A stretch of DNA of 64,000 bases, taken from positions 5,312,001 through 5,376,000 of the forward strand of contig OZ241917.1 in NCBI GenBank assembly GCA_965203805.1, written 5' to 3'. The position numbers and the translations under genes were made by a program. Numbering within the stretch: position 1 is the stretch's first letter; the number at the start of each line of letters is the position of its first letter. The DNA is from Candidatus Latescibacterota bacterium. GTDB lineage: Bacteria; Latescibacterota; UBA2968; GCA-2709665. The notes beneath the pieces are model-generated. The model did no database searches. It was not told the DNA's origin and saw only the letters and a list, made by a program, of their open reading frames with translations. Shown piece by piece: positions 1 to 64,000 of this stretch.

Positions 1-618
1 GGCGTTGTCGAAAAAACCATCCACAGGGGCCTCGAGCCCAAGAGCAGCAACCGGATCGTCTTCACCGGGCCCTTCGAATGGAGCCGCAGGAACCGTTACA
101 ACCTGGGGTCCGCAATCGACGTACTCCGAATCAAGCTTCGCGAGGTCCTTCGGGAGGACATGGGAGGAACCTACGGCGTGGGTGTGGGCGTGTCCACGAC
201 CCACTATCCCGAGCAGCGGTACCGTATCCGGATCAGCTTCGGCTGCGCGCCCGACAGCGTCGAGCAACTCACCCGGGCGGTTTTCGCCCAGATCGACAGC
301 CTCAAACAGTTCGGCGCGGCGGACACCTATATCGAAAAAGTTCAGGAGGGGGACCGCCGCAGTCGGGAAGCTTCCTTGAAGGAGAACGGATTCTGGCTGA
401 GATCCCTGTCGTTCAGCTATTGGAATGGTCTGGATCCCGTTGATATTCTGGCGTATGACGATCTGGTGGACGGACTCACGTCAGACACTGTCCGGGATGC
501 GGCGCGGAAACATTTCAATATGGAGAACTATGCGCGTTTCGTGCTCTATCCGGAAGCGGCGACGGGCGAACCCGAAGGCGGTTCCGGCGCTCCTCCGGAT
601 GCGTCGCGGGGGTTCTGA
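1..618 (+). CDS. M16 family zinc peptidase (PqqL-like), C-terminal part; 5' end lies outside the window
   Basis: Frame is open from base 1 (GVVEKTIHRGLEPKS...LRIKLREVLREDMGGTYGV...ENGFWL), typical of the last M16 inactive domain of PqqL-like proteases. Confidence 0.8.
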   Translation, partial: GVVEKTIHRGLEPKSSNRIVFTGPFEWSRRNRYNLGSAIDVLRIKLREVLREDMGGTYGVGVGVSTTHYPEQRYRIRISFGCAPDSVEQLTRAVFAQIDSLKQFGAADTYIEKVQEGDRRSREASLKENGFWLRSLSFSYWNGLDPVDILAYDDLVDGLTSDTVRDAARKHFNMENYARFVLYPEAATGEPEGGSGAPPDASRGF

Positions 619-773
619 TTGCTCCCGGCGAAGCGCAGTTCCTCGGGCGTCCGTCCAACGACCGGAGATCGCGCGGCAATTGCGCGCAGTGATGAACAGC
701 AGAGTCCCGGCGTGTCCAGATGCCGGGACTCGTCTTTGATGTGAGACTGGTAAACCTGACTGAGGAGCCATCG

Positions 774-1808
774 ATGCAGAGATTCGAACGGGCGGCGGAC
801 GTCAGGACCGGCGTGGTCGGATACGGAGCGGCCTTCGATATGGGACGGCGCCACCTGTCGGATATGCGCAAGGCCGGCATGACGCCGTGCGCGGTCGCGG
901 AGACGGATCCGAAGCGGCTCGCCGCCGCCGGCAGGGATTTTCCGGGAATCGAACGGTATCGCACCGTCGGTGAGATGTTGCGAGAATCGGACGTGAACCT
1001 CGTGGTGCTGATCACGCCGCACAACACGCATGCGAGGCTGGCACTGGAGTGCCTGCGGGCGGGGCGCCACGTGATCAGCGAGAAACCGTTTGCCATTACG
1101 ACGGAAGAATGCGACGCTATGATTCGCGAGGCCGGGTTGCGGGGCCTGCTGGTCACTGCGTACCATAACCGGCACTGGGACGGGTGCGTTCTGGAAGCGC
1201 TGAAGCATCTTTACGAGGAGAAGGCGATCGGCGAGATCTATCGCATCGACGCGCGTATCGGCGGATACGCGCACCCGGGGGACTGGTGGCGGAGCAGCCG
1301 GTCCATTTCCGGGGGCGTCATGTACGACTGGGGAGTGCATTTTCTGGAGTACGCCCTCCAGCTCGTGCCTTCGGACGTCGTCGAGGTCGCCGGGTATGCA
1401 AAGACCGGATTCTGGGCGGACCGGACCCCGTGGAAGGACGATACGAACGAAGACGTGGCGTGCGCGGTGGTCAGGTTCGACAACGGCGCCTGGCTGAGTC
1501 TCACGGTATCGTCGCTGGAGTCGAATCCCAGGCCCGGGCAACTGGAGATCTCGGGTACGAAAGGCAGTTACGTCTTTGACGGGCGCACGTACGAGATGAT
1601 CCGGCAAGAGGGAGATGAGAAAGTGGTGACGAAGGGCGCAAACATGCCCAGCAGGTGGGAAGCCTATTATGAGAACGTCGCCGGGCACCTGACGGCGGGT
1701 GATGATTTGATCATTACCCCGGAATGGGCCAGGCGGCCGATCCACATACTGGACCTTGCGGTGAAGAGCGCGAAGCAGAAACGGGCGATCAAAGCGAAGT
1801 ACGGATGA
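774..1808 (+). CDS. Gfo/Idh/MocA family oxidoreductase
   Basis: N-terminal GVVGYG Rossmann motif, TPHNTH, HVISEKP, GGVMYDWGVH; GAGGAG RBS before ATG 774. Confidence 0.9.
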   Translation: MQRFERAADVRTGVVGYGAAFDMGRRHLSDMRKAGMTPCAVAETDPKRLAAAGRDFPGIERYRTVGEMLRESDVNLVVLITPHNTHARLALECLRAGRHVISEKPFAITTEECDAMIREAGLRGLLVTAYHNRHWDGCVLEALKHLYEEKAIGEIYRIDARIGGYAHPGDWWRSSRSISGGVMYDWGVHFLEYALQLVPSDVVEVAGYAKTGFWADRTPWKDDTNEDVACAVVRFDNGAWLSLTVSSLESNPRPGQLEISGTKGSYVFDGRTYEMIRQEGDEKVVTKGANMPSRWEAYYENVAGHLTAGDDLIITPEWARRPIHILDLAVKSAKQKRAIKAKYG

Positions 1809-1818
1809 AGGGATTGAC

Positions 1819-3138
1819 ATGAAGAAGGACACACGGAATTCGCACTGCACCGTGCCGTCGTTGCATCCGCCCCCGGACGTGTCCAGAATGCAGGGTTACG
1901 CGTCCCGGCTGAGCGCGGCGCCGGACGATAACATCGCGTTTCGGATGACCACGTTCGCCAGAACCTACGACGTGGAATTCAGGCGCGTGGGCAAAACCGC
2001 CGCACGGATCGGTGAGTTGAAGGGGCTGCGCGGGAGGACGCAGGCCTGTCCGGAAAGGGCCTGGGAGAACGGTTGCGACTGGGAGTCTGACTTTTTCTGG
2101 ATTGTGCCGGAAGAGACGCGTTCCTGGATCTATACGGCGGAATTCACGGACGAAAAGGGCATCAGTTGTCACGTTCCGTTCGTCGTCAAACCCTATTTTC
2201 ACAGGAAGGGCGACGTGGCGGTGCTGGCTTCCACCAATACGTGGAACGCTTATAACGGATGGGGCGGCCGGTCGGCCTACAGCGAGCCACAACCCAGGAT
2301 GCTGAGCCTGGATCGCCCGATGCCCACCGCATCGCCCGAAGGCGAGGGCCGAAGCCACCTCCTGCGGGCCGAGACGTGGATTCTGGACTGGATGGAGGAA
2401 AGCGGTTACGCGGTGGACGTCTATTCGGACGTCGATCTGCACCGGGGATGGGACTGGCTGGCCGACTACGGGGCCCTCGTGATCAATACGCACAGCGAGT
2501 ACTGGTCGGAGCCGATGCGCGATCATCTCGATGCTTACCTGGCCGCGGGCGGCAACCTGCTTTACCTGTCCGGAAACGGCGTCTACTGGAAGGTGACCTG
2601 GGATTCGACCTGCCGCCTCATGGAATGCCGCAAAGACGGCAAACCTCACTACCAGAATGGCGAAGAGGGCGGGCTGTGGCGAAACCTGGGGCGGCCCGAA
2701 CACTCGGTGCTGGGGGTGGGCTACGTGCGTCCGGGATATATGACGTTCTCGCCGTATCGGGTCGAAACGGCCTCGCACTGGGCATTTGACGGCCTTGGAC
2801 TGAAGGACGGGGATCTGATTGGAGAAAACGGCGTTAACGGCGGCGGCGCAAGCGGATGGGAGGCGGACCAGGTGCGGGATGAATGGTCGCCGGAAGATGT
2901 CCAGGTCCTGGCGAGGGGGATCAACCCCCTGGACTTCATGCCGGCCGGAGAGTCGGCGGTCTATCCGGACGAAGCGTACGATTGGGATGGATCGGGTGGC
3001 GCCCATATGACCTGCTACGATCATCCCGGCGGTGGCGGGGTCTTCTCGGTCGGGTCGATCGCGTTTGGAGGCAGTCTGATCGTGGACCCGTTCCTGCAGG
3101 GGACCGTGAGAAACGTGCTGAACCGGTTTCTTCGCTGA
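1819..3138 (+). CDS. N,N-dimethylformamidase beta-subunit family protein
   Basis: TNTWNAYNGWGGRSAY, HSEYWS and LSGNGVYW motifs characteristic of the family. Confidence 0.8.
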   Translation: MKKDTRNSHCTVPSLHPPPDVSRMQGYASRLSAAPDDNIAFRMTTFARTYDVEFRRVGKTAARIGELKGLRGRTQACPERAWENGCDWESDFFWIVPEETRSWIYTAEFTDEKGISCHVPFVVKPYFHRKGDVAVLASTNTWNAYNGWGGRSAYSEPQPRMLSLDRPMPTASPEGEGRSHLLRAETWILDWMEESGYAVDVYSDVDLHRGWDWLADYGALVINTHSEYWSEPMRDHLDAYLAAGGNLLYLSGNGVYWKVTWDSTCRLMECRKDGKPHYQNGEEGGLWRNLGRPEHSVLGVGYVRPGYMTFSPYRVETASHWAFDGLGLKDGDLIGENGVNGGGASGWEADQVRDEWSPEDVQVLARGINPLDFMPAGESAVYPDEAYDWDGSGGAHMTCYDHPGGGGVFSVGSIAFGGSLIVDPFLQGTVRNVLNRFLR

Positions 3139-3171
3139 TGAATCGAGGACCAATCAACTACCGAGGTACAG

Positions 3172-4044
3172 ATGACCGCACGTTACGATCTGCATTTGCA
3201 CACGTACTGGAGCTACGATGCCCTGGCGCGGCCGGAGAGCCATTTCAAGCGGGCCCGCAGGTCCGGGGTCGATTGCTTCGCCGTGACGGACCACCACGTG
3301 CTGGATTCTCTGCCTGAGGTGCTGGAGATCGCTCAGGGCTATCCGGAGATTCGCGTCGTACCCTCGGCCGAGCTGACGATGACCACGTCGATCGGATCGG
3401 TGGACCTGCTGTGTTACGGCTTTCCCGCGGACCTGCCCGCGGCGATGGTACAGGTACTCGAGGCGTATCACGACTGGCAGCGGGCGTACGGATCGGCGAT
3501 TTCGGCCGGCCTGCAGGCGCTGGGATTGGATTTTTCGGATGCGGATCGGCTGGAACTGCTGAAGTCGTACAGGCCGTTGAAGACGATCGAGCTGCAGGGA
3601 AACACGCACGTCAAGGGCGGCGTGATCCAGCAGTACTGCGTGGATCGCGGGTTCATCGCCCGGGTCGGGGACTACGCCGATCTGATGTCGCGAGCGAGCG
3701 CGGCGAGGCGGTTCCCGCCGTATCCCAACGTAAAGGATGTGATGCCTGCGGTTAAGGAGGCCGGCGCACGGGTGGCGATCGCGCATCCATTCGGCTATTT
3801 CAAAGAAGACAGCGTGGAACGGATGGATGCGTTGCGCGTGGAATGTTCGCTGGACGGCATCGAATGCGCCCATCCGGGCGTGCCGCCCGAATTCACGGCG
3901 AAGTACCGGGAGTACTGCGAGCGCCACGGACTGTTCTCAACCGGCGGGTCCGATTGTCATACGGATGAGGACGTGGAGACGGGATTCGCCGGGCACGGCG
4001 GCCCCGACGAATGGCTGGACGAGTTTCTGGAACGGCTGGACTGA
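3172..4044 (+). CDS. PHP-domain metal-dependent phosphoesterase
   Basis: DLHLHT, VTDHH, AHP and TGGSDCH motifs. Confidence 0.9.
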   Translation: MTARYDLHLHTYWSYDALARPESHFKRARRSGVDCFAVTDHHVLDSLPEVLEIAQGYPEIRVVPSAELTMTTSIGSVDLLCYGFPADLPAAMVQVLEAYHDWQRAYGSAISAGLQALGLDFSDADRLELLKSYRPLKTIELQGNTHVKGGVIQQYCVDRGFIARVGDYADLMSRASAARRFPPYPNVKDVMPAVKEAGARVAIAHPFGYFKEDSVERMDALRVECSLDGIECAHPGVPPEFTAKYREYCERHGLFSTGGSDCHTDEDVETGFAGHGGPDEWLDEFLERLD

Positions 4045-4067
4045 CGAGCGGCGTTCTTCCCTGGGAA

Positions 4068-4152
4068 CGAGGGCACCTGCCTGCGCAGTGCCCTGCCTGC
4101 CTGTGCGTGTGGCACGCACGCAGACAGGCGCTGCAGGCAGGTCCTGCCCTCG
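4068..4152. repeat. Triple-nested palindromic repeat (REP-like host with two CCTG...CAGG inserts)
   Basis: CGAGGGCA[CCTGCCTGCGCAGTGCCCTG[CCTGCCTGTGCGTGTGGCACGCACGCAGACAGG]CGCTGCAGGCAGG]TCCTGCCCTCG; inner 33 bp is identical to 6248-6280. Confidence 0.85.
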
Positions 4153-4313
4153 AATACGCGTGACCCCAGGGGACATTTCATCTATTGGGAACGAAAGCGG
4201 CACAGAGCGGAACTCAAAGGCTTTTGGGTGGCCTTCTCGCGCTCTCCGTCTTCCGGATTTTTGTCAGCGAAAAAACAAAGGAAATCAGACGTGTTTCCAC
4301 GAATGTTGATACC

Positions 4314-5945
4314 ATGAAAGCCTCGGATCTATTCGTAAAAGCCCTCGAGGCCGAGGGCGTGGAGTTCATCTTCGCCATCCCCGGCGAGGAGAATCTGGAC
4401 CTGCTCGAGTCGTTGCGCCACTCCAGCATCAGGGTCATTCTTACCCGCCACGAACAGGCTGCGGGTTTCATGGCCGCGACGTACGGCCGCCTCACAGGAA
4501 AGACCGGGGTGTGCATGTCCACGCTGGGGCCCGGGGCGACGAATTTCGTCACCGCGGCGGCGTACGCGCAGCTCGGCGGCATGCCGCTGTTGATGATCAC
4601 AGGTCAGAAACCCATCAAGTCGAGCAAACAAGGCCATTTCCAGATCGTGGACGTGGTTGAGATGATGCGCCCTCTGACGAAATACACGACCCGAATCGTC
4701 AGCGGCGCAATCATCCCGCCGCGTGTGCGGGAGGCGTTCCGGGTGGCGGAGGAGGAAAGGCCGGGCGCCGTGCACCTGGAGTTGCCGGAAGACATCGCCG
4801 CGGAAGAGGCGGAGGCCCACCTCTTTCCCCGGGACCGGGTGCGGCGGCCCGTGGCGGAGGACAAGGCGGTTGCGCGAGCCGTTTCCATGATCCAGGAAGC
4901 CCGCCGGCCGTTGCTCCTTGTGGGGGCCGGCGCCAACCGCAAGCGCACGTCGAATATGCTCGTCCGTTTCATCGACAAGACGGGCATCCCCTGGTTCAAT
5001 ACGCAAATGGGCAAGGGTGTGGTGGATGAGCGACATCCGCTGTATCTGGGAAACGCGGCGCTGTCTTCGGGCGACGCCATCCATTGCGCCATCGAAAGGG
5101 CCGATCTGATCATCAACGTGGGCCACGACGTGGTTGAGAAGCCGCCTTTCCTGATGCGGGAGAGAGGCCTGCAGGTTATCCACGTCAACTTTTCTTCCGC
5201 AGAGGTGGACCCGGTCTATTTCCCGCAACTCGAGGTGATCGGCGACATCGGCAACAGCCTGTGGCAGATCTGGCGGAAGATCGAGCCCCAGTCCCACTGG
5301 TCGTTCGGCTACTTCATCCGGGTCAAGGCGTGGGCCGACGGGAAGCTGGCCGCCGGGGACGACGACGACCGTTTTCCGGTCCTTCCTCAGCGGCTTGTGG
5401 CCGACGTCCGGCGCGTGCTGCCCGACGACGGCCTGATCGCCCTCGACAACGGAGTATACAAGATCTGGTTCGCGCTCAATTACCGCGCCCACCAGCCGAA
5501 TACCGTGCTGCTGGACAACGCCCTGGCGACCATGGGCGCCGGTCTGCCTTCCGCCATGGCGGCCAGTCTGCTCCACCCGGACCGCGACGTGGTGGCGGTC
5601 TGCGGCGACGGGGGTTTCATGATGAACTCCCAGGAACTGGAAACCGCCGTACGATTGGGGCTGAATCTTGTCACGCTGGTGTTGCGCGATAACGGCTACG
5701 GCATGATCAAATGGAAGCAGGCCGATATGGGGCTGGCTGATTTCGGGCTGGATTACGGGAATCCCGATTTCGTGCGCTACGCCGAGAGCTACGGCGCCGG
5801 GGGACACCGGCTGGAACGGACCGACGAACTGGCAGGTTTGCTGAAGGGATGCCTCGACGCCGGTGGGGTGCACCTGATCGAGGTCCCGGTAGACTACTCC
5901 GAAAATCACAAATTGCTGGACGGACAACTGGTCTGTCCGCTATAG
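4314..5945 (+). CDS. Acetolactate synthase large-subunit-like ThDP-dependent enzyme
   Basis: IPGEENL, RHEQAAGFMA, TLGPGATN and GDGGFMMN...DNGYG ThDP-binding motif; no small subunit adjacent. Confidence 0.9.
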   Translation: MKASDLFVKALEAEGVEFIFAIPGEENLDLLESLRHSSIRVILTRHEQAAGFMAATYGRLTGKTGVCMSTLGPGATNFVTAAAYAQLGGMPLLMITGQKPIKSSKQGHFQIVDVVEMMRPLTKYTTRIVSGAIIPPRVREAFRVAEEERPGAVHLELPEDIAAEEAEAHLFPRDRVRRPVAEDKAVARAVSMIQEARRPLLLVGAGANRKRTSNMLVRFIDKTGIPWFNTQMGKGVVDERHPLYLGNAALSSGDAIHCAIERADLIINVGHDVVEKPPFLMRERGLQVIHVNFSSAEVDPVYFPQLEVIGDIGNSLWQIWRKIEPQSHWSFGYFIRVKAWADGKLAAGDDDDRFPVLPQRLVADVRRVLPDDGLIALDNGVYKIWFALNYRAHQPNTVLLDNALATMGAGLPSAMAASLLHPDRDVVAVCGDGGFMMNSQELETAVRLGLNLVTLVLRDNGYGMIKWKQADMGLADFGLDYGNPDFVRYAESYGAGGHRLERTDELAGLLKGCLDAGGVHLIEVPVDYSENHKLLDGQLVCPL

Positions 5946-5982
5946 AAAAAAACACCTCGCCCGGCCTCGAAAAGCAGCAAAA

Positions 5983-6010
5983 ACAGCTGTCAGCGCTCAG
6001 CCATCAGCTT
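5983..6010 (+). repeat. Short TCAGCnn heptamer tandem repeat; other copies at about 28967-29000, 48762-48796 and inverted at about 58697-58727
   Basis: CAGCTGTCAGCGCTCAGCCATCAGC versus AGCTGTCAGCAATCAGCTATCAGCCGTCAGC and CAGCTATCAGCGGTCAGCTATCAGCCGTCAGC; each lies just downstream of a stop codon. Confidence 0.7.
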
Positions 6011-6045
6011 GAATCAAAAGCCCAATCAGTTGACGTCTGCGCAGA

Positions 6046-6148
6046 CCTCTCCCCCCGGCCTGCCTGCGCCTGCCTGTCCCGTTGGAACGGCAGACAGGCC
6101 GAGACCTGCTCGGCAGGCAGGCCCCCTCTCCCGCGGGGAGAGGGGGAG
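6046..6148. repeat. Triple-nested palindromic repeat
   Basis: CCTCTCCCCCCGG[CCTGCCTGCG[CCTGCCTGTCCCGTTGGAACGGCAGACAGG]CCGAGACCTGCTCGGCAGGCAGG]CCCCCTCTCCCGCGGGGAGAGGGGGAG. Confidence 0.8.
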
Positions 6149-6209
6149 CAAACCAGGAAAGCCATCCGCGCACGAAGACACAAAGGGAAACCGAAAACGG
6201 CCGAAGAGA

Positions 6210-6300
6210 GGGCGACCACAAGGGTCGCCTGCCTGCGCAGCGTACTGCCTGCCTGTGCGTGTGGCACGCACGCAGACAGGCGCTGCAGGCAGGCCCCTAC
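6210..6300. repeat. GTAG-type REP interrupted by two nested CCTG...CAGG palindromes
   Basis: GGGCGACCACAAGGGTCG[6228-6293 insert]CCCCTAC; an uninterrupted variant GGGCAACCACAAGGGTGGCCTCTAC lies at about 41996-42020. Confidence 0.85.
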
Positions 6301-6386
6301 TTTGGAAAAATGGGCGCGAGGTTTGGGGATGGCAGAGTGGTGCGATCACTCCCCCCTTGAGGGGGAGTCGCAGAAGCCGAGCCGAT

Positions 6387-6455
6387 CCCTGAGCATGCGG
6401 TGCCCTGAGCATGCCTGCATTGAGCTTGTCGAAATGTCGAAGGGTTGTCGAACGG
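6387..6455. repeat. Self-nested CCTGAGCnnGTCGAAGG-type repeat (three layers)
   Basis: Three TGAGC left halves are followed by three GTCGAA right halves; a single inverted copy CCCTTCGACAGGCTAAGGG is at 21672-21690. Confidence 0.7.
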
Positions 6456-6659
6456 CCGGCGACGGCTGATGCGGTGGGGGGATCGCAGCGCTCTTTTGAT
6501 AGCTGGCAGCCTGAGAAAACATGAACGCATTTTGCGTAGAAGTCTTACTGTAGGTCCAAACCCCGCCTTTCATAATGGTCTTGACCAGCACCGTGAGATT
6601 CGATCATATTGGAATTTCGTCACCGTACCTGCCCTGCTGTATTCCGCGGGAGGTCTCCA

Positions 6660-7235
6660 ATGACCATAGTCACCAGCCGCTCGCCTATCACCGCCGAGGA
6701 GTTGTTCGAGTTACCGGACGACGGCGGTCGATGTGAACTCGTTAATGGAGAGATCATTCGAATGACGCCAACCGGAGCGGAACACGGGGTCGTCACTGCT
6801 CTCATCGGACATCTCATTCAGGAGTTTGTGACCGCTCACGCCCTCGGTCTCTGCTGCGGTTCCGAGACCGGGTTCATCCTCCAGCGGGACCCCGACGTCG
6901 TTCGCGCCCCGGACGCCGCCTTCGTCGCAAGCGGCCGTATTCCGGAAACCGGCGTCCCCGTAGGCTACTGGCCATTCGCCCCCGATCTCGCCGTCGAAGT
7001 GGTCTCGCCATCAGATCGCCTCGCCGACGTCCATGCCAAGATTGTCGATTACCTCGCCGCCGGAACCCGCCTGGTCTGGTTGGTGGAGCCAGAAACCCGG
7101 ATGGTCCACGTCTACCGTTCGGCCCGGCAGGTTGACGTGCTGGGAACGGACGACGCCCTCGACGGCGGTGATGTGCTCCCCGGGTTCCGAACGCCCGTCC
7201 AACATCTCTTTCCCCCGGATCGCCCATCGCGATGA
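6660..7235 (+). CDS. Uma2 (DUF820) family putative endonuclease
   Basis: ELVNGEI, RAPDAAFV, APDLAVEVVSPSD, YLAAGTRLVWLVEP and VLPGF motifs; GGAGG RBS. Confidence 0.92.
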   Translation: MTIVTSRSPITAEELFELPDDGGRCELVNGEIIRMTPTGAEHGVVTALIGHLIQEFVTAHALGLCCGSETGFILQRDPDVVRAPDAAFVASGRIPETGVPVGYWPFAPDLAVEVVSPSDRLADVHAKIVDYLAAGTRLVWLVEPETRMVHVYRSARQVDVLGTDDALDGGDVLPGFRTPVQHLFPPDRPSR

Positions 7236-7248
7236 ACTTTGAATTTGC
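7105..7248 (+). repeat. Direct repeat A, copy 1 (3' end of the Uma2 gene)
   Basis: 144 bp colinear with 10069-10212; about 119/144 identical by hand alignment. Confidence 0.9.
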
Positions 7249-7253
7249 ACCAC

Positions 7254-7613
7254 TCATCGTTTTTTTGTACGGCCCTTATTGTAAATCTCACCGCGATGAT
7301 CCATATCGACCGCGTGAACTTTGCCGCCAATCCTCTTGTAGAAAATTCTGTAATTTCCAGTTTCGATCCTGAACATTGGATCTTTCTTAGGCCTCCCTCG
7401 AATTTTTATTGAGCCTCGCCTGTTTTGGGGGTTTCTAAGCGCTTCGAGCCTCTCGACGGCCGACTTCCTCAACTTTGCTTGGACGCTGTTCTCAAGAAAC
7501 TTTAAAACCTGGTTCTCAATTATGAGATCTTGCAACTCCGGATCAGCCGGCGTTGGCTCCTGAGGAGGGCCTGAAGCCCTTCTTGACCTCTGCCGCCGGC
7601 GACCTTCACTCAA
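7254..7613 (-). CDS. RelE/ParE superfamily toxin
   Basis: MFRIETGNYRIFYK...VDMDHRGEIY RelE-like C-terminus, basic protein; start overlaps the upstream antitoxin stop. Confidence 0.75.
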   Translation of the reverse strand: MSEGRRRQRSRRASGPPQEPTPADPELQDLIIENQVLKFLENSVQAKLRKSAVERLEALRNPQNRRGSIKIRGRPKKDPMFRIETGNYRIFYKRIGGKVHAVDMDHRGEIYNKGRTKKR

Positions 7614-7816
7614 GTTCCACCCCTCTTTATCCTTTCCAGTTCTCTCCTGGTCTCCTCGACTGATAACGTCCTGCTCTTGCCAGTACGCATATCCTCGTCG
7701 ATCTGCAATGACCGAGCCAGAAAGGGGTCTTCGGTCGTCTCTTCAACCACTTCTTCAGGGCGCTCGCCCCAAAAAATGCGGTCGATCAGTATCCTGGCGC
7801 CACTTATGACACCCAT
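7610..7816 (-). CDS. Putative antitoxin partner of the RelE-like toxin
   Basis: Small acidic protein ending EDMRTGKSRTLSVEETRRELE; 4-bp overlap with the toxin; GAGGGG before ATG 7816 (ORF extends to 7858). Confidence 0.6.
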   Translation of the reverse strand: MGVISGARILIDRIFWGERPEEVVEETTEDPFLARSLQIDEDMRTGKSRTLSVEETRRELERIKRGGT

Positions 7817-9069
7817 ATCAGTCCCCTCGCTGCGAAAAGGTCCAAAGACCAGTACCACCCGATCCTGAGATACGCCTTGCTTCTTCAGAAGCCGCCGGGC
7901 TTTTTCGATCGGGTTTTAGGCTCTTACTCGACCACCTCATCCACGCCTTCCGTACACGCCGGACAACATCTCCAGAGCATCATTCAAGACCATGACCTCC
8001 TGTTTCATCTGATGGAACCGTTTCAATAGATCGTCCAAAATTTACCACAAGTAAAACGAAATGACAATCTTTATTGTTGACACATGCCGGAGAACTCAGG
8101 CGAAATATATCTGCAAGGTCCGTTCCTGGTAAATCAGATGAAACGCGGTTGCTATCGTCTCCTTCTCCCGTCTACTACTCGTTTACCCGTACTGTTTTCC
8201 TGAGGAAGCCGTCGGGCAGACGAAGGATTTCGTTCGGCATGGGATGAACCTGAGCGTTCGTCATTCGTCCCCGCCCTGCAGGACTGCCTTCTGAAGCACA
8301 TGCGGCAGACGGCACAGCCCCCTTTCCCGGCCTCCCGATTCCCCGATGAATCCCCTATCTGACGCAACCTCGTGTCTAATTTGATAAAAGACCGGAGTTC
8401 ATCAAGAAATCAGCAATAACATCTCATTTGTCAGTATTATTTCAACGAAATCTTATTATATTGGCACGTAGACGCAATTTGCGACACAGGTTTCAATGCG
8501 GCGTTCCGGCGCCATCCTACCTCGCGTGGCGCCGTATTGGGCGGCATGGTTCTTCTACTACTGATGTTTATGATCGCCGAAATGCGGCCACTTCAGGATC
8601 GGTTTAATGGGGCTAGTCCGGTCACCCTTTGTTGAAATCCAGAATACCAGCCGGTATGATCTGTCGCCGGAGAAGCAAGACTTGCAGCAGCAGAAGACCC
8701 TACCCGGTGAATGACGTTAAAATGTGTCCTGCCATTCCATCACTGTATCGGGTGAGCGTGATTGTGATTTTCCCTTGCCCTCTAATCCAACCGTCCTGCC
8801 GTGTCTAAGACAAGGCTGTGCTATTTTCTCGCACCTGTGCGACCCCTGGACTTCTGGCGGCAATTTGGCAGGGAGGGCATGGCCAATGCGTTCGCCAACT
8901 TCTCTGGGGTCGCTACTTTATCGGAGCCAACTACCGCCTGCGACATCGCGCGAACGCAGGACTGGCAACATACACTCAGCGACACATTTGAAAAACCTAC
9001 TTTGGGTAACACATACCCGTGTCTATTGTGTCCGAACATAAACTCGACAATGAATGGGGGGAGATTACG

Positions 9070-10026
9070 ATGACGGAGTTGTCAGGACTCGGGCACATTA
9101 AAAAGGCCAATCTCCGTGCGGCTTGGCCTAATGAAAGCGAAGATTTCACGCCTTGGCTTGCGGACAACATTTCCGAACTCGGCGAGGTCCTTGGAATGGA
9201 GCTGGAAATACAATCTCGAGAGGCGAGAGTCGGAGCGTTTTCGCTGGATTTATTGGCTCATGAGCCGGGAACAAATCGTACGGTCATGATCGAAAATCAG
9301 TTGCAGCGGACTGACCATGATCACCTGGGAAAGCTCCTGACTTATGCGGGGGGCTGCGATGCCCAAGTCATAGTATGGGTCGCGAAAGAATTCAGAGACG
9401 AACACCGGCAGGCTATCGACTGGCTGAACGAACGTACCGACGAAGAAACGGAGTTTTATGGCATCGTTGTTGAGGTATGGACTATTGACGATTCTCGCCC
9501 TGCTCCTTACTTCAATTTGATTGCAACTCCAAACGAGTGGCAGCGCGAAGCTAATGAAACGATACGTTTGGTCAATACTTCGGATAGGAATTTGCGTTAT
9601 AAGTCATTCTTCCAAAGGCTTATCGATATACTCAGAGGGCAAGGGTTTACGAACGCCTCCAAGGCGCAGCCTCAGAGTTGGTACATGTTTGCGGCGGGGT
9701 ACGGAGAACGCGCTCAATATGCTGCCTGCTTCGGTCAGGGAGGAACGGTCAGGGTTGAAGTCTACATCAACTCTAACGATCGGGAATGGAACAAGAGTCT
9801 GTATGATCAGCTTTTGAACAAAAAAGATCCAATTGAATCGGATCTTAAAAATACTCTCGGTTGGGAGCGTTTGGATCACAGGCAAGCCTGTCGCATCAGC
9901 TTAACGCGTCAAGGTAGTATTGACGACGACGATAAGGCCTTGGAAGAGATTACAGACTGGTTAATTTCCAATCTCTTGGAGCTTAAACGAGTATTTGGAC
10001 CACACCTTGACAAATTGGCGAGATGA
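9070..10026 (+). CDS. NucS/EndoMS-like PD-(D/E)XK domain plus DUF4268 protein
   Basis: WPNESEDFTPWL, LDLLA...IENQL...DHDHLGKLLTY, C-terminal LGWERLDHRQACRI. Confidence 0.85.
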   Translation: MTELSGLGHIKKANLRAAWPNESEDFTPWLADNISELGEVLGMELEIQSREARVGAFSLDLLAHEPGTNRTVMIENQLQRTDHDHLGKLLTYAGGCDAQVIVWVAKEFRDEHRQAIDWLNERTDEETEFYGIVVEVWTIDDSRPAPYFNLIATPNEWQREANETIRLVNTSDRNLRYKSFFQRLIDILRGQGFTNASKAQPQSWYMFAAGYGERAQYAACFGQGGTVRVEVYINSNDREWNKSLYDQLLNKKDPIESDLKNTLGWERLDHRQACRISLTRQGSIDDDDKALEEITDWLISNLLELKRVFGPHLDKLAR

Positions 10027-10068
10027 CCGCGCCTCACACAAGAGAAAGTGCCAAAACGGTGGCACGGT

Positions 10069-10199
10069 TCCACGTCTAACGTTCGGTCCCGCAGGGAAAC
10101 GTGCTGGGAACGGATGACGCCCTTGAAGGCGGCGACGTACTGCCCGGCTTCCGCACTCGCGTCCAACATCTATTTTACCGGGATCGAATATCGAGATGA
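10069..10199 (+). pseudogene. Remnant 3' end of a Uma2 paralogue (direct repeat A, copy 2, runs to 10212)
   Basis: Translates HV*RSVPQGNVLGTDDALEGGDVLPGFRTRVQHLF; TAC to TAA stop, and many differences from copy 1 are synonymous. Confidence 0.85.
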
Positions 10200-11902
10200 A
10201 CTTTGAATTTGCTCTTTCGCCCGACTTCGTCAATTTCTACTGCATCGGTATTGGCGTCTTCTTGGTTGCCGCACTCGGGTGGCTATTTCGCCAGGTTGGT
10301 CCCCTTTGGTCGAAACTAGGCCGAGCAAATAGAGACCTTGAGAATCTGAATGGACAGGATGGATTTGCCCACGGATTCGAACGCTATCGTCGCATAGTCG
10401 AAGAGAACTTTGGACTGGCGTGGACGGAATTCGAGGAGACGCTGATTCTCCCCTCACCGGAGTCCGGTGATCCGATTCGCAACACCAGCGAAGTTTCCCG
10501 GTACCTGAACGACGCGACGATTGTCTTCCCGAAGATATCTTCCGGTTTCTACCAGGCGGTCCCAAACCTGCTGACCGGTTTTGGCATCCTCGGCACGTTT
10601 GTTGGTCTTGCCGCCGGCGTAGGTGCAGCCAGTTCCGGTCTGTCTTCCAGCGTACCCGCTGAAATTACGGCGGCACTTCAGCAACTCTTGGGTGGGGCAT
10701 CTCTAGCGTTCTCAACATCGATTGCCGGGATCGCTGCTTCCATAATATTTCTAATTGTGGAACGCGCTGCCACGCGCAAGCTCCATAAAGCGCTGGTCGA
10801 TTGGGTCGGAGCCATAGAGTCACGCATGGAGCGAGTGACGCCGGAAGGTGTCGCACTGCAACAACTCGAGCAGGCGAGACGTACGACGACGCAACTCGAA
10901 CGATTTAACACCGAGTTGATTTTCTCTCTTGAGAAGGCGCTCGATGAGAAGATAGCCGGTCGCATGGCGCCGTTGCTCGAGCAATTGGTAGAAGCCGTCG
11001 AGCAACTTCGCGCGGACCGGTCGACTGACAGCGGTCGTATGATCAACGATGCGCTCGACAGGTTCACGGCAGCTATGCAAGAGGGGGCGGGATCGCAGTT
11101 CGAGGAGATGGGGTCTATCGTTGCAGATCTGAACCGTACCCTCCAGGACTCGGCCGCCGGAATGGCTCAGTCGCAGCAGGACGTCCGCACGGCGCTAGAT
11201 TCGGTCCTTACAGCAGTAAGGACCTCGATGGATGAAAACGCAAGCGCTATGAATAAGACGTTGCAAGAATCGCTGGGTGACATCACACGCGCCGTCACGG
11301 CCGCTTCTGAACAAATGGCAGAACGTATGACCACATCCAGCGCGACGGCTGCGGCTGAAATGTCGGATACCATCGGGTCCGTAACTCGATACCTTCAGTC
11401 CGCAGCGGAGACTCTCGATCTGTCCACACAGCGAAGTGAACAGGTCCTGAGCGGCATGACGGCGTTCGTCGAAGAGCTCAATGAACTGCGCGGTACCATA
11501 GAATCGACGCACCGGCATATAGAGTCCGCGGCGGGACCCGTGGTAAACGCCGCCCGCGAGATCCGCGAAGCGAGCGACAGGACGGCCGAGACGTTGTCGA
11601 CGACGAGCAACTTGGTCGGTCGCGTCGACGAGATTGTGAATGCGCTCAGGCAGCACCAGGAGTCGATAGCAAGTGCCTGGACGCGATACCAGGAGCGATT
11701 CGAAGACATCGACGAGTCACTTGCAGCGGTTTTCCGACAGATTGACGAAGGGCTGTCGGGGTATTGCGAGCAAGTAAAGGAGTTCGCAAACGAACTTGAC
11801 AAGACGACGTCCGGGACCATCAGAGATCTGGCTGGGGCAACGGCAGAACTCAGCGAGTCCATTGAGGACCTGATCCCGCGTCTTCCGGGATCGTCGCAAT
11901 GA
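10196..11902 (+). CDS. zorA: Zorya protein ZorA (MotA/TolQ/ExbB-like TM domain plus long helical tail)
   Basis: VPNLLTGFGILGTFVGL and AFSTSIAG TM motifs, more than 300 aa of heptad-like tail; first gene of a four-gene operon. Confidence 0.9.
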   Translation: MNFEFALSPDFVNFYCIGIGVFLVAALGWLFRQVGPLWSKLGRANRDLENLNGQDGFAHGFERYRRIVEENFGLAWTEFEETLILPSPESGDPIRNTSEVSRYLNDATIVFPKISSGFYQAVPNLLTGFGILGTFVGLAAGVGAASSGLSSSVPAEITAALQQLLGGASLAFSTSIAGIAASIIFLIVERAATRKLHKALVDWVGAIESRMERVTPEGVALQQLEQARRTTTQLERFNTELIFSLEKALDEKIAGRMAPLLEQLVEAVEQLRADRSTDSGRMINDALDRFTAAMQEGAGSQFEEMGSIVADLNRTLQDSAAGMAQSQQDVRTALDSVLTAVRTSMDENASAMNKTLQESLGDITRAVTAASEQMAERMTTSSATAAAEMSDTIGSVTRYLQSAAETLDLSTQRSEQVLSGMTAFVEELNELRGTIESTHRHIESAAGPVVNAAREIREASDRTAETLSTTSNLVGRVDEIVNALRQHQESIASAWTRYQERFEDIDESLAAVFRQIDEGLSGYCEQVKEFANELDKTTSGTIRDLAGATAELSESIEDLIPRLPGSSQ

Positions 11903-12780
11903 CGAGCGGCCATAGACCAACGGGGGACGCGGGTTCCGAAGGACAGAGCTATCTCGCAAGCGTAAGCGACCTTGTGTCCGCACTCATTTTTGTATTTATC
12001 ATCATGCTGGCCGTGTTCGCGTTCCAACTCGCAAACGTAATCGAGGATCAGGCTAAGGTCACGGAGGAATTGACCGCTTCGGACGAAACTCGCAATCGAA
12101 TGCTCCAGGACATCAAGAGCCGGCTTGAGGAATCCGGAATGCGGGTCCAGGTACTGGCTGATCAGGGTATCCTGCGGCTTTCAGATAACGCGATCAACTT
12201 CCCGTCCGGTAGTGAGATTCCGGTTCCGGAACACCACGTAAACGTTGGACGGCTCGCCCAAGCTATTGCCGAGGTGGTACCTTGTTATGTCGCTCCCACA
12301 GAGTCCGTCTCGCCAGCCCTGGGTGATGGCGACAGTATTGACGTGGAGCACGGCGACGACTCACCCGTTTACTGCCAGCCTAAGGCCGATCCTACTGGCT
12401 ATCCATGTAGAGATCGGGAGTATCCCTGGCTACTCGAGACTCTGCTGATAGAGGGCCACACTGACGACGTTCCGGTCGCGGCTGGCAACCGCTTCCGAGA
12501 TAATCTTGAGTTGGCGTCGATGCGGGCGGCAACAGTCCATCGCATGATCGCCGTGTGCGAACCTGGATTGGAAGGCCTTCTGAATACGGACGAGTATCCC
12601 ATTTTGAGCACAAGCGGGTACGGCTACGCGCGGCCCGTTACCCTCGACCCGGAGCGGGCTCGTGACAACCGCCGCATTGACCTGAGATTTCTGCTCGAAC
12701 CTCCGGCGGGTGCGCTGCACCAGAAGGAACCGGAGGTCCAGACCGACGTCCGCGAAAGGTATGATGAGGAATCACCGTGA
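11899..12780 (+). CDS. zorB: Zorya protein ZorB (MotB/OmpA-like)
   Basis: TM helix with conserved Asp (SVSDLVSALIFVF), IEGHTD, NLELASMRA, NRRIDLRF; ATGA overlap with zorA. Confidence 0.92.
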   Translation: MTSGHRPTGDAGSEGQSYLASVSDLVSALIFVFIIMLAVFAFQLANVIEDQAKVTEELTASDETRNRMLQDIKSRLEESGMRVQVLADQGILRLSDNAINFPSGSEIPVPEHHVNVGRLAQAIAEVVPCYVAPTESVSPALGDGDSIDVEHGDDSPVYCQPKADPTGYPCRDREYPWLLETLLIEGHTDDVPVAAGNRFRDNLELASMRAATVHRMIAVCEPGLEGLLNTDEYPILSTSGYGYARPVTLDPERARDNRRIDLRFLLEPPAGALHQKEPEVQTDVRERYDEESP

Positions 12781-14564
12781 AGACGCCCTCCCTAAAGGAG
12801 TCGCTGGAGCGCTGGACCTGCCCACGAAAGCTGCCACATCCCTTCGATCCGCAGAAAACGCGAAAGGCAGCCGCAGAAGCAGCGGCGGTGCTTGGCGACG
12901 TCGAGTCGAGGAAACCATCGAATTACGACTTGGCGACCCTGCATTTGCGAATCACGGAATCATGGCGCCAATCCCGAACTCTTTCGGAGATTAAGCCCCG
13001 GGATTTGCGCCGACTGCCCTGGGTTCTGTTTTACCCGCCAAAACAAAAGCGTACCGCTTGGCTGGGTGCCGAACCACGCGTCCTTGAGGCATACCGTCGC
13101 TGGTTGATCGACCGTCCCCGGACTCGCCCCGTGCTGGCGTTGCTGCACGAGTTTCTGCGGGTATACCCGGTCGGACTTCGGACCTTTGGCGATCTGAGAA
13201 AAATATTGTATGGGTCCGTCAATGACGGGTCATCGCCGCCTCCGTCTTTACAGAAATGGCGAAAACGGTGCCTCGATTGGGAACTTCTCAGGATGGGTGG
13301 CGATCGGTCGTTCGTGCAAAACCTTGTCTCCGCCTCCGATGCCATTGACGACATCCTCTGCCGTGCGGGGCTCAACGGCGGACTCGCGCAATGCGGGTTC
13401 CTGAATTCGGGCATCCGGGCCTACCTCCGGCACGCAGAATCCCTTTTGATCCAGAATCGCCTCAACGCCGCAGATCTCGACCGGTTGCTCACTCTGCTCG
13501 AATTCGAGGGCAAACTGCGATTCGACGACACGGCCATGCGTACCGAAGTCGCTACAGCTTTGCTCAGACCCTTTATCGAGAGTCAACCAGATCCTGCGAC
13601 GCGAGAACGCATGCAACCGTTTTTCTTGCGCCATTACCGCGACCCTCGCCTGGGGTCAGGAAGACACAAGTGGTCAGGCATTCCCGACGAGATCCGCCGG
13701 GTCGTGATCCGTTGGCTCGTGGAACGCGCCCTCGAACAGTTCTTCTTGCTCGTCAAGGAAACGGCGCTCGACCGGCACTGGCGCTACCGGGAAGCATTCT
13801 GGCGGGCCTTTCACGAACACGATCTGATCGATGACATCTGGTTCATTTTGGGTCGGAATGCGAAAGAAATGCTCCGGAAGAGGAATACGAAGAACGACGA
13901 GACTGAAACGACCGCCGAACTTCTAGGCGCTCAGGGCGACCAGTCGGTTCTTCTCCTGCGCATGTCCGGCGTGACGATTGCCGAATGGAGCCATAACGGT
14001 AGTTGCAGAATATGGCTTGATGGCAATGGGAACGCCCCTAATTTGTATCAAGGTAAAGCCTATTTCGGTGACGATCTGAGGAGCGGTTCGGATTTCTCTC
14101 AACCCCATGTCCGCAGTCAGGTTGGCCTCTGGCAGGACAAAATAGCACAATGGTTGCGTGACAATACCGGCGTGGAGATTGCTCATTCCGAGTATTTCCC
14201 GGACCGATTGCGAAAACGCGAGACCAATCGCTACCTGAATGCCACAACGTCGACCCGGAGTTCACGAAGTCAGCCCGCAGCAGCAAGCCGCAGTGGCCGC
14301 CAGCCACAAACCAATCGAAAACAATCAACCGCAGCAGCGCTTAGTGAGTTGCAAAGGGTTCGAGCCGCTGTCAGGGCCTCCCACAAGAGCCGAGTGAATC
14401 TACGTGCATTCATGAAGCCGACGTCACCAGCCTGGGCCGCTTACGTGGAGGACCACGGGGTGCCGGGCTATGGGACGCGGTGGAGAACGGTGCTCCGTCA
14501 ACTTAACTCGACGATCGAACGTCTGAATGAACGTCCAGGAATTTCCAGCAACTGGTCGACATGA
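12777..14564 (+). CDS. zorC: Zorya protein ZorC (EH-signature domain)
   Basis: DPRL..W, YREAFW and IAEWSHNGSCRIW EH signature; GTGA overlap with zorB. Confidence 0.88.
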   Translation: MKTPSLKESLERWTCPRKLPHPFDPQKTRKAAAEAAAVLGDVESRKPSNYDLATLHLRITESWRQSRTLSEIKPRDLRRLPWVLFYPPKQKRTAWLGAEPRVLEAYRRWLIDRPRTRPVLALLHEFLRVYPVGLRTFGDLRKILYGSVNDGSSPPPSLQKWRKRCLDWELLRMGGDRSFVQNLVSASDAIDDILCRAGLNGGLAQCGFLNSGIRAYLRHAESLLIQNRLNAADLDRLLTLLEFEGKLRFDDTAMRTEVATALLRPFIESQPDPATRERMQPFFLRHYRDPRLGSGRHKWSGIPDEIRRVVIRWLVERALEQFFLLVKETALDRHWRYREAFWRAFHEHDLIDDIWFILGRNAKEMLRKRNTKNDETETTAELLGAQGDQSVLLLRMSGVTIAEWSHNGSCRIWLDGNGNAPNLYQGKAYFGDDLRSGSDFSQPHVRSQVGLWQDKIAQWLRDNTGVEIAHSEYFPDRLRKRETNRYLNATTSTRSSRSQPAAASRSGRQPQTNRKQSTAAALSELQRVRAAVRASHKSRVNLRAFMKPTSPAWAAYVEDHGVPGYGTRWRTVLRQLNSTIERLNERPGISSNWST

Positions 14565-14684
14565 GCCGTACCAAAATACCGTTGTTCCGTTCGATCCCGC
14601 GACTGGAAAACCGGCCGATATAATTCAGAAGATCCCTGGTTTGGACCGGGGCGGCGCATATCCCGGAACCGTGGAGCATATTCC

Positions 14685-17642
14685 ATGCCGAACCACTTTG
14701 TGAATGAGCCGACGCCGTCCGGCCTGATTGTAAAGATGGCAGGCGATCCTCCGTTTCCCGTAACGGAGTGGACCGCACATGCAGACGCAATCCCGGGTGC
14801 CGGAGCCCTGATTAGATTGCGCGACGACGGCGGTGCGTCAGAATGCGACAACGGTACGGCGCTCTGCGTCTCCTGGAAAACAGTCGCCGGACTGACGTCA
14901 GACGAATTGCGGTACACCGGTCTTCCCGATGCTGCACCCTTTGCGCTCGAGGTGTCGGCGAACGGCGCCATTCACGATCCTGATTTCGAAATCCGCTGCG
15001 GCTACGTTCGGCTCGGTCGCCGCGTCCTCGGGGTTCAGCGCGATGGCGCCTGGCTTCGTGTCGGCGGTGACGAATTTGTGCTGCTGGATCCGCTGTACTC
15101 CATCGCCGACGCCATTGACCGTTTCAATCGGGCCGACAAGAAGGATCTCGAAGCCCGAATGCTCCGGTGGGGACGGGTCGCGGAGATGCTGCCTGACGAC
15201 ACCGTTGTCAGCGACGAAAACCTGAGGTCGTTAAGAATCTCCGTGGCGTCAAGCTTTGAACTCGATCCGTTCGTGAACGACGACGGCGAACCCGACTTCG
15301 ACCCGGTCGTCGGCCGGCGCGAAACCCGTGTCAACGAGGCGGGGGAGGAGGAACAGGTGTTCGCTGGTGCTTTACCGCTCGCTCGTCAGAAGGAGTTTGC
15401 GAGGAGATTTCGCGGCCTTTCTGGGGTGAAGCAACGGTACCTCGCCGGGGGCGGCAGCTACGTTGTTCTGACACCGGAGGTCGAGCGGGCTCTGGACGTG
15501 GTACGGCGCGCTCAGGACGGGAGTGCCGACGAGCGCCGCGATTTCCTGCGTAACGTCAGCGGGTACCTTCGAGGCGCATTCGATGAAGATGACAGCGACG
15601 AGGTTGAACTCGACAGCGTCTTCAGCGACGACGGTCTGAGTGAACGGGTAAGGGGCGTCGGCATCTGGGTCGACAAGGTGCTCCCCTGGATAAAACTGGC
15701 TAAGGAGCCCTGGTTGCCGCCCGACGAATTGGGGATTCTTATCGACGGAAGGCGCGTGGTTATTCCGCCAGAAGCGCTTGATGGTGTCTGCGATCGGCTT
15801 GAGAAAGCGATCGAGTGCGGCAAATCGACCGTTGGGATCGTGATCGATAATAAGCCCTTTGAAATCCCCGCGAACAAGGCCACGCTAAGTACCCTTGAAG
15901 AATTGGTCTCTCGGTCAAACCAGAAGCCGAAACGCAAGCAAACAGACAGCGTTAAACCGGTCGAACCCGCAGACTCCAGTCAGGTTCTGGAGGTCATCGA
16001 TAACCTTGATGAAATCCAGTTCCGCCGTGAACGCAGGCCCTGCAGGCCCGGCATCCTGGCCGCCGATCCCGCCTTGCAGACCGAGCTTCTACCGCACCAG
16101 CAGATAGCTCTCTCGTGGCTGCACGGTCACTGGGAAGCCGGAAACTGGGGCGCCCTGCTCGCTGACGATATGGGCCTCGGAAAGACGTTTGAAGCGCTGG
16201 CTTTTCTCTCGAGTCTGAAAGCTTACTCCGAAACTGGGGGCTTGCCGCACCTGCCTGTCCTTGTCGTCGCCCCGACCGGTTTGCTCCGGAACTGGATGGA
16301 CGAACACGATAAGCATCTTTCAGGTGCCGGACTCGGACATGCCGTCGAAGCGTATGGCATTGGTTTGCGGGATCTCAAAAAGGGCGCGTTCGGACGGGGC
16401 GACGAGCTCGCTGGTGGACAACCGATGCTGAACCTCCATCCCCTGAAGACCGCCGACTGGGTGCTCACCACCTATGAAACCCTGCGTGACTATCAACATA
16501 GCTTCGGCCGTGTACACTGGCGCGCGGGCGTCTTCGATGAAGCTCAAAAGATCAAGAATCCCGGTGCACGCCTCACCGATGCGGCGCTGGCCATGAACAT
16601 CGATTTCACGTTGTTGTTGACCGGTACCCCCGTCGAAAATCGACCAGGAGACATTTGGCCGATGGTCGACCGTGTTGAGCCGGGGATGTTCGGGACCCTG
16701 AAGGAATTCAGCCAGCGGTACGAAGCGGTCGGCGAAGACGGCGCCGCGGCGCTCGCGGAGTTGCATCAAAGGCTGACGGCCGAGTCCGAGGCGCCGGCGT
16801 TAATGCTGCGGCGGCTGAAGGAGGAACACATCCCGGAACTTCCGGAAAAGGAAGTGCACAGGCGCGTCGTGGAGATGCCGAAAGAGCAGGCCGAAGCGTA
16901 CGCGGAGATTGTGATGAAAGGCGAATCTGACAGAAACATGCTCCAGACGCTCCATCAACTTCGAAGCGTCTCGCTACACCCGGCGGCGCCGGGCAAGTTC
17001 GACACCGACAAGTACATCCTGGCGTCTGCGCGGCTGTCCGAGGCGTTCCGGATTCTGGATCGGATCGAAGACCTCGGCCAGAAAGCGCTGCTCTTCGTGG
17101 AGACGCGCTGGATGCAGGACTTCCTCGTGGGGGCGCTGAGACGACGTTTTTCATTGTCCGAGGACGTGCTTGTCATCAACGGGACGGTGGCCGGCAGAAG
17201 CCGTAAAGCGCGAGTCGATACGTTTCAGGAACGGAAAGGGTTCGACGTAATGATCTTGTCGCCGCGTGCCGGCGGAGTCGGCCTCACGTTGACGGCAGCA
17301 AACCATGTCATTCATCTCTCCCGATGGTGGAACCCGGCCGTCGAAGATCAGTGTACTGACCGGACTTTTCGTATTGGCCAGCGGCGGACGGTGCACGTGT
17401 ACCTTCCTATCGCTCGTCACCCGGACTTTGGAGACTTCAGCTTCGACATCAAACTCGACAGCCTGATCGAAAACAAACGGGAGATGAACCGTCGGGTGCT
17501 CGCACCTACAGCGGCGACAAAAGGGGACGTAGGCGAACTCTATCGAACCACCATAACGGAAGCACGTCGCGGCGATGCTGAGACTGATATGCAGGACGAT
17601 CAGGTTGACGTCGATTTAACGGAGCCTGAGGCCTTAGAATGA
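14685..17642 (+). CDS. zorD: Zorya protein ZorD, SNF2-family helicase, terminated before its nuclease domain
   Basis: LADDMGLGKT, DEAQKIKN, LTGTPVEN, AGGVGLTL, WWNPAVEDQCTDR; position after zorC. Confidence 0.9.
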   Translation: MPNHFVNEPTPSGLIVKMAGDPPFPVTEWTAHADAIPGAGALIRLRDDGGASECDNGTALCVSWKTVAGLTSDELRYTGLPDAAPFALEVSANGAIHDPDFEIRCGYVRLGRRVLGVQRDGAWLRVGGDEFVLLDPLYSIADAIDRFNRADKKDLEARMLRWGRVAEMLPDDTVVSDENLRSLRISVASSFELDPFVNDDGEPDFDPVVGRRETRVNEAGEEEQVFAGALPLARQKEFARRFRGLSGVKQRYLAGGGSYVVLTPEVERALDVVRRAQDGSADERRDFLRNVSGYLRGAFDEDDSDEVELDSVFSDDGLSERVRGVGIWVDKVLPWIKLAKEPWLPPDELGILIDGRRVVIPPEALDGVCDRLEKAIECGKSTVGIVIDNKPFEIPANKATLSTLEELVSRSNQKPKRKQTDSVKPVEPADSSQVLEVIDNLDEIQFRRERRPCRPGILAADPALQTELLPHQQIALSWLHGHWEAGNWGALLADDMGLGKTFEALAFLSSLKAYSETGGLPHLPVLVVAPTGLLRNWMDEHDKHLSGAGLGHAVEAYGIGLRDLKKGAFGRGDELAGGQPMLNLHPLKTADWVLTTYETLRDYQHSFGRVHWRAGVFDEAQKIKNPGARLTDAALAMNIDFTLLLTGTPVENRPGDIWPMVDRVEPGMFGTLKEFSQRYEAVGEDGAAALAELHQRLTAESEAPALMLRRLKEEHIPELPEKEVHRRVVEMPKEQAEAYAEIVMKGESDRNMLQTLHQLRSVSLHPAAPGKFDTDKYILASARLSEAFRILDRIEDLGQKALLFVETRWMQDFLVGALRRRFSLSEDVLVINGTVAGRSRKARVDTFQERKGFDVMILSPRAGGVGLTLTAANHVIHLSRWWNPAVEDQCTDRTFRIGQRRTVHVYLPIARHPDFGDFSFDIKLDSLIENKREMNRRVLAPTAATKGDVGELYRTTITEARRGDAETDMQDDQVDVDLTEPEALE

Positions 17643-17915
17643 TGGGTAATCAAGAAACTCTCTAAAGCCGGCTGCGTTACCCGCAAAAAGCCGCGGAGTG
17701 GCGACGCTGGAGCTGATGGTCTGGCGCTATCACGCAGTCGTGACGAACCACACACGGTTATTTTGCAGTGTAAGCACATGCAGCCAGAGGCCAAGTGCGG
17801 TCGAAGCGCGTTCCAGGAAGTGTTGAATTCACTACCCGCGTACGAAGACGTAATTCGCGGCGAAGCACGTCTGATGGTCGTGACAAACGGCGCCGGCTTC
17901 ACAGCGAAGCGATAA
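17643..17915 (+). pseudogene. In-frame, stop-separated Mrr-like nuclease domain of ZorD
   Basis: After TGA 17640-17642 the frame continues for 90 codons: WVIKKLSKAG...RSGDAGADG...VILQCKH...QEV...Y...LMVVTNGAGFTAKR*. Confidence 0.85.
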
Positions 17916-17931
17916 AGCCCAGGACATAGAA

Positions 17932-18570
17932 ATGAAAATTGCTATTTGTCTGAGCATTTTGATATTTGGCGGACCTCCTATTAGTGCTTTAGCTTTTGAA
18001 TCTGCTATTTATCCAGGAGAAAGTGCATATCTCGGTCCTGGGTCACGCCCATTTAAAGGTGGGAAAATGGTGCTTCGATACGCTCCTTTTTCATTGAGTA
18101 GTGTCGCAGACACCATCCACATTCCACCTGAGACTACTCTTAAATTTAATAGAGTTCGTTTCCGAACTGTTGTTCCAGGTCTTTTTCTTGTTCAAACATC
18201 TGGTACTCTGGGCGGCGAAGTATTGGGGAAAGTATTTTATGCCGGAAGACAATACGAATCACAGAAAGACACCCTTAATTTCGCAAAAGGCGACACTATT
18301 GAATATCTTCAATACACTGGTGAGGCTTGGAAATTTTTGCGTTTAAAAGGTGTGGTGTCATATGTAAAACACATAACCCCATGGGGAGACGTAAGATTTA
18401 AAGAATTACGCAGACTTCAATTTGAATTGTGGTTTGAATTAGTAGATTCGGAAAATAATGTTCGCGGGTGGTATGAAGTAACGGACGAATTCTATAAACC
18501 GTGGCCATATCCGGACAGTACCGCATGGCCAGAAACAGAATGGTTGGAGCCAAATCCATTTGAATTTTAA
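17932..18570 (+). CDS. Hypothetical exported protein, AT-rich
   Basis: 212-aa ORF with signal-peptide-like N-terminus (MKIAICLSILIFGG...ALA) and AGGA RBS; no family recognised. Confidence 0.65.
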   Translation: MKIAICLSILIFGGPPISALAFESAIYPGESAYLGPGSRPFKGGKMVLRYAPFSLSSVADTIHIPPETTLKFNRVRFRTVVPGLFLVQTSGTLGGEVLGKVFYAGRQYESQKDTLNFAKGDTIEYLQYTGEAWKFLRLKGVVSYVKHITPWGDVRFKELRRLQFELWFELVDSENNVRGWYEVTDEFYKPWPYPDSTAWPETEWLEPNPFEF

Positions 18571-18652
18571 GCAGAGGTTCCGTATGACCTGGGTAGATGA
18601 CCGACATAAGACGCATTGACCGAAACCGCACTCCGGGTTCCCTATCGAAGGG

Positions 18653-18934
18653 ATGAAACTCATGCACAAGATCAACCTCCACGAAGCAAAGGACTGTCTC
18701 GCGTCACTCGTTAGAAAAGTGGCTGATGGCGAGGAAGTGATTATTACCGACGAAAGCGGTCTGGCATTTAAACTCGTCCTTTTGGGACAGGCACCCGGTT
18801 CACAGGACGACATTCGAGGGAAGTTCTTCGATCCCGAAGGCTTGTGGGAACATGCGAAACCAATAACCTTTGAAGATATCGCTGAAGTGCGAAACGAAAT
18901 GTGGCGGAAGTTCGATCAGATGGATCAAGCATGA
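18653..18934 (+). CDS. Phd/YefM-like antitoxin
   Basis: INLHEAKDCLASLVRKVADGEEVIIT prevent-host-death motif; start may be 18662. Confidence 0.8.
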   Translation: MKLMHKINLHEAKDCLASLVRKVADGEEVIITDESGLAFKLVLLGQAPGSQDDIRGKFFDPEGLWEHAKPITFEDIAEVRNEMWRKFDQMDQA

Positions 18935-19068
18935 CGTCTCTGGTACTGGATACCCATTCAATACTCTGGTTCCTGGCGCGTTCATCAGATACAAAAGACT
19001 CAAACGGAAATCAAAATACGACTTCCAATGAACTTCCAGTAAAATCAGATATCCCCCTTTGCTACTGA
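18931..19068 (+). pseudogene. vapC: Truncated VapC/PIN toxin
   Basis: ATGA-coupled to the antitoxin; MTSLVLDTHSILWFL matches the PIN N-terminus, then unrelated sequence and a stop after 45 codons. Confidence 0.75.
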
Positions 19069-19260
19069 CCCGATCAGCCGAGGGGTTTGTTGTTGGGGGA
19101 TGTTATGATAAACTGCATGTTCTCGTTGATGTTTCTGCCGTTTGGTAGTATTACATGTGAACCTGAAGTGCAAGTTGGTTGTAACCGACTCTTCCGATTG
19201 ACTGATCGTTCGTACCTTGTTATCCTCCAAATGGTCACTTCACTCGGAAGGGTGTAGAAT

Positions 19261-19755
19261 ATGGCGAGTGCCACTCTTAATTTTCCGACAGCCGGAAAAG
19301 TTGAGCAGGTGATGCGGCCGTATCAAACGACCTCTGGTGTTGGATCGGAAAGCCCTCATTCAACGGAGGAGAAGATCCAACGCCAAATCGGTATCAATGA
19401 ACTTCGGAAAGAAACAGACATTTGGCGGCGGTTTTATCAGGAGCGGTGCATGGAGGTGAAGGAAGAGCCGTCCATAATTGACACCTACTTTAGTGACCGG
19501 GATTTAGCAATAGGCGGAACTGAGGAGTTTATAAGAGTAACGAAGGCTTGTATTTCCAACTATCGAAGACTTGATAGGGTGGGGGGTATCAACGCAGAAG
19601 ATGATGTCGAGAGTATCGTTTCTTCTTTGAGCGACCTCGTGGCTGTTTGTGAGGAGTTCCTCTGGCGCGTTGGAGTTTATGATGCACTACAGGAACCGAG
19701 AACCGGCAAGGTATGTAAGTCTGCCGACGAGTTTATCCAGGAATTGGCGTTTTAG
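19261..19755 (+). CDS. Hypothetical protein with an antitoxin-like acidic C-terminus
   Basis: 164-aa ORF ending GKVCKSADEFIQELAF; family not recognised. Confidence 0.5.
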   Translation: MASATLNFPTAGKVEQVMRPYQTTSGVGSESPHSTEEKIQRQIGINELRKETDIWRRFYQERCMEVKEEPSIIDTYFSDRDLAIGGTEEFIRVTKACISNYRRLDRVGGINAEDDVESIVSSLSDLVAVCEEFLWRVGVYDALQEPRTGKVCKSADEFIQELAF

Positions 19756-19945
19756 ATGTGTTGAAGCTTTTGGTAAATAGGCCCAGACTGCTATTGATCG
19801 CCCATATGCGGCCGAAGGGGATCGGCCTAATGCCGCCACTGCAAGATCGCCGTAATCAGGCCACCGGACGTTGTTGGCAAAACTCCATGCCCACGGGTTT
19901 TAAAAATCACCTGCATAACCGGTCTGAATACCTGACGTTGTAAAC

Positions 19946-20266
19946 GCCCAGGGGGTGAAATCCTCCTGGGCGTTTATACATAAAGCTTGTGGGAACTGCC
20001 GAAGCCGATTACGTCTGCAGGCATTGACGTGGAGGGGAACGAACCCAGCCGCCAGAACTCACGAACCATTAACCTCAATCCGAAAAAAACATCAACGGGT
20101 CGCTGCGACGAAACCTTCCGAAACGGGCCGAAAAGGTCGTCCGAAAGGACATTTTTTCCGTTCACGTCCAGTGACCTGACGTATCATAGAAATCAGCAGT
20201 TAAATCGCCTTTATTCACTTGCACATATTCGAATTAGCGTTCCCGAATAATGACGAATCAATGTTA
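19946..20266 (+). repeat. Direct repeat B, copy 1 (mostly non-coding, starts with a GC hairpin)
   Basis: Shares GCCCAGGGGGTGAAATCCTCCTGG, GCTTGTGGGAACTG.CGAAGCCGATTAC, TTTCCGTTCACGTCCAGTGACCTGA and AATCGCCTTTATTCACTTGCA with 21690-22061. Confidence 0.88.
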
Positions 20267-20600
20267 AAACACGTTCAAATACATCTGGCTTGAGTTTCTC
20301 CGTCCTCCTATTCGTTGCAAACAGCTTTTCAACATCTCTCATTCTAACCAGCGTTGCATTCTCATAATAGACAATCGAAGGTTCTTTTATGCGAGAGTGG
20401 TCTCCCCTCTTCAAAACAGTCGTCGAATCTTGCCAACGCTTCCGATACGTGATCACATTTACCAAAATCACCCTGTCATCCAACCCGACAGGTTCGCAAA
20501 GGACAATGTTAAGGTGACCTCCACTCTTCGATCCATCTGGCAAAATCGCAGTATCTCCAGGCCCTACAGGCCCAACAACCGCTCCCTGTACCCCGTGCAT
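20211..20600 (-). CDS. Putative toxin partner of the Panacea antitoxin (possibly PemK/MazF-like fold)
   Basis: GDTAILP...HLNIVL...VILVNVIT...GDHSRIKEPSIVYY pattern; overlaps the 3' end of the Panacea gene. Confidence 0.55.
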   Translation of the reverse strand: MHGVQGAVVGPVGPGDTAILPDGSKSGGHLNIVLCEPVGLDDRVILVNVITYRKRWQDSTTVLKRGDHSRIKEPSIVYYENATLVRMRDVEKLFATNRRTEKLKPDVFERVLTLIRHYSGTLIRICASE

Positions 20601-21115
20601 CGAATGTCCTCAAGAATTATCTCGATATCCTCCGGACAGTAATCCACAGCCTTCAAAATGTCTCCAAGATTGATAGGCACCCTACCCTTCTTTACTTCCG
20701 TATACTCAGGAAATTCATGCGTATAATCCTTCAATTCTTGAAATGACCAACTCCCAAACTTCCCGAAGAGTCCATCCATGATCTCCCTATCCGACCGAGA
20801 AAGACGACCGAAATACGGCGGCTCTCCAGATAAAGAGACACCATTTCCATGGGTCACAAAATAAGAATCCCACTCCCTTTCTCTCTTCTTCCCATTTATC
20901 AAATCTAACGTATTGCTCAGTATAGGCCCATTCGCCATCGAAAAATAGTTGTCATAGGTAACAGCATAACCGCGCTGACGAAGTGACTCCCGATCCAACA
21001 TGTACAAAAACTTCATAAGCCTGAACTTATCCCAAACACCCCCTGCTAAATTGAGATAATACGCTGTAGCCTGAACCGTTCTGTCTAAACGAAATCTCGG
21101 CGGCGTCCAGTTCAT
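20564..21115 (-). CDS. Panacea-domain (DUF4065/SocA-like) antitoxin
   Basis: LMKFLYMLDRESL...YFSMANGPILS...ELKDYTHEFPEY motifs. Confidence 0.85.
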   Translation of the reverse strand: MNWTPPRFRLDRTVQATAYYLNLAGGVWDKFRLMKFLYMLDRESLRQRGYAVTYDNYFSMANGPILSNTLDLINGKKREREWDSYFVTHGNGVSLSGEPPYFGRLSRSDREIMDGLFGKFGSWSFQELKDYTHEFPEYTEVKKGRVPINLGDILKAVDYCPEDIEIILEDIRCTGYRERLLGL

Positions 21116-21430
21116 GGATCCTCTCCTGTTGGTAGGATCGCTGAGGGGATGGAATGCTTTGAGGATACGTTTTGGGCTCTTGGCTGGAGCCTGGTCTCAA
21201 TGAACCTGGTGACGTTTTCGTAGATTACAACTTCAAGCTCCGGTGGCTTTTCGGGTTCTTCTTTTGCCGGGGGCTTTTGCGGTTTTGTACTGTATGACCT
21301 ATTGAGACGTTCTGACCTCCAGAAAAAGAAGAAATAATCCTCGCCTTTTGTCAACTACAAATATACAATTCAACTGTTCACGTTTTCGCAGCACATTCAC
21401 TGCCGTCCAAGAACCGTGGGATTCACAGAG

Positions 21431-21514
21431 ATGAGGTTCGAAGAGCGGGTTAAATTGGCGGTCTTGTACGGGTCCTACCCGGATAACGAAAACCAGGTTG
21501 CCATCGGTTCGTGA
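21431..21514 (+). pseudogene. Possible fragment of a minimal nucleotidyltransferase (MNT)
   Basis: MRFEERVKLAVLYGSY resembles the MNT hhhYGS motif, but the DxD that should follow is missing. Confidence 0.3.
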
Positions 21515-21689
21515 TTGTTTTAACGCATGTCATTCTGAGTGTAGTCGAAGCATCTCCCGCCGCGTCCGTCCGGTGCTGCAGGCGGACGTGCTGCCTCTCA
21601 AGATTCGACAAGCGAAAATCGCACGGGGACGATCCGATGCAGCAGTAGATCCATCGTCGGCCTGGGGGGCACCCTTCGACAGGCTAAGG

Positions 21690-22061
21690 GCCCAGGGGGT
21701 GAAATCCTCCTGGACCTTTTTTCATTAGGCTTGTGGGAACTGACGAAGCCGATTACCTTTGGAAACATTGATGAAATGCAAAACGAAATGGGGCGTGAGT
21801 TAGCCTCAATGTGAAAAAAGAACACCGAAAAATTGGCCACAAAAAGCACAAACGGGACAAAAAGCATCCGTGCAAAGCGGCGCGTGTCATAACGAGGACC
21901 TTGCAGTTCTTTCCTCACCGGACCGAATAGGACGTCAGGATGGACATTCTTTCCGTTCACGTCCAGTGACCTGAAGGTTCATTGAAATCAGCAGTTTAAT
22001 CGCCTTTATTCACTTGCATATATTCGAATTAACGTCCCGGAAAATTGACGAATCAAGGTTA
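21690..22061 (+). repeat. Direct repeat B, copy 2 (upstream region of the 22170 gene)
   Basis: Colinear with 19946-20266 apart from a longer, divergent middle; the 5' hairpin is followed by CTTTTTT. Confidence 0.88.
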
Positions 22062-22169
22062 GATGCGGCAATAGCCAGGGAAGCAACGCATGTTCCCGCA
22101 GTTTGAAGTCATGAGATGCGCCGTTTCTGTGCCATTTAGCCACGTAAATCCAACCGGAGGAGTCCACAA

Positions 22170-24041
22170 ATGAAACCGTTCTCTGAAGATTTGCTCGCGA
22201 AGTTGGCGGATGCAACGGTGGCGCCGCCTGAGACGCGGCCGAGGGTCCTGCTGGGCGCTGAGGAGGTTGACAAGGCCCGGGAACGGGCGAGGGCGACTCC
22301 GGGGTTTGTCGACAGTCTTGCGGAGGCGGCGAGAGAAGCGTCCGCCAGTGAAGATCTTTTCGGCGCCGAGCCGGAGCTTCCGTATTTCTGCCAGACGCCG
22401 CTGCGGTCCCTGGCGAATGCCGCTTTCATCCTGGAGGACGAGACGTTCGCGGCCAGGGCGCTCGAGGGCGTGGAAGTGATGTTCTCGTTTCCGCCGGAGG
22501 AGTGGGTGGCGCGGCCGCACCGGCCCATGCGATGCGATCACGCCATGCTGAACGTGGCGTCGGCGATCGGTATTTCGACGGATCTCTGCGCGTCGGCCTG
22601 GCCGGACGATGCGGCAACCTCGATTTCAGAACGGATCAACGCGTACACGGTCTCACGGTTTCTGGAGACGTGGGAAAAACAGGACGCGCACTGGTCCAGT
22701 CCGGACTACCACTGGAACTGGAAAATCATGTGCTGCGGGGAAATGGGTACGGCGGCCCTCGCGTGCGCCGAAGAGATCTCCAACCTGGACGCGGTCCTGC
22801 CGGCCGCGCTGGCGGGATGTCTGGATATCCTGGATTTCGTGCCGCCTGAAGGCGACTGGGCGGAGGGGCCCGGATACTGGCTGGGCACCCTGGGACACGG
22901 CGTCAAGTTCGGCGTGGGACTGAAGCGGGCCACGGGCGGCGCGGTGGACCTGTTCGAGCATCCGGCGTTACGCATAACGGGCGACTACATTGTACACGTC
23001 ACCGAACCGGACGGTCAGGTTTACAACTTCAATGACAATGGAATCTCCCTCGGCGCGAGTCTGGATACCCTGCTGCTGCTGGCCAGGCTGCGGCGACGCG
23101 GTGACTGGGCCAGAACCGCGCGCGCAAGCGACCACGCAACCGTGGAACGCTTGATCTGGGACGATCCGTCGCTGGCAGACGCGATTCCGGAAGCAACTTC
23201 GCGAAGTTACCCGACGACCGGCGTGGTGACCATGCGCAGCGGGTGGGATGAACAGGCAACGTTCGTCGGATTGAAGTCCGGTTCGAGCGCGGTCGGCCAT
23301 TCGCAGCTGGACGCGAACTCATTCGTCGTCTCCTCGCGCGGAGAACGGCTGCTGATTGACGAGGGGATCTGGCCCTACGGCCACGACCTTGGGTTTTTTG
23401 ACAGCGCCGGGGGGAAGCGGTGGAATTTCGACGGGAACGGGACGATCGGTCACAATACGCTGATGGTGGACGGCGAGGGTCAGCGCTATGGGGCCGGCTA
23501 TCCGGGCAGGATCGTCTCTTTCGATGCGGGCGGGGAGGTAGACGTGGCCGTTGGCGACGCAACGGAGGCATACGGTGGGAAATTGACGCGTTATCTGCGC
23601 ACGCTTGCTTTTCTGAAACCGGACGTGGTCCTGGTCTACGACCGGGTCTCGTCGGAGGAACCCCGCGTCCTCGAGTGGCTGTTTCATCACCGGGCGGAGG
23701 TGTCCGGCGACGAGCGGCTGACCGAGTTCCGGCAGAACGGCGTGACGCTGTCTCTCTCCAGAGTGATTCCCGAACATATGGAATGCTGGCGGATGAGCGA
23801 CATAAAGCGGACGAGTACCTATACCGAGTCCAACCAGCACCGACCGAAACGGGTCAGCGTCGAATATCGGGGTTTCGGGCCGTTTCATCCGTGCCGGGAA
23901 ATCGAGGTGTTGTGGGCGATTCACGCAGGGGACGCTTGCGATCGGCCGGAGGTCGAGGCGTCGGCGGGGGATGATGGCGCGGTGACGGCCCGCGCGGTGT
24001 TTCGTGACGGGAACGAGCGAATCGTGACGCTCCCGAAATAA
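22170..24041 (+). CDS. Heparinase II/III-like protein (alpha/alpha toroid plus beta-sandwich lyase-like)
   Basis: WNW, EGPGYW, NFND, MRSGW, HSQLDANSF, LLIDEG and HNTLMVDG motifs; GGAGGAG RBS. Confidence 0.8.
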   Translation: MKPFSEDLLAKLADATVAPPETRPRVLLGAEEVDKARERARATPGFVDSLAEAAREASASEDLFGAEPELPYFCQTPLRSLANAAFILEDETFAARALEGVEVMFSFPPEEWVARPHRPMRCDHAMLNVASAIGISTDLCASAWPDDAATSISERINAYTVSRFLETWEKQDAHWSSPDYHWNWKIMCCGEMGTAALACAEEISNLDAVLPAALAGCLDILDFVPPEGDWAEGPGYWLGTLGHGVKFGVGLKRATGGAVDLFEHPALRITGDYIVHVTEPDGQVYNFNDNGISLGASLDTLLLLARLRRRGDWARTARASDHATVERLIWDDPSLADAIPEATSRSYPTTGVVTMRSGWDEQATFVGLKSGSSAVGHSQLDANSFVVSSRGERLLIDEGIWPYGHDLGFFDSAGGKRWNFDGNGTIGHNTLMVDGEGQRYGAGYPGRIVSFDAGGEVDVAVGDATEAYGGKLTRYLRTLAFLKPDVVLVYDRVSSEEPRVLEWLFHHRAEVSGDERLTEFRQNGVTLSLSRVIPEHMECWRMSDIKRTSTYTESNQHRPKRVSVEYRGFGPFHPCREIEVLWAIHAGDACDRPEVEASAGDDGAVTARAVFRDGNERIVTLPK

Positions 24042-24056
24042 GGCGCCGTGCCGCGT

Positions 24057-26333
24057 TCAGTTCGACGGCGGCGCCTTGCTCTCCGACATTTGTACCGGTT
24101 CATCGCGAGCGGCGCTTCGTTGCGCGCGAATCTTCCGGATCAGCCAACCGTATTGCTGCAGGACGGGATCGTCCTCTCGTTTCGCCTTCGTCAATTCGAG
24201 GTATTTCGCGAGGTACCTCGCCCCCCTTTCCGTCAGGCCAACGTGGATAAGCCCTACGTAGGCGCCGGCCGAAAGCCCGGAGTCCGCAAGCCTGCGAAGT
24301 TCCAGCTTTGCATCGGCCAGCCTGCCCTGTGCGAGATATACCTCACGCAAAAGCAGTCGTCCCAACGCAAACTCCGGCTTTACCCTCAGGCTGCGCTTGA
24401 AAGCCATTCCTGCCTGCTTCCAGTCTTTGCGGCGGTAGGCCTCGACGCCGTCGATGACGTATTTGTCCGGTAGCGCGGGATCTGTGCGGATATCCGCCTT
24501 CCACCGATCGAGCAGGTCCTGCACGTTCGCGCTGGTGCGCCGGTACACGACAACACGGGGATGGTCGAATCCCGTGACCGTGGGTTCGGCGTCGGCTTCG
24601 GAATAGGTGAATCCGAGGATTTCGGGGGAGATCTTGAACTGCGCGACACGTTCGAAACCCAGGGTCTGTTCGGCCAGGCGGCGGTAGTAGGTGTGGGCGA
24701 TCGGGAATCGCCGCTGCACGTTCTTGAAAGGCAGCGACCGGTTTTCCTCGATCAGGACAATCCAGTCGACGCCGGCCAGCCGGTTTTCAATGAATTCGAC
24801 GTGCGCCTCGTAGGGCAGGTTGCCGTCGGCGGACAGAAACCAGGCGGCCTCGTCGAGCCTCCGCTTGTACCGGTCCGCCGGCGCCATCCAGGCCGTCGGG
24901 TAGCCGCCCCGTTCGGTCAGCACGCCAGCCCCTTCGGGGATATTCCGCTTGATCCATCCGGCCGCCTCGAACCGGCTGCTGGAACGGTAGACGCGCGCTG
25001 TCGCGATGCCGTACGCGGCCGTGGGAATCGCCACCAGCGCCACGGGCAGAGCGTAAACCCAGAACTGTTTCCAGCGCCGGCGCATCCAATCGACTGCCTC
25101 CATGCAGGCCCATGCGCCCATTACCGCCATAAGGGGTTGCATCGGTACGGTATACCGAAGGGGTTTGGTGTGGAGCCCGGCCACCATGTAGAAGTACGGC
25201 CCGAGCCAGGCCAGCAGAACCCACCATCCGCTCTGCCGCTTCCACAAGGCCAGCGCAACCCCGCACAGGGCCGCAATTTCCAGGGGCGTTCCCAGCGCGT
25301 ACCGGAACAGGTGGGTGACGAAGAACAGATAAGGCGTGGTGGCGTAATCGTAGAGCGCCCAGATGCGGACCGTCTCGCCTTTCGCGATCTTCAGGCTGGG
25401 CAGGAAGTTCCGCATGTCTTTCGAACTGAAGAACTCGCCGGGCTTGAGCAGCAGGGGTTCGCAGGCCACCGCGACCGCAACCACGACCGCGGCGCAAAGC
25501 AGCGTTCGCGGCGTGAACGCCCGTTTCAGACGGTCCCGGACCAATATGGCCCCGGCCGCCATCCAACGCGACCTCCGTTTCCGTTTCCCGCGTTGATCTT
25601 CTCCGGTCTCCACCGGTGTTTGCGCAGGCCATAGGTGCGCCAGCAGAAAGGGCAGGCACAGCATGCCCGCCATCAGCCGTGTGCCGGCCGCCATGCCGCA
25701 GACCAGCCCGCACACCAGGTAGGGGCGGGTACGGTCGGACGGCAGTTTCAGGATAAGGTAGACAGCGAGGGTCGTCCAGAACGCGAGGGACACGTCCACG
25801 GTATAGTAGTGGCACTGCTGGATATGCCCGGCGCAAAACGCCAGAAAAGCCGCGCCAAGCAAGCCCGTCCGGATGCCCGCAAGATGGCGGCCGATGGCGA
25901 ATACGACCCACACCGTCAGGACGCCCAGAGTCGCGGAGATTCCGCGACCCATGAGGTGGGTGAATCTCATCGACTGATTGTCGTCCTTGACGAACGGTTG
26001 GATTCCAACGACGAAGCCGGCGCCGTTGGCGAGGGTCCACAGGACGTATGCAGGGCCCTTGGCATAGGCCGTAACGGCCCTCGTCACTTCCACGCCCACC
26101 AGGCCGGCGCTTTCCACAACCGTGCGTTCATCGGGATGGAAGGCATGAAACCTGCCGGTTTCCGGATCGGTCCCCCAGCCTATTCCATAGAACCGGAGCG
26201 CTGCCGAGGCAACCAGGATGAAGATCAGGAGCCCGTACGCGCCCCGATTTTCTCTGATCGTGGAAATAGCGTCGATATCAGCCTCTAACCTTGATTCGTC
26301 ATTATTCCGGGACGTTAATTCGAATATGTGCAA
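24057..26333 (-). CDS. GT-C fold (PMT/ArnT-like) membrane glycosyltransferase with a TPR-like C-terminus
   Basis: LRFYGIGW...FHPDE, HYYTVD, many TM segments, RYTVP; start codon uncertain. Confidence 0.75.
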   Translation of the reverse strand: MHIFELTSRNNDESRLEADIDAISTIRENRGAYGLLIFILVASAALRFYGIGWGTDPETGRFHAFHPDERTVVESAGLVGVEVTRAVTAYAKGPAYVLWTLANGAGFVVGIQPFVKDDNQSMRFTHLMGRGISATLGVLTVWVVFAIGRHLAGIRTGLLGAAFLAFCAGHIQQCHYYTVDVSLAFWTTLAVYLILKLPSDRTRPYLVCGLVCGMAAGTRLMAGMLCLPFLLAHLWPAQTPVETGEDQRGKRKRRSRWMAAGAILVRDRLKRAFTPRTLLCAAVVVAVAVACEPLLLKPGEFFSSKDMRNFLPSLKIAKGETVRIWALYDYATTPYLFFVTHLFRYALGTPLEIAALCGVALALWKRQSGWWVLLAWLGPYFYMVAGLHTKPLRYTVPMQPLMAVMGAWACMEAVDWMRRRWKQFWVYALPVALVAIPTAAYGIATARVYRSSSRFEAAGWIKRNIPEGAGVLTERGGYPTAWMAPADRYKRRLDEAAWFLSADGNLPYEAHVEFIENRLAGVDWIVLIEENRSLPFKNVQRRFPIAHTYYRRLAEQTLGFERVAQFKISPEILGFTYSEADAEPTVTGFDHPRVVVYRRTSANVQDLLDRWKADIRTDPALPDKYVIDGVEAYRRKDWKQAGMAFKRSLRVKPEFALGRLLLREVYLAQGRLADAKLELRRLADSGLSAGAYVGLIHVGLTERGARYLAKYLELTKAKREDDPVLQQYGWLIRKIRAQRSAARDEPVQMSESKAPPSN

Positions 26334-26380
26334 GTGAATAAAGGTGATTTAACTGCTGATTTTGTCGCATTAAGGCTAAC

Positions 26381-27124
26381 CTATCGATATCTGCGAAAGA
26401 TTTCAATCATTCCGAAGATCGCGATGACGAAGTCGCGAACTCTGATTTTCGATCCCGCCGCGTCCCGCCATTCCGAAAGGGGGACTTCGTACACGATGTC
26501 CCGCACCTGCGGTCGCTGCGTACCCGTTCTGGCTCGCATCAGCCTGGCGATGATTTCGACGTCGAAGATCCATCGGGTGGCGAAGGGTTCCCGAAACAGC
26601 GCGGGCAGCCCCGCCGTTGCCCGGAACAGTTTCGCTCCGCATTGCGTGTCATAAATGTCCACGCGAAGAAACAGGGAGGCGGCAATCGCGAACAGTCTGC
26701 TCAGGGAGTGCCTCAACCGGTTGCGCCTGATTGCCCTTCCCAGAAGGCGCACCCGCGCGCCGAAGGCCATCTCGATTTCCGGCCTGCCGTCCAGGACGCC
26801 GCGGAACTCCCGGATGGCTGCCAGCGGCGTGGCGAGGTCCGCATCCCAGAATCCGACGTAGTCGGGATCGGATTCGAACGCCTTAAGGAATCCCTGCCGT
26901 ACAGCCTCGCCCTTGCCGGAGTTCTCCGCGAGGGTATGTACGTCAAATGAACCGGTGTCCGAGGCCCGCAAAGCAGAAAGCACCTCGGCCGTGGCGTCGG
27001 TGCTGCCGTCGTCGACGAACAGGAACCTGATGCCGGGCGTCCTTCTGACGAATCCACGAAACGTCTCAACGGGAAGGCGGCCCGCTTCGTTATAACACGG
27101 GACGACGATAATCGTATCCGACAT
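26381..27124 (-). CDS. GT2 polyprenyl-phosphate glycosyltransferase (Dol-P-Glc synthase-like)
   Basis: VVPCYNE, VDDGSTD, GKGEAV, DADL, DTQCGAKLF and FDVE motifs. Confidence 0.9.
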   Translation of the reverse strand: MSDTIIVVPCYNEAGRLPVETFRGFVRRTPGIRFLFVDDGSTDATAEVLSALRASDTGSFDVHTLAENSGKGEAVRQGFLKAFESDPDYVGFWDADLATPLAAIREFRGVLDGRPEIEMAFGARVRLLGRAIRRNRLRHSLSRLFAIAASLFLRVDIYDTQCGAKLFRATAGLPALFREPFATRWIFDVEIIARLMRARTGTQRPQVRDIVYEVPLSEWRDAAGSKIRVRDFVIAIFGMIEIFRRYR

Positions 27125-27180
27125 AGGATTAAAACCGTGACCTACTTCACGCACCGACGAGAATGACAACGAACTCATAC

Positions 27181-27240
27181 GAAGAAACGAAGACGCAGAG
27201 AAGACGAGAGAACGAGAAGACGAGAGAACGACGAAAAAAC
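27181..27240. repeat. Purine-rich low-complexity tandem repeat
   Basis: GAGAAGACGAGAGAAC occurs twice in tandem, plus partial copies; no T on the + strand. Confidence 0.6.
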
Positions 27241-27676
27241 CGTGAACATAAGACGGCGGACATCAGGCAACAATGCAGGAAAAGGCAAACAGAGTGACTG
27301 CCAGGATCGGCAAATGGTGGTATTTGGGCCCCTGTTGCGGAGCTGTCTGAGAGAAATTGAAGGGTTTCGGAAGGCGGTCGCGTTCAGCTGGTGAGGTGAT
27401 GAATGTGCGGTAGATTTCGAGGAATATAGCGTATGCCCTTACGCATGTCAACGCAATCGCCGGGCCCGACAGCCGACCGGCAGCGGGGCGCACACGCGCT
27501 TTATGCGAGGGAGTTTCGGACCGCCCGACGTTGTATCGACGGGTTCCGGCGGGACCCCGCCGAATGGCTTCGAGACAACCTGCCGTGCTTGACAAAGGAA
27601 TGTACAGGCCGTAGATTTCGCTGGCAATGGGAGGTGTCGGGCAGTGGACGAGGATCCGCCGAAATCGGAGATCTTC

Positions 27677-28960
27677 ATGCTCAGTGATGAACATCGGGTC
27701 GAGGTTGCGTTCGGGCGCGGCAGCGTGAGCGTCAACGCGGACCCCGACCTGGCGGAATGGGAGGTGATTCGCCCGACCTTCGAGGAGGCGATCCCGGACC
27801 CGAAACCCCGTTTTCGGGAAGCGGTCGAGAATCCGGTCGCCTCCGATCCCCTCGGCGAACTGGTCTCGCCGGGGGACAGCGTGGTCATCGTCACGTCCGA
27901 CGGTACCCGCCCCGTGCCCAACCGGCAGTTGATTCCCTGGATTCTGGAAGCCCTGCCGGCGCCCGGGGAACAGGTCACGGTGTTGCTGGGAAACGGCACG
28001 CATCGGGCGAATACGGATGCGGAAATCGCGGGAATGTTCGGAAGCGCTGTCGCCGGCCGGATAAGGATCCGGAACCATGACGCGTACGACCGATCGAATA
28101 ACGTGCACCTGGGCAGGTCCGCGTGCGGAACGGACGTATGGCTGGACAAAGCGTACGTGGAGGCGGACAAGCGGATCGTGTTGGGATTCATAGAACCCCA
28201 TTTCTTCGCCGGTTTTTCGGGCGGTCCGAAGGGCGTGGCGCCGGGAGTGGCGGGCGTCGAAACGATCTATCGGCTGCATCGGTCCGACCTGATCGCGAAT
28301 CCGATGAGTACATGGGGGGTGCTCGACGGGAACCCCCTGCAACGGGAGGTCCGAGAAGCCGTTGCGCTCTGTCCGCCGGACTTCCTGGTCAACGTAACGC
28401 TGAACGACAAAAAGGCGATATCGGGGTTCTATGCGGGGAATTACCTGGAAGCCCATCGACGGGGGTGCGACGCCGCCAGGGCGGCCTCGATGGCGCCGGT
28501 CGACGGGCCGTTCCACGTCGCGCTGACGTCGAACAGCGGGTACCCGCTGGACCAGAACCTCTATCAGGCCGTCAAGGGCATGTCGGCAGCCGCCCGCATC
28601 GTGGAAGACGGCGGGACCGTGCTCGTTGCCAGCGAGTGCAGCGACGGCGTACCGGATCACGGCAACTTCGCCGAATTGATGCGGGCCGGACAGGGGCCCC
28701 GGGACGTCCTGAAGGCGGTGCACGACCGGGAGCCCATTCCGGACCAGTGGCAGGCACAGACCCTGGCTGCCATTCTCGAACGCGTTGAAGTGGGCGTTTA
28801 TTCAAGTATGGATCGGGCCGATATCGAGGCGTGCAAGCTGGCCGCCGTGGAAGACCTGGATGCGACCCTTCGGGAAGAGATCCGGGCGGCCGGCAGCCGC
28901 GCGCGGGTGGCGGTGCTGCCGGACGGCCCGTTGACCATTCCATACCTGTCGGATCAATAA
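27677..28960 (+). CDS. larA: LarA-family nickel-pincer-dependent racemase/epimerase
   Basis: SDGTRP, GTHR, NHD, IEPHFFAGFSGGPK and YPLDQNLYQAVKG motifs; substrate not determinable. Confidence 0.88.
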   Translation: MLSDEHRVEVAFGRGSVSVNADPDLAEWEVIRPTFEEAIPDPKPRFREAVENPVASDPLGELVSPGDSVVIVTSDGTRPVPNRQLIPWILEALPAPGEQVTVLLGNGTHRANTDAEIAGMFGSAVAGRIRIRNHDAYDRSNNVHLGRSACGTDVWLDKAYVEADKRIVLGFIEPHFFAGFSGGPKGVAPGVAGVETIYRLHRSDLIANPMSTWGVLDGNPLQREVREAVALCPPDFLVNVTLNDKKAISGFYAGNYLEAHRRGCDAARAASMAPVDGPFHVALTSNSGYPLDQNLYQAVKGMSAAARIVEDGGTVLVASECSDGVPDHGNFAELMRAGQGPRDVLKAVHDREPIPDQWQAQTLAAILERVEVGVYSSMDRADIEACKLAAVEDLDATLREEIRAAGSRARVAVLPDGPLTIPYLSDQ

Positions 28961-29159
28961 ACCCGAAGCTGTCAGCAATCAGCTATCAGCCGTCAGCCAG
29001 AATCAAAGACAGACAGCAAATGGCGATCGGCGAGTCTACCGCGAAACCGTGAGGTTGGCCTCGCAGGAACAACTTTCGCCGGCTCGGTTTAGAGGTTGGG
29101 GCTTTGTCCTGCACATCCTGTCCATGTAAGTCCTGTTTTGTGATCTGGAGAGGTCAAAC

Positions 29160-31697
29160 ATGCCGGAAAATGTGGCAGTCGGGTTGCAGGTGGTCGAATC
29201 CGCCGGGGTCGAACGTTGTCATTGGCCGGTGACGCGGGGGGTCCCGTTTCCGAGCGGCGCCGTTCGGAATCCGGCCCGGTTGGGCGTGAAAGACGCGGAC
29301 GGCCGCCCGGTGTCCGCGCAGTTCCGCGTGTTGAGTCGCTGGCCGGACGAGAGTCTGAAGTGGGTCCTCGTGGACTTTCAGGCGGATGTGCCGCCGGGTG
29401 GCAGCTCGTCCTATACTGTCTGTGAGAGCGGTGAACGGGCTGACCCCGGAGAGGACGTCCGTGTTCGGGAGGACGACGAGAGACTGGTCGTGTGTACGGG
29501 TCCCCTCCGTTTCGCCGTGAACCGCAGGCGGTTTTCCCTGGTGGAGTCGGTGGCGTTGGGCAGGACGGACGCGGACGGCGGGTTTACGCAGGAGGCGGAA
29601 GTCGCAAGTCCCGGCGGGGACGCCTGGGTGCGAATCAGCGAGTCGTTTCTGGACGACGAAGGGAAGCGGTACATTTACGGGATGGGCGGCGACTGCCTGG
29701 CGTCGCTCGCGGAGACCTCATACGACGTGAGCATCGAGGAAGCAGGCCCGCTCCGGGCCGTGATCCGGTGTGAAGGCGCATTCGAGGCGGACGTGCCGAT
29801 GCACCATTATTCGGGGTACCGGCCGTTTCGTTTCGTGACCCGAATCTACGCGTATGCCGGCCGTTCCGAGATACGTGTGCTGCACACCGTGGTTGCGGCG
29901 TGCAACCCGAGGGAGACGGAAGTGGAGGAGATCGGGCTGCGCGTTCCGGCCTCGCTCTCCGGCGCCGTGAATTACCGCGTTGCCGCAAGCCGGGAGATCG
30001 CGGGCGGGGCGGCCGCCGGTGAATCGCTGTTGCTCTCCCAGCGGCTTCACAATCACTTTCGCCTGGAGCGGCGTGAGGGCGGGCGCATTGGAACGCTTGC
30101 CGAAGGGGACCGCACCGAGGGCTGGGTCACCTGCGAAGACGGCCGGGTCGGCCTTGGCGTCGGCCTGCGCTACATGCCCGAGGAATTCCCGAAAGCGCTG
30201 GGCGTATCCGGCGTCGGCGACGGCATCGACGTGTACTGCTGGAAGGATCCCGACGGGAAACGCCTTTCGCTCAAACGGTATTCGGAGGCCGTGGCGTGGG
30301 ATGAAGGCGAGGGGGTTTACGCGGATGGCACCGGTACGTCCAAGACGACGGAGTTCTTTGTCTGTTTCTACCGGGCATCGGAAAGCGACGGCGTTCCCGA
30401 TCGTTTGAGAGGATGGCTCGATCCGCCGCACGTATCGGCAGATCCGGTCTCCATGGCGGCAGGCGGAGCGACGGGGGGTTTTCAACCCCTTGACGAGGGA
30501 CGTTTCCCGAAATCCGAGCGGATGATGTCGGCCTTCCTCGAGTGGCTGCAGCGGAATATCGAACTGGGCGCCTGGTACGGCTTTTTTGACTGGGGCGATG
30601 CGCTGGTGGCCTGGGACCAGGGTACCGACGACTGGCGGTTTTACGGTCGCTGGGGGTGGTGCAACAGCGAGTGGGATCCGCGCCACGGGGTCTGGATCCA
30701 GTACATGCGGACGGGCGAGCCGCGGCATTTTCTGCTCGGCGAAGCCATGACCCGGCATTCGGTGGACGTGGATACCTGCCACTACCACCCGTTCAGACCC
30801 TATATGGTGGGCGGCTGTTTCCGCCATAGCGTGGACCACTTCGGAGATGAGAGTTGCGCATCCCATACGTTTCTTGACGGCTGGATGGACTATTACTACC
30901 TGACGGGCGACCTGCGAACGCTGGAGGTGATCCGCGAGGCGGGCGAGTTTCTGTCGCGATACCAGTGGACGGAAGACCCTGCGTTCAGCTTCAGCCTGCG
31001 CAGCATATCGAACGCGCTGCGCGGCCTGCTTTACGTGTACGAGGTTACTGGCGAGGCGCGTTTCAAGTCACGGGCGCTCGAGGTGTATGACGCGATTGCG
31101 CGGGGCCAGAACGACGATGGAAGCTGGCACAAACGGTTTCAGATTTCCACCGCCGACCGGCTGCCCGACCAGCGGCCGTACGGCATGGCCACCGAGGGCA
31201 CCACGCTGGCCGTGGAGATGGGCACGGCCTCACCGTTTACCGAGGCCGAGTTTCGCAAGCTGAGGGGGGACGCGAAGTCGGTTCACAGGGTCCTGCCGGT
31301 TTCGGAGCAGAAGGGCTATCAGACCCATTACCTCCTGGTTGGCCTGGAATTGCTGCACCGGCTCACCGGAAGGGAAGACGTCGAGGAGGTCTACCGCCGT
31401 GCCGTGGACTGGTTCTGTGGCTATCCCGGCGCTTTGAACGCGGAAAAAGCCATCCAGGAGCGGTACGGAGGCGTCCTGTGCCGGCACCTGGGCTATGCGT
31501 ACCGGCTGACGGGGAACGTGAAATACCTGGAGATCGGTCAGGCGGTGCTGCAGGTCCTGATAGAAAGCCAGGACTGGGGAGACGATCCGAAACGCCGGGG
31601 GGCGGTCGAAATGAGTCCGATGCACATCAGTCTGTTGTTTTTCGGCGTTCCCTGCCTTCTCGGCGCGCTTGCGGACGCGGACCTGGGCGAAGAATAA
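29160..31697 (+). CDS. PcRGLX/YetA-like (exo-rhamnogalacturonan lyase-like) protein
   Basis: PVTRGVPFP...RWPDESLKW N-terminal barrel, WYGFFDWGD, WCNSE and MTRHSVDVD motifs. Confidence 0.65.
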   Translation: MPENVAVGLQVVESAGVERCHWPVTRGVPFPSGAVRNPARLGVKDADGRPVSAQFRVLSRWPDESLKWVLVDFQADVPPGGSSSYTVCESGERADPGEDVRVREDDERLVVCTGPLRFAVNRRRFSLVESVALGRTDADGGFTQEAEVASPGGDAWVRISESFLDDEGKRYIYGMGGDCLASLAETSYDVSIEEAGPLRAVIRCEGAFEADVPMHHYSGYRPFRFVTRIYAYAGRSEIRVLHTVVAACNPRETEVEEIGLRVPASLSGAVNYRVAASREIAGGAAAGESLLLSQRLHNHFRLERREGGRIGTLAEGDRTEGWVTCEDGRVGLGVGLRYMPEEFPKALGVSGVGDGIDVYCWKDPDGKRLSLKRYSEAVAWDEGEGVYADGTGTSKTTEFFVCFYRASESDGVPDRLRGWLDPPHVSADPVSMAAGGATGGFQPLDEGRFPKSERMMSAFLEWLQRNIELGAWYGFFDWGDALVAWDQGTDDWRFYGRWGWCNSEWDPRHGVWIQYMRTGEPRHFLLGEAMTRHSVDVDTCHYHPFRPYMVGGCFRHSVDHFGDESCASHTFLDGWMDYYYLTGDLRTLEVIREAGEFLSRYQWTEDPAFSFSLRSISNALRGLLYVYEVTGEARFKSRALEVYDAIARGQNDDGSWHKRFQISTADRLPDQRPYGMATEGTTLAVEMGTASPFTEAEFRKLRGDAKSVHRVLPVSEQKGYQTHYLLVGLELLHRLTGREDVEEVYRRAVDWFCGYPGALNAEKAIQERYGGVLCRHLGYAYRLTGNVKYLEIGQAVLQVLIESQDWGDDPKRRGAVEMSPMHISLLFFGVPCLLGALADADLGEE

Positions 31698-31884
31698 CGC
31701 TATTGCCGGGATCAGTAAATAGTGGCCGGTGGCCGGTGGTCAGTGATCAGGAAGAGCAGTCGCTCGCTTCCATTTATTCTCAGGATCGGCAAACAGTCGA
31801 CACCCACAGACCCCACGAAAGAAGAGTGGGAGGATGTAAACTACAGGGTACTCCCCGTAATAACTATTTCTGGAGGTTGGAAAG

Positions 31885-32973
31885 ATGGCAGGAAGCGGGT
31901 GTGTGCGGGTCGGCATTCTGGGCCAGGGACGCAGCGGTCGGGATATTCACGCGGAGTGGCTGGCCCGGTCCCCTGCGAAATACCGGATTGCGGCCGTGTC
32001 GGATCTGTTGCGGGACCGTCGCGACCGCGCTGTACGTGAGTTCGAATGCGATGCGTACGCGGACTACAGGGATGTGCTGGCGCGAGATGACATTGACCTG
32101 GTAATCAACGCGTTGCCCAGCCATATGCATACGCAGGCCACAGAGGAAGCGTTCGACGCGGGACATCATGTCGTGTGTGAAAAACCCGTGGCATCGAGCA
32201 CTGAGGACTTCCGGCGCATGGTGACGGCGTCCGAGCGGTCGGACAGGGTCTTCGCGCCGTTCCAGCAGTCGAGATACGCGCCGCATTTTCAACAGATACA
32301 GCGGGTGATAGAATCCGGCGTCATGGGCCGCATCGTGCAGATCCGCATTGCATTCAACGGGTTCGCCCGCCGATGGGACTGGCAGACGCTGCAGGAGTTC
32401 AAAGGCGGCAACCTGCTGAATACCGGACCCCATCCCATGGACCAGGCCCTCTGTCTCCTGGATTGGAAGAAGCCGCAGGTGCACTGCATCATGGACCGGG
32501 CGAATACGTACGGAGACGCTGAAGACCACGTCAAGGTGCTGCTGCGCTGCGAGGGATCTCCCACGATCGATCTGGAGATTTCTTCGTGTGACCCGTATTC
32601 CGACGACATGTATCGTGTCTACGGCACACGGGGCGGGCTGGCGGGCGGCGCCAACGGGATCAGGTGGCGGTATTTCGACCCCGCGGATGCCCCCGCGCAA
32701 AGGCTGCTGCGGTCCCCGCTGCCGGGGCCGAGCTATTGCCGCGAGGAATTGCCGTGGACGGAAGCGTCGTGGGCGCCCGATGAGGAGGAAAAGCAAGCGT
32801 TTACGTATATGTCCAGGGCGTTTTACGACCACCTGTACGAAGTGCTGCGCGACGGCGCGCCGTTGTTTATTACACCGGAGCAGGTCGCCGTGCAGGTGGC
32901 GGTGATGGAAGAATGCCACCGCCAGAATCCCCTGTCCAGGCTGGCGCCGGAGGGCTGGGAAAAGGGGAATTAG
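31885..32973 (+). CDS. Gfo/Idh/MocA family oxidoreductase
   Basis: GILGQGRSG, HVVCEKP and GGNLLNTGPH motifs. Confidence 0.9.
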   Translation: MAGSGCVRVGILGQGRSGRDIHAEWLARSPAKYRIAAVSDLLRDRRDRAVREFECDAYADYRDVLARDDIDLVINALPSHMHTQATEEAFDAGHHVVCEKPVASSTEDFRRMVTASERSDRVFAPFQQSRYAPHFQQIQRVIESGVMGRIVQIRIAFNGFARRWDWQTLQEFKGGNLLNTGPHPMDQALCLLDWKKPQVHCIMDRANTYGDAEDHVKVLLRCEGSPTIDLEISSCDPYSDDMYRVYGTRGGLAGGANGIRWRYFDPADAPAQRLLRSPLPGPSYCREELPWTEASWAPDEEEKQAFTYMSRAFYDHLYEVLRDGAPLFITPEQVAVQVAVMEECHRQNPLSRLAPEGWEKGN

Positions 32974-33001
32974 CCGTTGGTTGCAGAAAGGAGCCGCCGC
33001 A

Positions 33002-34099
33002 ATGAAAACGTATCGGACGGTCCTGGTCGGCTGCGGGGGAATGGGCCGCCAGCACCTGGATATCATCCAGGGGCTGCCCGAGTTCGAAATTGCCGGGATC
33101 TGCGACGTCTTTGCCGAAACCCTCAGAGAGACGGGAGACACGCACGGCGTGCAGGCGCGGTTCCTGGATTTCGAGCGGATGTATGATGAGACGCGGCCCG
33201 ACCTGGTGGTGGTGGCCACCCAGACGAGGGGGCATCACGCGCCGGCGGTGGCGGCGCTGAAGCGCGGTTTATCCGTACTCTGCGAAAAGCCGATCGCCAT
33301 CGACCCCGCCGAAGCGGACGAGATGGTCGCGGCGGCCGCGGCGTCGGGCGCGCGGCTGGCCGTCAACCAGCAGAGCCACGTGAGTTCCGCGATCCTGAAG
33401 GCGCGGGAAATGGTCCGTGACGGGGCCATCGGAGAGGTCGTTCTGGTGCGCGGCCGGAACAAGTCCGGGCGCAGGAGCGGGAACGAGTTTACGGAAATGG
33501 GCACCCACGTGGCCGATATGATGATGCGCTTCGGCGGCCGGCCCGCGTGGTGCGCCGGAAACGTCTATTTTCAGGGACGCCTGGCGGACGTCAACGACAT
33601 CATGGAAGCAAAGGAGATGTCGCCGAAGGACCGGGATTCCGGGCTGGTGATGGGCGATTGCGCGGTGGCTCAGTACGGATTCGAGGGGGGTGTTCTGGGG
33701 GAAATCCATTTCCTGGAGTTCGCGTCGGCCAACAGCGCAAACTACGGCGTGGACGTCATCGGAACCGACGGGCAATTGGCGGTCCGTGCTTCCGGCAGCG
33801 TTGGACAGGCGCTCTGGTGTCTGCCCAGGCCGATGGAAGGTCTGCCGGGAGGCCAGGGGGACTGGAAGCCCGTTGAAACGGTAGGATCGGAGGCCCGGGA
33901 TGCCATTGCCAGGATGTACCGCCGCATGGCCGCGGCGATCGAGGAAGGGACGGAGCCGCCGTCGAGCGGCGAATCGGCCCGGACGGCTTTCGAGATGATT
34001 CTGGGCATCTACCAGTCCCACAGGGAAGGCGGGCGCCGGATTTCACTCCCGCTTTCGGACCGCCGGCATCCGCTGGAAGCGTGGCGGGCCGAACACTGA
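33002..34099 (+). CDS. Gfo/Idh/MocA family oxidoreductase
   Basis: LVGCGGMG, VLCEKP and EMGTH motifs. Confidence 0.88.
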   Translation: MKTYRTVLVGCGGMGRQHLDIIQGLPEFEIAGICDVFAETLRETGDTHGVQARFLDFERMYDETRPDLVVVATQTRGHHAPAVAALKRGLSVLCEKPIAIDPAEADEMVAAAAASGARLAVNQQSHVSSAILKAREMVRDGAIGEVVLVRGRNKSGRRSGNEFTEMGTHVADMMMRFGGRPAWCAGNVYFQGRLADVNDIMEAKEMSPKDRDSGLVMGDCAVAQYGFEGGVLGEIHFLEFASANSANYGVDVIGTDGQLAVRASGSVGQALWCLPRPMEGLPGGQGDWKPVETVGSEARDAIARMYRRMAAAIEEGTEPPSSGESARTAFEMILGIYQSHREGGRRISLPLSDRRHPLEAWRAEH

Positions 34100-34118
34100 G
34101 GAGCGGGTCGCGAAGAAC

Positions 34119-35192
34119 ATGCCAACTGTTGACAAAATCAAGGAGGCGCGAAACGCCCTGGATGCCCACGTTCGGGAGACGGTAGCCTGGCACTTCAATC
34201 CCGAAACCGGCTGCCCGTTCTGGCTGGAATTCGCGGACGGGCTGGATTTCGATCCATGCAGGGAGATCGGCGGTTTCGCGGATCTGAAGATCCTGGGCCA
34301 TTTTCAGGACGACTGGCTTCGCGGGGGCCCGGTGCGCCGCTGGATTCCCCGGGGAACCGCCGGCAAGCGGACGTATGTCTTCGAAACGGGAGGGTCCACG
34401 GGCGTCCCGAAATACCGGATCAGCCAGGATGACTTTCAGATCGACTACGAGACGTTCAGCAGGCACCTTTCAAACGAGACGTTTCCACGCGGCGCCGACT
34501 GGCTGATGCTGGGTCCGACGGGTCCGAGGCGGCTGCGTCTGGCGGTTGAATACCTCTGCCAGATCCGCGGAGGGGTCTGTTTTCTGGTGGACCTGGATCC
34601 CAGATGGGTGAACAAGCTGATTGCGCGCGGCGCCCTCCAGGAACTGGATCTCTACAAGGCGCACGTGATCGACCAGGCGCTGACCATTCTGCGGGCGAAC
34701 GACAACGTGAGGTGCATGTTTACAACCCCGAAGCTCCTCGAAGCGATCTGTGAGAAGATCTCGCTTGAAAAGGCCGGGATTACCGGGATATTCTGCGGGG
34801 GAACCGAGATGGACGCGCAGTTCAACCGGTTCGCCAGGGAGGAGCTCGTTCCCGGCATCGATTTCGTGCCGACGTACGGAAATACGCTGATGGGGTTGGC
34901 GTATTCCAAGCCGCTGGAGCCTTCGGACAACTATGCCATTACCTATTATCCGCCGGTCCCCCGGGCGGTGATCGAACTGGTGGACCCCGATTGTCCGGAC
35001 CTGCTGGTGGATTACAACACCGTTGGCCGCGTGATGTTGACCACGCTGACCCGCGAGTTCTTCATGCCGCGGTTTCTGGAACGGGACGAGGGAGAACGGG
35101 CCGAACCGAGCGGGGCGTTTCCGTGGGACGGGGTGAGGAATCTGGGATTGTTATCCGAAATGCAGGAGTCGGTCGTCGTTGGCGTATACTGA
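34119..35192 (+). CDS. EhpF/GriC-like short adenylating enzyme (arylcarboxylate reductase component)
   Basis: WHFNPETGCPFWL, FETGGSTGVPK P-loop, GPTGP, DLDPRWV, GGTE, YGNT and C-terminal VGVY match motifs I recall from EhpF. Confidence 0.75.
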   Translation: MPTVDKIKEARNALDAHVRETVAWHFNPETGCPFWLEFADGLDFDPCREIGGFADLKILGHFQDDWLRGGPVRRWIPRGTAGKRTYVFETGGSTGVPKYRISQDDFQIDYETFSRHLSNETFPRGADWLMLGPTGPRRLRLAVEYLCQIRGGVCFLVDLDPRWVNKLIARGALQELDLYKAHVIDQALTILRANDNVRCMFTTPKLLEAICEKISLEKAGITGIFCGGTEMDAQFNRFAREELVPGIDFVPTYGNTLMGLAYSKPLEPSDNYAITYYPPVPRAVIELVDPDCPDLLVDYNTVGRVMLTTLTREFFMPRFLERDEGERAEPSGAFPWDGVRNLGLLSEMQESVVVGVY

Positions 35193-35231
35193 CCCGTTAC
35201 CGACTTCTCCAGGCTGAAGGCAAAGGTTGAA

Positions 35232-36677
35232 TTGACGCCCCAGGAGGATGGTGTGACCCATATCCCGGTTTTGCGGGCGGGAGAGCCATACGCAAGTCTG
35301 GACGTCCGGGACGTCCCGCACATTCAGACCGGAGAGCCCCTCGTCCGCGTGAGCCACGCGAATCCGGGTCTGATCGCGAGGGATCTGAACGCCGCCAAGG
35401 CGAATAAACGCGCCCTGGAGGCGTTCAGCGTCTCCGAACTTGCAGCCGTGACGCGCAGGGCCGGCCGGCTGTTCGCCGAGGGGGACCTGCCGCTGGATCG
35501 TCAGTCGCAATCGCCGGGGGACTACGTCCGCCAGGTATCGGGCACCACAGGGATTCCCGAGACCCTCTGCCGGGAGAACATGGAAAAGATCCGGCTGGCC
35601 TGTACCCAGATCGACGAGGTGCTCGCCGGTCTCACGCGCCATCTGGATCTGTCGGTGCTGGACCGGGGGTGGGGTCCGCAAAACGGCCGCCCGCTGAGCT
35701 ACGTCTGCCAGACCGACGCGCTAGGCGCCGTGTTGCCGAGCAATTCGCCCGGCGTGCACTCGCTCTGGGTTCCGTCGCCGTCGCTGAAGGCGCCCCTGGT
35801 GCTGAAGCCCGGCCGCGAGGACCCGTGGACGCCCTTTCGGATTGCACAGGCGTTTATTGCCGCGGGATGCCCGCGCGAGGCGTTCGGGATCTATCCGACC
35901 GGGCACGCCGGCGCCAACGAAATCCTCTTGAGGTGCGGGCGCTCCCTTTTTTTCGGGGGCGGCGCAACCGTCGCGCCGTGGCTGCACGATCCGCGGGTTT
36001 CGATTCACGGTCCGGGCCGCAGCAAGGTGATTCTGGGTGAAGACCTGGTCCACCGCTGGGAGGATTTTCTGGATGTGATCCTGGTTTCGATCGCGGCCAA
36101 CGGCGGACGTTCCTGCATCAACGCGTCGGGTGTGTGGACGCCCGCGCACGGCCGCGAGATTGCCCATGCGATTGCGCACCGGCTCGCGCGAATCGAGCCC
36201 AGGCGGCTGGATGACCCGGAAGCGCGGATTGCCGCATTTTCCAATCCTGCTGCTGCCGCCCGGATTTCAAATGGTATCGACGTCCACCTGAAAAGCGGTG
36301 GCGCGGAGGACCTGACCGCGGGCCTGCGCGGCGGCCGGCTTGCCGAACGGGACGGCCTGACGTTTCTGAATCCGACGCTGGTCTGGTGCGAATCTCCGGA
36401 ACACCCCCTGGCGAATACGGAATACCTTTTCCCGTACTCGAGCGTGGTCGAAGCGCCCCGGGCGGGATTGGCGGACCGGATCGGGCCCAGCCTGGTGGTC
36501 ACGGTGTTGACGGAGGATGAGGATTTCGTGAGTGAGTTGCTGAATTCACCGCACGTGGACCGACTGAACGCGGGTCCCATACCCACGAACCGGATTTCGT
36601 GGGACCAGCCTCACGAAGGCAATCTGTTCGAGCATCTCTACCGCCAGCGCGCCTTTCAGTTCGCAAGCAGAGCATAG
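35232..36677 (+). CDS. Aldehyde dehydrogenase-fold acyl reductase (GriD/LuxC-like)
   Basis: LPSNSPGVH, LKPG, FFGG, HGPGRSK, catalytic Cys in GRSCINAS, EYLFP; follows the EhpF-like gene; start TTG 35232 or GTG 35253. Confidence 0.75.
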   Translation: MTPQEDGVTHIPVLRAGEPYASLDVRDVPHIQTGEPLVRVSHANPGLIARDLNAAKANKRALEAFSVSELAAVTRRAGRLFAEGDLPLDRQSQSPGDYVRQVSGTTGIPETLCRENMEKIRLACTQIDEVLAGLTRHLDLSVLDRGWGPQNGRPLSYVCQTDALGAVLPSNSPGVHSLWVPSPSLKAPLVLKPGREDPWTPFRIAQAFIAAGCPREAFGIYPTGHAGANEILLRCGRSLFFGGGATVAPWLHDPRVSIHGPGRSKVILGEDLVHRWEDFLDVILVSIAANGGRSCINASGVWTPAHGREIAHAIAHRLARIEPRRLDDPEARIAAFSNPAAAARISNGIDVHLKSGGAEDLTAGLRGGRLAERDGLTFLNPTLVWCESPEHPLANTEYLFPYSSVVEAPRAGLADRIGPSLVVTVLTEDEDFVSELLNSPHVDRLNAGPIPTNRISWDQPHEGNLFEHLYRQRAFQFASRA

Positions 36678-36687
36678 CAATCCTCGA

Positions 36688-37803
36688 ATGGAACCCTTCG
36701 ACCTCCATCCCGCCCCGCGTGTGATATTCGGGGAAGGCGCGCTGGCGCAGCTCCCGGACCTGGCGGACGGACTGGGTGGACGACGAATTCTGCTCGTGAC
36801 CGATCCGGGCATCGTCAGCGCGGGCATCGCGGACAGGGCGCTGGGATTGCTGTGCGGATCGGCACGCGATGTCTTCATGTTCGACGACGTGGCGGAGAAC
36901 CCCACGACGGACCACGTGGAAGCCGGTGTGGCAGCCGCCTCGGCGCACGGCGGGATCGATCTGATCGTGGGGCTGGGCGGCGGGAGCGCGATGGACTGCG
37001 CCAAGGGCGTCAATTTCATTCTCACGAACGGCGGCCGCATGGAGGACTACCGCGGGATGGGCCGGGCAAAGCGGCCCATGTTGCCGTCGATCGGCATTCC
37101 CACCACCGCGGGCACGGGAAGCGAGGCCCAGTCCTATGCGCTCATCGCCGCGCGGGACACCCATGAGAAGATGGCCTGCGGCGACCTCAAGGCGCGGTTT
37201 CGCGGCGTCATTCTGGATCCTGCGCTCACGGCAAGCGTCCCAGGGCCTGTGGCGGCCGCGACGGGAATCGACGCCGTGGCGCACGCCGTGGAGAGTTACG
37301 TCTGCACAAAGCGGAACGCGGTGTCCCGCATGTACGCGCGCGAGGCGTGGCGGCTTCTCTCGTCGGGCTTCGGAGGGTCTCTCGAACCGGCGGCGGATCC
37401 GGACGCCAGGGCCGCTATGCTTCTGGGCGCGCATTTCGCGGGAGCGGCGATCGAGAACGCGATGCTCGGCGCCGCCCACGCGTGCGCAAACCCGCTGACG
37501 GCCCGGTACGGCATCACCCACGGCGTTGCGGTTGGCGTGATGCTTCCGCCGGTGATCCGGTTCAACCGGGAAACACACGGGGCGCGCTACGAAGGGTTCG
37601 GGATGACGGCCGGCGCGCTTTCCGATCGGATCGATCGGTTCGCACGCGCGGCGGAATTGCCGGCGCGTCTTCGTGAACTGCGCGTCGAACGGGAGCGGCT
37701 CCCCGAATTGGCGGCAGACGCGGCGCGCCAATGGACGGGAACGTTCAACCCGCGGCCGGTCCGGGAAACCGATTTTCTGGCGCTATATGAAGAGACGTAT
37801 TGA
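36688..37803 (+). CDS. Iron-containing alcohol dehydrogenase
   Basis: GGGSAMD, PTTAGTGSE, DAVAHAVE and HACANPL...HG metal ligands. Confidence 0.92.
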   Translation: MEPFDLHPAPRVIFGEGALAQLPDLADGLGGRRILLVTDPGIVSAGIADRALGLLCGSARDVFMFDDVAENPTTDHVEAGVAAASAHGGIDLIVGLGGGSAMDCAKGVNFILTNGGRMEDYRGMGRAKRPMLPSIGIPTTAGTGSEAQSYALIAARDTHEKMACGDLKARFRGVILDPALTASVPGPVAAATGIDAVAHAVESYVCTKRNAVSRMYAREAWRLLSSGFGGSLEPAADPDARAAMLLGAHFAGAAIENAMLGAAHACANPLTARYGITHGVAVGVMLPPVIRFNRETHGARYEGFGMTAGALSDRIDRFARAAELPARLRELRVERERLPELAADAARQWTGTFNPRPVRETDFLALYEETY

Positions 37804-38944
37804 ATTTCATGCGCGGCGAAAAGTGGGTCGCGGATGGAACATTTTCCTCATATTGTGCATCTTGTACATACCGGTTCCCGTCCGTGTGGCCGCCGAGACG
37901 TCCTGGCCGCGGTTCCGGGGCGACGCGCAATCCACGGGGCTCGCCCGGGAATCGCTGCCGGAGAGCCTCGTCGTCGCGTGGACGGCCCGCGTACCCGAGG
38001 GCATCGAGTCCACGGCGGCGATCCGGAAGGGTTCGGTTTTCGTCGGCGGGCTGGACGGCAATCTCTATGCGTTCGATTTCGACACCGGCGCGTTGAAATG
38101 GAAGTACCCGGCCGGGGGGGAAGTCAAGGCTTCCCCGCTGGTGGCGGCAAATGCGGTTTTCTTCGGAGACGGAGACGGCGGTTTTCACGCCGTGGATGCG
38201 TCATCGGGCAAGGGATTGTGGACCTATCGGACCGGGGGAGAGATCATCTCTTCCGCCACGGCGTACGAAGGCCGGGTGATCTTCGGGTCCTACGATCAGT
38301 TCCTGTACTGTCTCAATGCGGAGGACGGGTCGCTGGTCTGGAAGCTGGAGACCGAGGGATACGTTCACGGAACCCCGGCCATCTGGGGCGAACGCGCGCT
38401 TGTCGCCGGTTGCGACGGTTTGCTGCGGATGGTCAACGCGGCTGGCGGAGATGAAGTATCGAGGGTGGAACTGTTCGACTACGTGGCGGCAAGCGTTGCC
38501 GTGCGCAATGGTCGGGCCTATGCCGGTACTTTCGGCAACCAGGTCCTGGGTATGGATCTGCGGGCGGCGAAGGTCCTGTGGCGGTACGAACACCCAAGCC
38601 GGAAGTTTCCCTTTTACGCGTCACCGGCGGTTGCGCAAGGCCGCGTGATTGTCGCCGGGCGCGACAGGATGGTGCGCGCGCTTCGTCCGGACAACGGCGA
38701 CCTTTTGTGGATTCGCGCGTTCCGTTCCCGGGTCGACTCCTCACCGGTTGTCGCGGGTAGACGGGTGTTTGTGGGCACGACCGGCGGGAGGATCGTGGCG
38801 CTGGACCTGGACTCGGGCGAACCGGGGTGGGAATTCGTGACCGGTTCGGGCGTCCTGGCGTCGCCGAGCGTGGCCGGCGGGAGGCTTGTGATCGGCACCA
38901 CAGACGGAACGCTATACTGTTTTGGCGGCGAGGTAAGCGAATGA
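37787..38944 (+). CDS. PQQ-type (BamB-like) beta-propeller repeat protein, exported
   Basis: SWPRFRGD followed by repeated A.D..TG...W blades; overlaps both neighbours. Confidence 0.85.
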   Translation: MKRRIEFHARRKVGRGWNIFLILCILYIPVPVRVAAETSWPRFRGDAQSTGLARESLPESLVVAWTARVPEGIESTAAIRKGSVFVGGLDGNLYAFDFDTGALKWKYPAGGEVKASPLVAANAVFFGDGDGGFHAVDASSGKGLWTYRTGGEIISSATAYEGRVIFGSYDQFLYCLNAEDGSLVWKLETEGYVHGTPAIWGERALVAGCDGLLRMVNAAGGDEVSRVELFDYVAASVAVRNGRAYAGTFGNQVLGMDLRAAKVLWRYEHPSRKFPFYASPAVAQGRVIVAGRDRMVRALRPDNGDLLWIRAFRSRVDSSPVVAGRRVFVGTTGGRIVALDLDSGEPGWEFVTGSGVLASPSVAGGRLVIGTTDGTLYCFGGEVSE

Positions 38945-40287
38945 CCTCTCAGGTTCACATTCCGGAACCCGCGACCTCCAGGAAAGAATGGAAGGAAACC
39001 GCGGTCGGCAGCGTTTTCGTGTCCAACTATCCGCCGTATTCGTTCTGGCGGGACGAGCACAACGCGCAGGTCGAAGCGATGTTGCGGGATTCGGACCCTT
39101 CGGCCAGGGATGTGCCGCTCGGACTGTATCTGCATATCCCGTTTTGCAGGAAGCGATGCAAGTTCTGCTATTTTCGCGTGTATACGGACCGCAACAGTTC
39201 CGAAATTCAACTCTATCTGGATGCGCTGGCCCGAGAGGTGGAAAATTACGCCACGCTGCCGAGAATCGCCGGACGCAGCCTGCAATTCGTCTACTTCGGC
39301 GGGGGAACGCCCTCGTACATCAGCGTGAAGCACCTGAACGCGCTGGTGGACCGGCTGAAGGCCGTATTGCCGTGGGACGACGCCGAAGAGGTGGCGTTCG
39401 AGTGCGAGCCGGGCACGCTTTCGCAGCCGAAGGTAGAGGCCATTCGCGGGATCGGCGTGACTCGCCTGAGTCTGGGTCTGGAGAACCTGAACGACGGGAT
39501 ACTCAAGGAGAACGGCCGGGCGCACGTCGGCAAAGAGATCTACCGGTCCATGGACTGGGTGAAGGCGCAGGCGTTCGAACAGGTCAACGTGGACCTGATT
39601 TCGGGAATGGTGGGCGAGACCTGGCAGACCTGGAAGGAGACGGTGCAGGGTACGATCGACCTGGACCCCGACAGCGTGACGATCTATCAGATGGAGCTGC
39701 CGTTCAATACGACGTATTCCCGCTCGCTTTTGGAAGGAAACGGATTGACGGTTGCCGACTGGGACACGAAGCGCGCCTGGCATGCCCATGCGATCGACGC
39801 GTTCGGCGAGGCCGGATACGAGATCTCGAGTGCCTATACGATGGTCAAGAAAGGTCGACCGAAGCGGTTTGCCTATCGGGACGCGCTCTGGCGCAGCGCG
39901 GACCTGATCGGCGCGGGCGTCGCGTCGTTTTCGCACGTGGGCGGGATACACTTTCAGAATCACACGCAGTGGGACCCCTATGTCGACGCATGTATGCAGG
40001 GGCGCCTGCCGCTGAACCGGTCCTTTCTGCCCACCGACGAGGAGCGCCTGGTACGCGAGATGATCCTGCAACTCAAGCTCGGACGGATCGAGACCGGCTA
40101 TTTCAGGGAGAAATTCGGTGTGGAAATCCTGGAACGGTTTGGCGAGGCCTACCGGAAGCTGAGAGATTACGGTATGCTGGAATTCGATTCGCAGAGTATT
40201 ACTCTGAGCCGTGATGGACTATTGCGCGTCGATCAGTTGTTGCCTGAGTTCTATCACGAAAAGTATCGCAATTCGCGTTATACTTGA
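38941..40287 (+). CDS. HemN-like (class C methyltransferase-type) radical SAM enzyme
   Basis: YLHIPFCRKRCKFC CxxxCxxC, YFGGGTPS, RLSLG, NVDLI and a HemN C-terminal domain; ATGA overlap. Confidence 0.88.
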   Translation: MTSQVHIPEPATSRKEWKETAVGSVFVSNYPPYSFWRDEHNAQVEAMLRDSDPSARDVPLGLYLHIPFCRKRCKFCYFRVYTDRNSSEIQLYLDALAREVENYATLPRIAGRSLQFVYFGGGTPSYISVKHLNALVDRLKAVLPWDDAEEVAFECEPGTLSQPKVEAIRGIGVTRLSLGLENLNDGILKENGRAHVGKEIYRSMDWVKAQAFEQVNVDLISGMVGETWQTWKETVQGTIDLDPDSVTIYQMELPFNTTYSRSLLEGNGLTVADWDTKRAWHAHAIDAFGEAGYEISSAYTMVKKGRPKRFAYRDALWRSADLIGAGVASFSHVGGIHFQNHTQWDPYVDACMQGRLPLNRSFLPTDEERLVREMILQLKLGRIETGYFREKFGVEILERFGEAYRKLRDYGMLEFDSQSITLSRDGLLRVDQLLPEFYHEKYRNSRYT

Positions 40288-40396
40288 AGAGTACTGGGTA
40301 TCACCACTTCGCTTTCCATCCGCGTTCATCCTCGCTACACCACGATTTAGATACGTCCGTACTCCGGTTTCACCAGCTCAAGTCAGGAGACTCGCC

Positions 40397-40666
40397 ATGA
40401 CTGTGAACAAGCCAATCCGGGAAGATAGAATCGTTACTGATCCGCTGATATTGGCCGGGAAACCAACCATAAGAGGTACTCGGATTTCGGTGGAGTTGAT
40501 TATGGAATTGCTGGACGGGGGAAGGTGCGAAGCCGACATCATTCGTATGTATTCGCACATTACCCCGGAGGATATCCGAGCCTGTCGGGAGTATGCCGCT
40601 ACCGGCGCGAAGTTGTCCAACGTGACCTGGACGGATATTGACGCCATTATGGATGGCAAACGGTAG
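40397..40666 (+). CDS. DUF433 family antitoxin-like protein
   Basis: IVTDPLILAGKPTIRGTRISV...ITPEDIRACREYA; AGGAGA RBS; lower GC than the flanks. Confidence 0.88.
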   Translation: MTVNKPIREDRIVTDPLILAGKPTIRGTRISVELIMELLDGGRCEADIIRMYSHITPEDIRACREYAATGAKLSNVTWTDIDAIMDGKR

Positions 40667-40696
40667 ATGAGAATATTGGCTGACGAGAATATATCA
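40667..40696 (+). pseudogene. N-terminal stub of a DUF5615 PIN-like toxin
   Basis: MRILADENIS directly after the DUF433 stop; similarity ends at the RBS of the 40716 gene. Confidence 0.65.
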
Positions 40697-40715
40697 GAGG
40701 AGGCGGAGTCAATCT

Positions 40716-41924
40716 ATGAAATACATCCTTTCATTCGCCTTTGTGCTGTGCTTTTCTTCCGCATACGCGGATTGGCCCCAGTGGTTGGGTCCCGACCGAA
40801 CGGGTATTTCCACCGAGACCGGATTCCTGAAGACCTGGCCGAAGGGCGGTCCGGCGGTTGTGTGGAAGAAAAACCTCGGCGAGGGGTTTTCGGGTATTTC
40901 GGTGGCGAACGGCCGCGTCTTCACCATGTTCGCCGAGGGCGACGATGAGTTCGTCATTTGTCTGAAAGAGGAATCGGGCGACGAAATCTGGCGGTTCAGG
41001 ACCGGTGCGAAGTTCGAAGAATGGCAGGGCGGCAACGGACCCCGATCGCAGCCGACGGTCGACGGTGACCGGGTCTACGTCCTGGGCGCGGAGGGCTGGT
41101 TGTACGCGCTGGACGTGGTGAACGGCAAGATGATCTGGTCCGTGGACCTTGTCGACGGGCTGGGCGGGCGGTTTCCCCGGTTCGGCTTTTCGAATTCGGC
41201 TCTGGTGGAAGGCGACCTGTTATTCCTGGAGGCGGCCACCCGCAAGGGCACGTTTCTGGCCTTGCGCAGGACGGACGGCGAAGTCGCCTGGGCGTCCCAG
41301 AACGACGTGGCTTCCTATTCTTCTCCCATTGCGGTGGATCTCGCCGGCGCGCGTCAGGTCGTCTATTTTTCAGGTGACGCCGCGGTCGGCCTTTCGCCGG
41401 TGGACGGGTCCCTGTACTGGCGGTACCCGTGGAAGACGTCGTACGATTTGAACATCGCCACGCCCATTTTCGTGCCGCCGGATCAGATCTTCATTTCCTC
41501 GGGCTACGACCATGGCGCGGCCCTGCTGCGAATCGAGGCAGGCGCCGGCGGGATGGCCGTGACCAGGGTCTGGGAGAGCCGGCGGATGAAGAACCACTTC
41601 GGCACGTCCGTGCTGGTCGGGGATTATATCTACGGATTCGACAACGCCATCCTGAAGTGTATCGAAGCCCGGACGGGAAAGGAGCAGTGGAAACACCGCG
41701 GGTACGGCAAGGGGGCGTTGGTTTACGCGGACGGGCATCTCATCCTGTTGAGCGACAACGGAAGGCTGGCGCTGGCGCGGGCCACGCCCGAAGGATTCAA
41801 GGAAAGGGCCGGCGCGCAGGTGCTTTCCGGACGAAGCTGGACAGCGCCGACCCTGGCCAATGGACGCGTGTTCGTCAGGGACATGCGCAAGATCGTCTGC
41901 CTGGATCTCAGGCAGGGTGGATAG
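40716..41924 (+). CDS. PQQ-type beta-propeller repeat protein with signal peptide
   Basis: Signal peptide ending AYA, DWPQWLGPDRTG, repeated blades, C-terminal WTAPTLANGRVFVR. Confidence 0.88.
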   Translation: MKYILSFAFVLCFSSAYADWPQWLGPDRTGISTETGFLKTWPKGGPAVVWKKNLGEGFSGISVANGRVFTMFAEGDDEFVICLKEESGDEIWRFRTGAKFEEWQGGNGPRSQPTVDGDRVYVLGAEGWLYALDVVNGKMIWSVDLVDGLGGRFPRFGFSNSALVEGDLLFLEAATRKGTFLALRRTDGEVAWASQNDVASYSSPIAVDLAGARQVVYFSGDAAVGLSPVDGSLYWRYPWKTSYDLNIATPIFVPPDQIFISSGYDHGAALLRIEAGAGGMAVTRVWESRRMKNHFGTSVLVGDYIYGFDNAILKCIEARTGKEQWKHRGYGKGALVYADGHLILLSDNGRLALARATPEGFKERAGAQVLSGRSWTAPTLANGRVFVRDMRKIVCLDLRQGG

Positions 41925-41955
41925 TCCGTTGAAATCATACATAAACCGAGATTTA

Positions 41956-42123
41956 ACATGGATATACAGGATGGACAGGACAAAAATCCAGAGGCGGGCA
42001 ACCACAAGGGTGGCCTCTACGAATACAAGCTGAACGCGGTCGGACAGGATGAATCGGTTCGCTGCCGTTACTCGTTCTCTCGCGCTTTTTGGTCTTTATC
42101 CTGTTCATCCTGTCCATCCATGT
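41956..42123. repeat. MITE-like element with about 30-bp imperfect inverted arms enclosing a REP
   Basis: ACATGGATATACAGGATGGACAGGACAAAA ... CTTTATCCTGTTCATCCTGTCCATCCATGT; a related half copy is at about 29103-29130. Confidence 0.7.
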
Positions 42124-42167
42124 AAGTTTAATCTCTTGAATTCATCAGGTTTGGGAGAGGAGATCGC

Positions 42168-44285
42168 GTGTTGAATCAACTCCAAAGGGGTATGGTGGCT
42201 GTCATTCTTCTGGGTCTGCTGGCAAATGCCTCGTATGCCGCGGACGACAAGGCGGATGAGGATGCCGGGGACGATCTCCCGGTTTACGCCGGTGAAGAGA
42301 TCGTGGTGACCGAGAGCAAGGAAAAGGTGGCCACGATCGGTTCCGTGGCCAGCAAGATTCCGGTTCCTCTGAGCGAAACGCCCGCGAGCGTCAGCGTGGT
42401 CAATCGCGGCCTGATCGACCACCAGAGCGGCGTGGTCCTCGGCGACGCGCTTCGCAACGTGAGCGGCGTAAACGTACAGACGGTGTTCGGCGTGACGGAT
42501 TTCTTCGTGATTCGCGGATTCGACTCGCTGTCGAGCGGGCTGGTTCTGACGGACGGCGCGTCCGAGCCGGAGGCCACGTTCTACAACCTTTACAACCTGG
42601 ACCGGGTGGAGGTGCTGAAAGGGCCGGGCGCGTTTCTCTATGGCGCCAATCCGTTGTCCGGATCGGTCAATCTGAACCGGAAGCAACCCGTCTTCGAGCC
42701 CATGTTCCAGGCCAGGGGCGCTTACGGGCCATTCGGGAGTCTGCGCGGAACCGTCGATGGGAACTGGGCGGACCCTGCGCAGGGGGTGGCCGCGCGTTTC
42801 AACGGCCTCCGGCAGGTCTCGGACAACTACCGTGACGATAAGCACAGCGGGATCTGGGCGTTGAATCCAGCCGTCACCTTGCGAAATGAAAAGACGACGG
42901 CGACGGCGAATCTTGAATATGTGACGAGCGAATACAAGTCGGATTCGGGGCTGCCCGTGGCGGGAGGGCAGCTGGCCGACGTGCCACGCACGCGTTCATA
43001 CCAGTCTCCGTTCGACGTTTCAGACCAGGAGATCCTCAGGGTACGGATGGATCTGCAGACCCGGTTGTCGCCGCGGGTCACGTTGCGCAACAAGCTGTAT
43101 TACACCGATTTTTCCTGGATCTCCAACGGCACGCTGTTCAACGGTGTGTATCCCAACGCCGCGGGGAGCCTGGATCTGTTCAGGACGCTGCTGCTCCTCG
43201 ACGACAGGCAAAAGGTGCTGGGCAATCAGTTCGAGCTCGTGTTTTCCTTTTCCACCGGACGGGTCAGGCATACGCTCCTGGCGGGTCTGGAACTCATGCG
43301 GTGGACGGACCGGTTTACGCTCGACGTGGCGGTCCTGCCGAATATCGATCTGTTCGAACCGGTTGAGACGGCCGCGCTCCCTTATTTCAAGGTGCCGGAC
43401 CAGTCGCGGTCGGCTGATGCCACCAGCGGCGTCGTTGCGCCCTTTGTCGTCGACCGCATTGTGTTTTCGGATGTCTTCCAGGCGTTCGTGGGCGGTCGCT
43501 TCGATCGGATACGGTACGACGACCCCGTCACGTCGACGTCGAGGGCATTCGACGAACTGAGCCCGATGGCGGGTGTGGCGCTCAATCCCGCGGAGGACCT
43601 GACCCTCTATGCCAGCGCCGGCAAGGCCTTTGCGCCGCCGTCGAGCCTCATCGCGGGGCCGCGGGACGTCGAATCTGCAACGCAGTTCGAGGCCGGCGCG
43701 AAAAAGTACCTTGTCGACAACCGTCTGCACGCGTCTGTGGCCGTCTTCGATCTGCGGAAGTACGGCATCGGCATTCCCGATGAGACCGGCGTGACGAAAC
43801 AGGACGGCGACCAGCGGTCGCGGGGTCTGGAACTGGAGATGATGGCGCGTCCCGGCGGCGGTTGCCATGTCTTTCTGACGTACGCGTATTCCGACGCGGA
43901 ACTGACGCGCTTTACACAAATGTTGGCCGTACCCACGCCCACCGGAATGCAGTTCCGGCACCTGGACCGGTCCGGCAACAGACCGGCCTTCTCGCCGAGG
44001 CATATCTTGAATGTCTGGAGCGCGCTGGGCTTCGACAGCGGCGTCGAACTGGGCCTGGGCGCCAGGTACGTGGCCAGCCAGTTCATCGCCGAGGACAACC
44101 GGTTCAGTATCGGCAGCGTGCTGACGCTCGACGCGTCGGCATCGTACACGTACAAACAGGCGACGATCAGGCTCAATGCCAGGAACCTGACGGACCGCGA
44201 GTACGAGACACGCGGGTTCGGCGCGATGTCGGTGATCCCTGCGCCCCCGTTCGGTCTGTACAGCGCCATCCAGGTAGAGCTATGA
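42168..44285 (+). CDS. TonB-dependent receptor (siderophore-receptor-like)
   Basis: EEIVVT TonB box, ETPASVSVV plug, IRGF, DRVEVLKGP, NARNLTDREY; GAGGAG RBS. Confidence 0.92.
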   Translation: MLNQLQRGMVAVILLGLLANASYAADDKADEDAGDDLPVYAGEEIVVTESKEKVATIGSVASKIPVPLSETPASVSVVNRGLIDHQSGVVLGDALRNVSGVNVQTVFGVTDFFVIRGFDSLSSGLVLTDGASEPEATFYNLYNLDRVEVLKGPGAFLYGANPLSGSVNLNRKQPVFEPMFQARGAYGPFGSLRGTVDGNWADPAQGVAARFNGLRQVSDNYRDDKHSGIWALNPAVTLRNEKTTATANLEYVTSEYKSDSGLPVAGGQLADVPRTRSYQSPFDVSDQEILRVRMDLQTRLSPRVTLRNKLYYTDFSWISNGTLFNGVYPNAAGSLDLFRTLLLLDDRQKVLGNQFELVFSFSTGRVRHTLLAGLELMRWTDRFTLDVAVLPNIDLFEPVETAALPYFKVPDQSRSADATSGVVAPFVVDRIVFSDVFQAFVGGRFDRIRYDDPVTSTSRAFDELSPMAGVALNPAEDLTLYASAGKAFAPPSSLIAGPRDVESATQFEAGAKKYLVDNRLHASVAVFDLRKYGIGIPDETGVTKQDGDQRSRGLELEMMARPGGGCHVFLTYAYSDAELTRFTQMLAVPTPTGMQFRHLDRSGNRPAFSPRHILNVWSALGFDSGVELGLGARYVASQFIAEDNRFSIGSVLTLDASASYTYKQATIRLNARNLTDREYETRGFGAMSVIPAPPFGLYSAIQVEL

Positions 44286-45559
44286 GATCCGTCAACCCGG
44301 ATCCGGAAAGGCGCGAACGGGTTGAATCGCAGCTTGAACGCCTGCGTGACATGCTTGTCCCGGTCATGCGGGACAACCCGTTTTATCGGGAAAAGCTGGC
44401 GGGCGCGGGGCTGTCCGGTCCCGGCGACGTCCGGACCCTCGAGGATTACCGGCGGCTGCCATTTACAACCAAGGCTGAGCTTTCAGCCGACCAGGACGCG
44501 CACCCGCCGTACGGGTCCAATCTGACATTCAAACTGGCGGACTACGTCCGGGTCCATCAGACGTCGGGCACCACGGGCAGGCCCTTGCGCTGGCTGGACA
44601 CGCAGCGAAGCTGGGACTGGTTTGCCGGCTGCTGGCGCCGGGTTTTCGAGGGCGCCTCGGTGACGGCTGACGACCGTCTGTTTTTCGCGTTCTCGTTCGG
44701 CCCGTTCATCGGGTTCTGGACGGCCCACGAAGCCGCGCGGCTGATCGGTGCGATGGCCGTTACGGGCGGATCGATGTCCTCCGTCCAGCGCCTTCATGCC
44801 ATTGAAGAGCACCGTGCGACGGTGCTGATCTGCACGCCGACGTACGCGCTGCATCTGGCTGAGGTGGCCGAAGCAGAGGGGATCGATATCGCGGCCTCCA
44901 GTATCCGCGCCACGATCCACGCCGGCGAGCCCGGGGCCGGTCTGCCGGCGACGCGGCGGCGGATCGAGGAAGCCTGGGGCGCCAGATGCTATGATCACGC
45001 GGGCGCCACCGAGGTGGGAGCCTGGGGGTACGAGTGCCGCGCCCGGAACGGCCTGCACGTGAACGAAGCCGAGTTCATCTGCGAAGTGATCGATCCGGAT
45101 TCCGGCGAGCATGCCGATGAAGGGGAACTGGTCCTGACGAACCTGGGGCGCGAAGGGATGCCGGTGATCCGTTACCGCACCGGCGACCGCGTAACGCGCG
45201 CGAGCGGGGCATGCCCTTGCGGGTCCCGGTTCCTCCGGCTGGAAAACGGCGTGGTCGGTCGCATCGACGGCGGCATCATCATTCGCGGGGTCGTCATCTA
45301 TCCGAGCGCCGTTGAAAACGTGGTCAGGATCTTTCCCGAAGTGAGGGAGTTCGCGGTCGACGTTTACCGCCGCCGTTCCCTGGACGAAATGGAGATCCGT
45401 CTGGAAGTGAAGGGAGAATCGCCGGACGCCGTTGCCCGCGCCGTGGCGCGGGAGGCAAGACGGAAGCTGGGGTTCCGTGTCGGGGTACGTGCGGTCGAAA
45501 TGAACACGCTGCCCAGGTTCGAACTGAAGGCGAGACGGTTTACGGACCATCGCAACTGA
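44282..45559 (+). CDS. Phenylacetate-CoA ligase (PaaK)-like aryl-CoA ligase
   Basis: LPFTTK, TSGTTGRP, CTPTYALHL, AGEPG, GATE, IRYRTGD and KARR motifs; ATGA overlap with the receptor stop. Confidence 0.88.
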   Translation: MRSVNPDPERRERVESQLERLRDMLVPVMRDNPFYREKLAGAGLSGPGDVRTLEDYRRLPFTTKAELSADQDAHPPYGSNLTFKLADYVRVHQTSGTTGRPLRWLDTQRSWDWFAGCWRRVFEGASVTADDRLFFAFSFGPFIGFWTAHEAARLIGAMAVTGGSMSSVQRLHAIEEHRATVLICTPTYALHLAEVAEAEGIDIAASSIRATIHAGEPGAGLPATRRRIEEAWGARCYDHAGATEVGAWGYECRARNGLHVNEAEFICEVIDPDSGEHADEGELVLTNLGREGMPVIRYRTGDRVTRASGACPCGSRFLRLENGVVGRIDGGIIIRGVVIYPSAVENVVRIFPEVREFAVDVYRRRSLDEMEIRLEVKGESPDAVARAVAREARRKLGFRVGVRAVEMNTLPRFELKARRFTDHRN

Positions 45560-45568
45560 GAAGATGGA

Positions 45569-46828
45569 ATGCGTTCAGATCCCTACGATGTCATTGTGAT
45601 CGGCGGCGGCCCGGCGGGAAGTACGGTCGCGGCGCTGGTCGCCGGGTATGGTCATCGGGTCCTGCTGCTCGAACGCGAGCAATTTCCAAGGTTTCAGATC
45701 GGTGAGTCGCTGATGCCGGGAACCTACTGGTCGTTCAAACGCCTTGGCGTCCTCGAAAAGCTGAAGAAAAGCGCGTTCGTCAGGAAATACAGCGTGCAGT
45801 TCTTCGGCGCTTCCGGCCGCGCGTCCGCGCCGTTCTATTTCCATCGCCACGATCCGCACGAGAGTTCGGTCACGTGGCAGGTGCTGAGGAGTGAGTTCGA
45901 CCGGATGATGCTGGAGAACGCCCGAGAAAAAGGGGCGTGCGTAAGGCAGGGGGCCGCCGTTCAGGAAGTCCTCTTCGAAGGGGGCCGGGCCGTCGGCGTC
46001 AGGGCGAGATACGGCGACGGCAGCCTGAACGACCTCCGGGCATGCGTGGTGGTGGATGCAACGGGCCGCAGCGCCCTGATTTCACGCAGGCTCCGGATCA
46101 AGACGGAAGAGCCCACGTTGAGGAAGGCGTCTCTGTTTACGCATTTCGAGAGCGCGTCCAGGGACGAGGGGATCGACGAGGGCGCGACCCTGATCCTGCA
46201 CACCATGACGAAGGACGCGTGGTTCTGGTACATCCCGCTGGCCGGGGACGTTGTCAGCGTCGGGGTGGTTGGAGACCTGGACTATCTCCTGCGGCAGCGG
46301 GCGGGGACGCACCAGGAGATTTTCCAGGAGGAGCTGGAGAGATGCATGCCGATGCAGGAGCGGCTGAAAGGCGCCCGGCAGTTGTTTCCCATGAAGGTGA
46401 CCAGCGATTTCTCCTATCGGGCCCGTTCGGTCTCGGGAGACGGATGGGTGCTGGTTGGGGATGCCTACGGGTTCCTGGATCCGGTGTATTCGTCCGGCGT
46501 GTTCCTGGCGCTCAAATCGGGCGAGATGGCCGCGGACGCGATTCACGAGGCCATTGTAAACGACGACGTCTCAGCCGAACGGCTGGGCAGCTGGGGCGAC
46601 GCGTTCATTCCCGGTATGGAAGCCATCCGAAAGCTGGTATACGCATTCTACACGAAGGAATTCAGCTTCAGCCGATTCCTCGACGCCCATCCGGAGTGCC
46701 TGGACGGCATCGTGGATATCCTGAGCGGGAAGATCTACATAAACGACGTCACCCCCATCTTCGGACCGATGGGAGAGATGTTCGATCTGCCCGAAGACGT
46801 GGCCTGCTATTCCGGCGCGGCCGGTTAG
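45569..46828 (+). CDS. Flavin-dependent halogenase-like enzyme (CmlS/CndH type)
   Basis: GGGPAG, IGESL, Lys in FVRKYS, WFWYIP (WxWxIP) and GDAYGFLDPVYSSGV motifs. Confidence 0.75.
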   Translation: MRSDPYDVIVIGGGPAGSTVAALVAGYGHRVLLLEREQFPRFQIGESLMPGTYWSFKRLGVLEKLKKSAFVRKYSVQFFGASGRASAPFYFHRHDPHESSVTWQVLRSEFDRMMLENAREKGACVRQGAAVQEVLFEGGRAVGVRARYGDGSLNDLRACVVVDATGRSALISRRLRIKTEEPTLRKASLFTHFESASRDEGIDEGATLILHTMTKDAWFWYIPLAGDVVSVGVVGDLDYLLRQRAGTHQEIFQEELERCMPMQERLKGARQLFPMKVTSDFSYRARSVSGDGWVLVGDAYGFLDPVYSSGVFLALKSGEMAADAIHEAIVNDDVSAERLGSWGDAFIPGMEAIRKLVYAFYTKEFSFSRFLDAHPECLDGIVDILSGKIYINDVTPIFGPMGEMFDLPEDVACYSGAAG

Positions 46829-46884
46829 TCCGACGCAGGCGATGACGTCTCGAATTCCTCGAATGGAAAAAGGCGGGTCGGCCG

Positions 46885-48177
46885 ATGCGTGTTGCTTACA
46901 TAGCCGCGGGCGCCGCGGGGATGTATTGCGGGAGTTGCATCAGCGACAATACGCTGGCTTCGGCGCTCAGGCTCCGAGGCGTGGACCTGACGCTGATTCC
47001 AACGTACACGCCGTTGCGGACCGATGGGCCCGACGCGAGCATCAACCGGGTGTTCTACGGTGGAATCAACGTCTATCTGCAGCAGAAGCTGGCGTTTTTT
47101 CGCCGCGCGCCGGAATTCGTGGACCGGCTGATGAACGGGCGTACACTGCTGAAATCGCTTTCGTGGTTCAGCGGATCGACCCGTGCCGGCGAGCTGGGCG
47201 CGCTCACGGTCTCGATGCTGAAGGGAGAACATGGCGCCCAGAGGAAGGAACTGAAGAAGCTGGTTCGATGGCTGAAGGACGACCTCCGGCCGGACCTCGT
47301 TCATCTGACGAATTCCATGTTTCTGGGCATGGCGCGTGAGATGAAGCGGGAAATGGGCGTTCCCGTTCTGTGTTCCGTACAGGGGGAGGATGTCTTCCTC
47401 GAGGGGCTGATCGAACCGTACCGAAACGAGGCGTTAGCCCTGATTCGGGACCGCGCGCGCGACGTCGACGCGTTTGTGGCCACGTGCGGCTGGTACGCGG
47501 ACGCCATGGCAGCGGTTCTGGATACGCCCCGGGAACGCTTCCGCGTGGTCCGCCTGGGCATCGGCCTGGAAGGCCACGGCCGGGTCGCCCGGGCGCAGCC
47601 CGAGACCCCGTTTACGATCGGGTACATGGCCCGCATCGCGCCCGAGAAAGGATTGCATCTCCTCGCCGATGCCGTGGGGCGTCTGGCGGATCAGGTTGGA
47701 TCGGAGAATGTCAGGCTGCGGGCGGCGGGTTATCTGGGCGGACGTGAAAAGTCCTATTTCCGGAAGGTCGTCTCGCTGATAGAGTCCCGCGGGCTTGCCG
47801 ATGCCTTCGAGTATCGGGGCGAGGTGGACCGCGAACAGAAGATCGAATTCCTGAACAGCGTCCATGTCCTGTCCGTGCCTACGCCGTACCGGGAGCCGAA
47901 AGGATTGTTCGTGTTGGAGGCGCTGGCCAACGGCACGCCAGTGGTCCAGCCGCGCCACGGTGCGTTTCCGGAGCTTGTCGAGTCTACCGGAGGAGGGATC
48001 CTTGTCGATCCCGGCTCACCGGCGGCGCTCGCGGAAGGCCTGTCTCGTATGATGCGTGACGGGGAGGCCCGGGAAGCCATGGGCAGAAGGGGCCGTGCGG
48101 CCGTACGCCGGACGTACACCGACGCGTGCATGGCCGGCGCCATGCAGGACGTCTATCGACAATTCGTCGCGGGTTGA
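46885..48177 (+). CDS. GT4 family glycosyltransferase with an N-terminal CxxC
   Basis: GYMARIAPEKG and EPKGLFVLEALANGTPVV GT-B motifs; GMYCGSC near the N-terminus. Confidence 0.85.
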   Translation: MRVAYIAAGAAGMYCGSCISDNTLASALRLRGVDLTLIPTYTPLRTDGPDASINRVFYGGINVYLQQKLAFFRRAPEFVDRLMNGRTLLKSLSWFSGSTRAGELGALTVSMLKGEHGAQRKELKKLVRWLKDDLRPDLVHLTNSMFLGMAREMKREMGVPVLCSVQGEDVFLEGLIEPYRNEALALIRDRARDVDAFVATCGWYADAMAAVLDTPRERFRVVRLGIGLEGHGRVARAQPETPFTIGYMARIAPEKGLHLLADAVGRLADQVGSENVRLRAAGYLGGREKSYFRKVVSLIESRGLADAFEYRGEVDREQKIEFLNSVHVLSVPTPYREPKGLFVLEALANGTPVVQPRHGAFPELVESTGGGILVDPGSPAALAEGLSRMMRDGEAREAMGRRGRAAVRRTYTDACMAGAMQDVYRQFVAG

Positions 48178-48249
48178 TCCGGCCGGGAACGGCGGATTCG
48201 TCGGCGATTCACCACCGCAGTTCCAACGGGCTGCTAAAGGAGAGATGCT

Positions 48250-48750
48250 ATGCCGGCCGAACAGGCAACGACCCCGGGGTTCACGTGGTTGATCTTCGCG
48301 GCCATGACCGTGGGGTCGTGGGGATTGTACGGGATTTTTCTGCATACCGGGCAGATTGCAATGGCCGATCCCGTGAACGGACGGTACAAGGCGTTCCTGC
48401 TGGTGGGCGTGGCCTATCTGCTGACCGCCGTCATCGGATCGCTGGTCGTTCTCTGGTTGAACGGCGCGGACTGGTCGTTCCCCGCGCGGGGGTTCACATG
48501 GTCTCTGCTCGCCGGCACCGTGGGCGCGATCGGCGCATTCGGCGTCCTTCTCGCGTTTGGCGCACGGGGCACCCCTGCCGTGGTGATGTCGATCGTATTC
48601 GCCGGCGCTCCCGTCGTAAACGCGGTGGTGTCGATGGCCATGCACCCGCCCGCCGGCGGATGGGGCGGTCTGAGCTGGCAGTTTGTGATGGGCGTCGTGC
48701 TGGCTGCGCTGGGCGGATGCCTGGTGACGCTCTATAAGCCCGCGTCGTAA
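48250..48750 (+). CDS. Small five-TM membrane protein (DMT/EamA-like single repeat)
   Basis: Hydrophobic, Gly-rich helices with SWGLYG; AAGGAG RBS. Confidence 0.65.
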   Translation: MPAEQATTPGFTWLIFAAMTVGSWGLYGIFLHTGQIAMADPVNGRYKAFLLVGVAYLLTAVIGSLVVLWLNGADWSFPARGFTWSLLAGTVGAIGAFGVLLAFGARGTPAVVMSIVFAGAPVVNAVVSMAMHPPAGGWGGLSWQFVMGVVLAALGGCLVTLYKPAS

Positions 48751-48857
48751 AGCTGCAGAGACAGCTATCAGCGGTCAGCTATCAGCCGTCAGCCAGAAGC
48801 GGTTTCTGTTAAGGATAGGCGTCGGGAATTACCGATATCTCCACAAGAGGAAGTCCT

Positions 48858-49298
48858 GTGCCAAGCGAATTCCACACCACGCGACGCGTAGAATTTTCGG
48901 ATACGGACATGGCCGGGATCGTGCACTTTTCCCGGTTTTTCGTTTTCATGGAGGCGGCCGAGCACGCGTTCCTGCGTTCGCTCGGCACCAGCGTGCATAC
49001 CCGATGGGAAGGGCGCAGGGTGGGGTGGCCCCGCGTGGGCGCGTCGTGCGACTATCTGGAACCGGCACGGTTCGAAGACGTGCTGGACGTCCGTCTGAAG
49101 GTCGTCAGAAAGGGAACGAGCTCGATCACGTACGGGTTCGAGTTTCGCCGCGGCGGCGTTTCGATTGCGCGGGGCCGGTTGAGTACGGTGTTCTGCGAAT
49201 GCACCCCGGGCCGGCCGTTCCGCGCCATCCCCATCCCGGGCGCCATCGCGGACCGGATCCAGGAAGCGGAGGAGGGGGAGGATGACGCTGCGGGCTGA
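48858..49298 (+). CDS. 4HBT/YbgC-like hot-dog acyl-CoA thioesterase
   Basis: RVEFSDTDMAGIVHFSRFF..ME motif. Confidence 0.9.
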   Translation: MPSEFHTTRRVEFSDTDMAGIVHFSRFFVFMEAAEHAFLRSLGTSVHTRWEGRRVGWPRVGASCDYLEPARFEDVLDVRLKVVRKGTSSITYGFEFRRGGVSIARGRLSTVFCECTPGRPFRAIPIPGAIADRIQEAEEGEDDAAG

Positions 49299-49941
49299 GC
49301 GGATATCGAAACAGTATGGCGACGTGTCCGTGCTTCGGGAGGTTTCGTTCGAGACGGGACGCGGTCAGTCCGTGGCGGTCGTCGGGCCGTCGGGATCGGG
49401 AAAGAGCACGCTCCTCCACGTACTGGGCACCCTGGACAGACCGTCGTCGGGCCGTGTGGAGATTGACGGCCGGGACCCCTACGCCCTCTCCGACAAGGAG
49501 CTGGCGCGCTTTCGGAATCACGGGATCGGGTTCGTGTTCCAGGACCACCATCTGCTGCCACAGTATTCAGTACTGGAGAATGTGCTGATTCCCACGCTGG
49601 CGTCCGGCAACGCCGGATCCGGCGACGGGGAGCGGGCACGGGACCTGATCGAACGGGTCGGACTCGCGCATCGGGCCGAACACCGCCCGGCCGCTCTGTC
49701 CGGCGGCGAACGCCAGCGGGCGGCCGTGGCTCGAGCGCTGGTCAACAGGCCGGCGCTTCTCCTGTGCGATGAGCCCACGGGCAGCCTGGATCGGGCGCGC
49801 GCCGATGAAATCGGCGACCTGATATTCGAACTGCATGCCCGGGAGAACACGATCCTGATCGGGGTCACGCATAGCCCGGAAATGGCCGCACGGTTCGAAC
49901 GCACCCTTGAGTTGCGGGAGGGGACTTGCGTAGAAGCCTGA
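49282..49941 (+). CDS. ABC transporter ATP-binding protein (LolD/MacB-like)
   Basis: GPSGSGKST, IGFVFQ, LSGGERQR, DEPTG and VTH motifs. Confidence 0.93.
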   Translation: MTLRAERISKQYGDVSVLREVSFETGRGQSVAVVGPSGSGKSTLLHVLGTLDRPSSGRVEIDGRDPYALSDKELARFRNHGIGFVFQDHHLLPQYSVLENVLIPTLASGNAGSGDGERARDLIERVGLAHRAEHRPAALSGGERQRAAVARALVNRPALLLCDEPTGSLDRARADEIGDLIFELHARENTILIGVTHSPEMAARFERTLELREGTCVEA

Positions 49942-52900
49942 CCTTCTTCTGGCGAATTCATCTGTCCGTGCTGCTGGGCGTGGCCGTGGCCACCGCCGTG
50001 CTCACCGGGGCTCTGCTGGTGGGCGATTCGGTACGCGACAGCCTGAGAGACCTGACCCTCGACCGTTTGGGAGATATCGATCACGCCCTCGTTTCGGAGC
50101 GCTTCTTTCGCGCGGACCTCGCGCGGGACATCGAGGCGGCGGATGACGGACTGACCGTTGTGCCGGCGGTGACGCTCAGCGGATCGGCGGTGCATGCCAC
50201 CGAGGGGACTCGCGCTTCCCGCGTCGCCATTCTGGGTGTGGATTCCCGGTTCGTCGGCCTGTTCGATGCCAACGCGCCCGACCTCGCCCGCCGGGGGGCC
50301 GCGACGCCACTTGTCGCCAACGAGTCTCTGAGGAGCGAACTGAACGCCCGCGTGGGCGATGCGGTCCTGCTTTCGTTCGAGCTGCCGGGCGACGTCCACA
50401 GGGAGTCTCTGTTCGGGCGGGACGGGATCTCGGAGTCGATACAGACCGTACGCGCCAGACTCACGGGTGTCGTGCCCGACCGGGGAATGGGTCGTTTCGG
50501 TCTGCGCCCGCGTCAGCGGACGCCGCTCAATGCGTTCGTGTCACTGCCCCTGTTGCAGGAAACGCTCGGTCTGCCGGGCCGGGTGAATATGCTCCTGGTT
50601 TCGCAGGACACGCAGGCCGCCGGCGATCCGGCGCCCGCGCTCGCCCGCGCCGCTACGCTGGATGACCTCGGGCTTTCGATGCGGGTCGACGCCGGTTATC
50701 TCGCGATTGAAAGCACGGGATTTCTCCTGAAGCCCCACGTGGCGAACCCGGTTCTGGGTCTCGCGGATGAACTGGGGATGCCCCGAATGGCGATACTCAC
50801 GTACCTTGCCAATACGATCCGGGTCGGGGATCGCGTTCTGCCCTATTCGACGGTTGCCGCGATGGACGTCGGGAGCGTCGGCAATCTGCGACTGGCCGAC
50901 GGGCGCCCGGCGCCCGTCCCCGGCGAGGGCGAAGTGCTGCTGAATGCCTGGGCGGCGCAGGACCTGCGCGCCGGGACCGGCGACGCCGTCGAGCTGGCCT
51001 ATTTCGAAGCCGGTCCGAAGGAGGCGCTGAGCACGCGGCACGTCACGTTACGCCTGGCGGGCGTGGTCGCCATGGAAGGGTTGGGCGCCGATTCCCTGTT
51101 GACGCCTGCATTGCCGGGTCTTCACGACGCGGAAGACATGCACGCCTGGGACCCGCCCTTCCCGGTGGACCTGAAGCGCATACGGCCCGCGGACGAAGCC
51201 TATTGGGACGCCTATCGCGCCGCGCCCAAAGCCATCGTGTCGGCCGCCACGGGCCAACGTCTCTGGCGGAGCCGATTCGGAAGCCTGACGTCCGTCAGGA
51301 TGGGACCCGCGCCCGGACTGGACGCCGGGCAATCCGCCGGGCGGTTTCGAACCGGACTCCGGGAGGCGCTCCCGCCCGAATCCGCCGGCATGGGCTTTCA
51401 GCCCGTGAGAGAACAGGGTCTGGCGGCTTCATCGGGGTCCACGGACTTCGGCGGGCTTTTCGTCGGATTCAGTCTGTTCCTGATTGTTTCGGCGGCGCTG
51501 CTTGTGGGGCTCCTCTTCCGGCTTGGCGTGGAACAACGCGCCGATGAGGTGGGCGTGCTGATGGCGTCCGGTTTTACGGCGGGCGCGATCAGACGCCGGT
51601 TCATGGGGGAGGCGGTCTTGCTCGCCGGGCTGGGGGGACTGATCGGGCTCGCGGGCGGACTGGCGTACGGATGGCTCATGATTGCGGGTCTGCGCACCTG
51701 GTGGGTCCCGGCCGTCGGGACCGGTGAACTCACGCTGCACGTGCACGGATCCGGTCTGGCGGCCGGGTTTCTGATTTCACAGATTGTGGTTCTGCTCACG
51801 ATTCTGACGACGGTCCGGCGATTGGGCGGTCTGCCCGTTCGGGCCCTGCTCTCCGGCGCCGCGCACCATGCGACTGCCGGCAGCGGGCGCCGGCTGACGG
51901 TGCTCGCGCTGGCAAGCCTGGGACTGGCCGCGGCCTGTCTTGCCGGGGCGCCGGACGCAGGGCGCGAAGCCGCGATCGCGCTGTTTTTCGGATGCGGGAC
52001 GTTTCTTCTGATTTCGGGCCTGTGCGCGCTCGCCGTCTGGTTTCAGCGCGGACGGCGCACCCTGGTGACGGGAATCTGGAAGATGGGTGTGTGGAACAGC
52101 GCGCGAAATCCGGGCCGGAGTCTGCTGTGCGCATCGCTGATCGCCAGCGCCTGTTTCGTGGTCGTGGCGGTCGGCGCCCATCGCCGCACCGATGCCGGGC
52201 GCGATGCGTTGATCAGCCGGACGTCGGGCGGGGGTGGATTTCAGCTCATCGCGGAAACGGATGCGCCGCTCTACCACGATCCCGGTTCGGCGGACGGCCG
52301 TTTCGAGCTGGGGTTTTCGGAAGGGGATGCCCGGATTCTGGACGGGGCGCGAATCATGCCGTTTCGCGTATTGCCGGGCGACGACGTGAGTTGCCTGAAT
52401 CTTTACAGACCGCGTCATCCCCGGGTTCTGGGCGTGCCCGAGACGTTGATTCGACAGGGCGGCTTCGCGTTCGACCGGTTGCTGCACGAAACCGAAGCGC
52501 CGTGGACGTTGTTGACGCGGCAGGCGGAACCCGGCGTGATTCCCGCATTCGGCGACGCGAACTCCGTAACCTGGATTCTCCACAAGAACCTGGGCGACGA
52601 GATCCCGGTACAGACGGAAACGGGCGAGACCGTCAGGCTGCGGCTCGTCGGACTGCTGAAGCACAGCATCTTCCAGAGTGAACTGCTGGTATCGGAGGCG
52701 AATTTCACCGCGCAGTTCCCCGATCGCAGCGGGTACGGGTACTTTCTCGTGGAGACCGACCGGCCCGGAGAAACCGGCGCCATCCTGGAGCGGCGGTTGC
52801 AGGACGCCGGTCTCGATGCAACGCCGACGTCGGCCAGGCTCGCGCATTTCCGGACCGTGGAGAATACGTACCTTTCCACGTTTCAGACGCTGGGCGGGCT

Positions 52901-53246
52901 GGGCGTACTCCTGGGGACGATCGGACTGGGGATCGTGATGGTGCGTAACGTCGTTGAACGGCGTACCGAGCTGGCGGCGCTGAGGGCGCTGGGGTTCCGC
53001 CGGTCGCTGTTGAGCGGACTCCTGTGCGTGGAGAACGGATTCCTGATGGCGACAGGCATGGGAATCGGCGTTGTGGCCGCGATCGTGACAACCGTGCCCC
53101 ATGCCTCGGGCGGCGGCCTGCCGTGGGCGTCGTTACTGGCCATGCTTTGTCTTATCTTCAGCGCGGGCCTGGCTGCCGGTACCGCGGGAGTCCTGGTTGC
53201 GCTGAGGACGCCGCTGTTGCCGGCATTGAAACGGGAAGGCGCCTGA
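49926..53246 (+). CDS. Large duplicated FtsX/MacB-type ABC permease
   Basis: Two 1+3 TM repeats with large periplasmic domains, EQRADEVGVLMASGF and ERRTELAALRALGF; overlaps the ATPase. Confidence 0.88.
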   Translation: MRRSLTFFWRIHLSVLLGVAVATAVLTGALLVGDSVRDSLRDLTLDRLGDIDHALVSERFFRADLARDIEAADDGLTVVPAVTLSGSAVHATEGTRASRVAILGVDSRFVGLFDANAPDLARRGAATPLVANESLRSELNARVGDAVLLSFELPGDVHRESLFGRDGISESIQTVRARLTGVVPDRGMGRFGLRPRQRTPLNAFVSLPLLQETLGLPGRVNMLLVSQDTQAAGDPAPALARAATLDDLGLSMRVDAGYLAIESTGFLLKPHVANPVLGLADELGMPRMAILTYLANTIRVGDRVLPYSTVAAMDVGSVGNLRLADGRPAPVPGEGEVLLNAWAAQDLRAGTGDAVELAYFEAGPKEALSTRHVTLRLAGVVAMEGLGADSLLTPALPGLHDAEDMHAWDPPFPVDLKRIRPADEAYWDAYRAAPKAIVSAATGQRLWRSRFGSLTSVRMGPAPGLDAGQSAGRFRTGLREALPPESAGMGFQPVREQGLAASSGSTDFGGLFVGFSLFLIVSAALLVGLLFRLGVEQRADEVGVLMASGFTAGAIRRRFMGEAVLLAGLGGLIGLAGGLAYGWLMIAGLRTWWVPAVGTGELTLHVHGSGLAAGFLISQIVVLLTILTTVRRLGGLPVRALLSGAAHHATAGSGRRLTVLALASLGLAAACLAGAPDAGREAAIALFFGCGTFLLISGLCALAVWFQRGRRTLVTGIWKMGVWNSARNPGRSLLCASLIASACFVVVAVGAHRRTDAGRDALISRTSGGGGFQLIAETDAPLYHDPGSADGRFELGFSEGDARILDGARIMPFRVLPGDDVSCLNLYRPRHPRVLGVPETLIRQGGFAFDRLLHETEAPWTLLTRQAEPGVIPAFGDANSVTWILHKNLGDEIPVQTETGETVRLRLVGLLKHSIFQSELLVSEANFTAQFPDRSGYGYFLVETDRPGETGAILERRLQDAGLDATPTSARLAHFRTVENTYLSTFQTLGGLGVLLGTIGLGIVMVRNVVERRTELAALRALGFRRSLLSGLLCVENGFLMATGMGIGVVAAIVTTVPHASGGGLPWASLLAMLCLIFSAGLAAGTAGVLVALRTPLLPALKREGA

Positions 53247-53368
53247 GGCCCGCACGCCAGGTCCTGGCAACGAAAATAGGAGTTCAATTCCGGAGTCGCA
53301 GAGCGTATCTTCAGTTGAAGGCGCGAAGTCGGACTTCTCCGGTCTTGTATCGAGAAAAGGAGCGCGTT

Positions 53369-54667
53369 ATGAATCGGATGACGCTGGCCTCTACCGTTTG
53401 CTGTCTGCTGGTCGCAACCGTACCGGCTGCGTCGGACTGGCCGCATTGGCGCGGGCCGAACCGCAACGGGCTCGTGGACGGAGCGAATCCGCCCGTTGAG
53501 TGGAGCGAAGGGAAGAATATCCGATGGAAAGCGCCCATTCCCGGTCTGGGCCACGCAACGCCGGTCGTCTGGGGTGAGCGGATTTTTGTGCAGACAGCCG
53601 TCATGACTGACAAGGTAGTGGAGAACACCGGAGGGGGAAGGCGCCGGCCCCCGCCCAATCTGTTTCAATACAGGGTCCTGGCCCTGGATCGCCGGACCGG
53701 AGAGAAAATATGGGACAGGACGGTCCGGGAGGCCCGGCCGCACGAGGGAATGCACCGGACGGCGTCGTTCGCGTCACCATCGGGCATCACGGACGGAGAA
53801 AACCTCTATGCGTATTTCGGCTCACAGGGCCTCTATTGCCTCGATATGGACGGCAATCTGAAGTGGGAGAAAGACCTGGGCAAATACTGGAGCAGGGCCG
53901 CTTTCGGCGAGGGGGCTTCGCCGATGATCCACGGCAGCACCCTGGTGATCAACTGGGACCACGAAGGGGATTCCTTCATTGTCGCGCTGGACAAGGCGTC
54001 GGGCAGGGAGCTCTGGCGCAAGGCGCGGAACGAGGTGACGTCCTGGTCCACGCCGCTGCCGGTCGACCACGGCGGCCGGACCCAGGTGATCGTCAGCGCG
54101 TCGCGCCGCACCCGTAGCTACGACCTGAAGACCGGGGCGTTGATCTGGGAATGCGGCGGGCTGGGGACGAACGTGATTCCGACGCCGCTGTACGAAAACG
54201 GGGTGGTGTACGTGGCCAGCGGCCACAGGGACCCGGCCATGCAGGCAATTGATCTGGCCGGGGCGAAGGGCGACGTCTCGGGTTCGGACTCGGTGTTGTG
54301 GTCGATCTCCCGGAACACACCCTATGTGTCGTCACCCCTGCTCTACGGCGGCCGGCTGTTTCTCATGAAGGGCCGGGGAGCGATCCTGTCCTGCTATAAC
54401 GCCGGGACCGGAAAGCCACTCTTCGGGCCGGAACGCCTGGACGGGATGGGTTTCGTTTACGCGTCGCTGGTAGGGGCGGGCGGCCGCGTGTATATCTGCG
54501 ATCTCGAGGGAACCACGCTCGTTGTCAGGAACGGCCCTGAATTCGAGGTTCTGGCGAAGAACACCCTGGATGAAGGGAGCGGGGCGTCGCCGGTGGTTGT
54601 GGGGGACGCTATTTACCTCAGGGGACGCAGTCACCTCTATTGCATTGCGGAAGACAAGCGGAATTGA
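53369..54667 (+). CDS. PQQ-type beta-propeller repeat protein with signal peptide
   Basis: DWPHWRGPNRNG and repeated LD..TG..W blades; AAGGAG RBS before ATG 53369. Confidence 0.88.
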   Translation: MNRMTLASTVCCLLVATVPAASDWPHWRGPNRNGLVDGANPPVEWSEGKNIRWKAPIPGLGHATPVVWGERIFVQTAVMTDKVVENTGGGRRRPPPNLFQYRVLALDRRTGEKIWDRTVREARPHEGMHRTASFASPSGITDGENLYAYFGSQGLYCLDMDGNLKWEKDLGKYWSRAAFGEGASPMIHGSTLVINWDHEGDSFIVALDKASGRELWRKARNEVTSWSTPLPVDHGGRTQVIVSASRRTRSYDLKTGALIWECGGLGTNVIPTPLYENGVVYVASGHRDPAMQAIDLAGAKGDVSGSDSVLWSISRNTPYVSSPLLYGGRLFLMKGRGAILSCYNAGTGKPLFGPERLDGMGFVYASLVGAGGRVYICDLEGTTLVVRNGPEFEVLAKNTLDEGSGASPVVVGDAIYLRGRSHLYCIAEDKRN

Positions 54668-54707
54668 TCGATCGGAGACGCGGAATCGAATGGAGAGAGG
54701 AGTTTTG

Positions 54708-55706
54708 ATGGACCGGTTTGCAGGCATGACGCGCGTTATCGGCGCAGCGATCGTAATCCTTCTGGGTGCGCTCGGATGCGAAGCGCCGGACCGAGGGAGA
54801 GAAACAACCGAACCCCAGCGCCGGTTCCTGAGCGTGGGCACCGCTCCGCCGGGGGGCGCGTTCTTCGTGGTCGGCGGCGCGATCGCGCAGGTCGTGGACG
54901 ACCGCGCGGGCGACCTGTCGTGGGACGTATCCGCGGAGGCGACCAAGGGCACGCAGGAGAACATCCGCCGGCTCGTGCGCGGGGAGCTGGATTTCGCGCT
55001 GGCCAATGCCGCGATATCCTATTTTGCGGTGCGGGGCGAGGGCGCCTGGGGCGACAAGCAGGCCATCAACGCCGTGATGACGCTGGCCCCGAATGTCGCC
55101 CTCTTCGTGACGCCGGAAGGCACGGGGATCCGCGCCATCGGCGACCTCAGGGGCAAGCGGGTTGTGGTCGGTCCCGCGGGCGCCGGGTTCGAGTATTTCC
55201 TCGCGCCGATACTGAATGCTCACGGTGTCGCCTACGAGGACTTCAGCCCGTTGCACAATACGCAGGCCGGCGCCGTGGATATGCTTGCGGACGGGTCCGC
55301 CGCCGCGGCCTTTCTGGGCGGCGCCGTGCCGACGGCGTCCATCACCCAGGCGAGCGCTTCGCAGGACATCCGCTTCATCCCCTTCGGCGTTCCCGAAAAA
55401 GAACGTCTGTTCCGGGACTATCCGTTCTTCAACGCGGCAACTATTCCCGCGAATACCTATCGCGGCCAGGCAGAGGCCTTCGACGGCATGAACGTGGGTT
55501 CGATGCACCTCGTGACGCCTGCAGATCTGGACGAGGAGACGGTCTACCGGTTTACCAGGATCCTCTACGAGAACCGCGCGGACGTGGTGAAGAAGCATCC
55601 CGCGGGCAAAGCCATCCAGCCAGGGAACGTGATCCGGGATACCGGCACACCCTTCCATCCCGGGGCGATCAGGTTTTACAGGGAAATCGGAATCTGGCCC
55701 AACTGA
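54708..55706 (+). CDS. TAXI family TRAP solute receptor (probable lipoprotein)
   Basis: LGALGC lipobox, GTAPPGGAFF, TKGTQENI and PFHPGA motifs. Confidence 0.9.
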   Translation: MDRFAGMTRVIGAAIVILLGALGCEAPDRGRETTEPQRRFLSVGTAPPGGAFFVVGGAIAQVVDDRAGDLSWDVSAEATKGTQENIRRLVRGELDFALANAAISYFAVRGEGAWGDKQAINAVMTLAPNVALFVTPEGTGIRAIGDLRGKRVVVGPAGAGFEYFLAPILNAHGVAYEDFSPLHNTQAGAVDMLADGSAAAAFLGGAVPTASITQASASQDIRFIPFGVPEKERLFRDYPFFNAATIPANTYRGQAEAFDGMNVGSMHLVTPADLDEETVYRFTRILYENRADVVKKHPAGKAIQPGNVIRDTGTPFHPGAIRFYREIGIWPN

Positions 55707-55707
55707 C

Positions 55708-57633
55708 ATGCTCGAAATTCGGCTTTTTCGCATCCTGGCGGTCCTGCTGGGTATCTTCGTCCTGGCTGAAGTCAACTATCCGGGACTGACGCCTCAAGCC
55801 CAACTGGCTTTCTTTGCCATGTTGGGCTTGAGTCTTGTATTTCTGAAACACCCGGTCCACGCAGGCGCAAGCGGGTTCCGCCGGACGCTGGATGCCTTCC
55901 TCGTTGCGGCCGTGCTCTTCTGTTTCGGCTATGTGCTGATTCAGACCGAACCGCTCTTCGAAGCCTTCTGGCTGGGGGGGCGCAGTCTGGGCAACCGCGC
56001 GGGACTGGAACAGCCGCTGGATTGGGCGGTCGGTCTGGCCGGCCTGATTCTCATCCTGGAAGCGACCCGCCGCGCCATCGGGCTCACGCTGCCGCTGCTG
56101 GCTCTCGCGTTCGTGGCGTATGCCGCCTACGGTCACGTCATGCCCGACTGGCTCTTCCCGCACAGGGGGTACGGCTGGGAGCGCATTGTCTCCCAGACTT
56201 TTCTGCATTCGCAGGGCGTGTTCGGCATCGCGCTGAAAGTGATGTTCACGTACGTGTTTCTGTTCGTTCTGTTCGGTACGACGCTGGAAGGGACGGGCGC
56301 GACCGGGTACGTACTGGATGCCGCGCGCAGGTTTTTTGGAAGGCGCACCGGCGGGCCCGCGAAGGTTGCCGTCGTCTCGTCGGGGATCATGGGATCGCTG
56401 TCCGGGAGCGCGGTCGCGAACACGGCCACAACCGGTACGTTTACGATTCCAATGATGCGTTCGGCAGGATTCCGGCCCGTGGCGGCAGGGGGGATCGAAG
56501 CGGCCGCCAGTTCGGGCGGGGCGCTGGTGCCGCCGATTATGGGCGCCGGCGCCTACATGATGCTGGAGATGGTGGATCCGGCGGTCACCTACCTGGAGAT
56601 CGTCAGGGCGGCGCTCATCCCCGCGGTGTTCTACTATGCCGCGCTTCTGCTGATCGTCCACTTCCACGCCCGGCGCATCCGGGTTGCCGCGGGAGATGAA
56701 CGTCCCCCGGATCGCCCGCGGGGCGCCCCGGGCCTTGTATTCCTCGTGGCGCTGGTGAGCCTGATCGTGCTGATCGTCCTCGGGTATACGCCGTTTCGGG
56801 CGGTCAGCATCGCGCTGGTCTGCACGCTCCTGGCGGCCGCACTGAATCCGGCAACGCGCATGGGGCCCCGCGCGTTGCTGCGCGCCGTGGAAGGCGCGGC
56901 CCGCGGCGGCGTGTCCCTCATCGCGGCGGCTGCCTGCGTGGGCATCATCATCGGCGTGGTCACCCTCACGGGGATCGGCGCCAGGCTGCCCGGCGCCATC
57001 CTGCCGCTGGCTCAGGACAATCTGGTCCTGGCGCTGATTCTGCTGATGGGCTCCACGATCATCCTGGGAATGGGCCTGCCGTCGGCCGTTTGTTATCTGC
57101 TGATGGCCACGCTCGTTGGCCCTGTCCTTGGCGAACTGGGCGTTGTGCCCCTGGCGGCGCATATGTTCATCTTCTACTTCGGGATGATGTCGATGGTGAC
57201 GCCGCCCGTGGCGCTGGCCGCTTACACCGCGGCCGCAATCGCGAAGGCGGACATCATGCGCACGGGCCTCGCGGCGTTTCGGTTCGCCCTGGTCGGTTTC
57301 GCCCTGCCCTACGCCTTCGTACTGCATCCCGAACTGCTTCTCGTCTCCCCGGATCTTGCGTCGACCGTCGTCAACGTCCTCGTCGTCTTCGCCGGAATTC
57401 TCCCACTGGCCGCGGCAATCTCCGGCTATGGCTTCGCGCCTCTGAATGCCTGGCAGCGTGCGGTGCTACTGGTTGCGGCGCTTCTCCTCTTCCTCACCCC
57501 GTCCGGAAGTCTTCGGTTCTGGATTCAGGGGTCCGCCGTCCTCGTTGCCGGAATCGTCGCGTTGATGAACCGGCGGTCCGCCGGCCGGGCGTCTTCGTCA
57601 CCGGACGACGGCGCTGATACTGCTGACCGGTGA
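55708..57633 (+). CDS. TAXI-TRAP fused 4TM/12TM permease
   Basis: GGPAKVAV, SGSAVAN, EAAASSGG..PPIMGA, ILGMGLP and TPPVALAA motifs. Confidence 0.92.
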   Translation: MLEIRLFRILAVLLGIFVLAEVNYPGLTPQAQLAFFAMLGLSLVFLKHPVHAGASGFRRTLDAFLVAAVLFCFGYVLIQTEPLFEAFWLGGRSLGNRAGLEQPLDWAVGLAGLILILEATRRAIGLTLPLLALAFVAYAAYGHVMPDWLFPHRGYGWERIVSQTFLHSQGVFGIALKVMFTYVFLFVLFGTTLEGTGATGYVLDAARRFFGRRTGGPAKVAVVSSGIMGSLSGSAVANTATTGTFTIPMMRSAGFRPVAAGGIEAAASSGGALVPPIMGAGAYMMLEMVDPAVTYLEIVRAALIPAVFYYAALLLIVHFHARRIRVAAGDERPPDRPRGAPGLVFLVALVSLIVLIVLGYTPFRAVSIALVCTLLAAALNPATRMGPRALLRAVEGAARGGVSLIAAAACVGIIIGVVTLTGIGARLPGAILPLAQDNLVLALILLMGSTIILGMGLPSAVCYLLMATLVGPVLGELGVVPLAAHMFIFYFGMMSMVTPPVALAAYTAAAIAKADIMRTGLAAFRFALVGFALPYAFVLHPELLLVSPDLASTVVNVLVVFAGILPLAAAISGYGFAPLNAWQRAVLLVAALLLFLTPSGSLRFWIQGSAVLVAGIVALMNRRSAGRASSSPDDGADTADR

Positions 57634-58110
57634 ATGATATCCGGCAGCCGTCATCGCTCGCAGAACGTCATCGGCTTCCCGGGGCGACAGGATTCCATCC
57701 GGTACGCACGCTTTGAGGATTCCGATCGTTCCCGTAACGGGAACGCCGTCATCGAAGCAGCGGTTTCTGGCCGTCCGATCGTCCGTGAACACGACGCCTC
57801 CGCGGGTCCGCGCAAGGGATACGCAGGACGCTTCTCCCGGTGACAGGGTCCGCAACAGATTACGGTAGATATCGCGCGCTTCCGCGGAGAATCCCTCGGC
57901 GCTGCTGAAATCCCCGCTTGCAACAGCCGTCTCAACCTCCCGCAAATCCGAATATCCCGCGACGATCCCGTCTGCAATCTCGTCAAGGACCTGCCGCGGG
58001 ACGATTGCGCGCGGGCCGTATCGGGCAACGAGCAGGTCGATGCGGCCTGAGAGGGCGAAATTGCTCAGGGTTACGGTGTCGAGATAATAATGGCCGCCGG
58101 ATTCAGGCAC
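57598..58110 (-). CDS. PIN-domain (DUF3368-like) toxin
   Basis: YLDTVTLSNF, LSPGEASC, TDDRTAR and VTGTIGIL motifs. Confidence 0.82.
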   Translation of the reverse strand: MPESGGHYYLDTVTLSNFALSGRIDLLVARYGPRAIVPRQVLDEIADGIVAGYSDLREVETAVASGDFSSAEGFSAEARDIYRNLLRTLSPGEASCVSLARTRGGVVFTDDRTARNRCFDDGVPVTGTIGILKACVPDGILSPREADDVLRAMTAAGYHSPVSSISAVVR

Positions 58111-58417
58111 GTGCGGCGTCCTCGTCTCCGTAGACGTTGCGCTGTGGAATGCCGTGTTCGTTCAGCCAGGACCTCAGTTGCAATACATGCATGCCCATTT
58201 CCCTGGCGAGCTTCCCGAGGCTGATGTACCCGCCCCGGTAGGCGGCCAGCGCCTGGCTCTGCCGGAGCGGCAACTCGGCGAACGCGGTCTGATAACACGC
58301 CGAAATCGCGTCCCGGACAAGCTGTCCCCTGCTCTTCCGGCGGATCTCCGCCAATCTTCTGAGCATTGAGTCCGTCTCTTCATCGAGCTTGATGTGCAAC
58401 GTCCTGTCACGCGGCAT
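58103..58417 (-). CDS. RHH/CopG plus UPF0175-like antitoxin
   Basis: RTLHIKLD...KSRGQLVRDAI (RHH) followed by YRGGYISLGKLAREMG (UPF0175); overlaps the PIN gene. Confidence 0.78.
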   Translation of the reverse strand: MPRDRTLHIKLDEETDSMLRRLAEIRRKSRGQLVRDAISACYQTAFAELPLRQSQALAAYRGGYISLGKLAREMGMHVLQLRSWLNEHGIPQRNVYGDEDAARA

Positions 58418-58446
58418 ATGTGTCTCCTTGGATAGTATCCAATTTA

Positions 58447-58481
58447 TGTATAAATATACAATTATTCATACAATATATCAA
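58447..58481 (-). promoter_or_regulatory. Sigma70-like promoter with an overlapping palindromic operator for the TA operon
   Basis: Minus strand TTGATA-17 bp-TATATT; palindrome TGTATA-AA-TATACA (58447-58460) covers the -10; AAGGAG RBS downstream. Confidence 0.65.
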
Positions 58482-58745
58482 TATCGTATACATCAACCAA
58501 AGGTGTTCGGGCACATGGGTAACACTAAGGCGGTGAGACGTAAGAGGGTAGACGTTAGATGACGTCCTTGCCTGATTGGATCTTACTTTATGCCTGCGGC
58601 AAGAGATGAAACCGCACAGGGCACACAATATCTCCCGTCTCACGTCTACCCTCTCCCCGCTTCTGAGGGGTTGGGGGTGAGGGTGCTTTTGCTTCAAGCT
58701 GACCGCCGAAAGCCGATGGCTGATCGCCGCCATTGCGCAGCAACG

Positions 58746-60311
58746 CTACGGCGAGACGCCTCTTTTGTCGGTGGGGCCGAGCAGGCTCTTGAGGCGGTTG
58801 CGGGTGAGGGAGATGAAGTTGCAGAGAAAGGGGCGGGTTTCACGCGGGTCGATGATCTCCTCCACCGCGAAGGCTTCCGCGGAGCGGAATGGAGACGCGA
58901 ACTGTCGAAGTTCCTCTTCAAGTTCCTTTTCTCGGGCCTGCGGGTCCTCGGAATTCGCGATATCCCGGCGGTACGCGGCGGCAACGCCGCCTTCGATGGG
59001 TAGGGAGCCCCACTCTCCGGAAGGCCAGGCGATCTTGAAATCCAGTTCGTCCATGTCGCCGGCGGCCATTCCGGCCATGCCGTAACATTTCCGGATCACA
59101 AGGGTAAGGATGGGCACCCGGACCCGGTGAATCGCGAAGACCGCCTTCATCCCTTCGCGCAGGGTGGCCTCCTGTTCGGCGGCGGTGCCGATCATGAATC
59201 CGGGGATGTCCACAAAGAAGATCAGCGGGATATGGAAACAGTCGCAGAGCTCGATGAAATGCGTCTGTTTCCTGGCCTCGCCGGCGCCCATCGCGCCGCC
59301 GGAAACCATGGGGTTGTTGGCGACGATCCCCACCGGATGGCCGTTCAGCCGTGCGAGGCACGTGATGAGCGCGCGTCCGAACGTCGGCTGGATTTCAAGG
59401 ATGGAGCCCTTGTCCACGACCAGCTCCACCAGGCGGTGCATCGAATAGGGAGAAGTGCGTTCTCGAGGGACAATGGACAGCAGTTCCTCTTCGCGCCGGT
59501 CGACCGGGTCGTCGCTTGCTTCCGCCGGAGGCAGTTCCCATACGTTCTGGGGCATGTAGGACAGAAATCGCCGGATCATGTAAAAGCACTCGCGTTCCGT
59601 ATCGACCGCGTTGTCGACCGTGCCGGCCATGTCCACCGCGATGTCGGTTCCGCCGAGGTCGTCCTTTGAAACCTCTACGCCGAGCGCCCGCTTGACGAGG
59701 GGCGGTCCGCCGGAGAATATCTGGCTGGTGCGCCGTACCATAACGGACCAGTGCGAGAGGATCGCCCGTCCGGCGGGCCCGCCGGCCGCGCTGCCGAGTA
59801 CGGCGGATACAACAGGGACTTCGCCCAGGAGTTGGACGGAACGGCCGAAACTGCTGACGCCGGGGAATACGGTGTAGCCCCTCTTTACCACCCCGCGGAC
59901 CGAACCGCCGGCCCCGTCGGCGAGGTTGATGAGCGGAATGAGATACTTGGATGCAAGGTCCTCGATAAAGCCGCCCTGACCCCCCTTCCGGCGGTGCGTA
60001 CCGGGACTGCTGCCTCCCCGGACGGTAAAATCCTCTCCGCCGATGGCCACCGGTCTGCCGTTGATGCGGGCCACGCCCATGATGTAGGGTGCGGGCTGCA
60101 CGTTGATGACGTTGCCGGCCTCGTCGTACTCGCCTGTGCCGCTGAGGCTCCCGACTTCCGTGAACGAGCCGCCGTCCACCAGGGCATCGATGCGTTCGCG
60201 AATGGTGAGCTTTCCCTGTCCGTGGTGGCGTTCGACGTTCTCGGTTCCGCCCATCTTTCTGGACCAGGACCGGCGCGCGTCGAGTTCATCGGTTTCTTTC
60301 TGCCAGTTCAT
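58746..60311 (-). CDS. Acyl-CoA carboxylase beta / carboxyltransferase subunit
   Basis: GKLTIRERI, DFTVRGGS, FVDIPGF, IRKCYG and IIDPRETR motifs; AGGAGG RBS before ATG 60311. Confidence 0.9.
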   Translation of the reverse strand: MNWQKETDELDARRSWSRKMGGTENVERHHGQGKLTIRERIDALVDGGSFTEVGSLSGTGEYDEAGNVINVQPAPYIMGVARINGRPVAIGGEDFTVRGGSSPGTHRRKGGQGGFIEDLASKYLIPLINLADGAGGSVRGVVKRGYTVFPGVSSFGRSVQLLGEVPVVSAVLGSAAGGPAGRAILSHWSVMVRRTSQIFSGGPPLVKRALGVEVSKDDLGGTDIAVDMAGTVDNAVDTERECFYMIRRFLSYMPQNVWELPPAEASDDPVDRREEELLSIVPRERTSPYSMHRLVELVVDKGSILEIQPTFGRALITCLARLNGHPVGIVANNPMVSGGAMGAGEARKQTHFIELCDCFHIPLIFFVDIPGFMIGTAAEQEATLREGMKAVFAIHRVRVPILTLVIRKCYGMAGMAAGDMDELDFKIAWPSGEWGSLPIEGGVAAAYRRDIANSEDPQAREKELEEELRQFASPFRSAEAFAVEEIIDPRETRPFLCNFISLTRNRLKSLLGPTDKRGVSP

Positions 60312-60375
60312 CTGTGCCTCCTGTACGTCGGGCGCCGGGCCGCCCGCCGCATCCAATGACTGCATTCTCCGGCGG

Positions 60376-61587
60376 TTACGTCGCGTAAACGGTCTTCTGC
60401 CGGGCCAGCGCGTCAATTTCGCCGGGTTCGTATCCAGCGACCCGTGTCAGAACGTCCCGGGTGTCGATACCCACTTCCCGCCCTGCCCAACGCACGGCGC
60501 CCGGCGTTTCCGAAAGACCGGGCACCACGCCCGGCAGCGTGACGGACCCGAGGACATCATCCGGCATTTCCACGAGCATATCTCGCGCACGGTAGTGTTC
60601 GTCGGCGAAAATGTCCCGCAGCGTGAATATCCTGGCGGCAGGCACGGCACTCGCGTCCAGCTCGCGCTCCAGTTCCGCGAGCGGATGCCCCGACGTCCAG
60701 TCGGAGATGATGCCGTCGATGTCGTCCTCGTGCCTCGACCGGTCCGTGGGTGTCCTGAAGCGTTCGTCTTCGGCAAGATGCGGGGCGCCCATGCACGAGG
60801 CCAGGCGTTCGAAGGTGGCGTCGTTGCCCGCGGTGATGTGGATGAAGTCCCCGTCCGCCGTGGGATACAGGTTGTTCGGCGTGCTGTTCGGCAACCTGGA
60901 CCCCGTACGGGTGGGGACGGCCCCCAGCGCGGCGAATGCCGGGACATGGGGTTCCATAAAGCTGAACGCCCCCTCGTACAGCGCCGCGTCGACCACCTGC
61001 CCGCGACCCGTTCGGGTCCTGGAGAAGAGCGCCATGACCGCGCCGAACGCGGCGTACAACCCCGTGATGCAATCCGTGAGGGAGATGCTCACGCGGCTGG
61101 GCGGCCGGTCGGGATCGCCCGTGATTTCTCTGAGTCCGCCCACCGCCTCGCTGGTCACGCCGTATCCCGGTCGGTGGCGGTAGGGGCCCGTCTGCCCGTA
61201 CCCGCTGATCCGGACGAGGATGATGCCGGTGTTGACCGCGGAGAGGGTGTCGTAACCCAGGTTCCACGCCTCCAGGGTTCCCGGCCGGAAATTCTCGACA
61301 ACCACGTCGCAGGCCTTCACCAGCCGCCTGATGACGTCCTGTCCCGAGGGTGTTCTGAGATCCACTGAAATGAGATGCTTGTTGCGCAGGATGCTTGCGG
61401 CGTACAGCGAGCGGCCCCGGCTGCGTCTGCCCATCTGGCGCACCGGGTCTCCGGTCGGCGGCTCCACTTTGATGACTTCCGCGCCGAAGTCCGCCAGGAG
61501 GCGGCCGCAGAACGGGCCCGAAACGGTGCTGCCCATCTCCAGTACGCGACATCCGGCGAGGGGTCCGTCGTTCGTGGATGGCGCCAT
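60376..61587 (-). CDS. CaiB/BaiF family III CoA-transferase
   Basis: GPLAGCRVLE, LADFGAEVIKVE, RNK, ENFRPG, ISGYGQTGP and catalytic Asp in SLTDCITG. Confidence 0.92.
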   Translation of the reverse strand: MAPSTNDGPLAGCRVLEMGSTVSGPFCGRLLADFGAEVIKVEPPTGDPVRQMGRRSRGRSLYAASILRNKHLISVDLRTPSGQDVIRRLVKACDVVVENFRPGTLEAWNLGYDTLSAVNTGIILVRISGYGQTGPYRHRPGYGVTSEAVGGLREITGDPDRPPSRVSISLTDCITGLYAAFGAVMALFSRTRTGRGQVVDAALYEGAFSFMEPHVPAFAALGAVPTRTGSRLPNSTPNNLYPTADGDFIHITAGNDATFERLASCMGAPHLAEDERFRTPTDRSRHEDDIDGIISDWTSGHPLAELERELDASAVPAARIFTLRDIFADEHYRARDMLVEMPDDVLGSVTLPGVVPGLSETPGAVRWAGREVGIDTRDVLTRVAGYEPGEIDALARQKTVYAT

Positions 61588-61588
61588 A

Positions 61589-62689
61589 TTATCGATCGGC
61601 CGGGGATGGAATTTCGACACAGACTGCGCCCGGTACCTCAACGGGACTGCCGACGGGCTCGAGGGCGCCGGTGTCAGGGTCGATCCGGAAACAGGAGACC
61701 GCGTTGCCGCGCTGGTTGGCGGCGAGGAGATATCTGCCGGCGGGGTCGAATTCCAGGTTCCAGGGCCACGCGCCGCGGGATGGCTCGTGGCCGAGCGGTG
61801 AGAGTTCGCCCGTTGCGCCGTCGATCGACATCACCGCGATGCTGTCGTGCCCCCGGTTGGAGCCGTAGAGGAAACGGCCGGACGGATGGACCCGGACGTC
61901 GGCGCAGAAGTTCTCGCCGACGTAGTCATCGGGCAGGGCGGAAAGGGTCTGGCGTTCGGCAAGGGATCCGGCTTCCGCTTTGTAGTCAAAGACCGCGATG
62001 GTGCTGTCGAGCTCGTTGATCACGTACGCCCTGCTGCCGTCGGGATGGAAGGAGATGTGCCTGGGCCCCGCGCCCGCGCGCGTTGAAACGAATCCCTGCG
62101 CGGTGGGTTCGATGGTGCCAGACGAAGCGTCGAGACCGTAGGCCATGACTTTGTCGGTGCCCAGGTCGGCGGCAAACGCGAATCGGTGATCGGGCGAGAG
62201 AACGACAGAATGAACGTGAGGCGCTTCCTGCCGCCCGGCGTCGACGCTGGATCCTTCGTGCAGGACGACCTGTGAAACCGGTTCGAGATGACCGCTTTCA
62301 TCGATGGGAAGCGTGCTCAGGCTGCCGGATCCGTAGTTTCCGGACAGCAGACAGCGGCCGGAGCGGTCAACGCTGAGATAGCAGGGCAGGTCGCCCCCGG
62401 CATGTTCTTCGTTGAGCAGTGTAAGGGCGCCGGATCCGGGGTCGATGGAGAACGCCTTGATGCAGCCTCCGGGTCTGCCTTCGAACTCTTCGACGGCGCA
62501 GGCGGCATACAGAAAACGCGCGCCGGCGTCGGCGGCCAGGAAGAAGGGATTGTGGACGTCGGGCACCTTTGAGACGGCTTCGAGTTCGCCGGACGATGTA
62601 TCGAGTTGAAAAATGTGGAGGCCTTCGGTCCGATCGTCTGTATAGGTGCCGACGTAGACCGTGACGTGACTGCCGGTCTGATCTGACAT
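61589..62689 (-). CDS. Seven-bladed lactonase (6-phosphogluconolactonase Pgl/YbhE family)
   Basis: YVGTYT, NYGSG, RQEAPHVH, ADLGTD, GPRH and SNRGHDS motifs. Confidence 0.9.
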   Translation of the reverse strand: MSDQTGSHVTVYVGTYTDDRTEGLHIFQLDTSSGELEAVSKVPDVHNPFFLAADAGARFLYAACAVEEFEGRPGGCIKAFSIDPGSGALTLLNEEHAGGDLPCYLSVDRSGRCLLSGNYGSGSLSTLPIDESGHLEPVSQVVLHEGSSVDAGRQEAPHVHSVVLSPDHRFAFAADLGTDKVMAYGLDASSGTIEPTAQGFVSTRAGAGPRHISFHPDGSRAYVINELDSTIAVFDYKAEAGSLAERQTLSALPDDYVGENFCADVRVHPSGRFLYGSNRGHDSIAVMSIDGATGELSPLGHEPSRGAWPWNLEFDPAGRYLLAANQRGNAVSCFRIDPDTGALEPVGSPVEVPGAVCVEIPSPADR

Positions 62690-63123
62690 GTGCCCGCCTC
62701 CCGCGTTGGAATAGACGATTCGTGGGGTAACGACTGAATAACTCTTGAAGTCCTGGTCAAAACCCCCGTTTTCTTGTCGATTTGTTTAAAATATAGACGG
62801 AAAAGGTGCGAGATCAAAATTATTTTGCGGCATAGGATGCAGAAATTTCAAATCTGTCCGCTGCAGAGGTCTGCCCCGTTCAAGCGGGACAATCGCAATC
62901 GCGCGCGTCTTGGATTTTCGCCGCCGCGGGAGTATCTTGGAAAGGCATGTTGAGGAAACCGGTTTGAAGGTGGGTGGGACATTCCTGTCTGCCCGCATCG
63001 CCGACCGACATCGCGATGGCATATCGCGAACGGTTTTTCCTCTTCCGTCTCACGTCTCCCCTCTCACCGCTTCTGAGGGCCCCCGACAGACAGCGCAATC
63101 CCTATCAACCTGCGAGGACATCC

Positions 63124-63969
63124 ATGGATACCGAGCTACTTCCCACCACCAACGCGGACGGTCTCCCGGTTGTGCCGATGACCGACGCGCAGAAGTACAT
63201 CTTCGATCTGAAGGGCTGGATCTGCCTGCCCGATCTGTTCGACGACGGGCAACTCGACCGCATCCGCCAGCACCAGATGGACTATCTCTACCGCCGCGAC
63301 GCGCTTTCCCCGGAGGAACGCGACAACCATGGGGGGCCGTCGCAGGCGCTGCTGGACCATCCCGCCGTGGTCGGGGTGCTCAACGAAATCCTCTCGCATC
63401 GCCCGCTGGCCACGGAAGATTGTTACGGGTTCCGCTACGACCACACGTACACCAGCCATCGAAAAGCCGGCCACGACAACTTCCGGCCCCACGGCGGCGG
63501 CGCCTATTTTTCTTTTTCCGGCAGTTCCCACATCTACCAGATGCTGCCGGGGACGGTCCATTCGGGCCTGACCCGCGTGGTGTGGGAACTCAACGAGGTG
63601 GGCCCGGGAGACGGGGGGACGATGTTTCTCACCGGGAGCCACAAGGCGGCGTTTCCGCGACCGGATGAAGTCAGCGGCCGGGACAGTTCGCTGTGGGAGA
63701 CCTACACCTGCCCGGCGGGATCGGCGGTGATCTTTACCGAGGCGATCTGCCACACGGGCACCCGCTGGAACAACGAGACCCGCGACCGGCTGAGCCTGTT
63801 CACCTGTTACAATACGGTCAACGCCAAGTGGGGCAAGGGGCGCCCGCCCGCGGAGGTGGTCGCCGCGCTGCCGCCCAAACGCCAGACGCTCTTCCGCGGG
63901 GTCTGGCACGGGATGAGGGAAGTACCGGGCATCAACCAGTACTACGACGAAGCCAACCGGGCGGTGTGA
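63124..63969 (+). CDS. Phytanoyl-CoA dioxygenase (PhyH) family protein
   Basis: FDLKGWI, PHGG, GDGGTMFLTGSHK, AGSAVIFTEAICH and RLSL motifs; GAGG RBS. Confidence 0.82.
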   Translation: MDTELLPTTNADGLPVVPMTDAQKYIFDLKGWICLPDLFDDGQLDRIRQHQMDYLYRRDALSPEERDNHGGPSQALLDHPAVVGVLNEILSHRPLATEDCYGFRYDHTYTSHRKAGHDNFRPHGGGAYFSFSGSSHIYQMLPGTVHSGLTRVVWELNEVGPGDGGTMFLTGSHKAAFPRPDEVSGRDSSLWETYTCPAGSAVIFTEAICHTGTRWNNETRDRLSLFTCYNTVNAKWGKGRPPAEVVAALPPKRQTLFRGVWHGMREVPGINQYYDEANRAV

Positions 63970-64000
63970 ATCAAGACCTCGCCCCCGGCCTCTCAGAAAA

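Follow-up and report, generated by a model that had tools for sequence, protein, structure and literature searches.

A conserved, modular gene cluster of Latescibacterota with a halogenase and a PaaK-family ligase, and its possible role in tailoring a small aromatic acid

Gene content and layout of the locus

The window, a stretch of 64,000 nucleotides of contig OZ241917.1 of a Candidatus Latescibacterota bacterium, carries about 18 co-oriented + strand genes at 34119-57633, plus one antitoxin-like DUF433 insert; the original prediction was right about the co-orientation and had put the number at about 17. Families were assigned with Pfam and NCBIfam profiles and by sequence matches to the PDB, and all gene families named in that prediction, the likeness to EhpF included, are present. 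The features are as follows.

34119..35192, + strand: EhpF/GriC-like truncated ANL adenylase (357 aa, without the C-terminal ANL subdomain)
35232..36677, + strand: ALDH-superfamily protein (Pfam Aldedh, 42 bits)
36688..37803, + strand: iron-containing (group III) alcohol dehydrogenase, Fe-ADH (Pfam Fe-ADH 149.7 bits, ADH_Fe_C 113 bits)
37787..38944, + strand: propeller 1, exported, 8-bladed, BamB-like (Pfam Beta-prop_ACSF4 197.8 bits, cut-off 133; PQQ_2)
38941..40287, + strand: HemN-like (class C type) radical SAM enzyme (Pfam Radical_SAM 68 bits, HemN_C 26 bits)
40397..40666, + strand: DUF433 antitoxin-like gene (Pfam DUF433, 67 bits)
40716..41924, + strand: propeller 2, exported, PQQ_2/BamB-like (Pfam PQQ_2 140 bits; signal-peptide-like N-terminus)
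41956..42123, no strand given: hairpin element with 41-nt inverted arms (repeat search, propeller 2/TonB receptor spacer)
42168..44285, + strand: TonB-dependent receptor, siderophore-receptor subfamily (NCBIfam TIGR01783 264.7 bits, above the 223.5 cut-off)
44282..45559, + strand: PaaK-family aryl/acyl-CoA ligase (PDB phenylacetate-CoA ligase 4r1l, 5e-61)
45569..46828, + strand: flavin-dependent halogenase of the compact phenol/pyrrole-type clade (Pfam Trp_halogenase 90 bits, cut-off 21)
46885..48177, + strand: GT4 glycosyltransferase (Pfam Glycos_transf_1 101.9 bits, with GT4 N-terminal domains)
48250..48750, + strand: 166-aa membrane protein with about 5 TM segments (Kyte-Doolittle)
48858..49298, + strand: cytoplasmic hotdog-fold (4HBT/YbgC-like) acyl-CoA thioesterase (Pfam 4HBT, 43 bits)
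49282..49941, + strand: LolD/YbbA/MacB-type ABC ATPase (NCBIfam LolD 250 bits, cut-off 307.75; YbbA 197 bits)
49926..53246, + strand: double-FtsX permease of the type VII ABC type, 1106 aa (two Pfam FtsX domains)
53369..54667, + strand: propeller 3, exported, PQQ_2-type (Pfam PQQ_2 86 bits; signal-peptide-like N-terminus)
54708..55706, + strand: TAXI-family TRAP solute-binding protein (NCBIfam TIGR02122 246.7 bits, above the 84.35 cut-off)
55708..57633, + strand: fused TRAP permease, DctQM type (NCBIfam TIGR02123 549.9 bits, above the 320.65 cut-off)

The intergenic distances, which depend on the start codons chosen, are in gene order 39, 10, -17, -4, 109, 49, 243, -4 and 9 nt in the first half, and 56, 72, 107, -17, -16, 122, 40 and 1 nt from the halogenase onward. 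Five to six junctions overlap, and the widest spacer (243 nt, 41925-42167) separates propeller 2 from the TonB receptor. Overlaps of 4-17 nt at the junctions Fe-ADH/propeller 1, propeller 1/radical SAM, TonB/PaaK, thioesterase/LolD and LolD/FtsX point to operon coupling at these places. The 3' border at 57633 coincides with a strand switch; the 5' border at 34119 bears no such mark, since a glycoside hydrolase gene and two GFO/IDH/MocA genes of like orientation precede it and extend the co-oriented run back to 29160.

As predicted, the locus is without the usual core genes: PKS, NRPS, terpene synthase and PP-binding domains had zero Pfam matches in any scanned ORF, and no convincing carrier protein ORF was found in 41925-42167, the sole spacer of sufficient length. 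The cluster also holds no flavin reductase, which counts against the tailoring role proposed below.

Enzymes of the cluster

The truncated adenylase aligns over its full length with EhpF, an aromatic carboxylate enzyme (PDB 3l2k/3hgu, E 3e-42, residues 13-357 on 19-366), with a Pfam AMP-binding score of 23.6 bits, under the cut-off, and zero NCBIfam matches. GriC and GriD likewise act on aromatic carboxylates (PMC10179220). The best PDB match of the ALDH-like protein is KauB (1e-9); the catalytic Cys is retained ('NGGRSCINAS'), and a His replaces the general-base Glu of the KauB motif 'LEAGGKS'. As the Cys is kept and the Glu is missing, the protein is probably a thioester reductase partner in a GriD/EhpG-like role. 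The Fe-ADH scores under every NCBIfam equivalog cut-off.

The radical SAM enzyme carries a 'CRKRCKFC' motif and matches HemN (1olt, 2e-30) and the NocN methyltransferase (1e-25) in the PDB. Its NCBIfam scores (hemN 173, HutW 171, HemW 160 bits) all fall under the named cut-offs, and its reaction would most likely be C-methylation. The ORF at 38988-40214, in another frame, is family-less. The closest relatives of the PaaK-like ligase are phenylacetate-CoA ligases, with NCBIfam scores for PaaK (240.9/207.9 bits), FlxY (171), DVU1553 (156) and BagE (113) that are all under cut-off.

The nearest PDB structures to the halogenase are 8zop (5e-65) and PltA (2e-59), followed by CndH, Mpy16, CmlS, Bmp2 and ChlB4, while the match to geranylgeranyl reductase reaches merely 7e-19. 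GxGxxG, K73 and W218-x-W220-x-I-P223 are invariant across 20 halogenase sequences. The identity of the enzyme is supported by halogenases being the nearest solved structures and by the invariance of GxGxxG and WxWxIP, the marker motifs of halogenases (PMC6644159).

PDB matches of the GT4 are confined to the donor-binding half. The YbgC score of the hotdog thioesterase (NCBIfam, 65 bits) is under cut-off.

Membrane, envelope and uptake proteins

The 166-aa membrane protein has no Pfam or NCBIfam family; its nearest ESM Atlas clusters are annotated 'DMT superfamily permease' (score 0.97), a lead towards a half-size DMT-like permease. In a TM scan the double-FtsX permease spans the membrane about 10 times and has two large domains in the periplasm; its MacB_PCD score is 23.6 bits (under cut-off) and its sole PDB match is FtsX 8i6o (5e-4). 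Export by this MacB/Lol-type system, as originally proposed, does not fit the published accounts of type VII ABC systems, whose substrates are described as already in the membrane or periplasm (PMC12646458, PMC8333309), and for that reason the DMT-like protein is the better candidate for export across the inner membrane.

Propeller 1 has a hydrophobic N-terminus, and its gene overlaps both neighbours, with the Fe-ADH stop at its 5' end and the radical SAM start at its 3' end. The AF2 model (pLDDT 87.4) has BamB as its best natural Foldseek matches (TM 0.75-0.77), with no prominent enzyme-like or cofactor-binding match. Tandem paralogues of propeller 2 are frequent: 23 sources, namely 22 loci and the window, account for 42 propeller 2 proteins.

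Pfam recognises Plug and barrel domains in the TonB receptor, whose stop codon reaches 4 nt into the start of the PaaK-like gene. The TAXI protein has a lipoprotein-like signal and matches TAXI proteins of the PDB at about 1e-36. With three uptake systems and a CoA ligase, hotdog thioesterase, ADH and ALDH, the locus is also catabolic-looking, which counts against a tailoring role.

Conservation and modularity across phyla

Loci were sampled with a halogenase profile, and the 80 best were compared, out of 587 relatives that had been confirmed in 600 matched stretches; a partner was counted if it lay within 10 kb of the halogenase, on the same strand and with at least 40% identity. They represent Latescibacterota, Poribacteria, Gemmatimonadota, Acidobacteriota and KSB1. 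The halogenase, as the query for every locus, is present in 80/80 by construction. The co-occurrence in other genomes on which the original prediction had staked itself was found, with PaaK in 57 of the 80 loci and the radical SAM gene in 55, followed by TAXI (51), propeller 1 (46), Fe-ADH (37), GT4 (26), TonB receptor (24), propeller 2 (24), thioesterase (20), the 166-aa protein (19, 66-96% identity), LolD (19) and FtsX (18). The counts for the ALDH-like gene (15), TRAP permease (8) and EhpF-like gene (4) reflect a 10-kb flank that seldom covers these or the upstream genes. Propeller 3 is restricted to the closest clade, L001-L009 (9/80). The partner ranking was the same when 1274 ORFs were clustered independently, all against all.

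Locus L001 is 90-98% identical to the window, and related loci share its gene order; such colinearity in other phyla makes the arrangement more than chance. Among the top 120 of the matches listed for each, relatives of the EhpF-like protein are 72-100% and those of the halogenase 64-93% identical. For specialised metabolism this conservation is very high, which counts against such a role. The halogenase tree mostly tracks phylum labels (14 label changes, where shuffles give 30.7), so that the high cross-phylum identity of 57-75% suggests a shared function that is under constraint.

The cluster is modular and its modules are separable; the genes, put at about 17 in the original prediction, are not a single fixed unit. 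Poribacteria (n=46) retain Fe-ADH, propeller 1, radical SAM, PaaK, halogenase and TAXI; GT4, thioesterase, LolD and FtsX each occur in 1 locus and the TonB receptor in none. TAXI accompanies the halogenase in 40 of the 46, adjoining its 3' end in most, and a lone halogenase was found in 6 loci, all poribacterial. In 14 loci a sodium:solute symporter and its DUF3311 partner stand immediately 3' of the halogenase. The recurrent core is the PaaK-family CoA ligase, the halogenase and the HemN-like radical SAM enzyme.

The DUF433 gene, shared by one of the 80 loci (L004), is an accessory insertion outside the conserved set; different toxin-antitoxin genes occupy different junctions in other loci. 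The hairpin is likewise an inserted element outside the conserved cluster: it folds as RNA at -74.5 kcal/mol (z -5.4), has zero Rfam matches and is missing at the propeller 2/TonB junction of L001, L003 and L004. Gene content, family membership, colinearity and cross-phylum co-occurrence are the demonstrated part of this account.

Relation to earlier reports

A bioRxiv preprint (10.64898/2026.08.03.742642) reports a "Halo_AMP" class from sponge microbiomes, in which clusters with a halogenase and an AMP-binding gene occur in sponge-associated Latescibacterota, Poribacteria and Acidobacteriota. The accessory genes listed there are alike (radical SAM, GT, TE, ABC, TonB, toxin-antitoxin and, frequently, PQQ-like genes), and the class is presented as one without a known product. 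The order P450-radical SAM-halogenase-AMP-ligase, which the preprint terms CC A, is seen in the Acidobacteria loci. The cluster in the window belongs to the kind flagged by this 2026 preprint and is not undescribed, as had been supposed. Similar gene sets had also been expected in Planctomycetes and Acidobacteria; Acidobacteriota loci were found, with zero Planctomycetes labels among the 80 best. As a lead, clusters of look-alikes of the ALDH-like protein are commonest in Planctomycetota and Acidobacteriota.

Proposed function and alternatives

The reading tentatively preferred, with slightly less than even confidence, is the tailoring of a small aromatic carboxylic acid by a conserved, modular cluster of the Latescibacterota kind that has neither PKS nor NRPS. 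An aromatic substrate is suggested by the closeness of the PaaK-family ligase to phenylacetate-CoA ligases, by EhpF and GriC/GriD as aromatic-carboxylate enzymes, by the CC A arrangement in Acidobacteria and by a chorismate pyruvate-lyase-like gene (PF01947, E 3e-14), found within the cluster in 3/80 loci and not in that of the window; the aromatic acid originally proposed fits this gene and four independent enzyme families. Each step is proposed from family chemistry. The acid, plausibly of the 4-hydroxybenzoate or arylacetate type, would be imported (TonB receptor and TAXI-TRAP, elsewhere the sodium:solute symporter) or synthesised intracellularly, activated as a CoA thioester, halogenated on its electron-rich ring, modified by the radical SAM enzyme, likeliest by C-methylation, and released by the hotdog thioesterase. 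The EhpF-like/ALDH-like pair, following GriC/GriD logic, would then convert the carboxylate to the aldehyde and Fe-ADH the aldehyde to the alcohol, which the GT4 would glycosylate; we infer an aryl-alcohol glycoside. The half-size DMT-like protein may carry it across the inner membrane, and the LolD/double-FtsX system with the exported BamB-like propellers may handle it in the envelope. The substrates of PltA, Mpy16, Bmp2 and CndH are carrier-tethered, and the cluster is without a carrier protein, which counts against this scheme.

It is unlikely that the locus instead serves to take up an aromatic acid, alcohol or aldehyde from the environment or a host and to assimilate or detoxify it. The compound would be imported by TonB, TAXI-TRAP or symporter, oxidised by Fe-ADH and the ALDH-like protein, activated by the PaaK-like ligase and then processed further, with ring chemistry by a halogenase-like flavoprotein and the radical SAM enzyme and with GT4/ABC as a separate envelope function alongside. 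Three kinds of importer lie in or near the cluster, PaaK, hotdog thioesterase and ALDH form a catabolic set in the paa pathway, and Poribacteria keep their gene set without the GT4/ABC module, four of their loci with a sulfatase inserted between the ALDH-like gene and Fe-ADH. However, the flavoprotein bears halogenase markers and is far nearer to halogenases than to monooxygenases or reductases, and this family is not known to act in catabolism; hydrolytic aldehyde oxidation needs the general-base Glu that is missing from the ALDH-like protein, which is partnered by an EhpF-like adenylase whose characterised relatives are described as reductive and biosynthetic. In Thermoanaerobaculia (n=3), moreover, the halogenase accompanies GT4, thioesterase, LolD and FtsX, without PaaK or radical SAM within 10 kb.

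Somewhat less probable again is a mere adjacency, in Latescibacterota, of two or three unrelated operons (EhpF to radical SAM, TonB to halogenase, GT4 to propeller 3, and TAXI-TRAP). The modules are found apart in other phyla, the widest spacers (243, 122, 109 and 107 nt) lie between them, and their borders bear insertions (DUF433 and the hairpin; elsewhere toxin-antitoxin pairs, a UvrD-like gene and a LysR gene). Yet the halogenase adjoins each module in some phylum (radical SAM alone in 6 Acidobacteria loci, the GT4 module in Thermoanaerobaculia, TAXI in Poribacteria), and 12-14 of 14 Latescibacterota loci hold both large modules in unchanged order at identities down to about 45-65%.

Least probable is a secreted and recaptured molecule, a siderophore-like metallophore or a periplasmic cofactor with the propellers as partners, which after cytoplasmic synthesis would leave the cell and re-enter by way of the TonB receptor and TAXI-TRAP: the receptor exceeds the siderophore-receptor cut-off and is translationally coupled to the PaaK-like gene, the pairing of export and import components is typical of siderophore loci, propeller 1 sits conserved among genes for cytoplasmic enzymes, with which its start and stop codons overlap, and the high conservation suits a physiological rather than an antagonistic molecule, but NRPS, NIS synthetase and other known chelator-forming enzymes were not found with Pfam or NCBIfam, the receptor is missing from Poribacteria, TAXI-TRAP systems are not known as siderophore importers, and propeller 1 resembles the scaffold protein BamB.

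The tailoring of a small aromatic acid remains the preferred reading, and the cluster probably produces or modifies a halogenated aromatic compound.

Gene content and borders of the cluster

A single run of plus-strand genes occupies positions 34119-57633 of the window, according to the ORF listing, Pfam and NCBIfam. This cluster, built around a flavin-dependent halogenase (FDH), contains the following genes.

Gene order of the cluster (from the ORF listing and the Pfam and NCBIfam scans)
1, +, EhpF-like adenylase
2, +, ALDH-like protein
3, +, Fe-ADH
4, +, propeller 1 (exported beta-propeller)
5, +, HemN-like radical SAM enzyme (rSAM), reading frame 38827-40287, ATG at 38941
6, +, DUF433 protein
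7, +, propeller 2 (exported beta-propeller)
8, +, TonB-dependent receptor
9, +, PaaK-family ligase
10, +, flavin-dependent halogenase
11, +, GT4 glycosyltransferase
12, +, 166-aa membrane protein
13, +, hotdog thioesterase
14, +, LolD-like ATPase
15, +, 1106-aa double-FtsX permease
16, +, propeller 3 (exported beta-propeller)
17, +, TAXI binding protein
18, +, fused TRAP permease

The original prediction of a co-oriented cluster free of PKS, NRPS, terpene synthase and carrier protein was confirmed by the ORF, Pfam and NCBIfam scans, with no Pfam match to any of these domains in the ORFs of 34-58 kb. The ORF at 38988-40214 was rejected as the rSAM gene; it is longer-looking but has no family match in Pfam or NCBIfam.

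With starts placed from translations, the intergenic gaps range from -17 to 243 nt. Overlaps occur at the Fe-ADH/propeller 1, propeller 1/rSAM, TonB/PaaK, thioesterase/LolD and LolD/FtsX junctions, and the TAXI and TRAP genes nearly overlap (1 nt). The PaaK-like gene lies 9 nt from the halogenase gene, and the ALDH-like gene starts 39 nt downstream of the EhpF-like gene. No convincing coding ORF was found in the 243-nt gap, the sole gap of that kind. Hydrophobic, signal-like N-termini are present in all three propellers and the TAXI protein and in none of the cluster enzymes. Pfam and NCBIfam revealed no flavin reductase gene in the cluster. Promoter and terminator scans gave counts at or near shuffle level, with sites inside genes, and Rfam gave 0 matches in the entire window. 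The G+C content of the cluster (0.58-0.68) is similar to that of its flanks, and the cluster does not resemble an island of recent origin outside the stretch at approximately 40-42 kb, where two small insertions are located.

Upstream of the provisional 5' border, at 29160-34099 (+), two GFO/IDH/MocA oxidoreductases and a glycoside hydrolase of PcRGLX/GH127-like type are encoded in the same orientation, and only 19 nt separate the second oxidoreductase gene from the EhpF-like gene. These genes are more than 11 kb from the halogenase, outside the 10-kb flanks of the related loci described below; the only locus reaching upstream of EhpF (L042, by 1.1 kb) contains no GFO match there. Downstream, at 58746-62689 (-), are genes for a carboxyltransferase, a family III CoA-transferase and a 7-bladed lactonase.

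Proteins of the cluster

By family membership the central flavoprotein is a predicted two-component FDH. Its nearest PDB entries are 8zop (5e-65) and PltA (2e-59), followed by CndH, Mpy16, CmlS, Bmp2 and ChlB4; halogenases span 5e-65 to 1e-35, versus 7e-19 for geranylgeranyl reductase and at least 3e-8 for monooxygenases. None of its 32 PDB matches is a tryptophan halogenase of the PrnA/RebH type. The Pfam model Trp_halogenase scores 90 bits (cut-off 21), and the specific NCBIfam models stay below their cut-offs (CmlS 210 vs 900, QhpG 136 vs 240). The N-terminal FAD-binding motif GxGxxG is present as G12-G-G14-P-A-G17 and is invariant in 20 aligned sequences. The WxWxIP motif reads W218-F-W220-Y-I222-P223, with W, W, I and P invariant in the 20 sequences, and its counterparts in 8zop and PltA line up with it. 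K73, also invariant among 20 aligned family members, stands opposite a Lys in 8zop ('rkygg') and PltA ('kkfga'); we take it to be the conserved active-site lysine of FDHs, with the role established in PrnA/RebH work. GxGxxG and WxWxIP are markers of flavin-dependent halogenases (PMC6644159).

Two other assignments were rejected. A geranylgeranyl or menaquinone reductase falls below the model cut-offs (GG-red-SF 135.9 vs 158.8, MenJ 66.8 vs 700), with PDB 3oz2 at 7e-19. Maturation of a protein cofactor by a QhpG/LodB-type flavoprotein, rSAM, ABC exporter and propeller subunit is disfavored by the QhpG score (136 vs 240), by the 32 PDB matches, which include no QhpG-like chain, and by the small peptide gene, which is absent and for which there is no room.

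The EhpF-like adenylase (357 aa) has no C-terminal ANL subdomain. Its residues 13-357 align to residues 19-366 of EhpF (366 aa) with an E-value of 3e-42, a PDB match over the full length of EhpF, and the name originally given to it was right. The ALDH-like protein would suit thioester reduction in a partner role rather than hydrolytic aldehyde oxidation, because the catalytic Cys is kept and His replaces the general-base Glu of KauB 'LEAGGKS'. LuxE and LuxC gave no Pfam match even at E up to 5. The ligase, whose nearest PDB structures are phenylacetate-CoA ligases, scores below the curated cut-offs (TIGR02155 207.9 vs 646.3, NF041878 240.9 vs 700) and belongs to the PaaK family without scoring as a PaaK equivalog.

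The rSAM contains 'CRKRCKFC' (CxxxCxxC) and matches Radical_SAM (68 bits, cut-off 29.5) and HemN_C (26 bits, cut-off 24); its nearest structures are HemN and the class C methyltransferase NocN. It is assigned by sequence to the HemN-like (class C) superfamily and placed outside the named HemN, HemW, ChuW/HutW and STM4012 families because all scores are below cut-off (hemN 173.5 vs 324.95, HutW 171 vs 400, HemW 160 vs 205.4, STM4012 169 vs 380). Haem uptake or degradation of the ChuW type was rejected (HutW, as above; TonB-hemin 82.9 vs 316.85).

Propeller 1 gave a confident 8-bladed propeller model (pLDDT 87.4), whose best natural structural matches are BamB (TM approximately 0.75-0.77); the structure comparison gave no clue to ligand or reaction. 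The 166-aa protein has about 5 TM segments; a language-model comparison places it nearest to half-size 'DMT superfamily permeases' (score 0.97), which is a lead only. The 1106-aa permease has about 10 TM segments, two large periplasmic domains and FtsX domains; it matches no NCBIfam model, scores 23.6 vs 27 for MacB_PCD and has FtsX as its sole PDB match (5e-4). The ATPase is below the LolD cut-off (250 vs 307.75 bits). The TonB receptor passes the siderophore-receptor model TIGR01783 (264.7 bits vs 223.5). The TAXI protein (TIGR02122, 246.7 vs 84.35) and the fused permease (TIGR02123, 549.9 vs 320.65) are both above cut-off, and together they are predicted to form a TAXI-TRAP transporter.

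Co-occurrence in other genomes

The halogenase has a great many close relatives; the best 120 of those listed are 64-93% identical to it, the few named ones being from Gemmatimonadetes, Latescibacteria and Poribacteria MAGs. Species-level genomes were searched with a profile of 20 halogenases; at least 600 stretches were matched, of which 587 encode a relative, and the best 80 of these 587 were kept as loci (numbered from L001) with 10-kb flanks. With phylum labels assigned by hand, 46 are from Poribacteria, 14 from Latescibacterota, 4 from Gemmatimonadota, 10 from Acidobacteriota classes, 1 from KSB1 and 1 from 'Deltaproteobacteria', and 4 are unlabelled. Partners were counted by tblastn of 21 window proteins against the 80 loci (same strand, at least 40% identity); the halogenase, as the query, is present in 80/80 by construction.

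The most frequent partners in the 80 best loci are the PaaK-like ligase (57/80), rSAM (55/80), TAXI protein (51/80), propeller 1 (46/80) and Fe-ADH (37/80). They are followed by GT4 (26/80), the TonB receptor and propeller 2 (24/80 each), thioesterase (20/80), the 166-aa protein and LolD (19/80 each), FtsX (18/80), propeller 3 (9/80) and DUF433 (1/80). The counts for the ALDH-like protein (15/80), TRAP permease (8/80) and EhpF-like adenylase (4/80) are lower bounds because these genes lie beyond the 10-kb flank: in the window EhpF is 11.4 kb upstream of the halogenase, and a flank of that length misses EhpF, most of ALDH and the TRAP permease. An independent all-against-all clustering of 1274 ORFs gave the same ranking of partners, and the gene order in related loci is that of the window. 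The predicted co-occurrence in other genomes was thus borne out in these halogenase-seeded loci, with the PaaK-like gene and rSAM as leading examples and the order kept.

The partner set differs among lineages. One Latescibacterota locus (L001) is 90-98% identical to the window across the entire cluster, which makes a close relative of L001 the most likely source of the window. In the 14 Latescibacterota loci, PaaK, GT4, the 166-aa protein and thioesterase are each found in 14/14, propeller 1, rSAM, propeller 2, TonB and LolD each in 13/14, and FtsX in 12/14. The 46 Poribacteria loci contain TAXI (40), PaaK (36), rSAM (30), propeller 1 (28) and Fe-ADH (25), with GT4, thioesterase, LolD and FtsX in 1 each and TonB in 0. 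Six Acidobacteria/Vicinamibacteria loci have, of the cluster partners, only rSAM, directly upstream of the halogenase; in the two of these inspected (L061, L076) the rSAM gene has P450 genes on its flanks and a classical AMP-binding ligase after it. Three Thermoanaerobaculia loci, on short contigs, encode TonB, halogenase, a symporter, GT4, LolD and FtsX, with thioesterase in 2/3; PaaK and rSAM were not found within these contigs. Among the 80 loci, a propeller 3 gene after the permease is confined to L001-L009, the clade to which the window belongs. The cluster is a set of separable modules, and in the halogenase-seeded loci the halogenase is seen beside each of them.

Several variants were also observed. 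In four Poribacteria loci (L019, L021-L023) the order is propeller 2 (twice), a periplasmic binding protein, a Kelch propeller, a HAD hydrolase, the PaaK-like ligase, a glucose/sorbosone dehydrogenase-type propeller, the halogenase, HAD, TAXI, a 3-keto-disaccharide hydrolase-like protein and the TRAP permease. In 14 related loci, including L017, L020, L027, L050, L054, L065, L069, L072, L073 and L075, the halogenase gene is closely followed by one for a sodium:solute symporter (Pfam SSF), which in five loci is preceded by a small DUF3311 membrane protein; neither gene is in the window. That the symporter carries halide is pure speculation. Four other Poribacteria loci (L055, L059, L060, L068) have a sulfatase (Pfam Sulfatase, 163 bits) between the ALDH-like and Fe-ADH genes. 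The poribacterial halogenases of L011-L016 form a sister clade and share 67-70% identity with that of the window; each stands alone, with no cluster partner within 10 kb, and has type II secretion/pilus genes (secretin, PilM, T2SSK) upstream of it.

Inheritance and conservation

A quick IQ-TREE maximum-likelihood tree of 78 halogenases places the 46 Poribacteria sequences and two unlabelled ones in one clade (97) and the window with L001 (99), inside a Latescibacterota/Gemmatimonadota clade. The phylum labels need 14 changes on this tree, vs 30.7 in shuffles, which is consistent with a largely vertical descent of the halogenase. Gemmatimonadota-labelled sequences are nested among those of Latescibacterota, by either labelling or transfer.

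Identity between phyla is 57-75%, and this together with mostly vertical descent points to strong constraint, as does the 72-100% identity of the top 120 EhpF-like relatives listed. Such conservation is unusual for specialised metabolism and was taken to favor a common product of importance and to speak against a typical 'antibiotic'.

Insertions and a possible defence island

An element of about 170 nt with 41-nt inverted arms (78% complementary) lies at 41956-42123 in the spacer between propeller 2 and TonB. Its predicted RNA fold has -74.5 kcal/mol (z -5.4), and the motif GGATGGACAGGA occurs in it three times, twice exact and a third time with 1 mismatch. The element belongs to no Rfam family. 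It is not at the same junction in L001, L003 or L004, and L002 has a different insert there.

Toxin-antitoxin genes (DUF433; a PIN-like 162-aa protein with a 70-aa partner; BrnA) are repeatedly inserted at cluster junctions, mostly between the PaaK-like gene and the halogenase, and lineages differ in the type carried. Such inserts are found in the window (40397-40666) and in L031, L034, L036-L040, L043, L044, L057, L058, L060, L062, L063 and L068.

Farther upstream, the window encodes a complete type I Zorya anti-phage system at 10196-17642 (+), preceded by a candidate defence gene.

Zorya system and adjacent defence gene (PADLOC E-values)
9019-10026, +, PDC-S11 candidate defence gene, 2e-109; Pfam DUF4268
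10196-11902, +, ZorA, 8e-56
11899-12780, +, ZorB, 1e-64
12777-14564, +, ZorC (EH signature), 5e-114
14685-17642, +, ZorD (SNF2), 2e-290

A Uma2-family nuclease-like gene (6609-7235, +) and a SocA/Panacea antitoxin-domain gene (20564-21115, -) are also present. The G+C content is 0.47-0.50 at 8-10 kb and 18-22 kb, vs approximately 0.62 elsewhere. With its PDC-S11, Uma2 and SocA/Panacea genes and low G+C content, the region looks like a defence or mobile island.

Comparison with known systems

The closest published counterpart is the Halo_AMP pseudoclass, defined by an FDH and an AMP-binding enzyme in one cluster, which was reported from sponge metagenomes in a preprint of August 2026 (Loureiro et al., bioRxiv 10.64898/2026.08.03.742642). 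According to its available text, the 840 clusters fall into 267 families, none matching MIBiG, with Acidobacteriota (16%), Latescibacterota (9%) and Poribacteria (8%) among the sources of the families. Accessory genes include rSAM, P450, GT, TE, transporters of the ABC and TonB-dependent kinds, with toxin-antitoxin genes and, frequently, genes for PQQ-like domains; the A domains match BagE/YtkN (PaaK type) and the halogenases match Bmp2. That text gives no product and no enzymology. Its CC A, from Acidobacteriota, consists of A, FDH, rSAM and P450, and a link of CC A to barettins is unproven by the authors' own account (10.64898/2026.08.03.742642).

With a PaaK-like gene and an FDH in one cluster, the window falls under the Halo_AMP definition, and L061 and L076 match the CC A arrangement. 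The original prediction was therefore only partly supported: its gene families and their co-occurrence stood, whereas "undescribed" did not, since the preprint already reports halogenase and AMP-binding clusters with the same accessory genes in the same phyla. Section 13 of the preprint, as available, contains no EhpF-like/ALDH-like/Fe-ADH arm, no 'TRAP' and no cross-phylum modular pattern. Relative to that text, the present analysis contributes the EhpF/ALDH/Fe-ADH arm for reduction, the link to TAXI, the modular pattern, mostly vertical inheritance, a chorismate-lyase lead and a structural assignment for propeller 1, although part of this may already be contained in the figures or supplements of the preprint.

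In baaA/baaB of Planctomycetales strain 10988, a chorismate lyase supplies 4-hydroxybenzoate to a flavoprotein brominase without a megasynthase (10.1101/723874), and the bmp cluster, whose Bmp2 is one of the solved structures closest to the window halogenase, likewise proceeds from chorismate lyase via 4-hydroxybenzoate to a flavoprotein brominase (10.64898/2026.08.03.742642, 10.1101/723874). Both pathways are overlooked by cluster miners because they have no megasynthase. As described in the accessible parts of these sources, baa comprises two clustered genes only, bmp involves carrier-protein-bound pyrrole chemistry and a coupling P450, and neither has a PaaK-type ligase, HemN-like rSAM, carboxylate reductase, GT4, propellers or TAXI-TRAP.

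The reductive arm resembles GriC/GriD (grixazone) and EhpF/EhpG (D-alanylgriseoluteic acid), where a truncated ANL adenylase is likewise paired with a partner of the ALDH superfamily. GriC forms the acyl-AMP of 3-amino-4-hydroxybenzoate, which GriD reduces to the aldehyde (PMC10179220). The window's ALDH-like partner is likened to GriD/EhpG by position and by the residues compared with KauB. In contrast to the Gri and Ehp contexts, the window has no phenazine or 3,4-AHBA genes, and the Fe-ADH after the EhpF-like/ALDH-like pair suggests further reduction to an alcohol.

Aryl-polyene, flexirubin and xanthomonadin loci encode an aryl-acid ligase, halogenase, hotdog thioesterase, glycosyltransferase and envelope export, and their product is destined for the outer membrane; export in these loci is by MMPL/LolA-like proteins. 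The window shares the ligase, halogenase, hotdog thioesterase, glycosyltransferase and an envelope export system; its PaaK-like ligase scores 171 bits for NCBIfam FlxY, below the 520 cut-off. However, its export system is of the double-FtsX ABC type, and no polyene can be built because no ketosynthase, ACP, ketoreductase or dehydratase domain was found by Pfam in any ORF of 34-58 kb.

Like LolCDE-LolA, MacAB-TolC and YbbAP-TesA, the window combines a LolD/YbbA-like ATPase with an FtsX-domain permease carrying periplasmic domains, and the permease is single and fused, as in YbbP. The tesA gene adjoins ybbAP, and a thioesterase gene is similarly located beside the window's ABC genes, but it encodes a cytoplasmic hotdog protein and not a secreted SGNH lipase. 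Pfam and NCBIfam found no MacA/HlyD adaptor, TolC or LolA gene in the cluster, and the system appears not to belong to LolCDE or MacAB-TolC.

Proposed function

The reading we tentatively favor, at a little short of even odds, is the tailoring of an aromatic acid. A hydroxybenzoate- or arylacetate-type acid would be converted to its CoA thioester and halogenated in this activated form, followed by radical SAM modification and thioester hydrolysis. The carboxylate would then be reduced to an alcohol and glycosylated, and the product would pass to the envelope. Aromatic-acid tailoring is favored because four enzyme families point to such substrates and a chorismate lyase-like gene occurs in 3/80 loci. 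PaaK-type ligases, phenol/pyrrole-type halogenases and EhpF/GriC-type adenylases all have characterised members acting on aromatic (hetero)cyclic acids, and so do the class C radical SAM methyltransferases. The chorismate pyruvate-lyase-like gene (PF01947, E 3e-14) is located inside the cluster, in L017 between TonB and PaaK on the same strand and in L035 and L039 on the opposite strand; none was found in the window's cluster. In a planctomycete, 3,5-dibromo-p-anisic acid is proposed to arise through a chorismate lyase that lies next to a flavoprotein brominase (10.1101/723874). Type VII ABC systems are reported to extract their substrates from the membrane or periplasm (PMC8333309, PMC12646458), and for this reason crossing of the inner membrane is assigned, provisionally, to the DMT-like 166-aa protein and not to the ABC system.

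The three importers and the PaaK/thioesterase/ADH/ALDH set would also suit catabolism or assimilation of an aromatic compound, a reading made unlikely by the halogenase markers of the flavoprotein, the pairing of an EhpF-like adenylase with an ALDH-like protein that lacks the Glu, and the linkage of halogenase, GT4 and ABC genes in Thermoanaerobaculia. That the genes represent unrelated neighbouring operons is rather unlikely, as gene order is conserved at low identity and the halogenase is associated with each module. A recaptured metallophore or cofactor is improbable: export and import components share one locus, the TonB receptor is over the siderophore-receptor cut-off and propeller 1 is embedded among enzyme genes, but Pfam and NCBIfam found no NRPS, NIS (IucA/IucC) synthetase or other known chelator-forming enzyme, and the TonB receptor is found in 0/46 Poribacteria loci.

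A joint form of this last reading, in which a halogenated, C-methylated aromatic leaves the cell, is put to use as a new cofactor or metallophore and is taken up again, with the BamB-like propellers as apo-protein partners, is regarded as quite improbable. It would parallel PQQ with its propeller dehydrogenases and TonB receptor PqqU, its pathway would have descended largely vertically within Poribacteria, Latescibacterota and Acidobacteriota, and it could represent a microbial source of simple bromo-aromatic compounds in sponges.

Significance

If aromatic-acid tailoring is correct, halogenated aromatics would be made without PKS or NRPS, and the cluster would be missed by standard miners because neither is needed. 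Several uncultivated phyla, of which some dominate the microbiomes of sponges, retain it at unusually high sequence conservation. Which organisms make many of the small brominated metabolites of sponges has long been an open question (10.64898/2026.08.03.742642). To the published listing this analysis adds a defined core (ligase, halogenase, rSAM, propeller 1, Fe-ADH and TAXI), reductive and glycosylation/export modules that can be separated, and 4-hydroxybenzoate as a substrate lead. If the conservation reflects a physiological molecule, such as a cofactor, metallophore or envelope glycoconjugate, the relevance of the cluster would extend beyond natural-product discovery.
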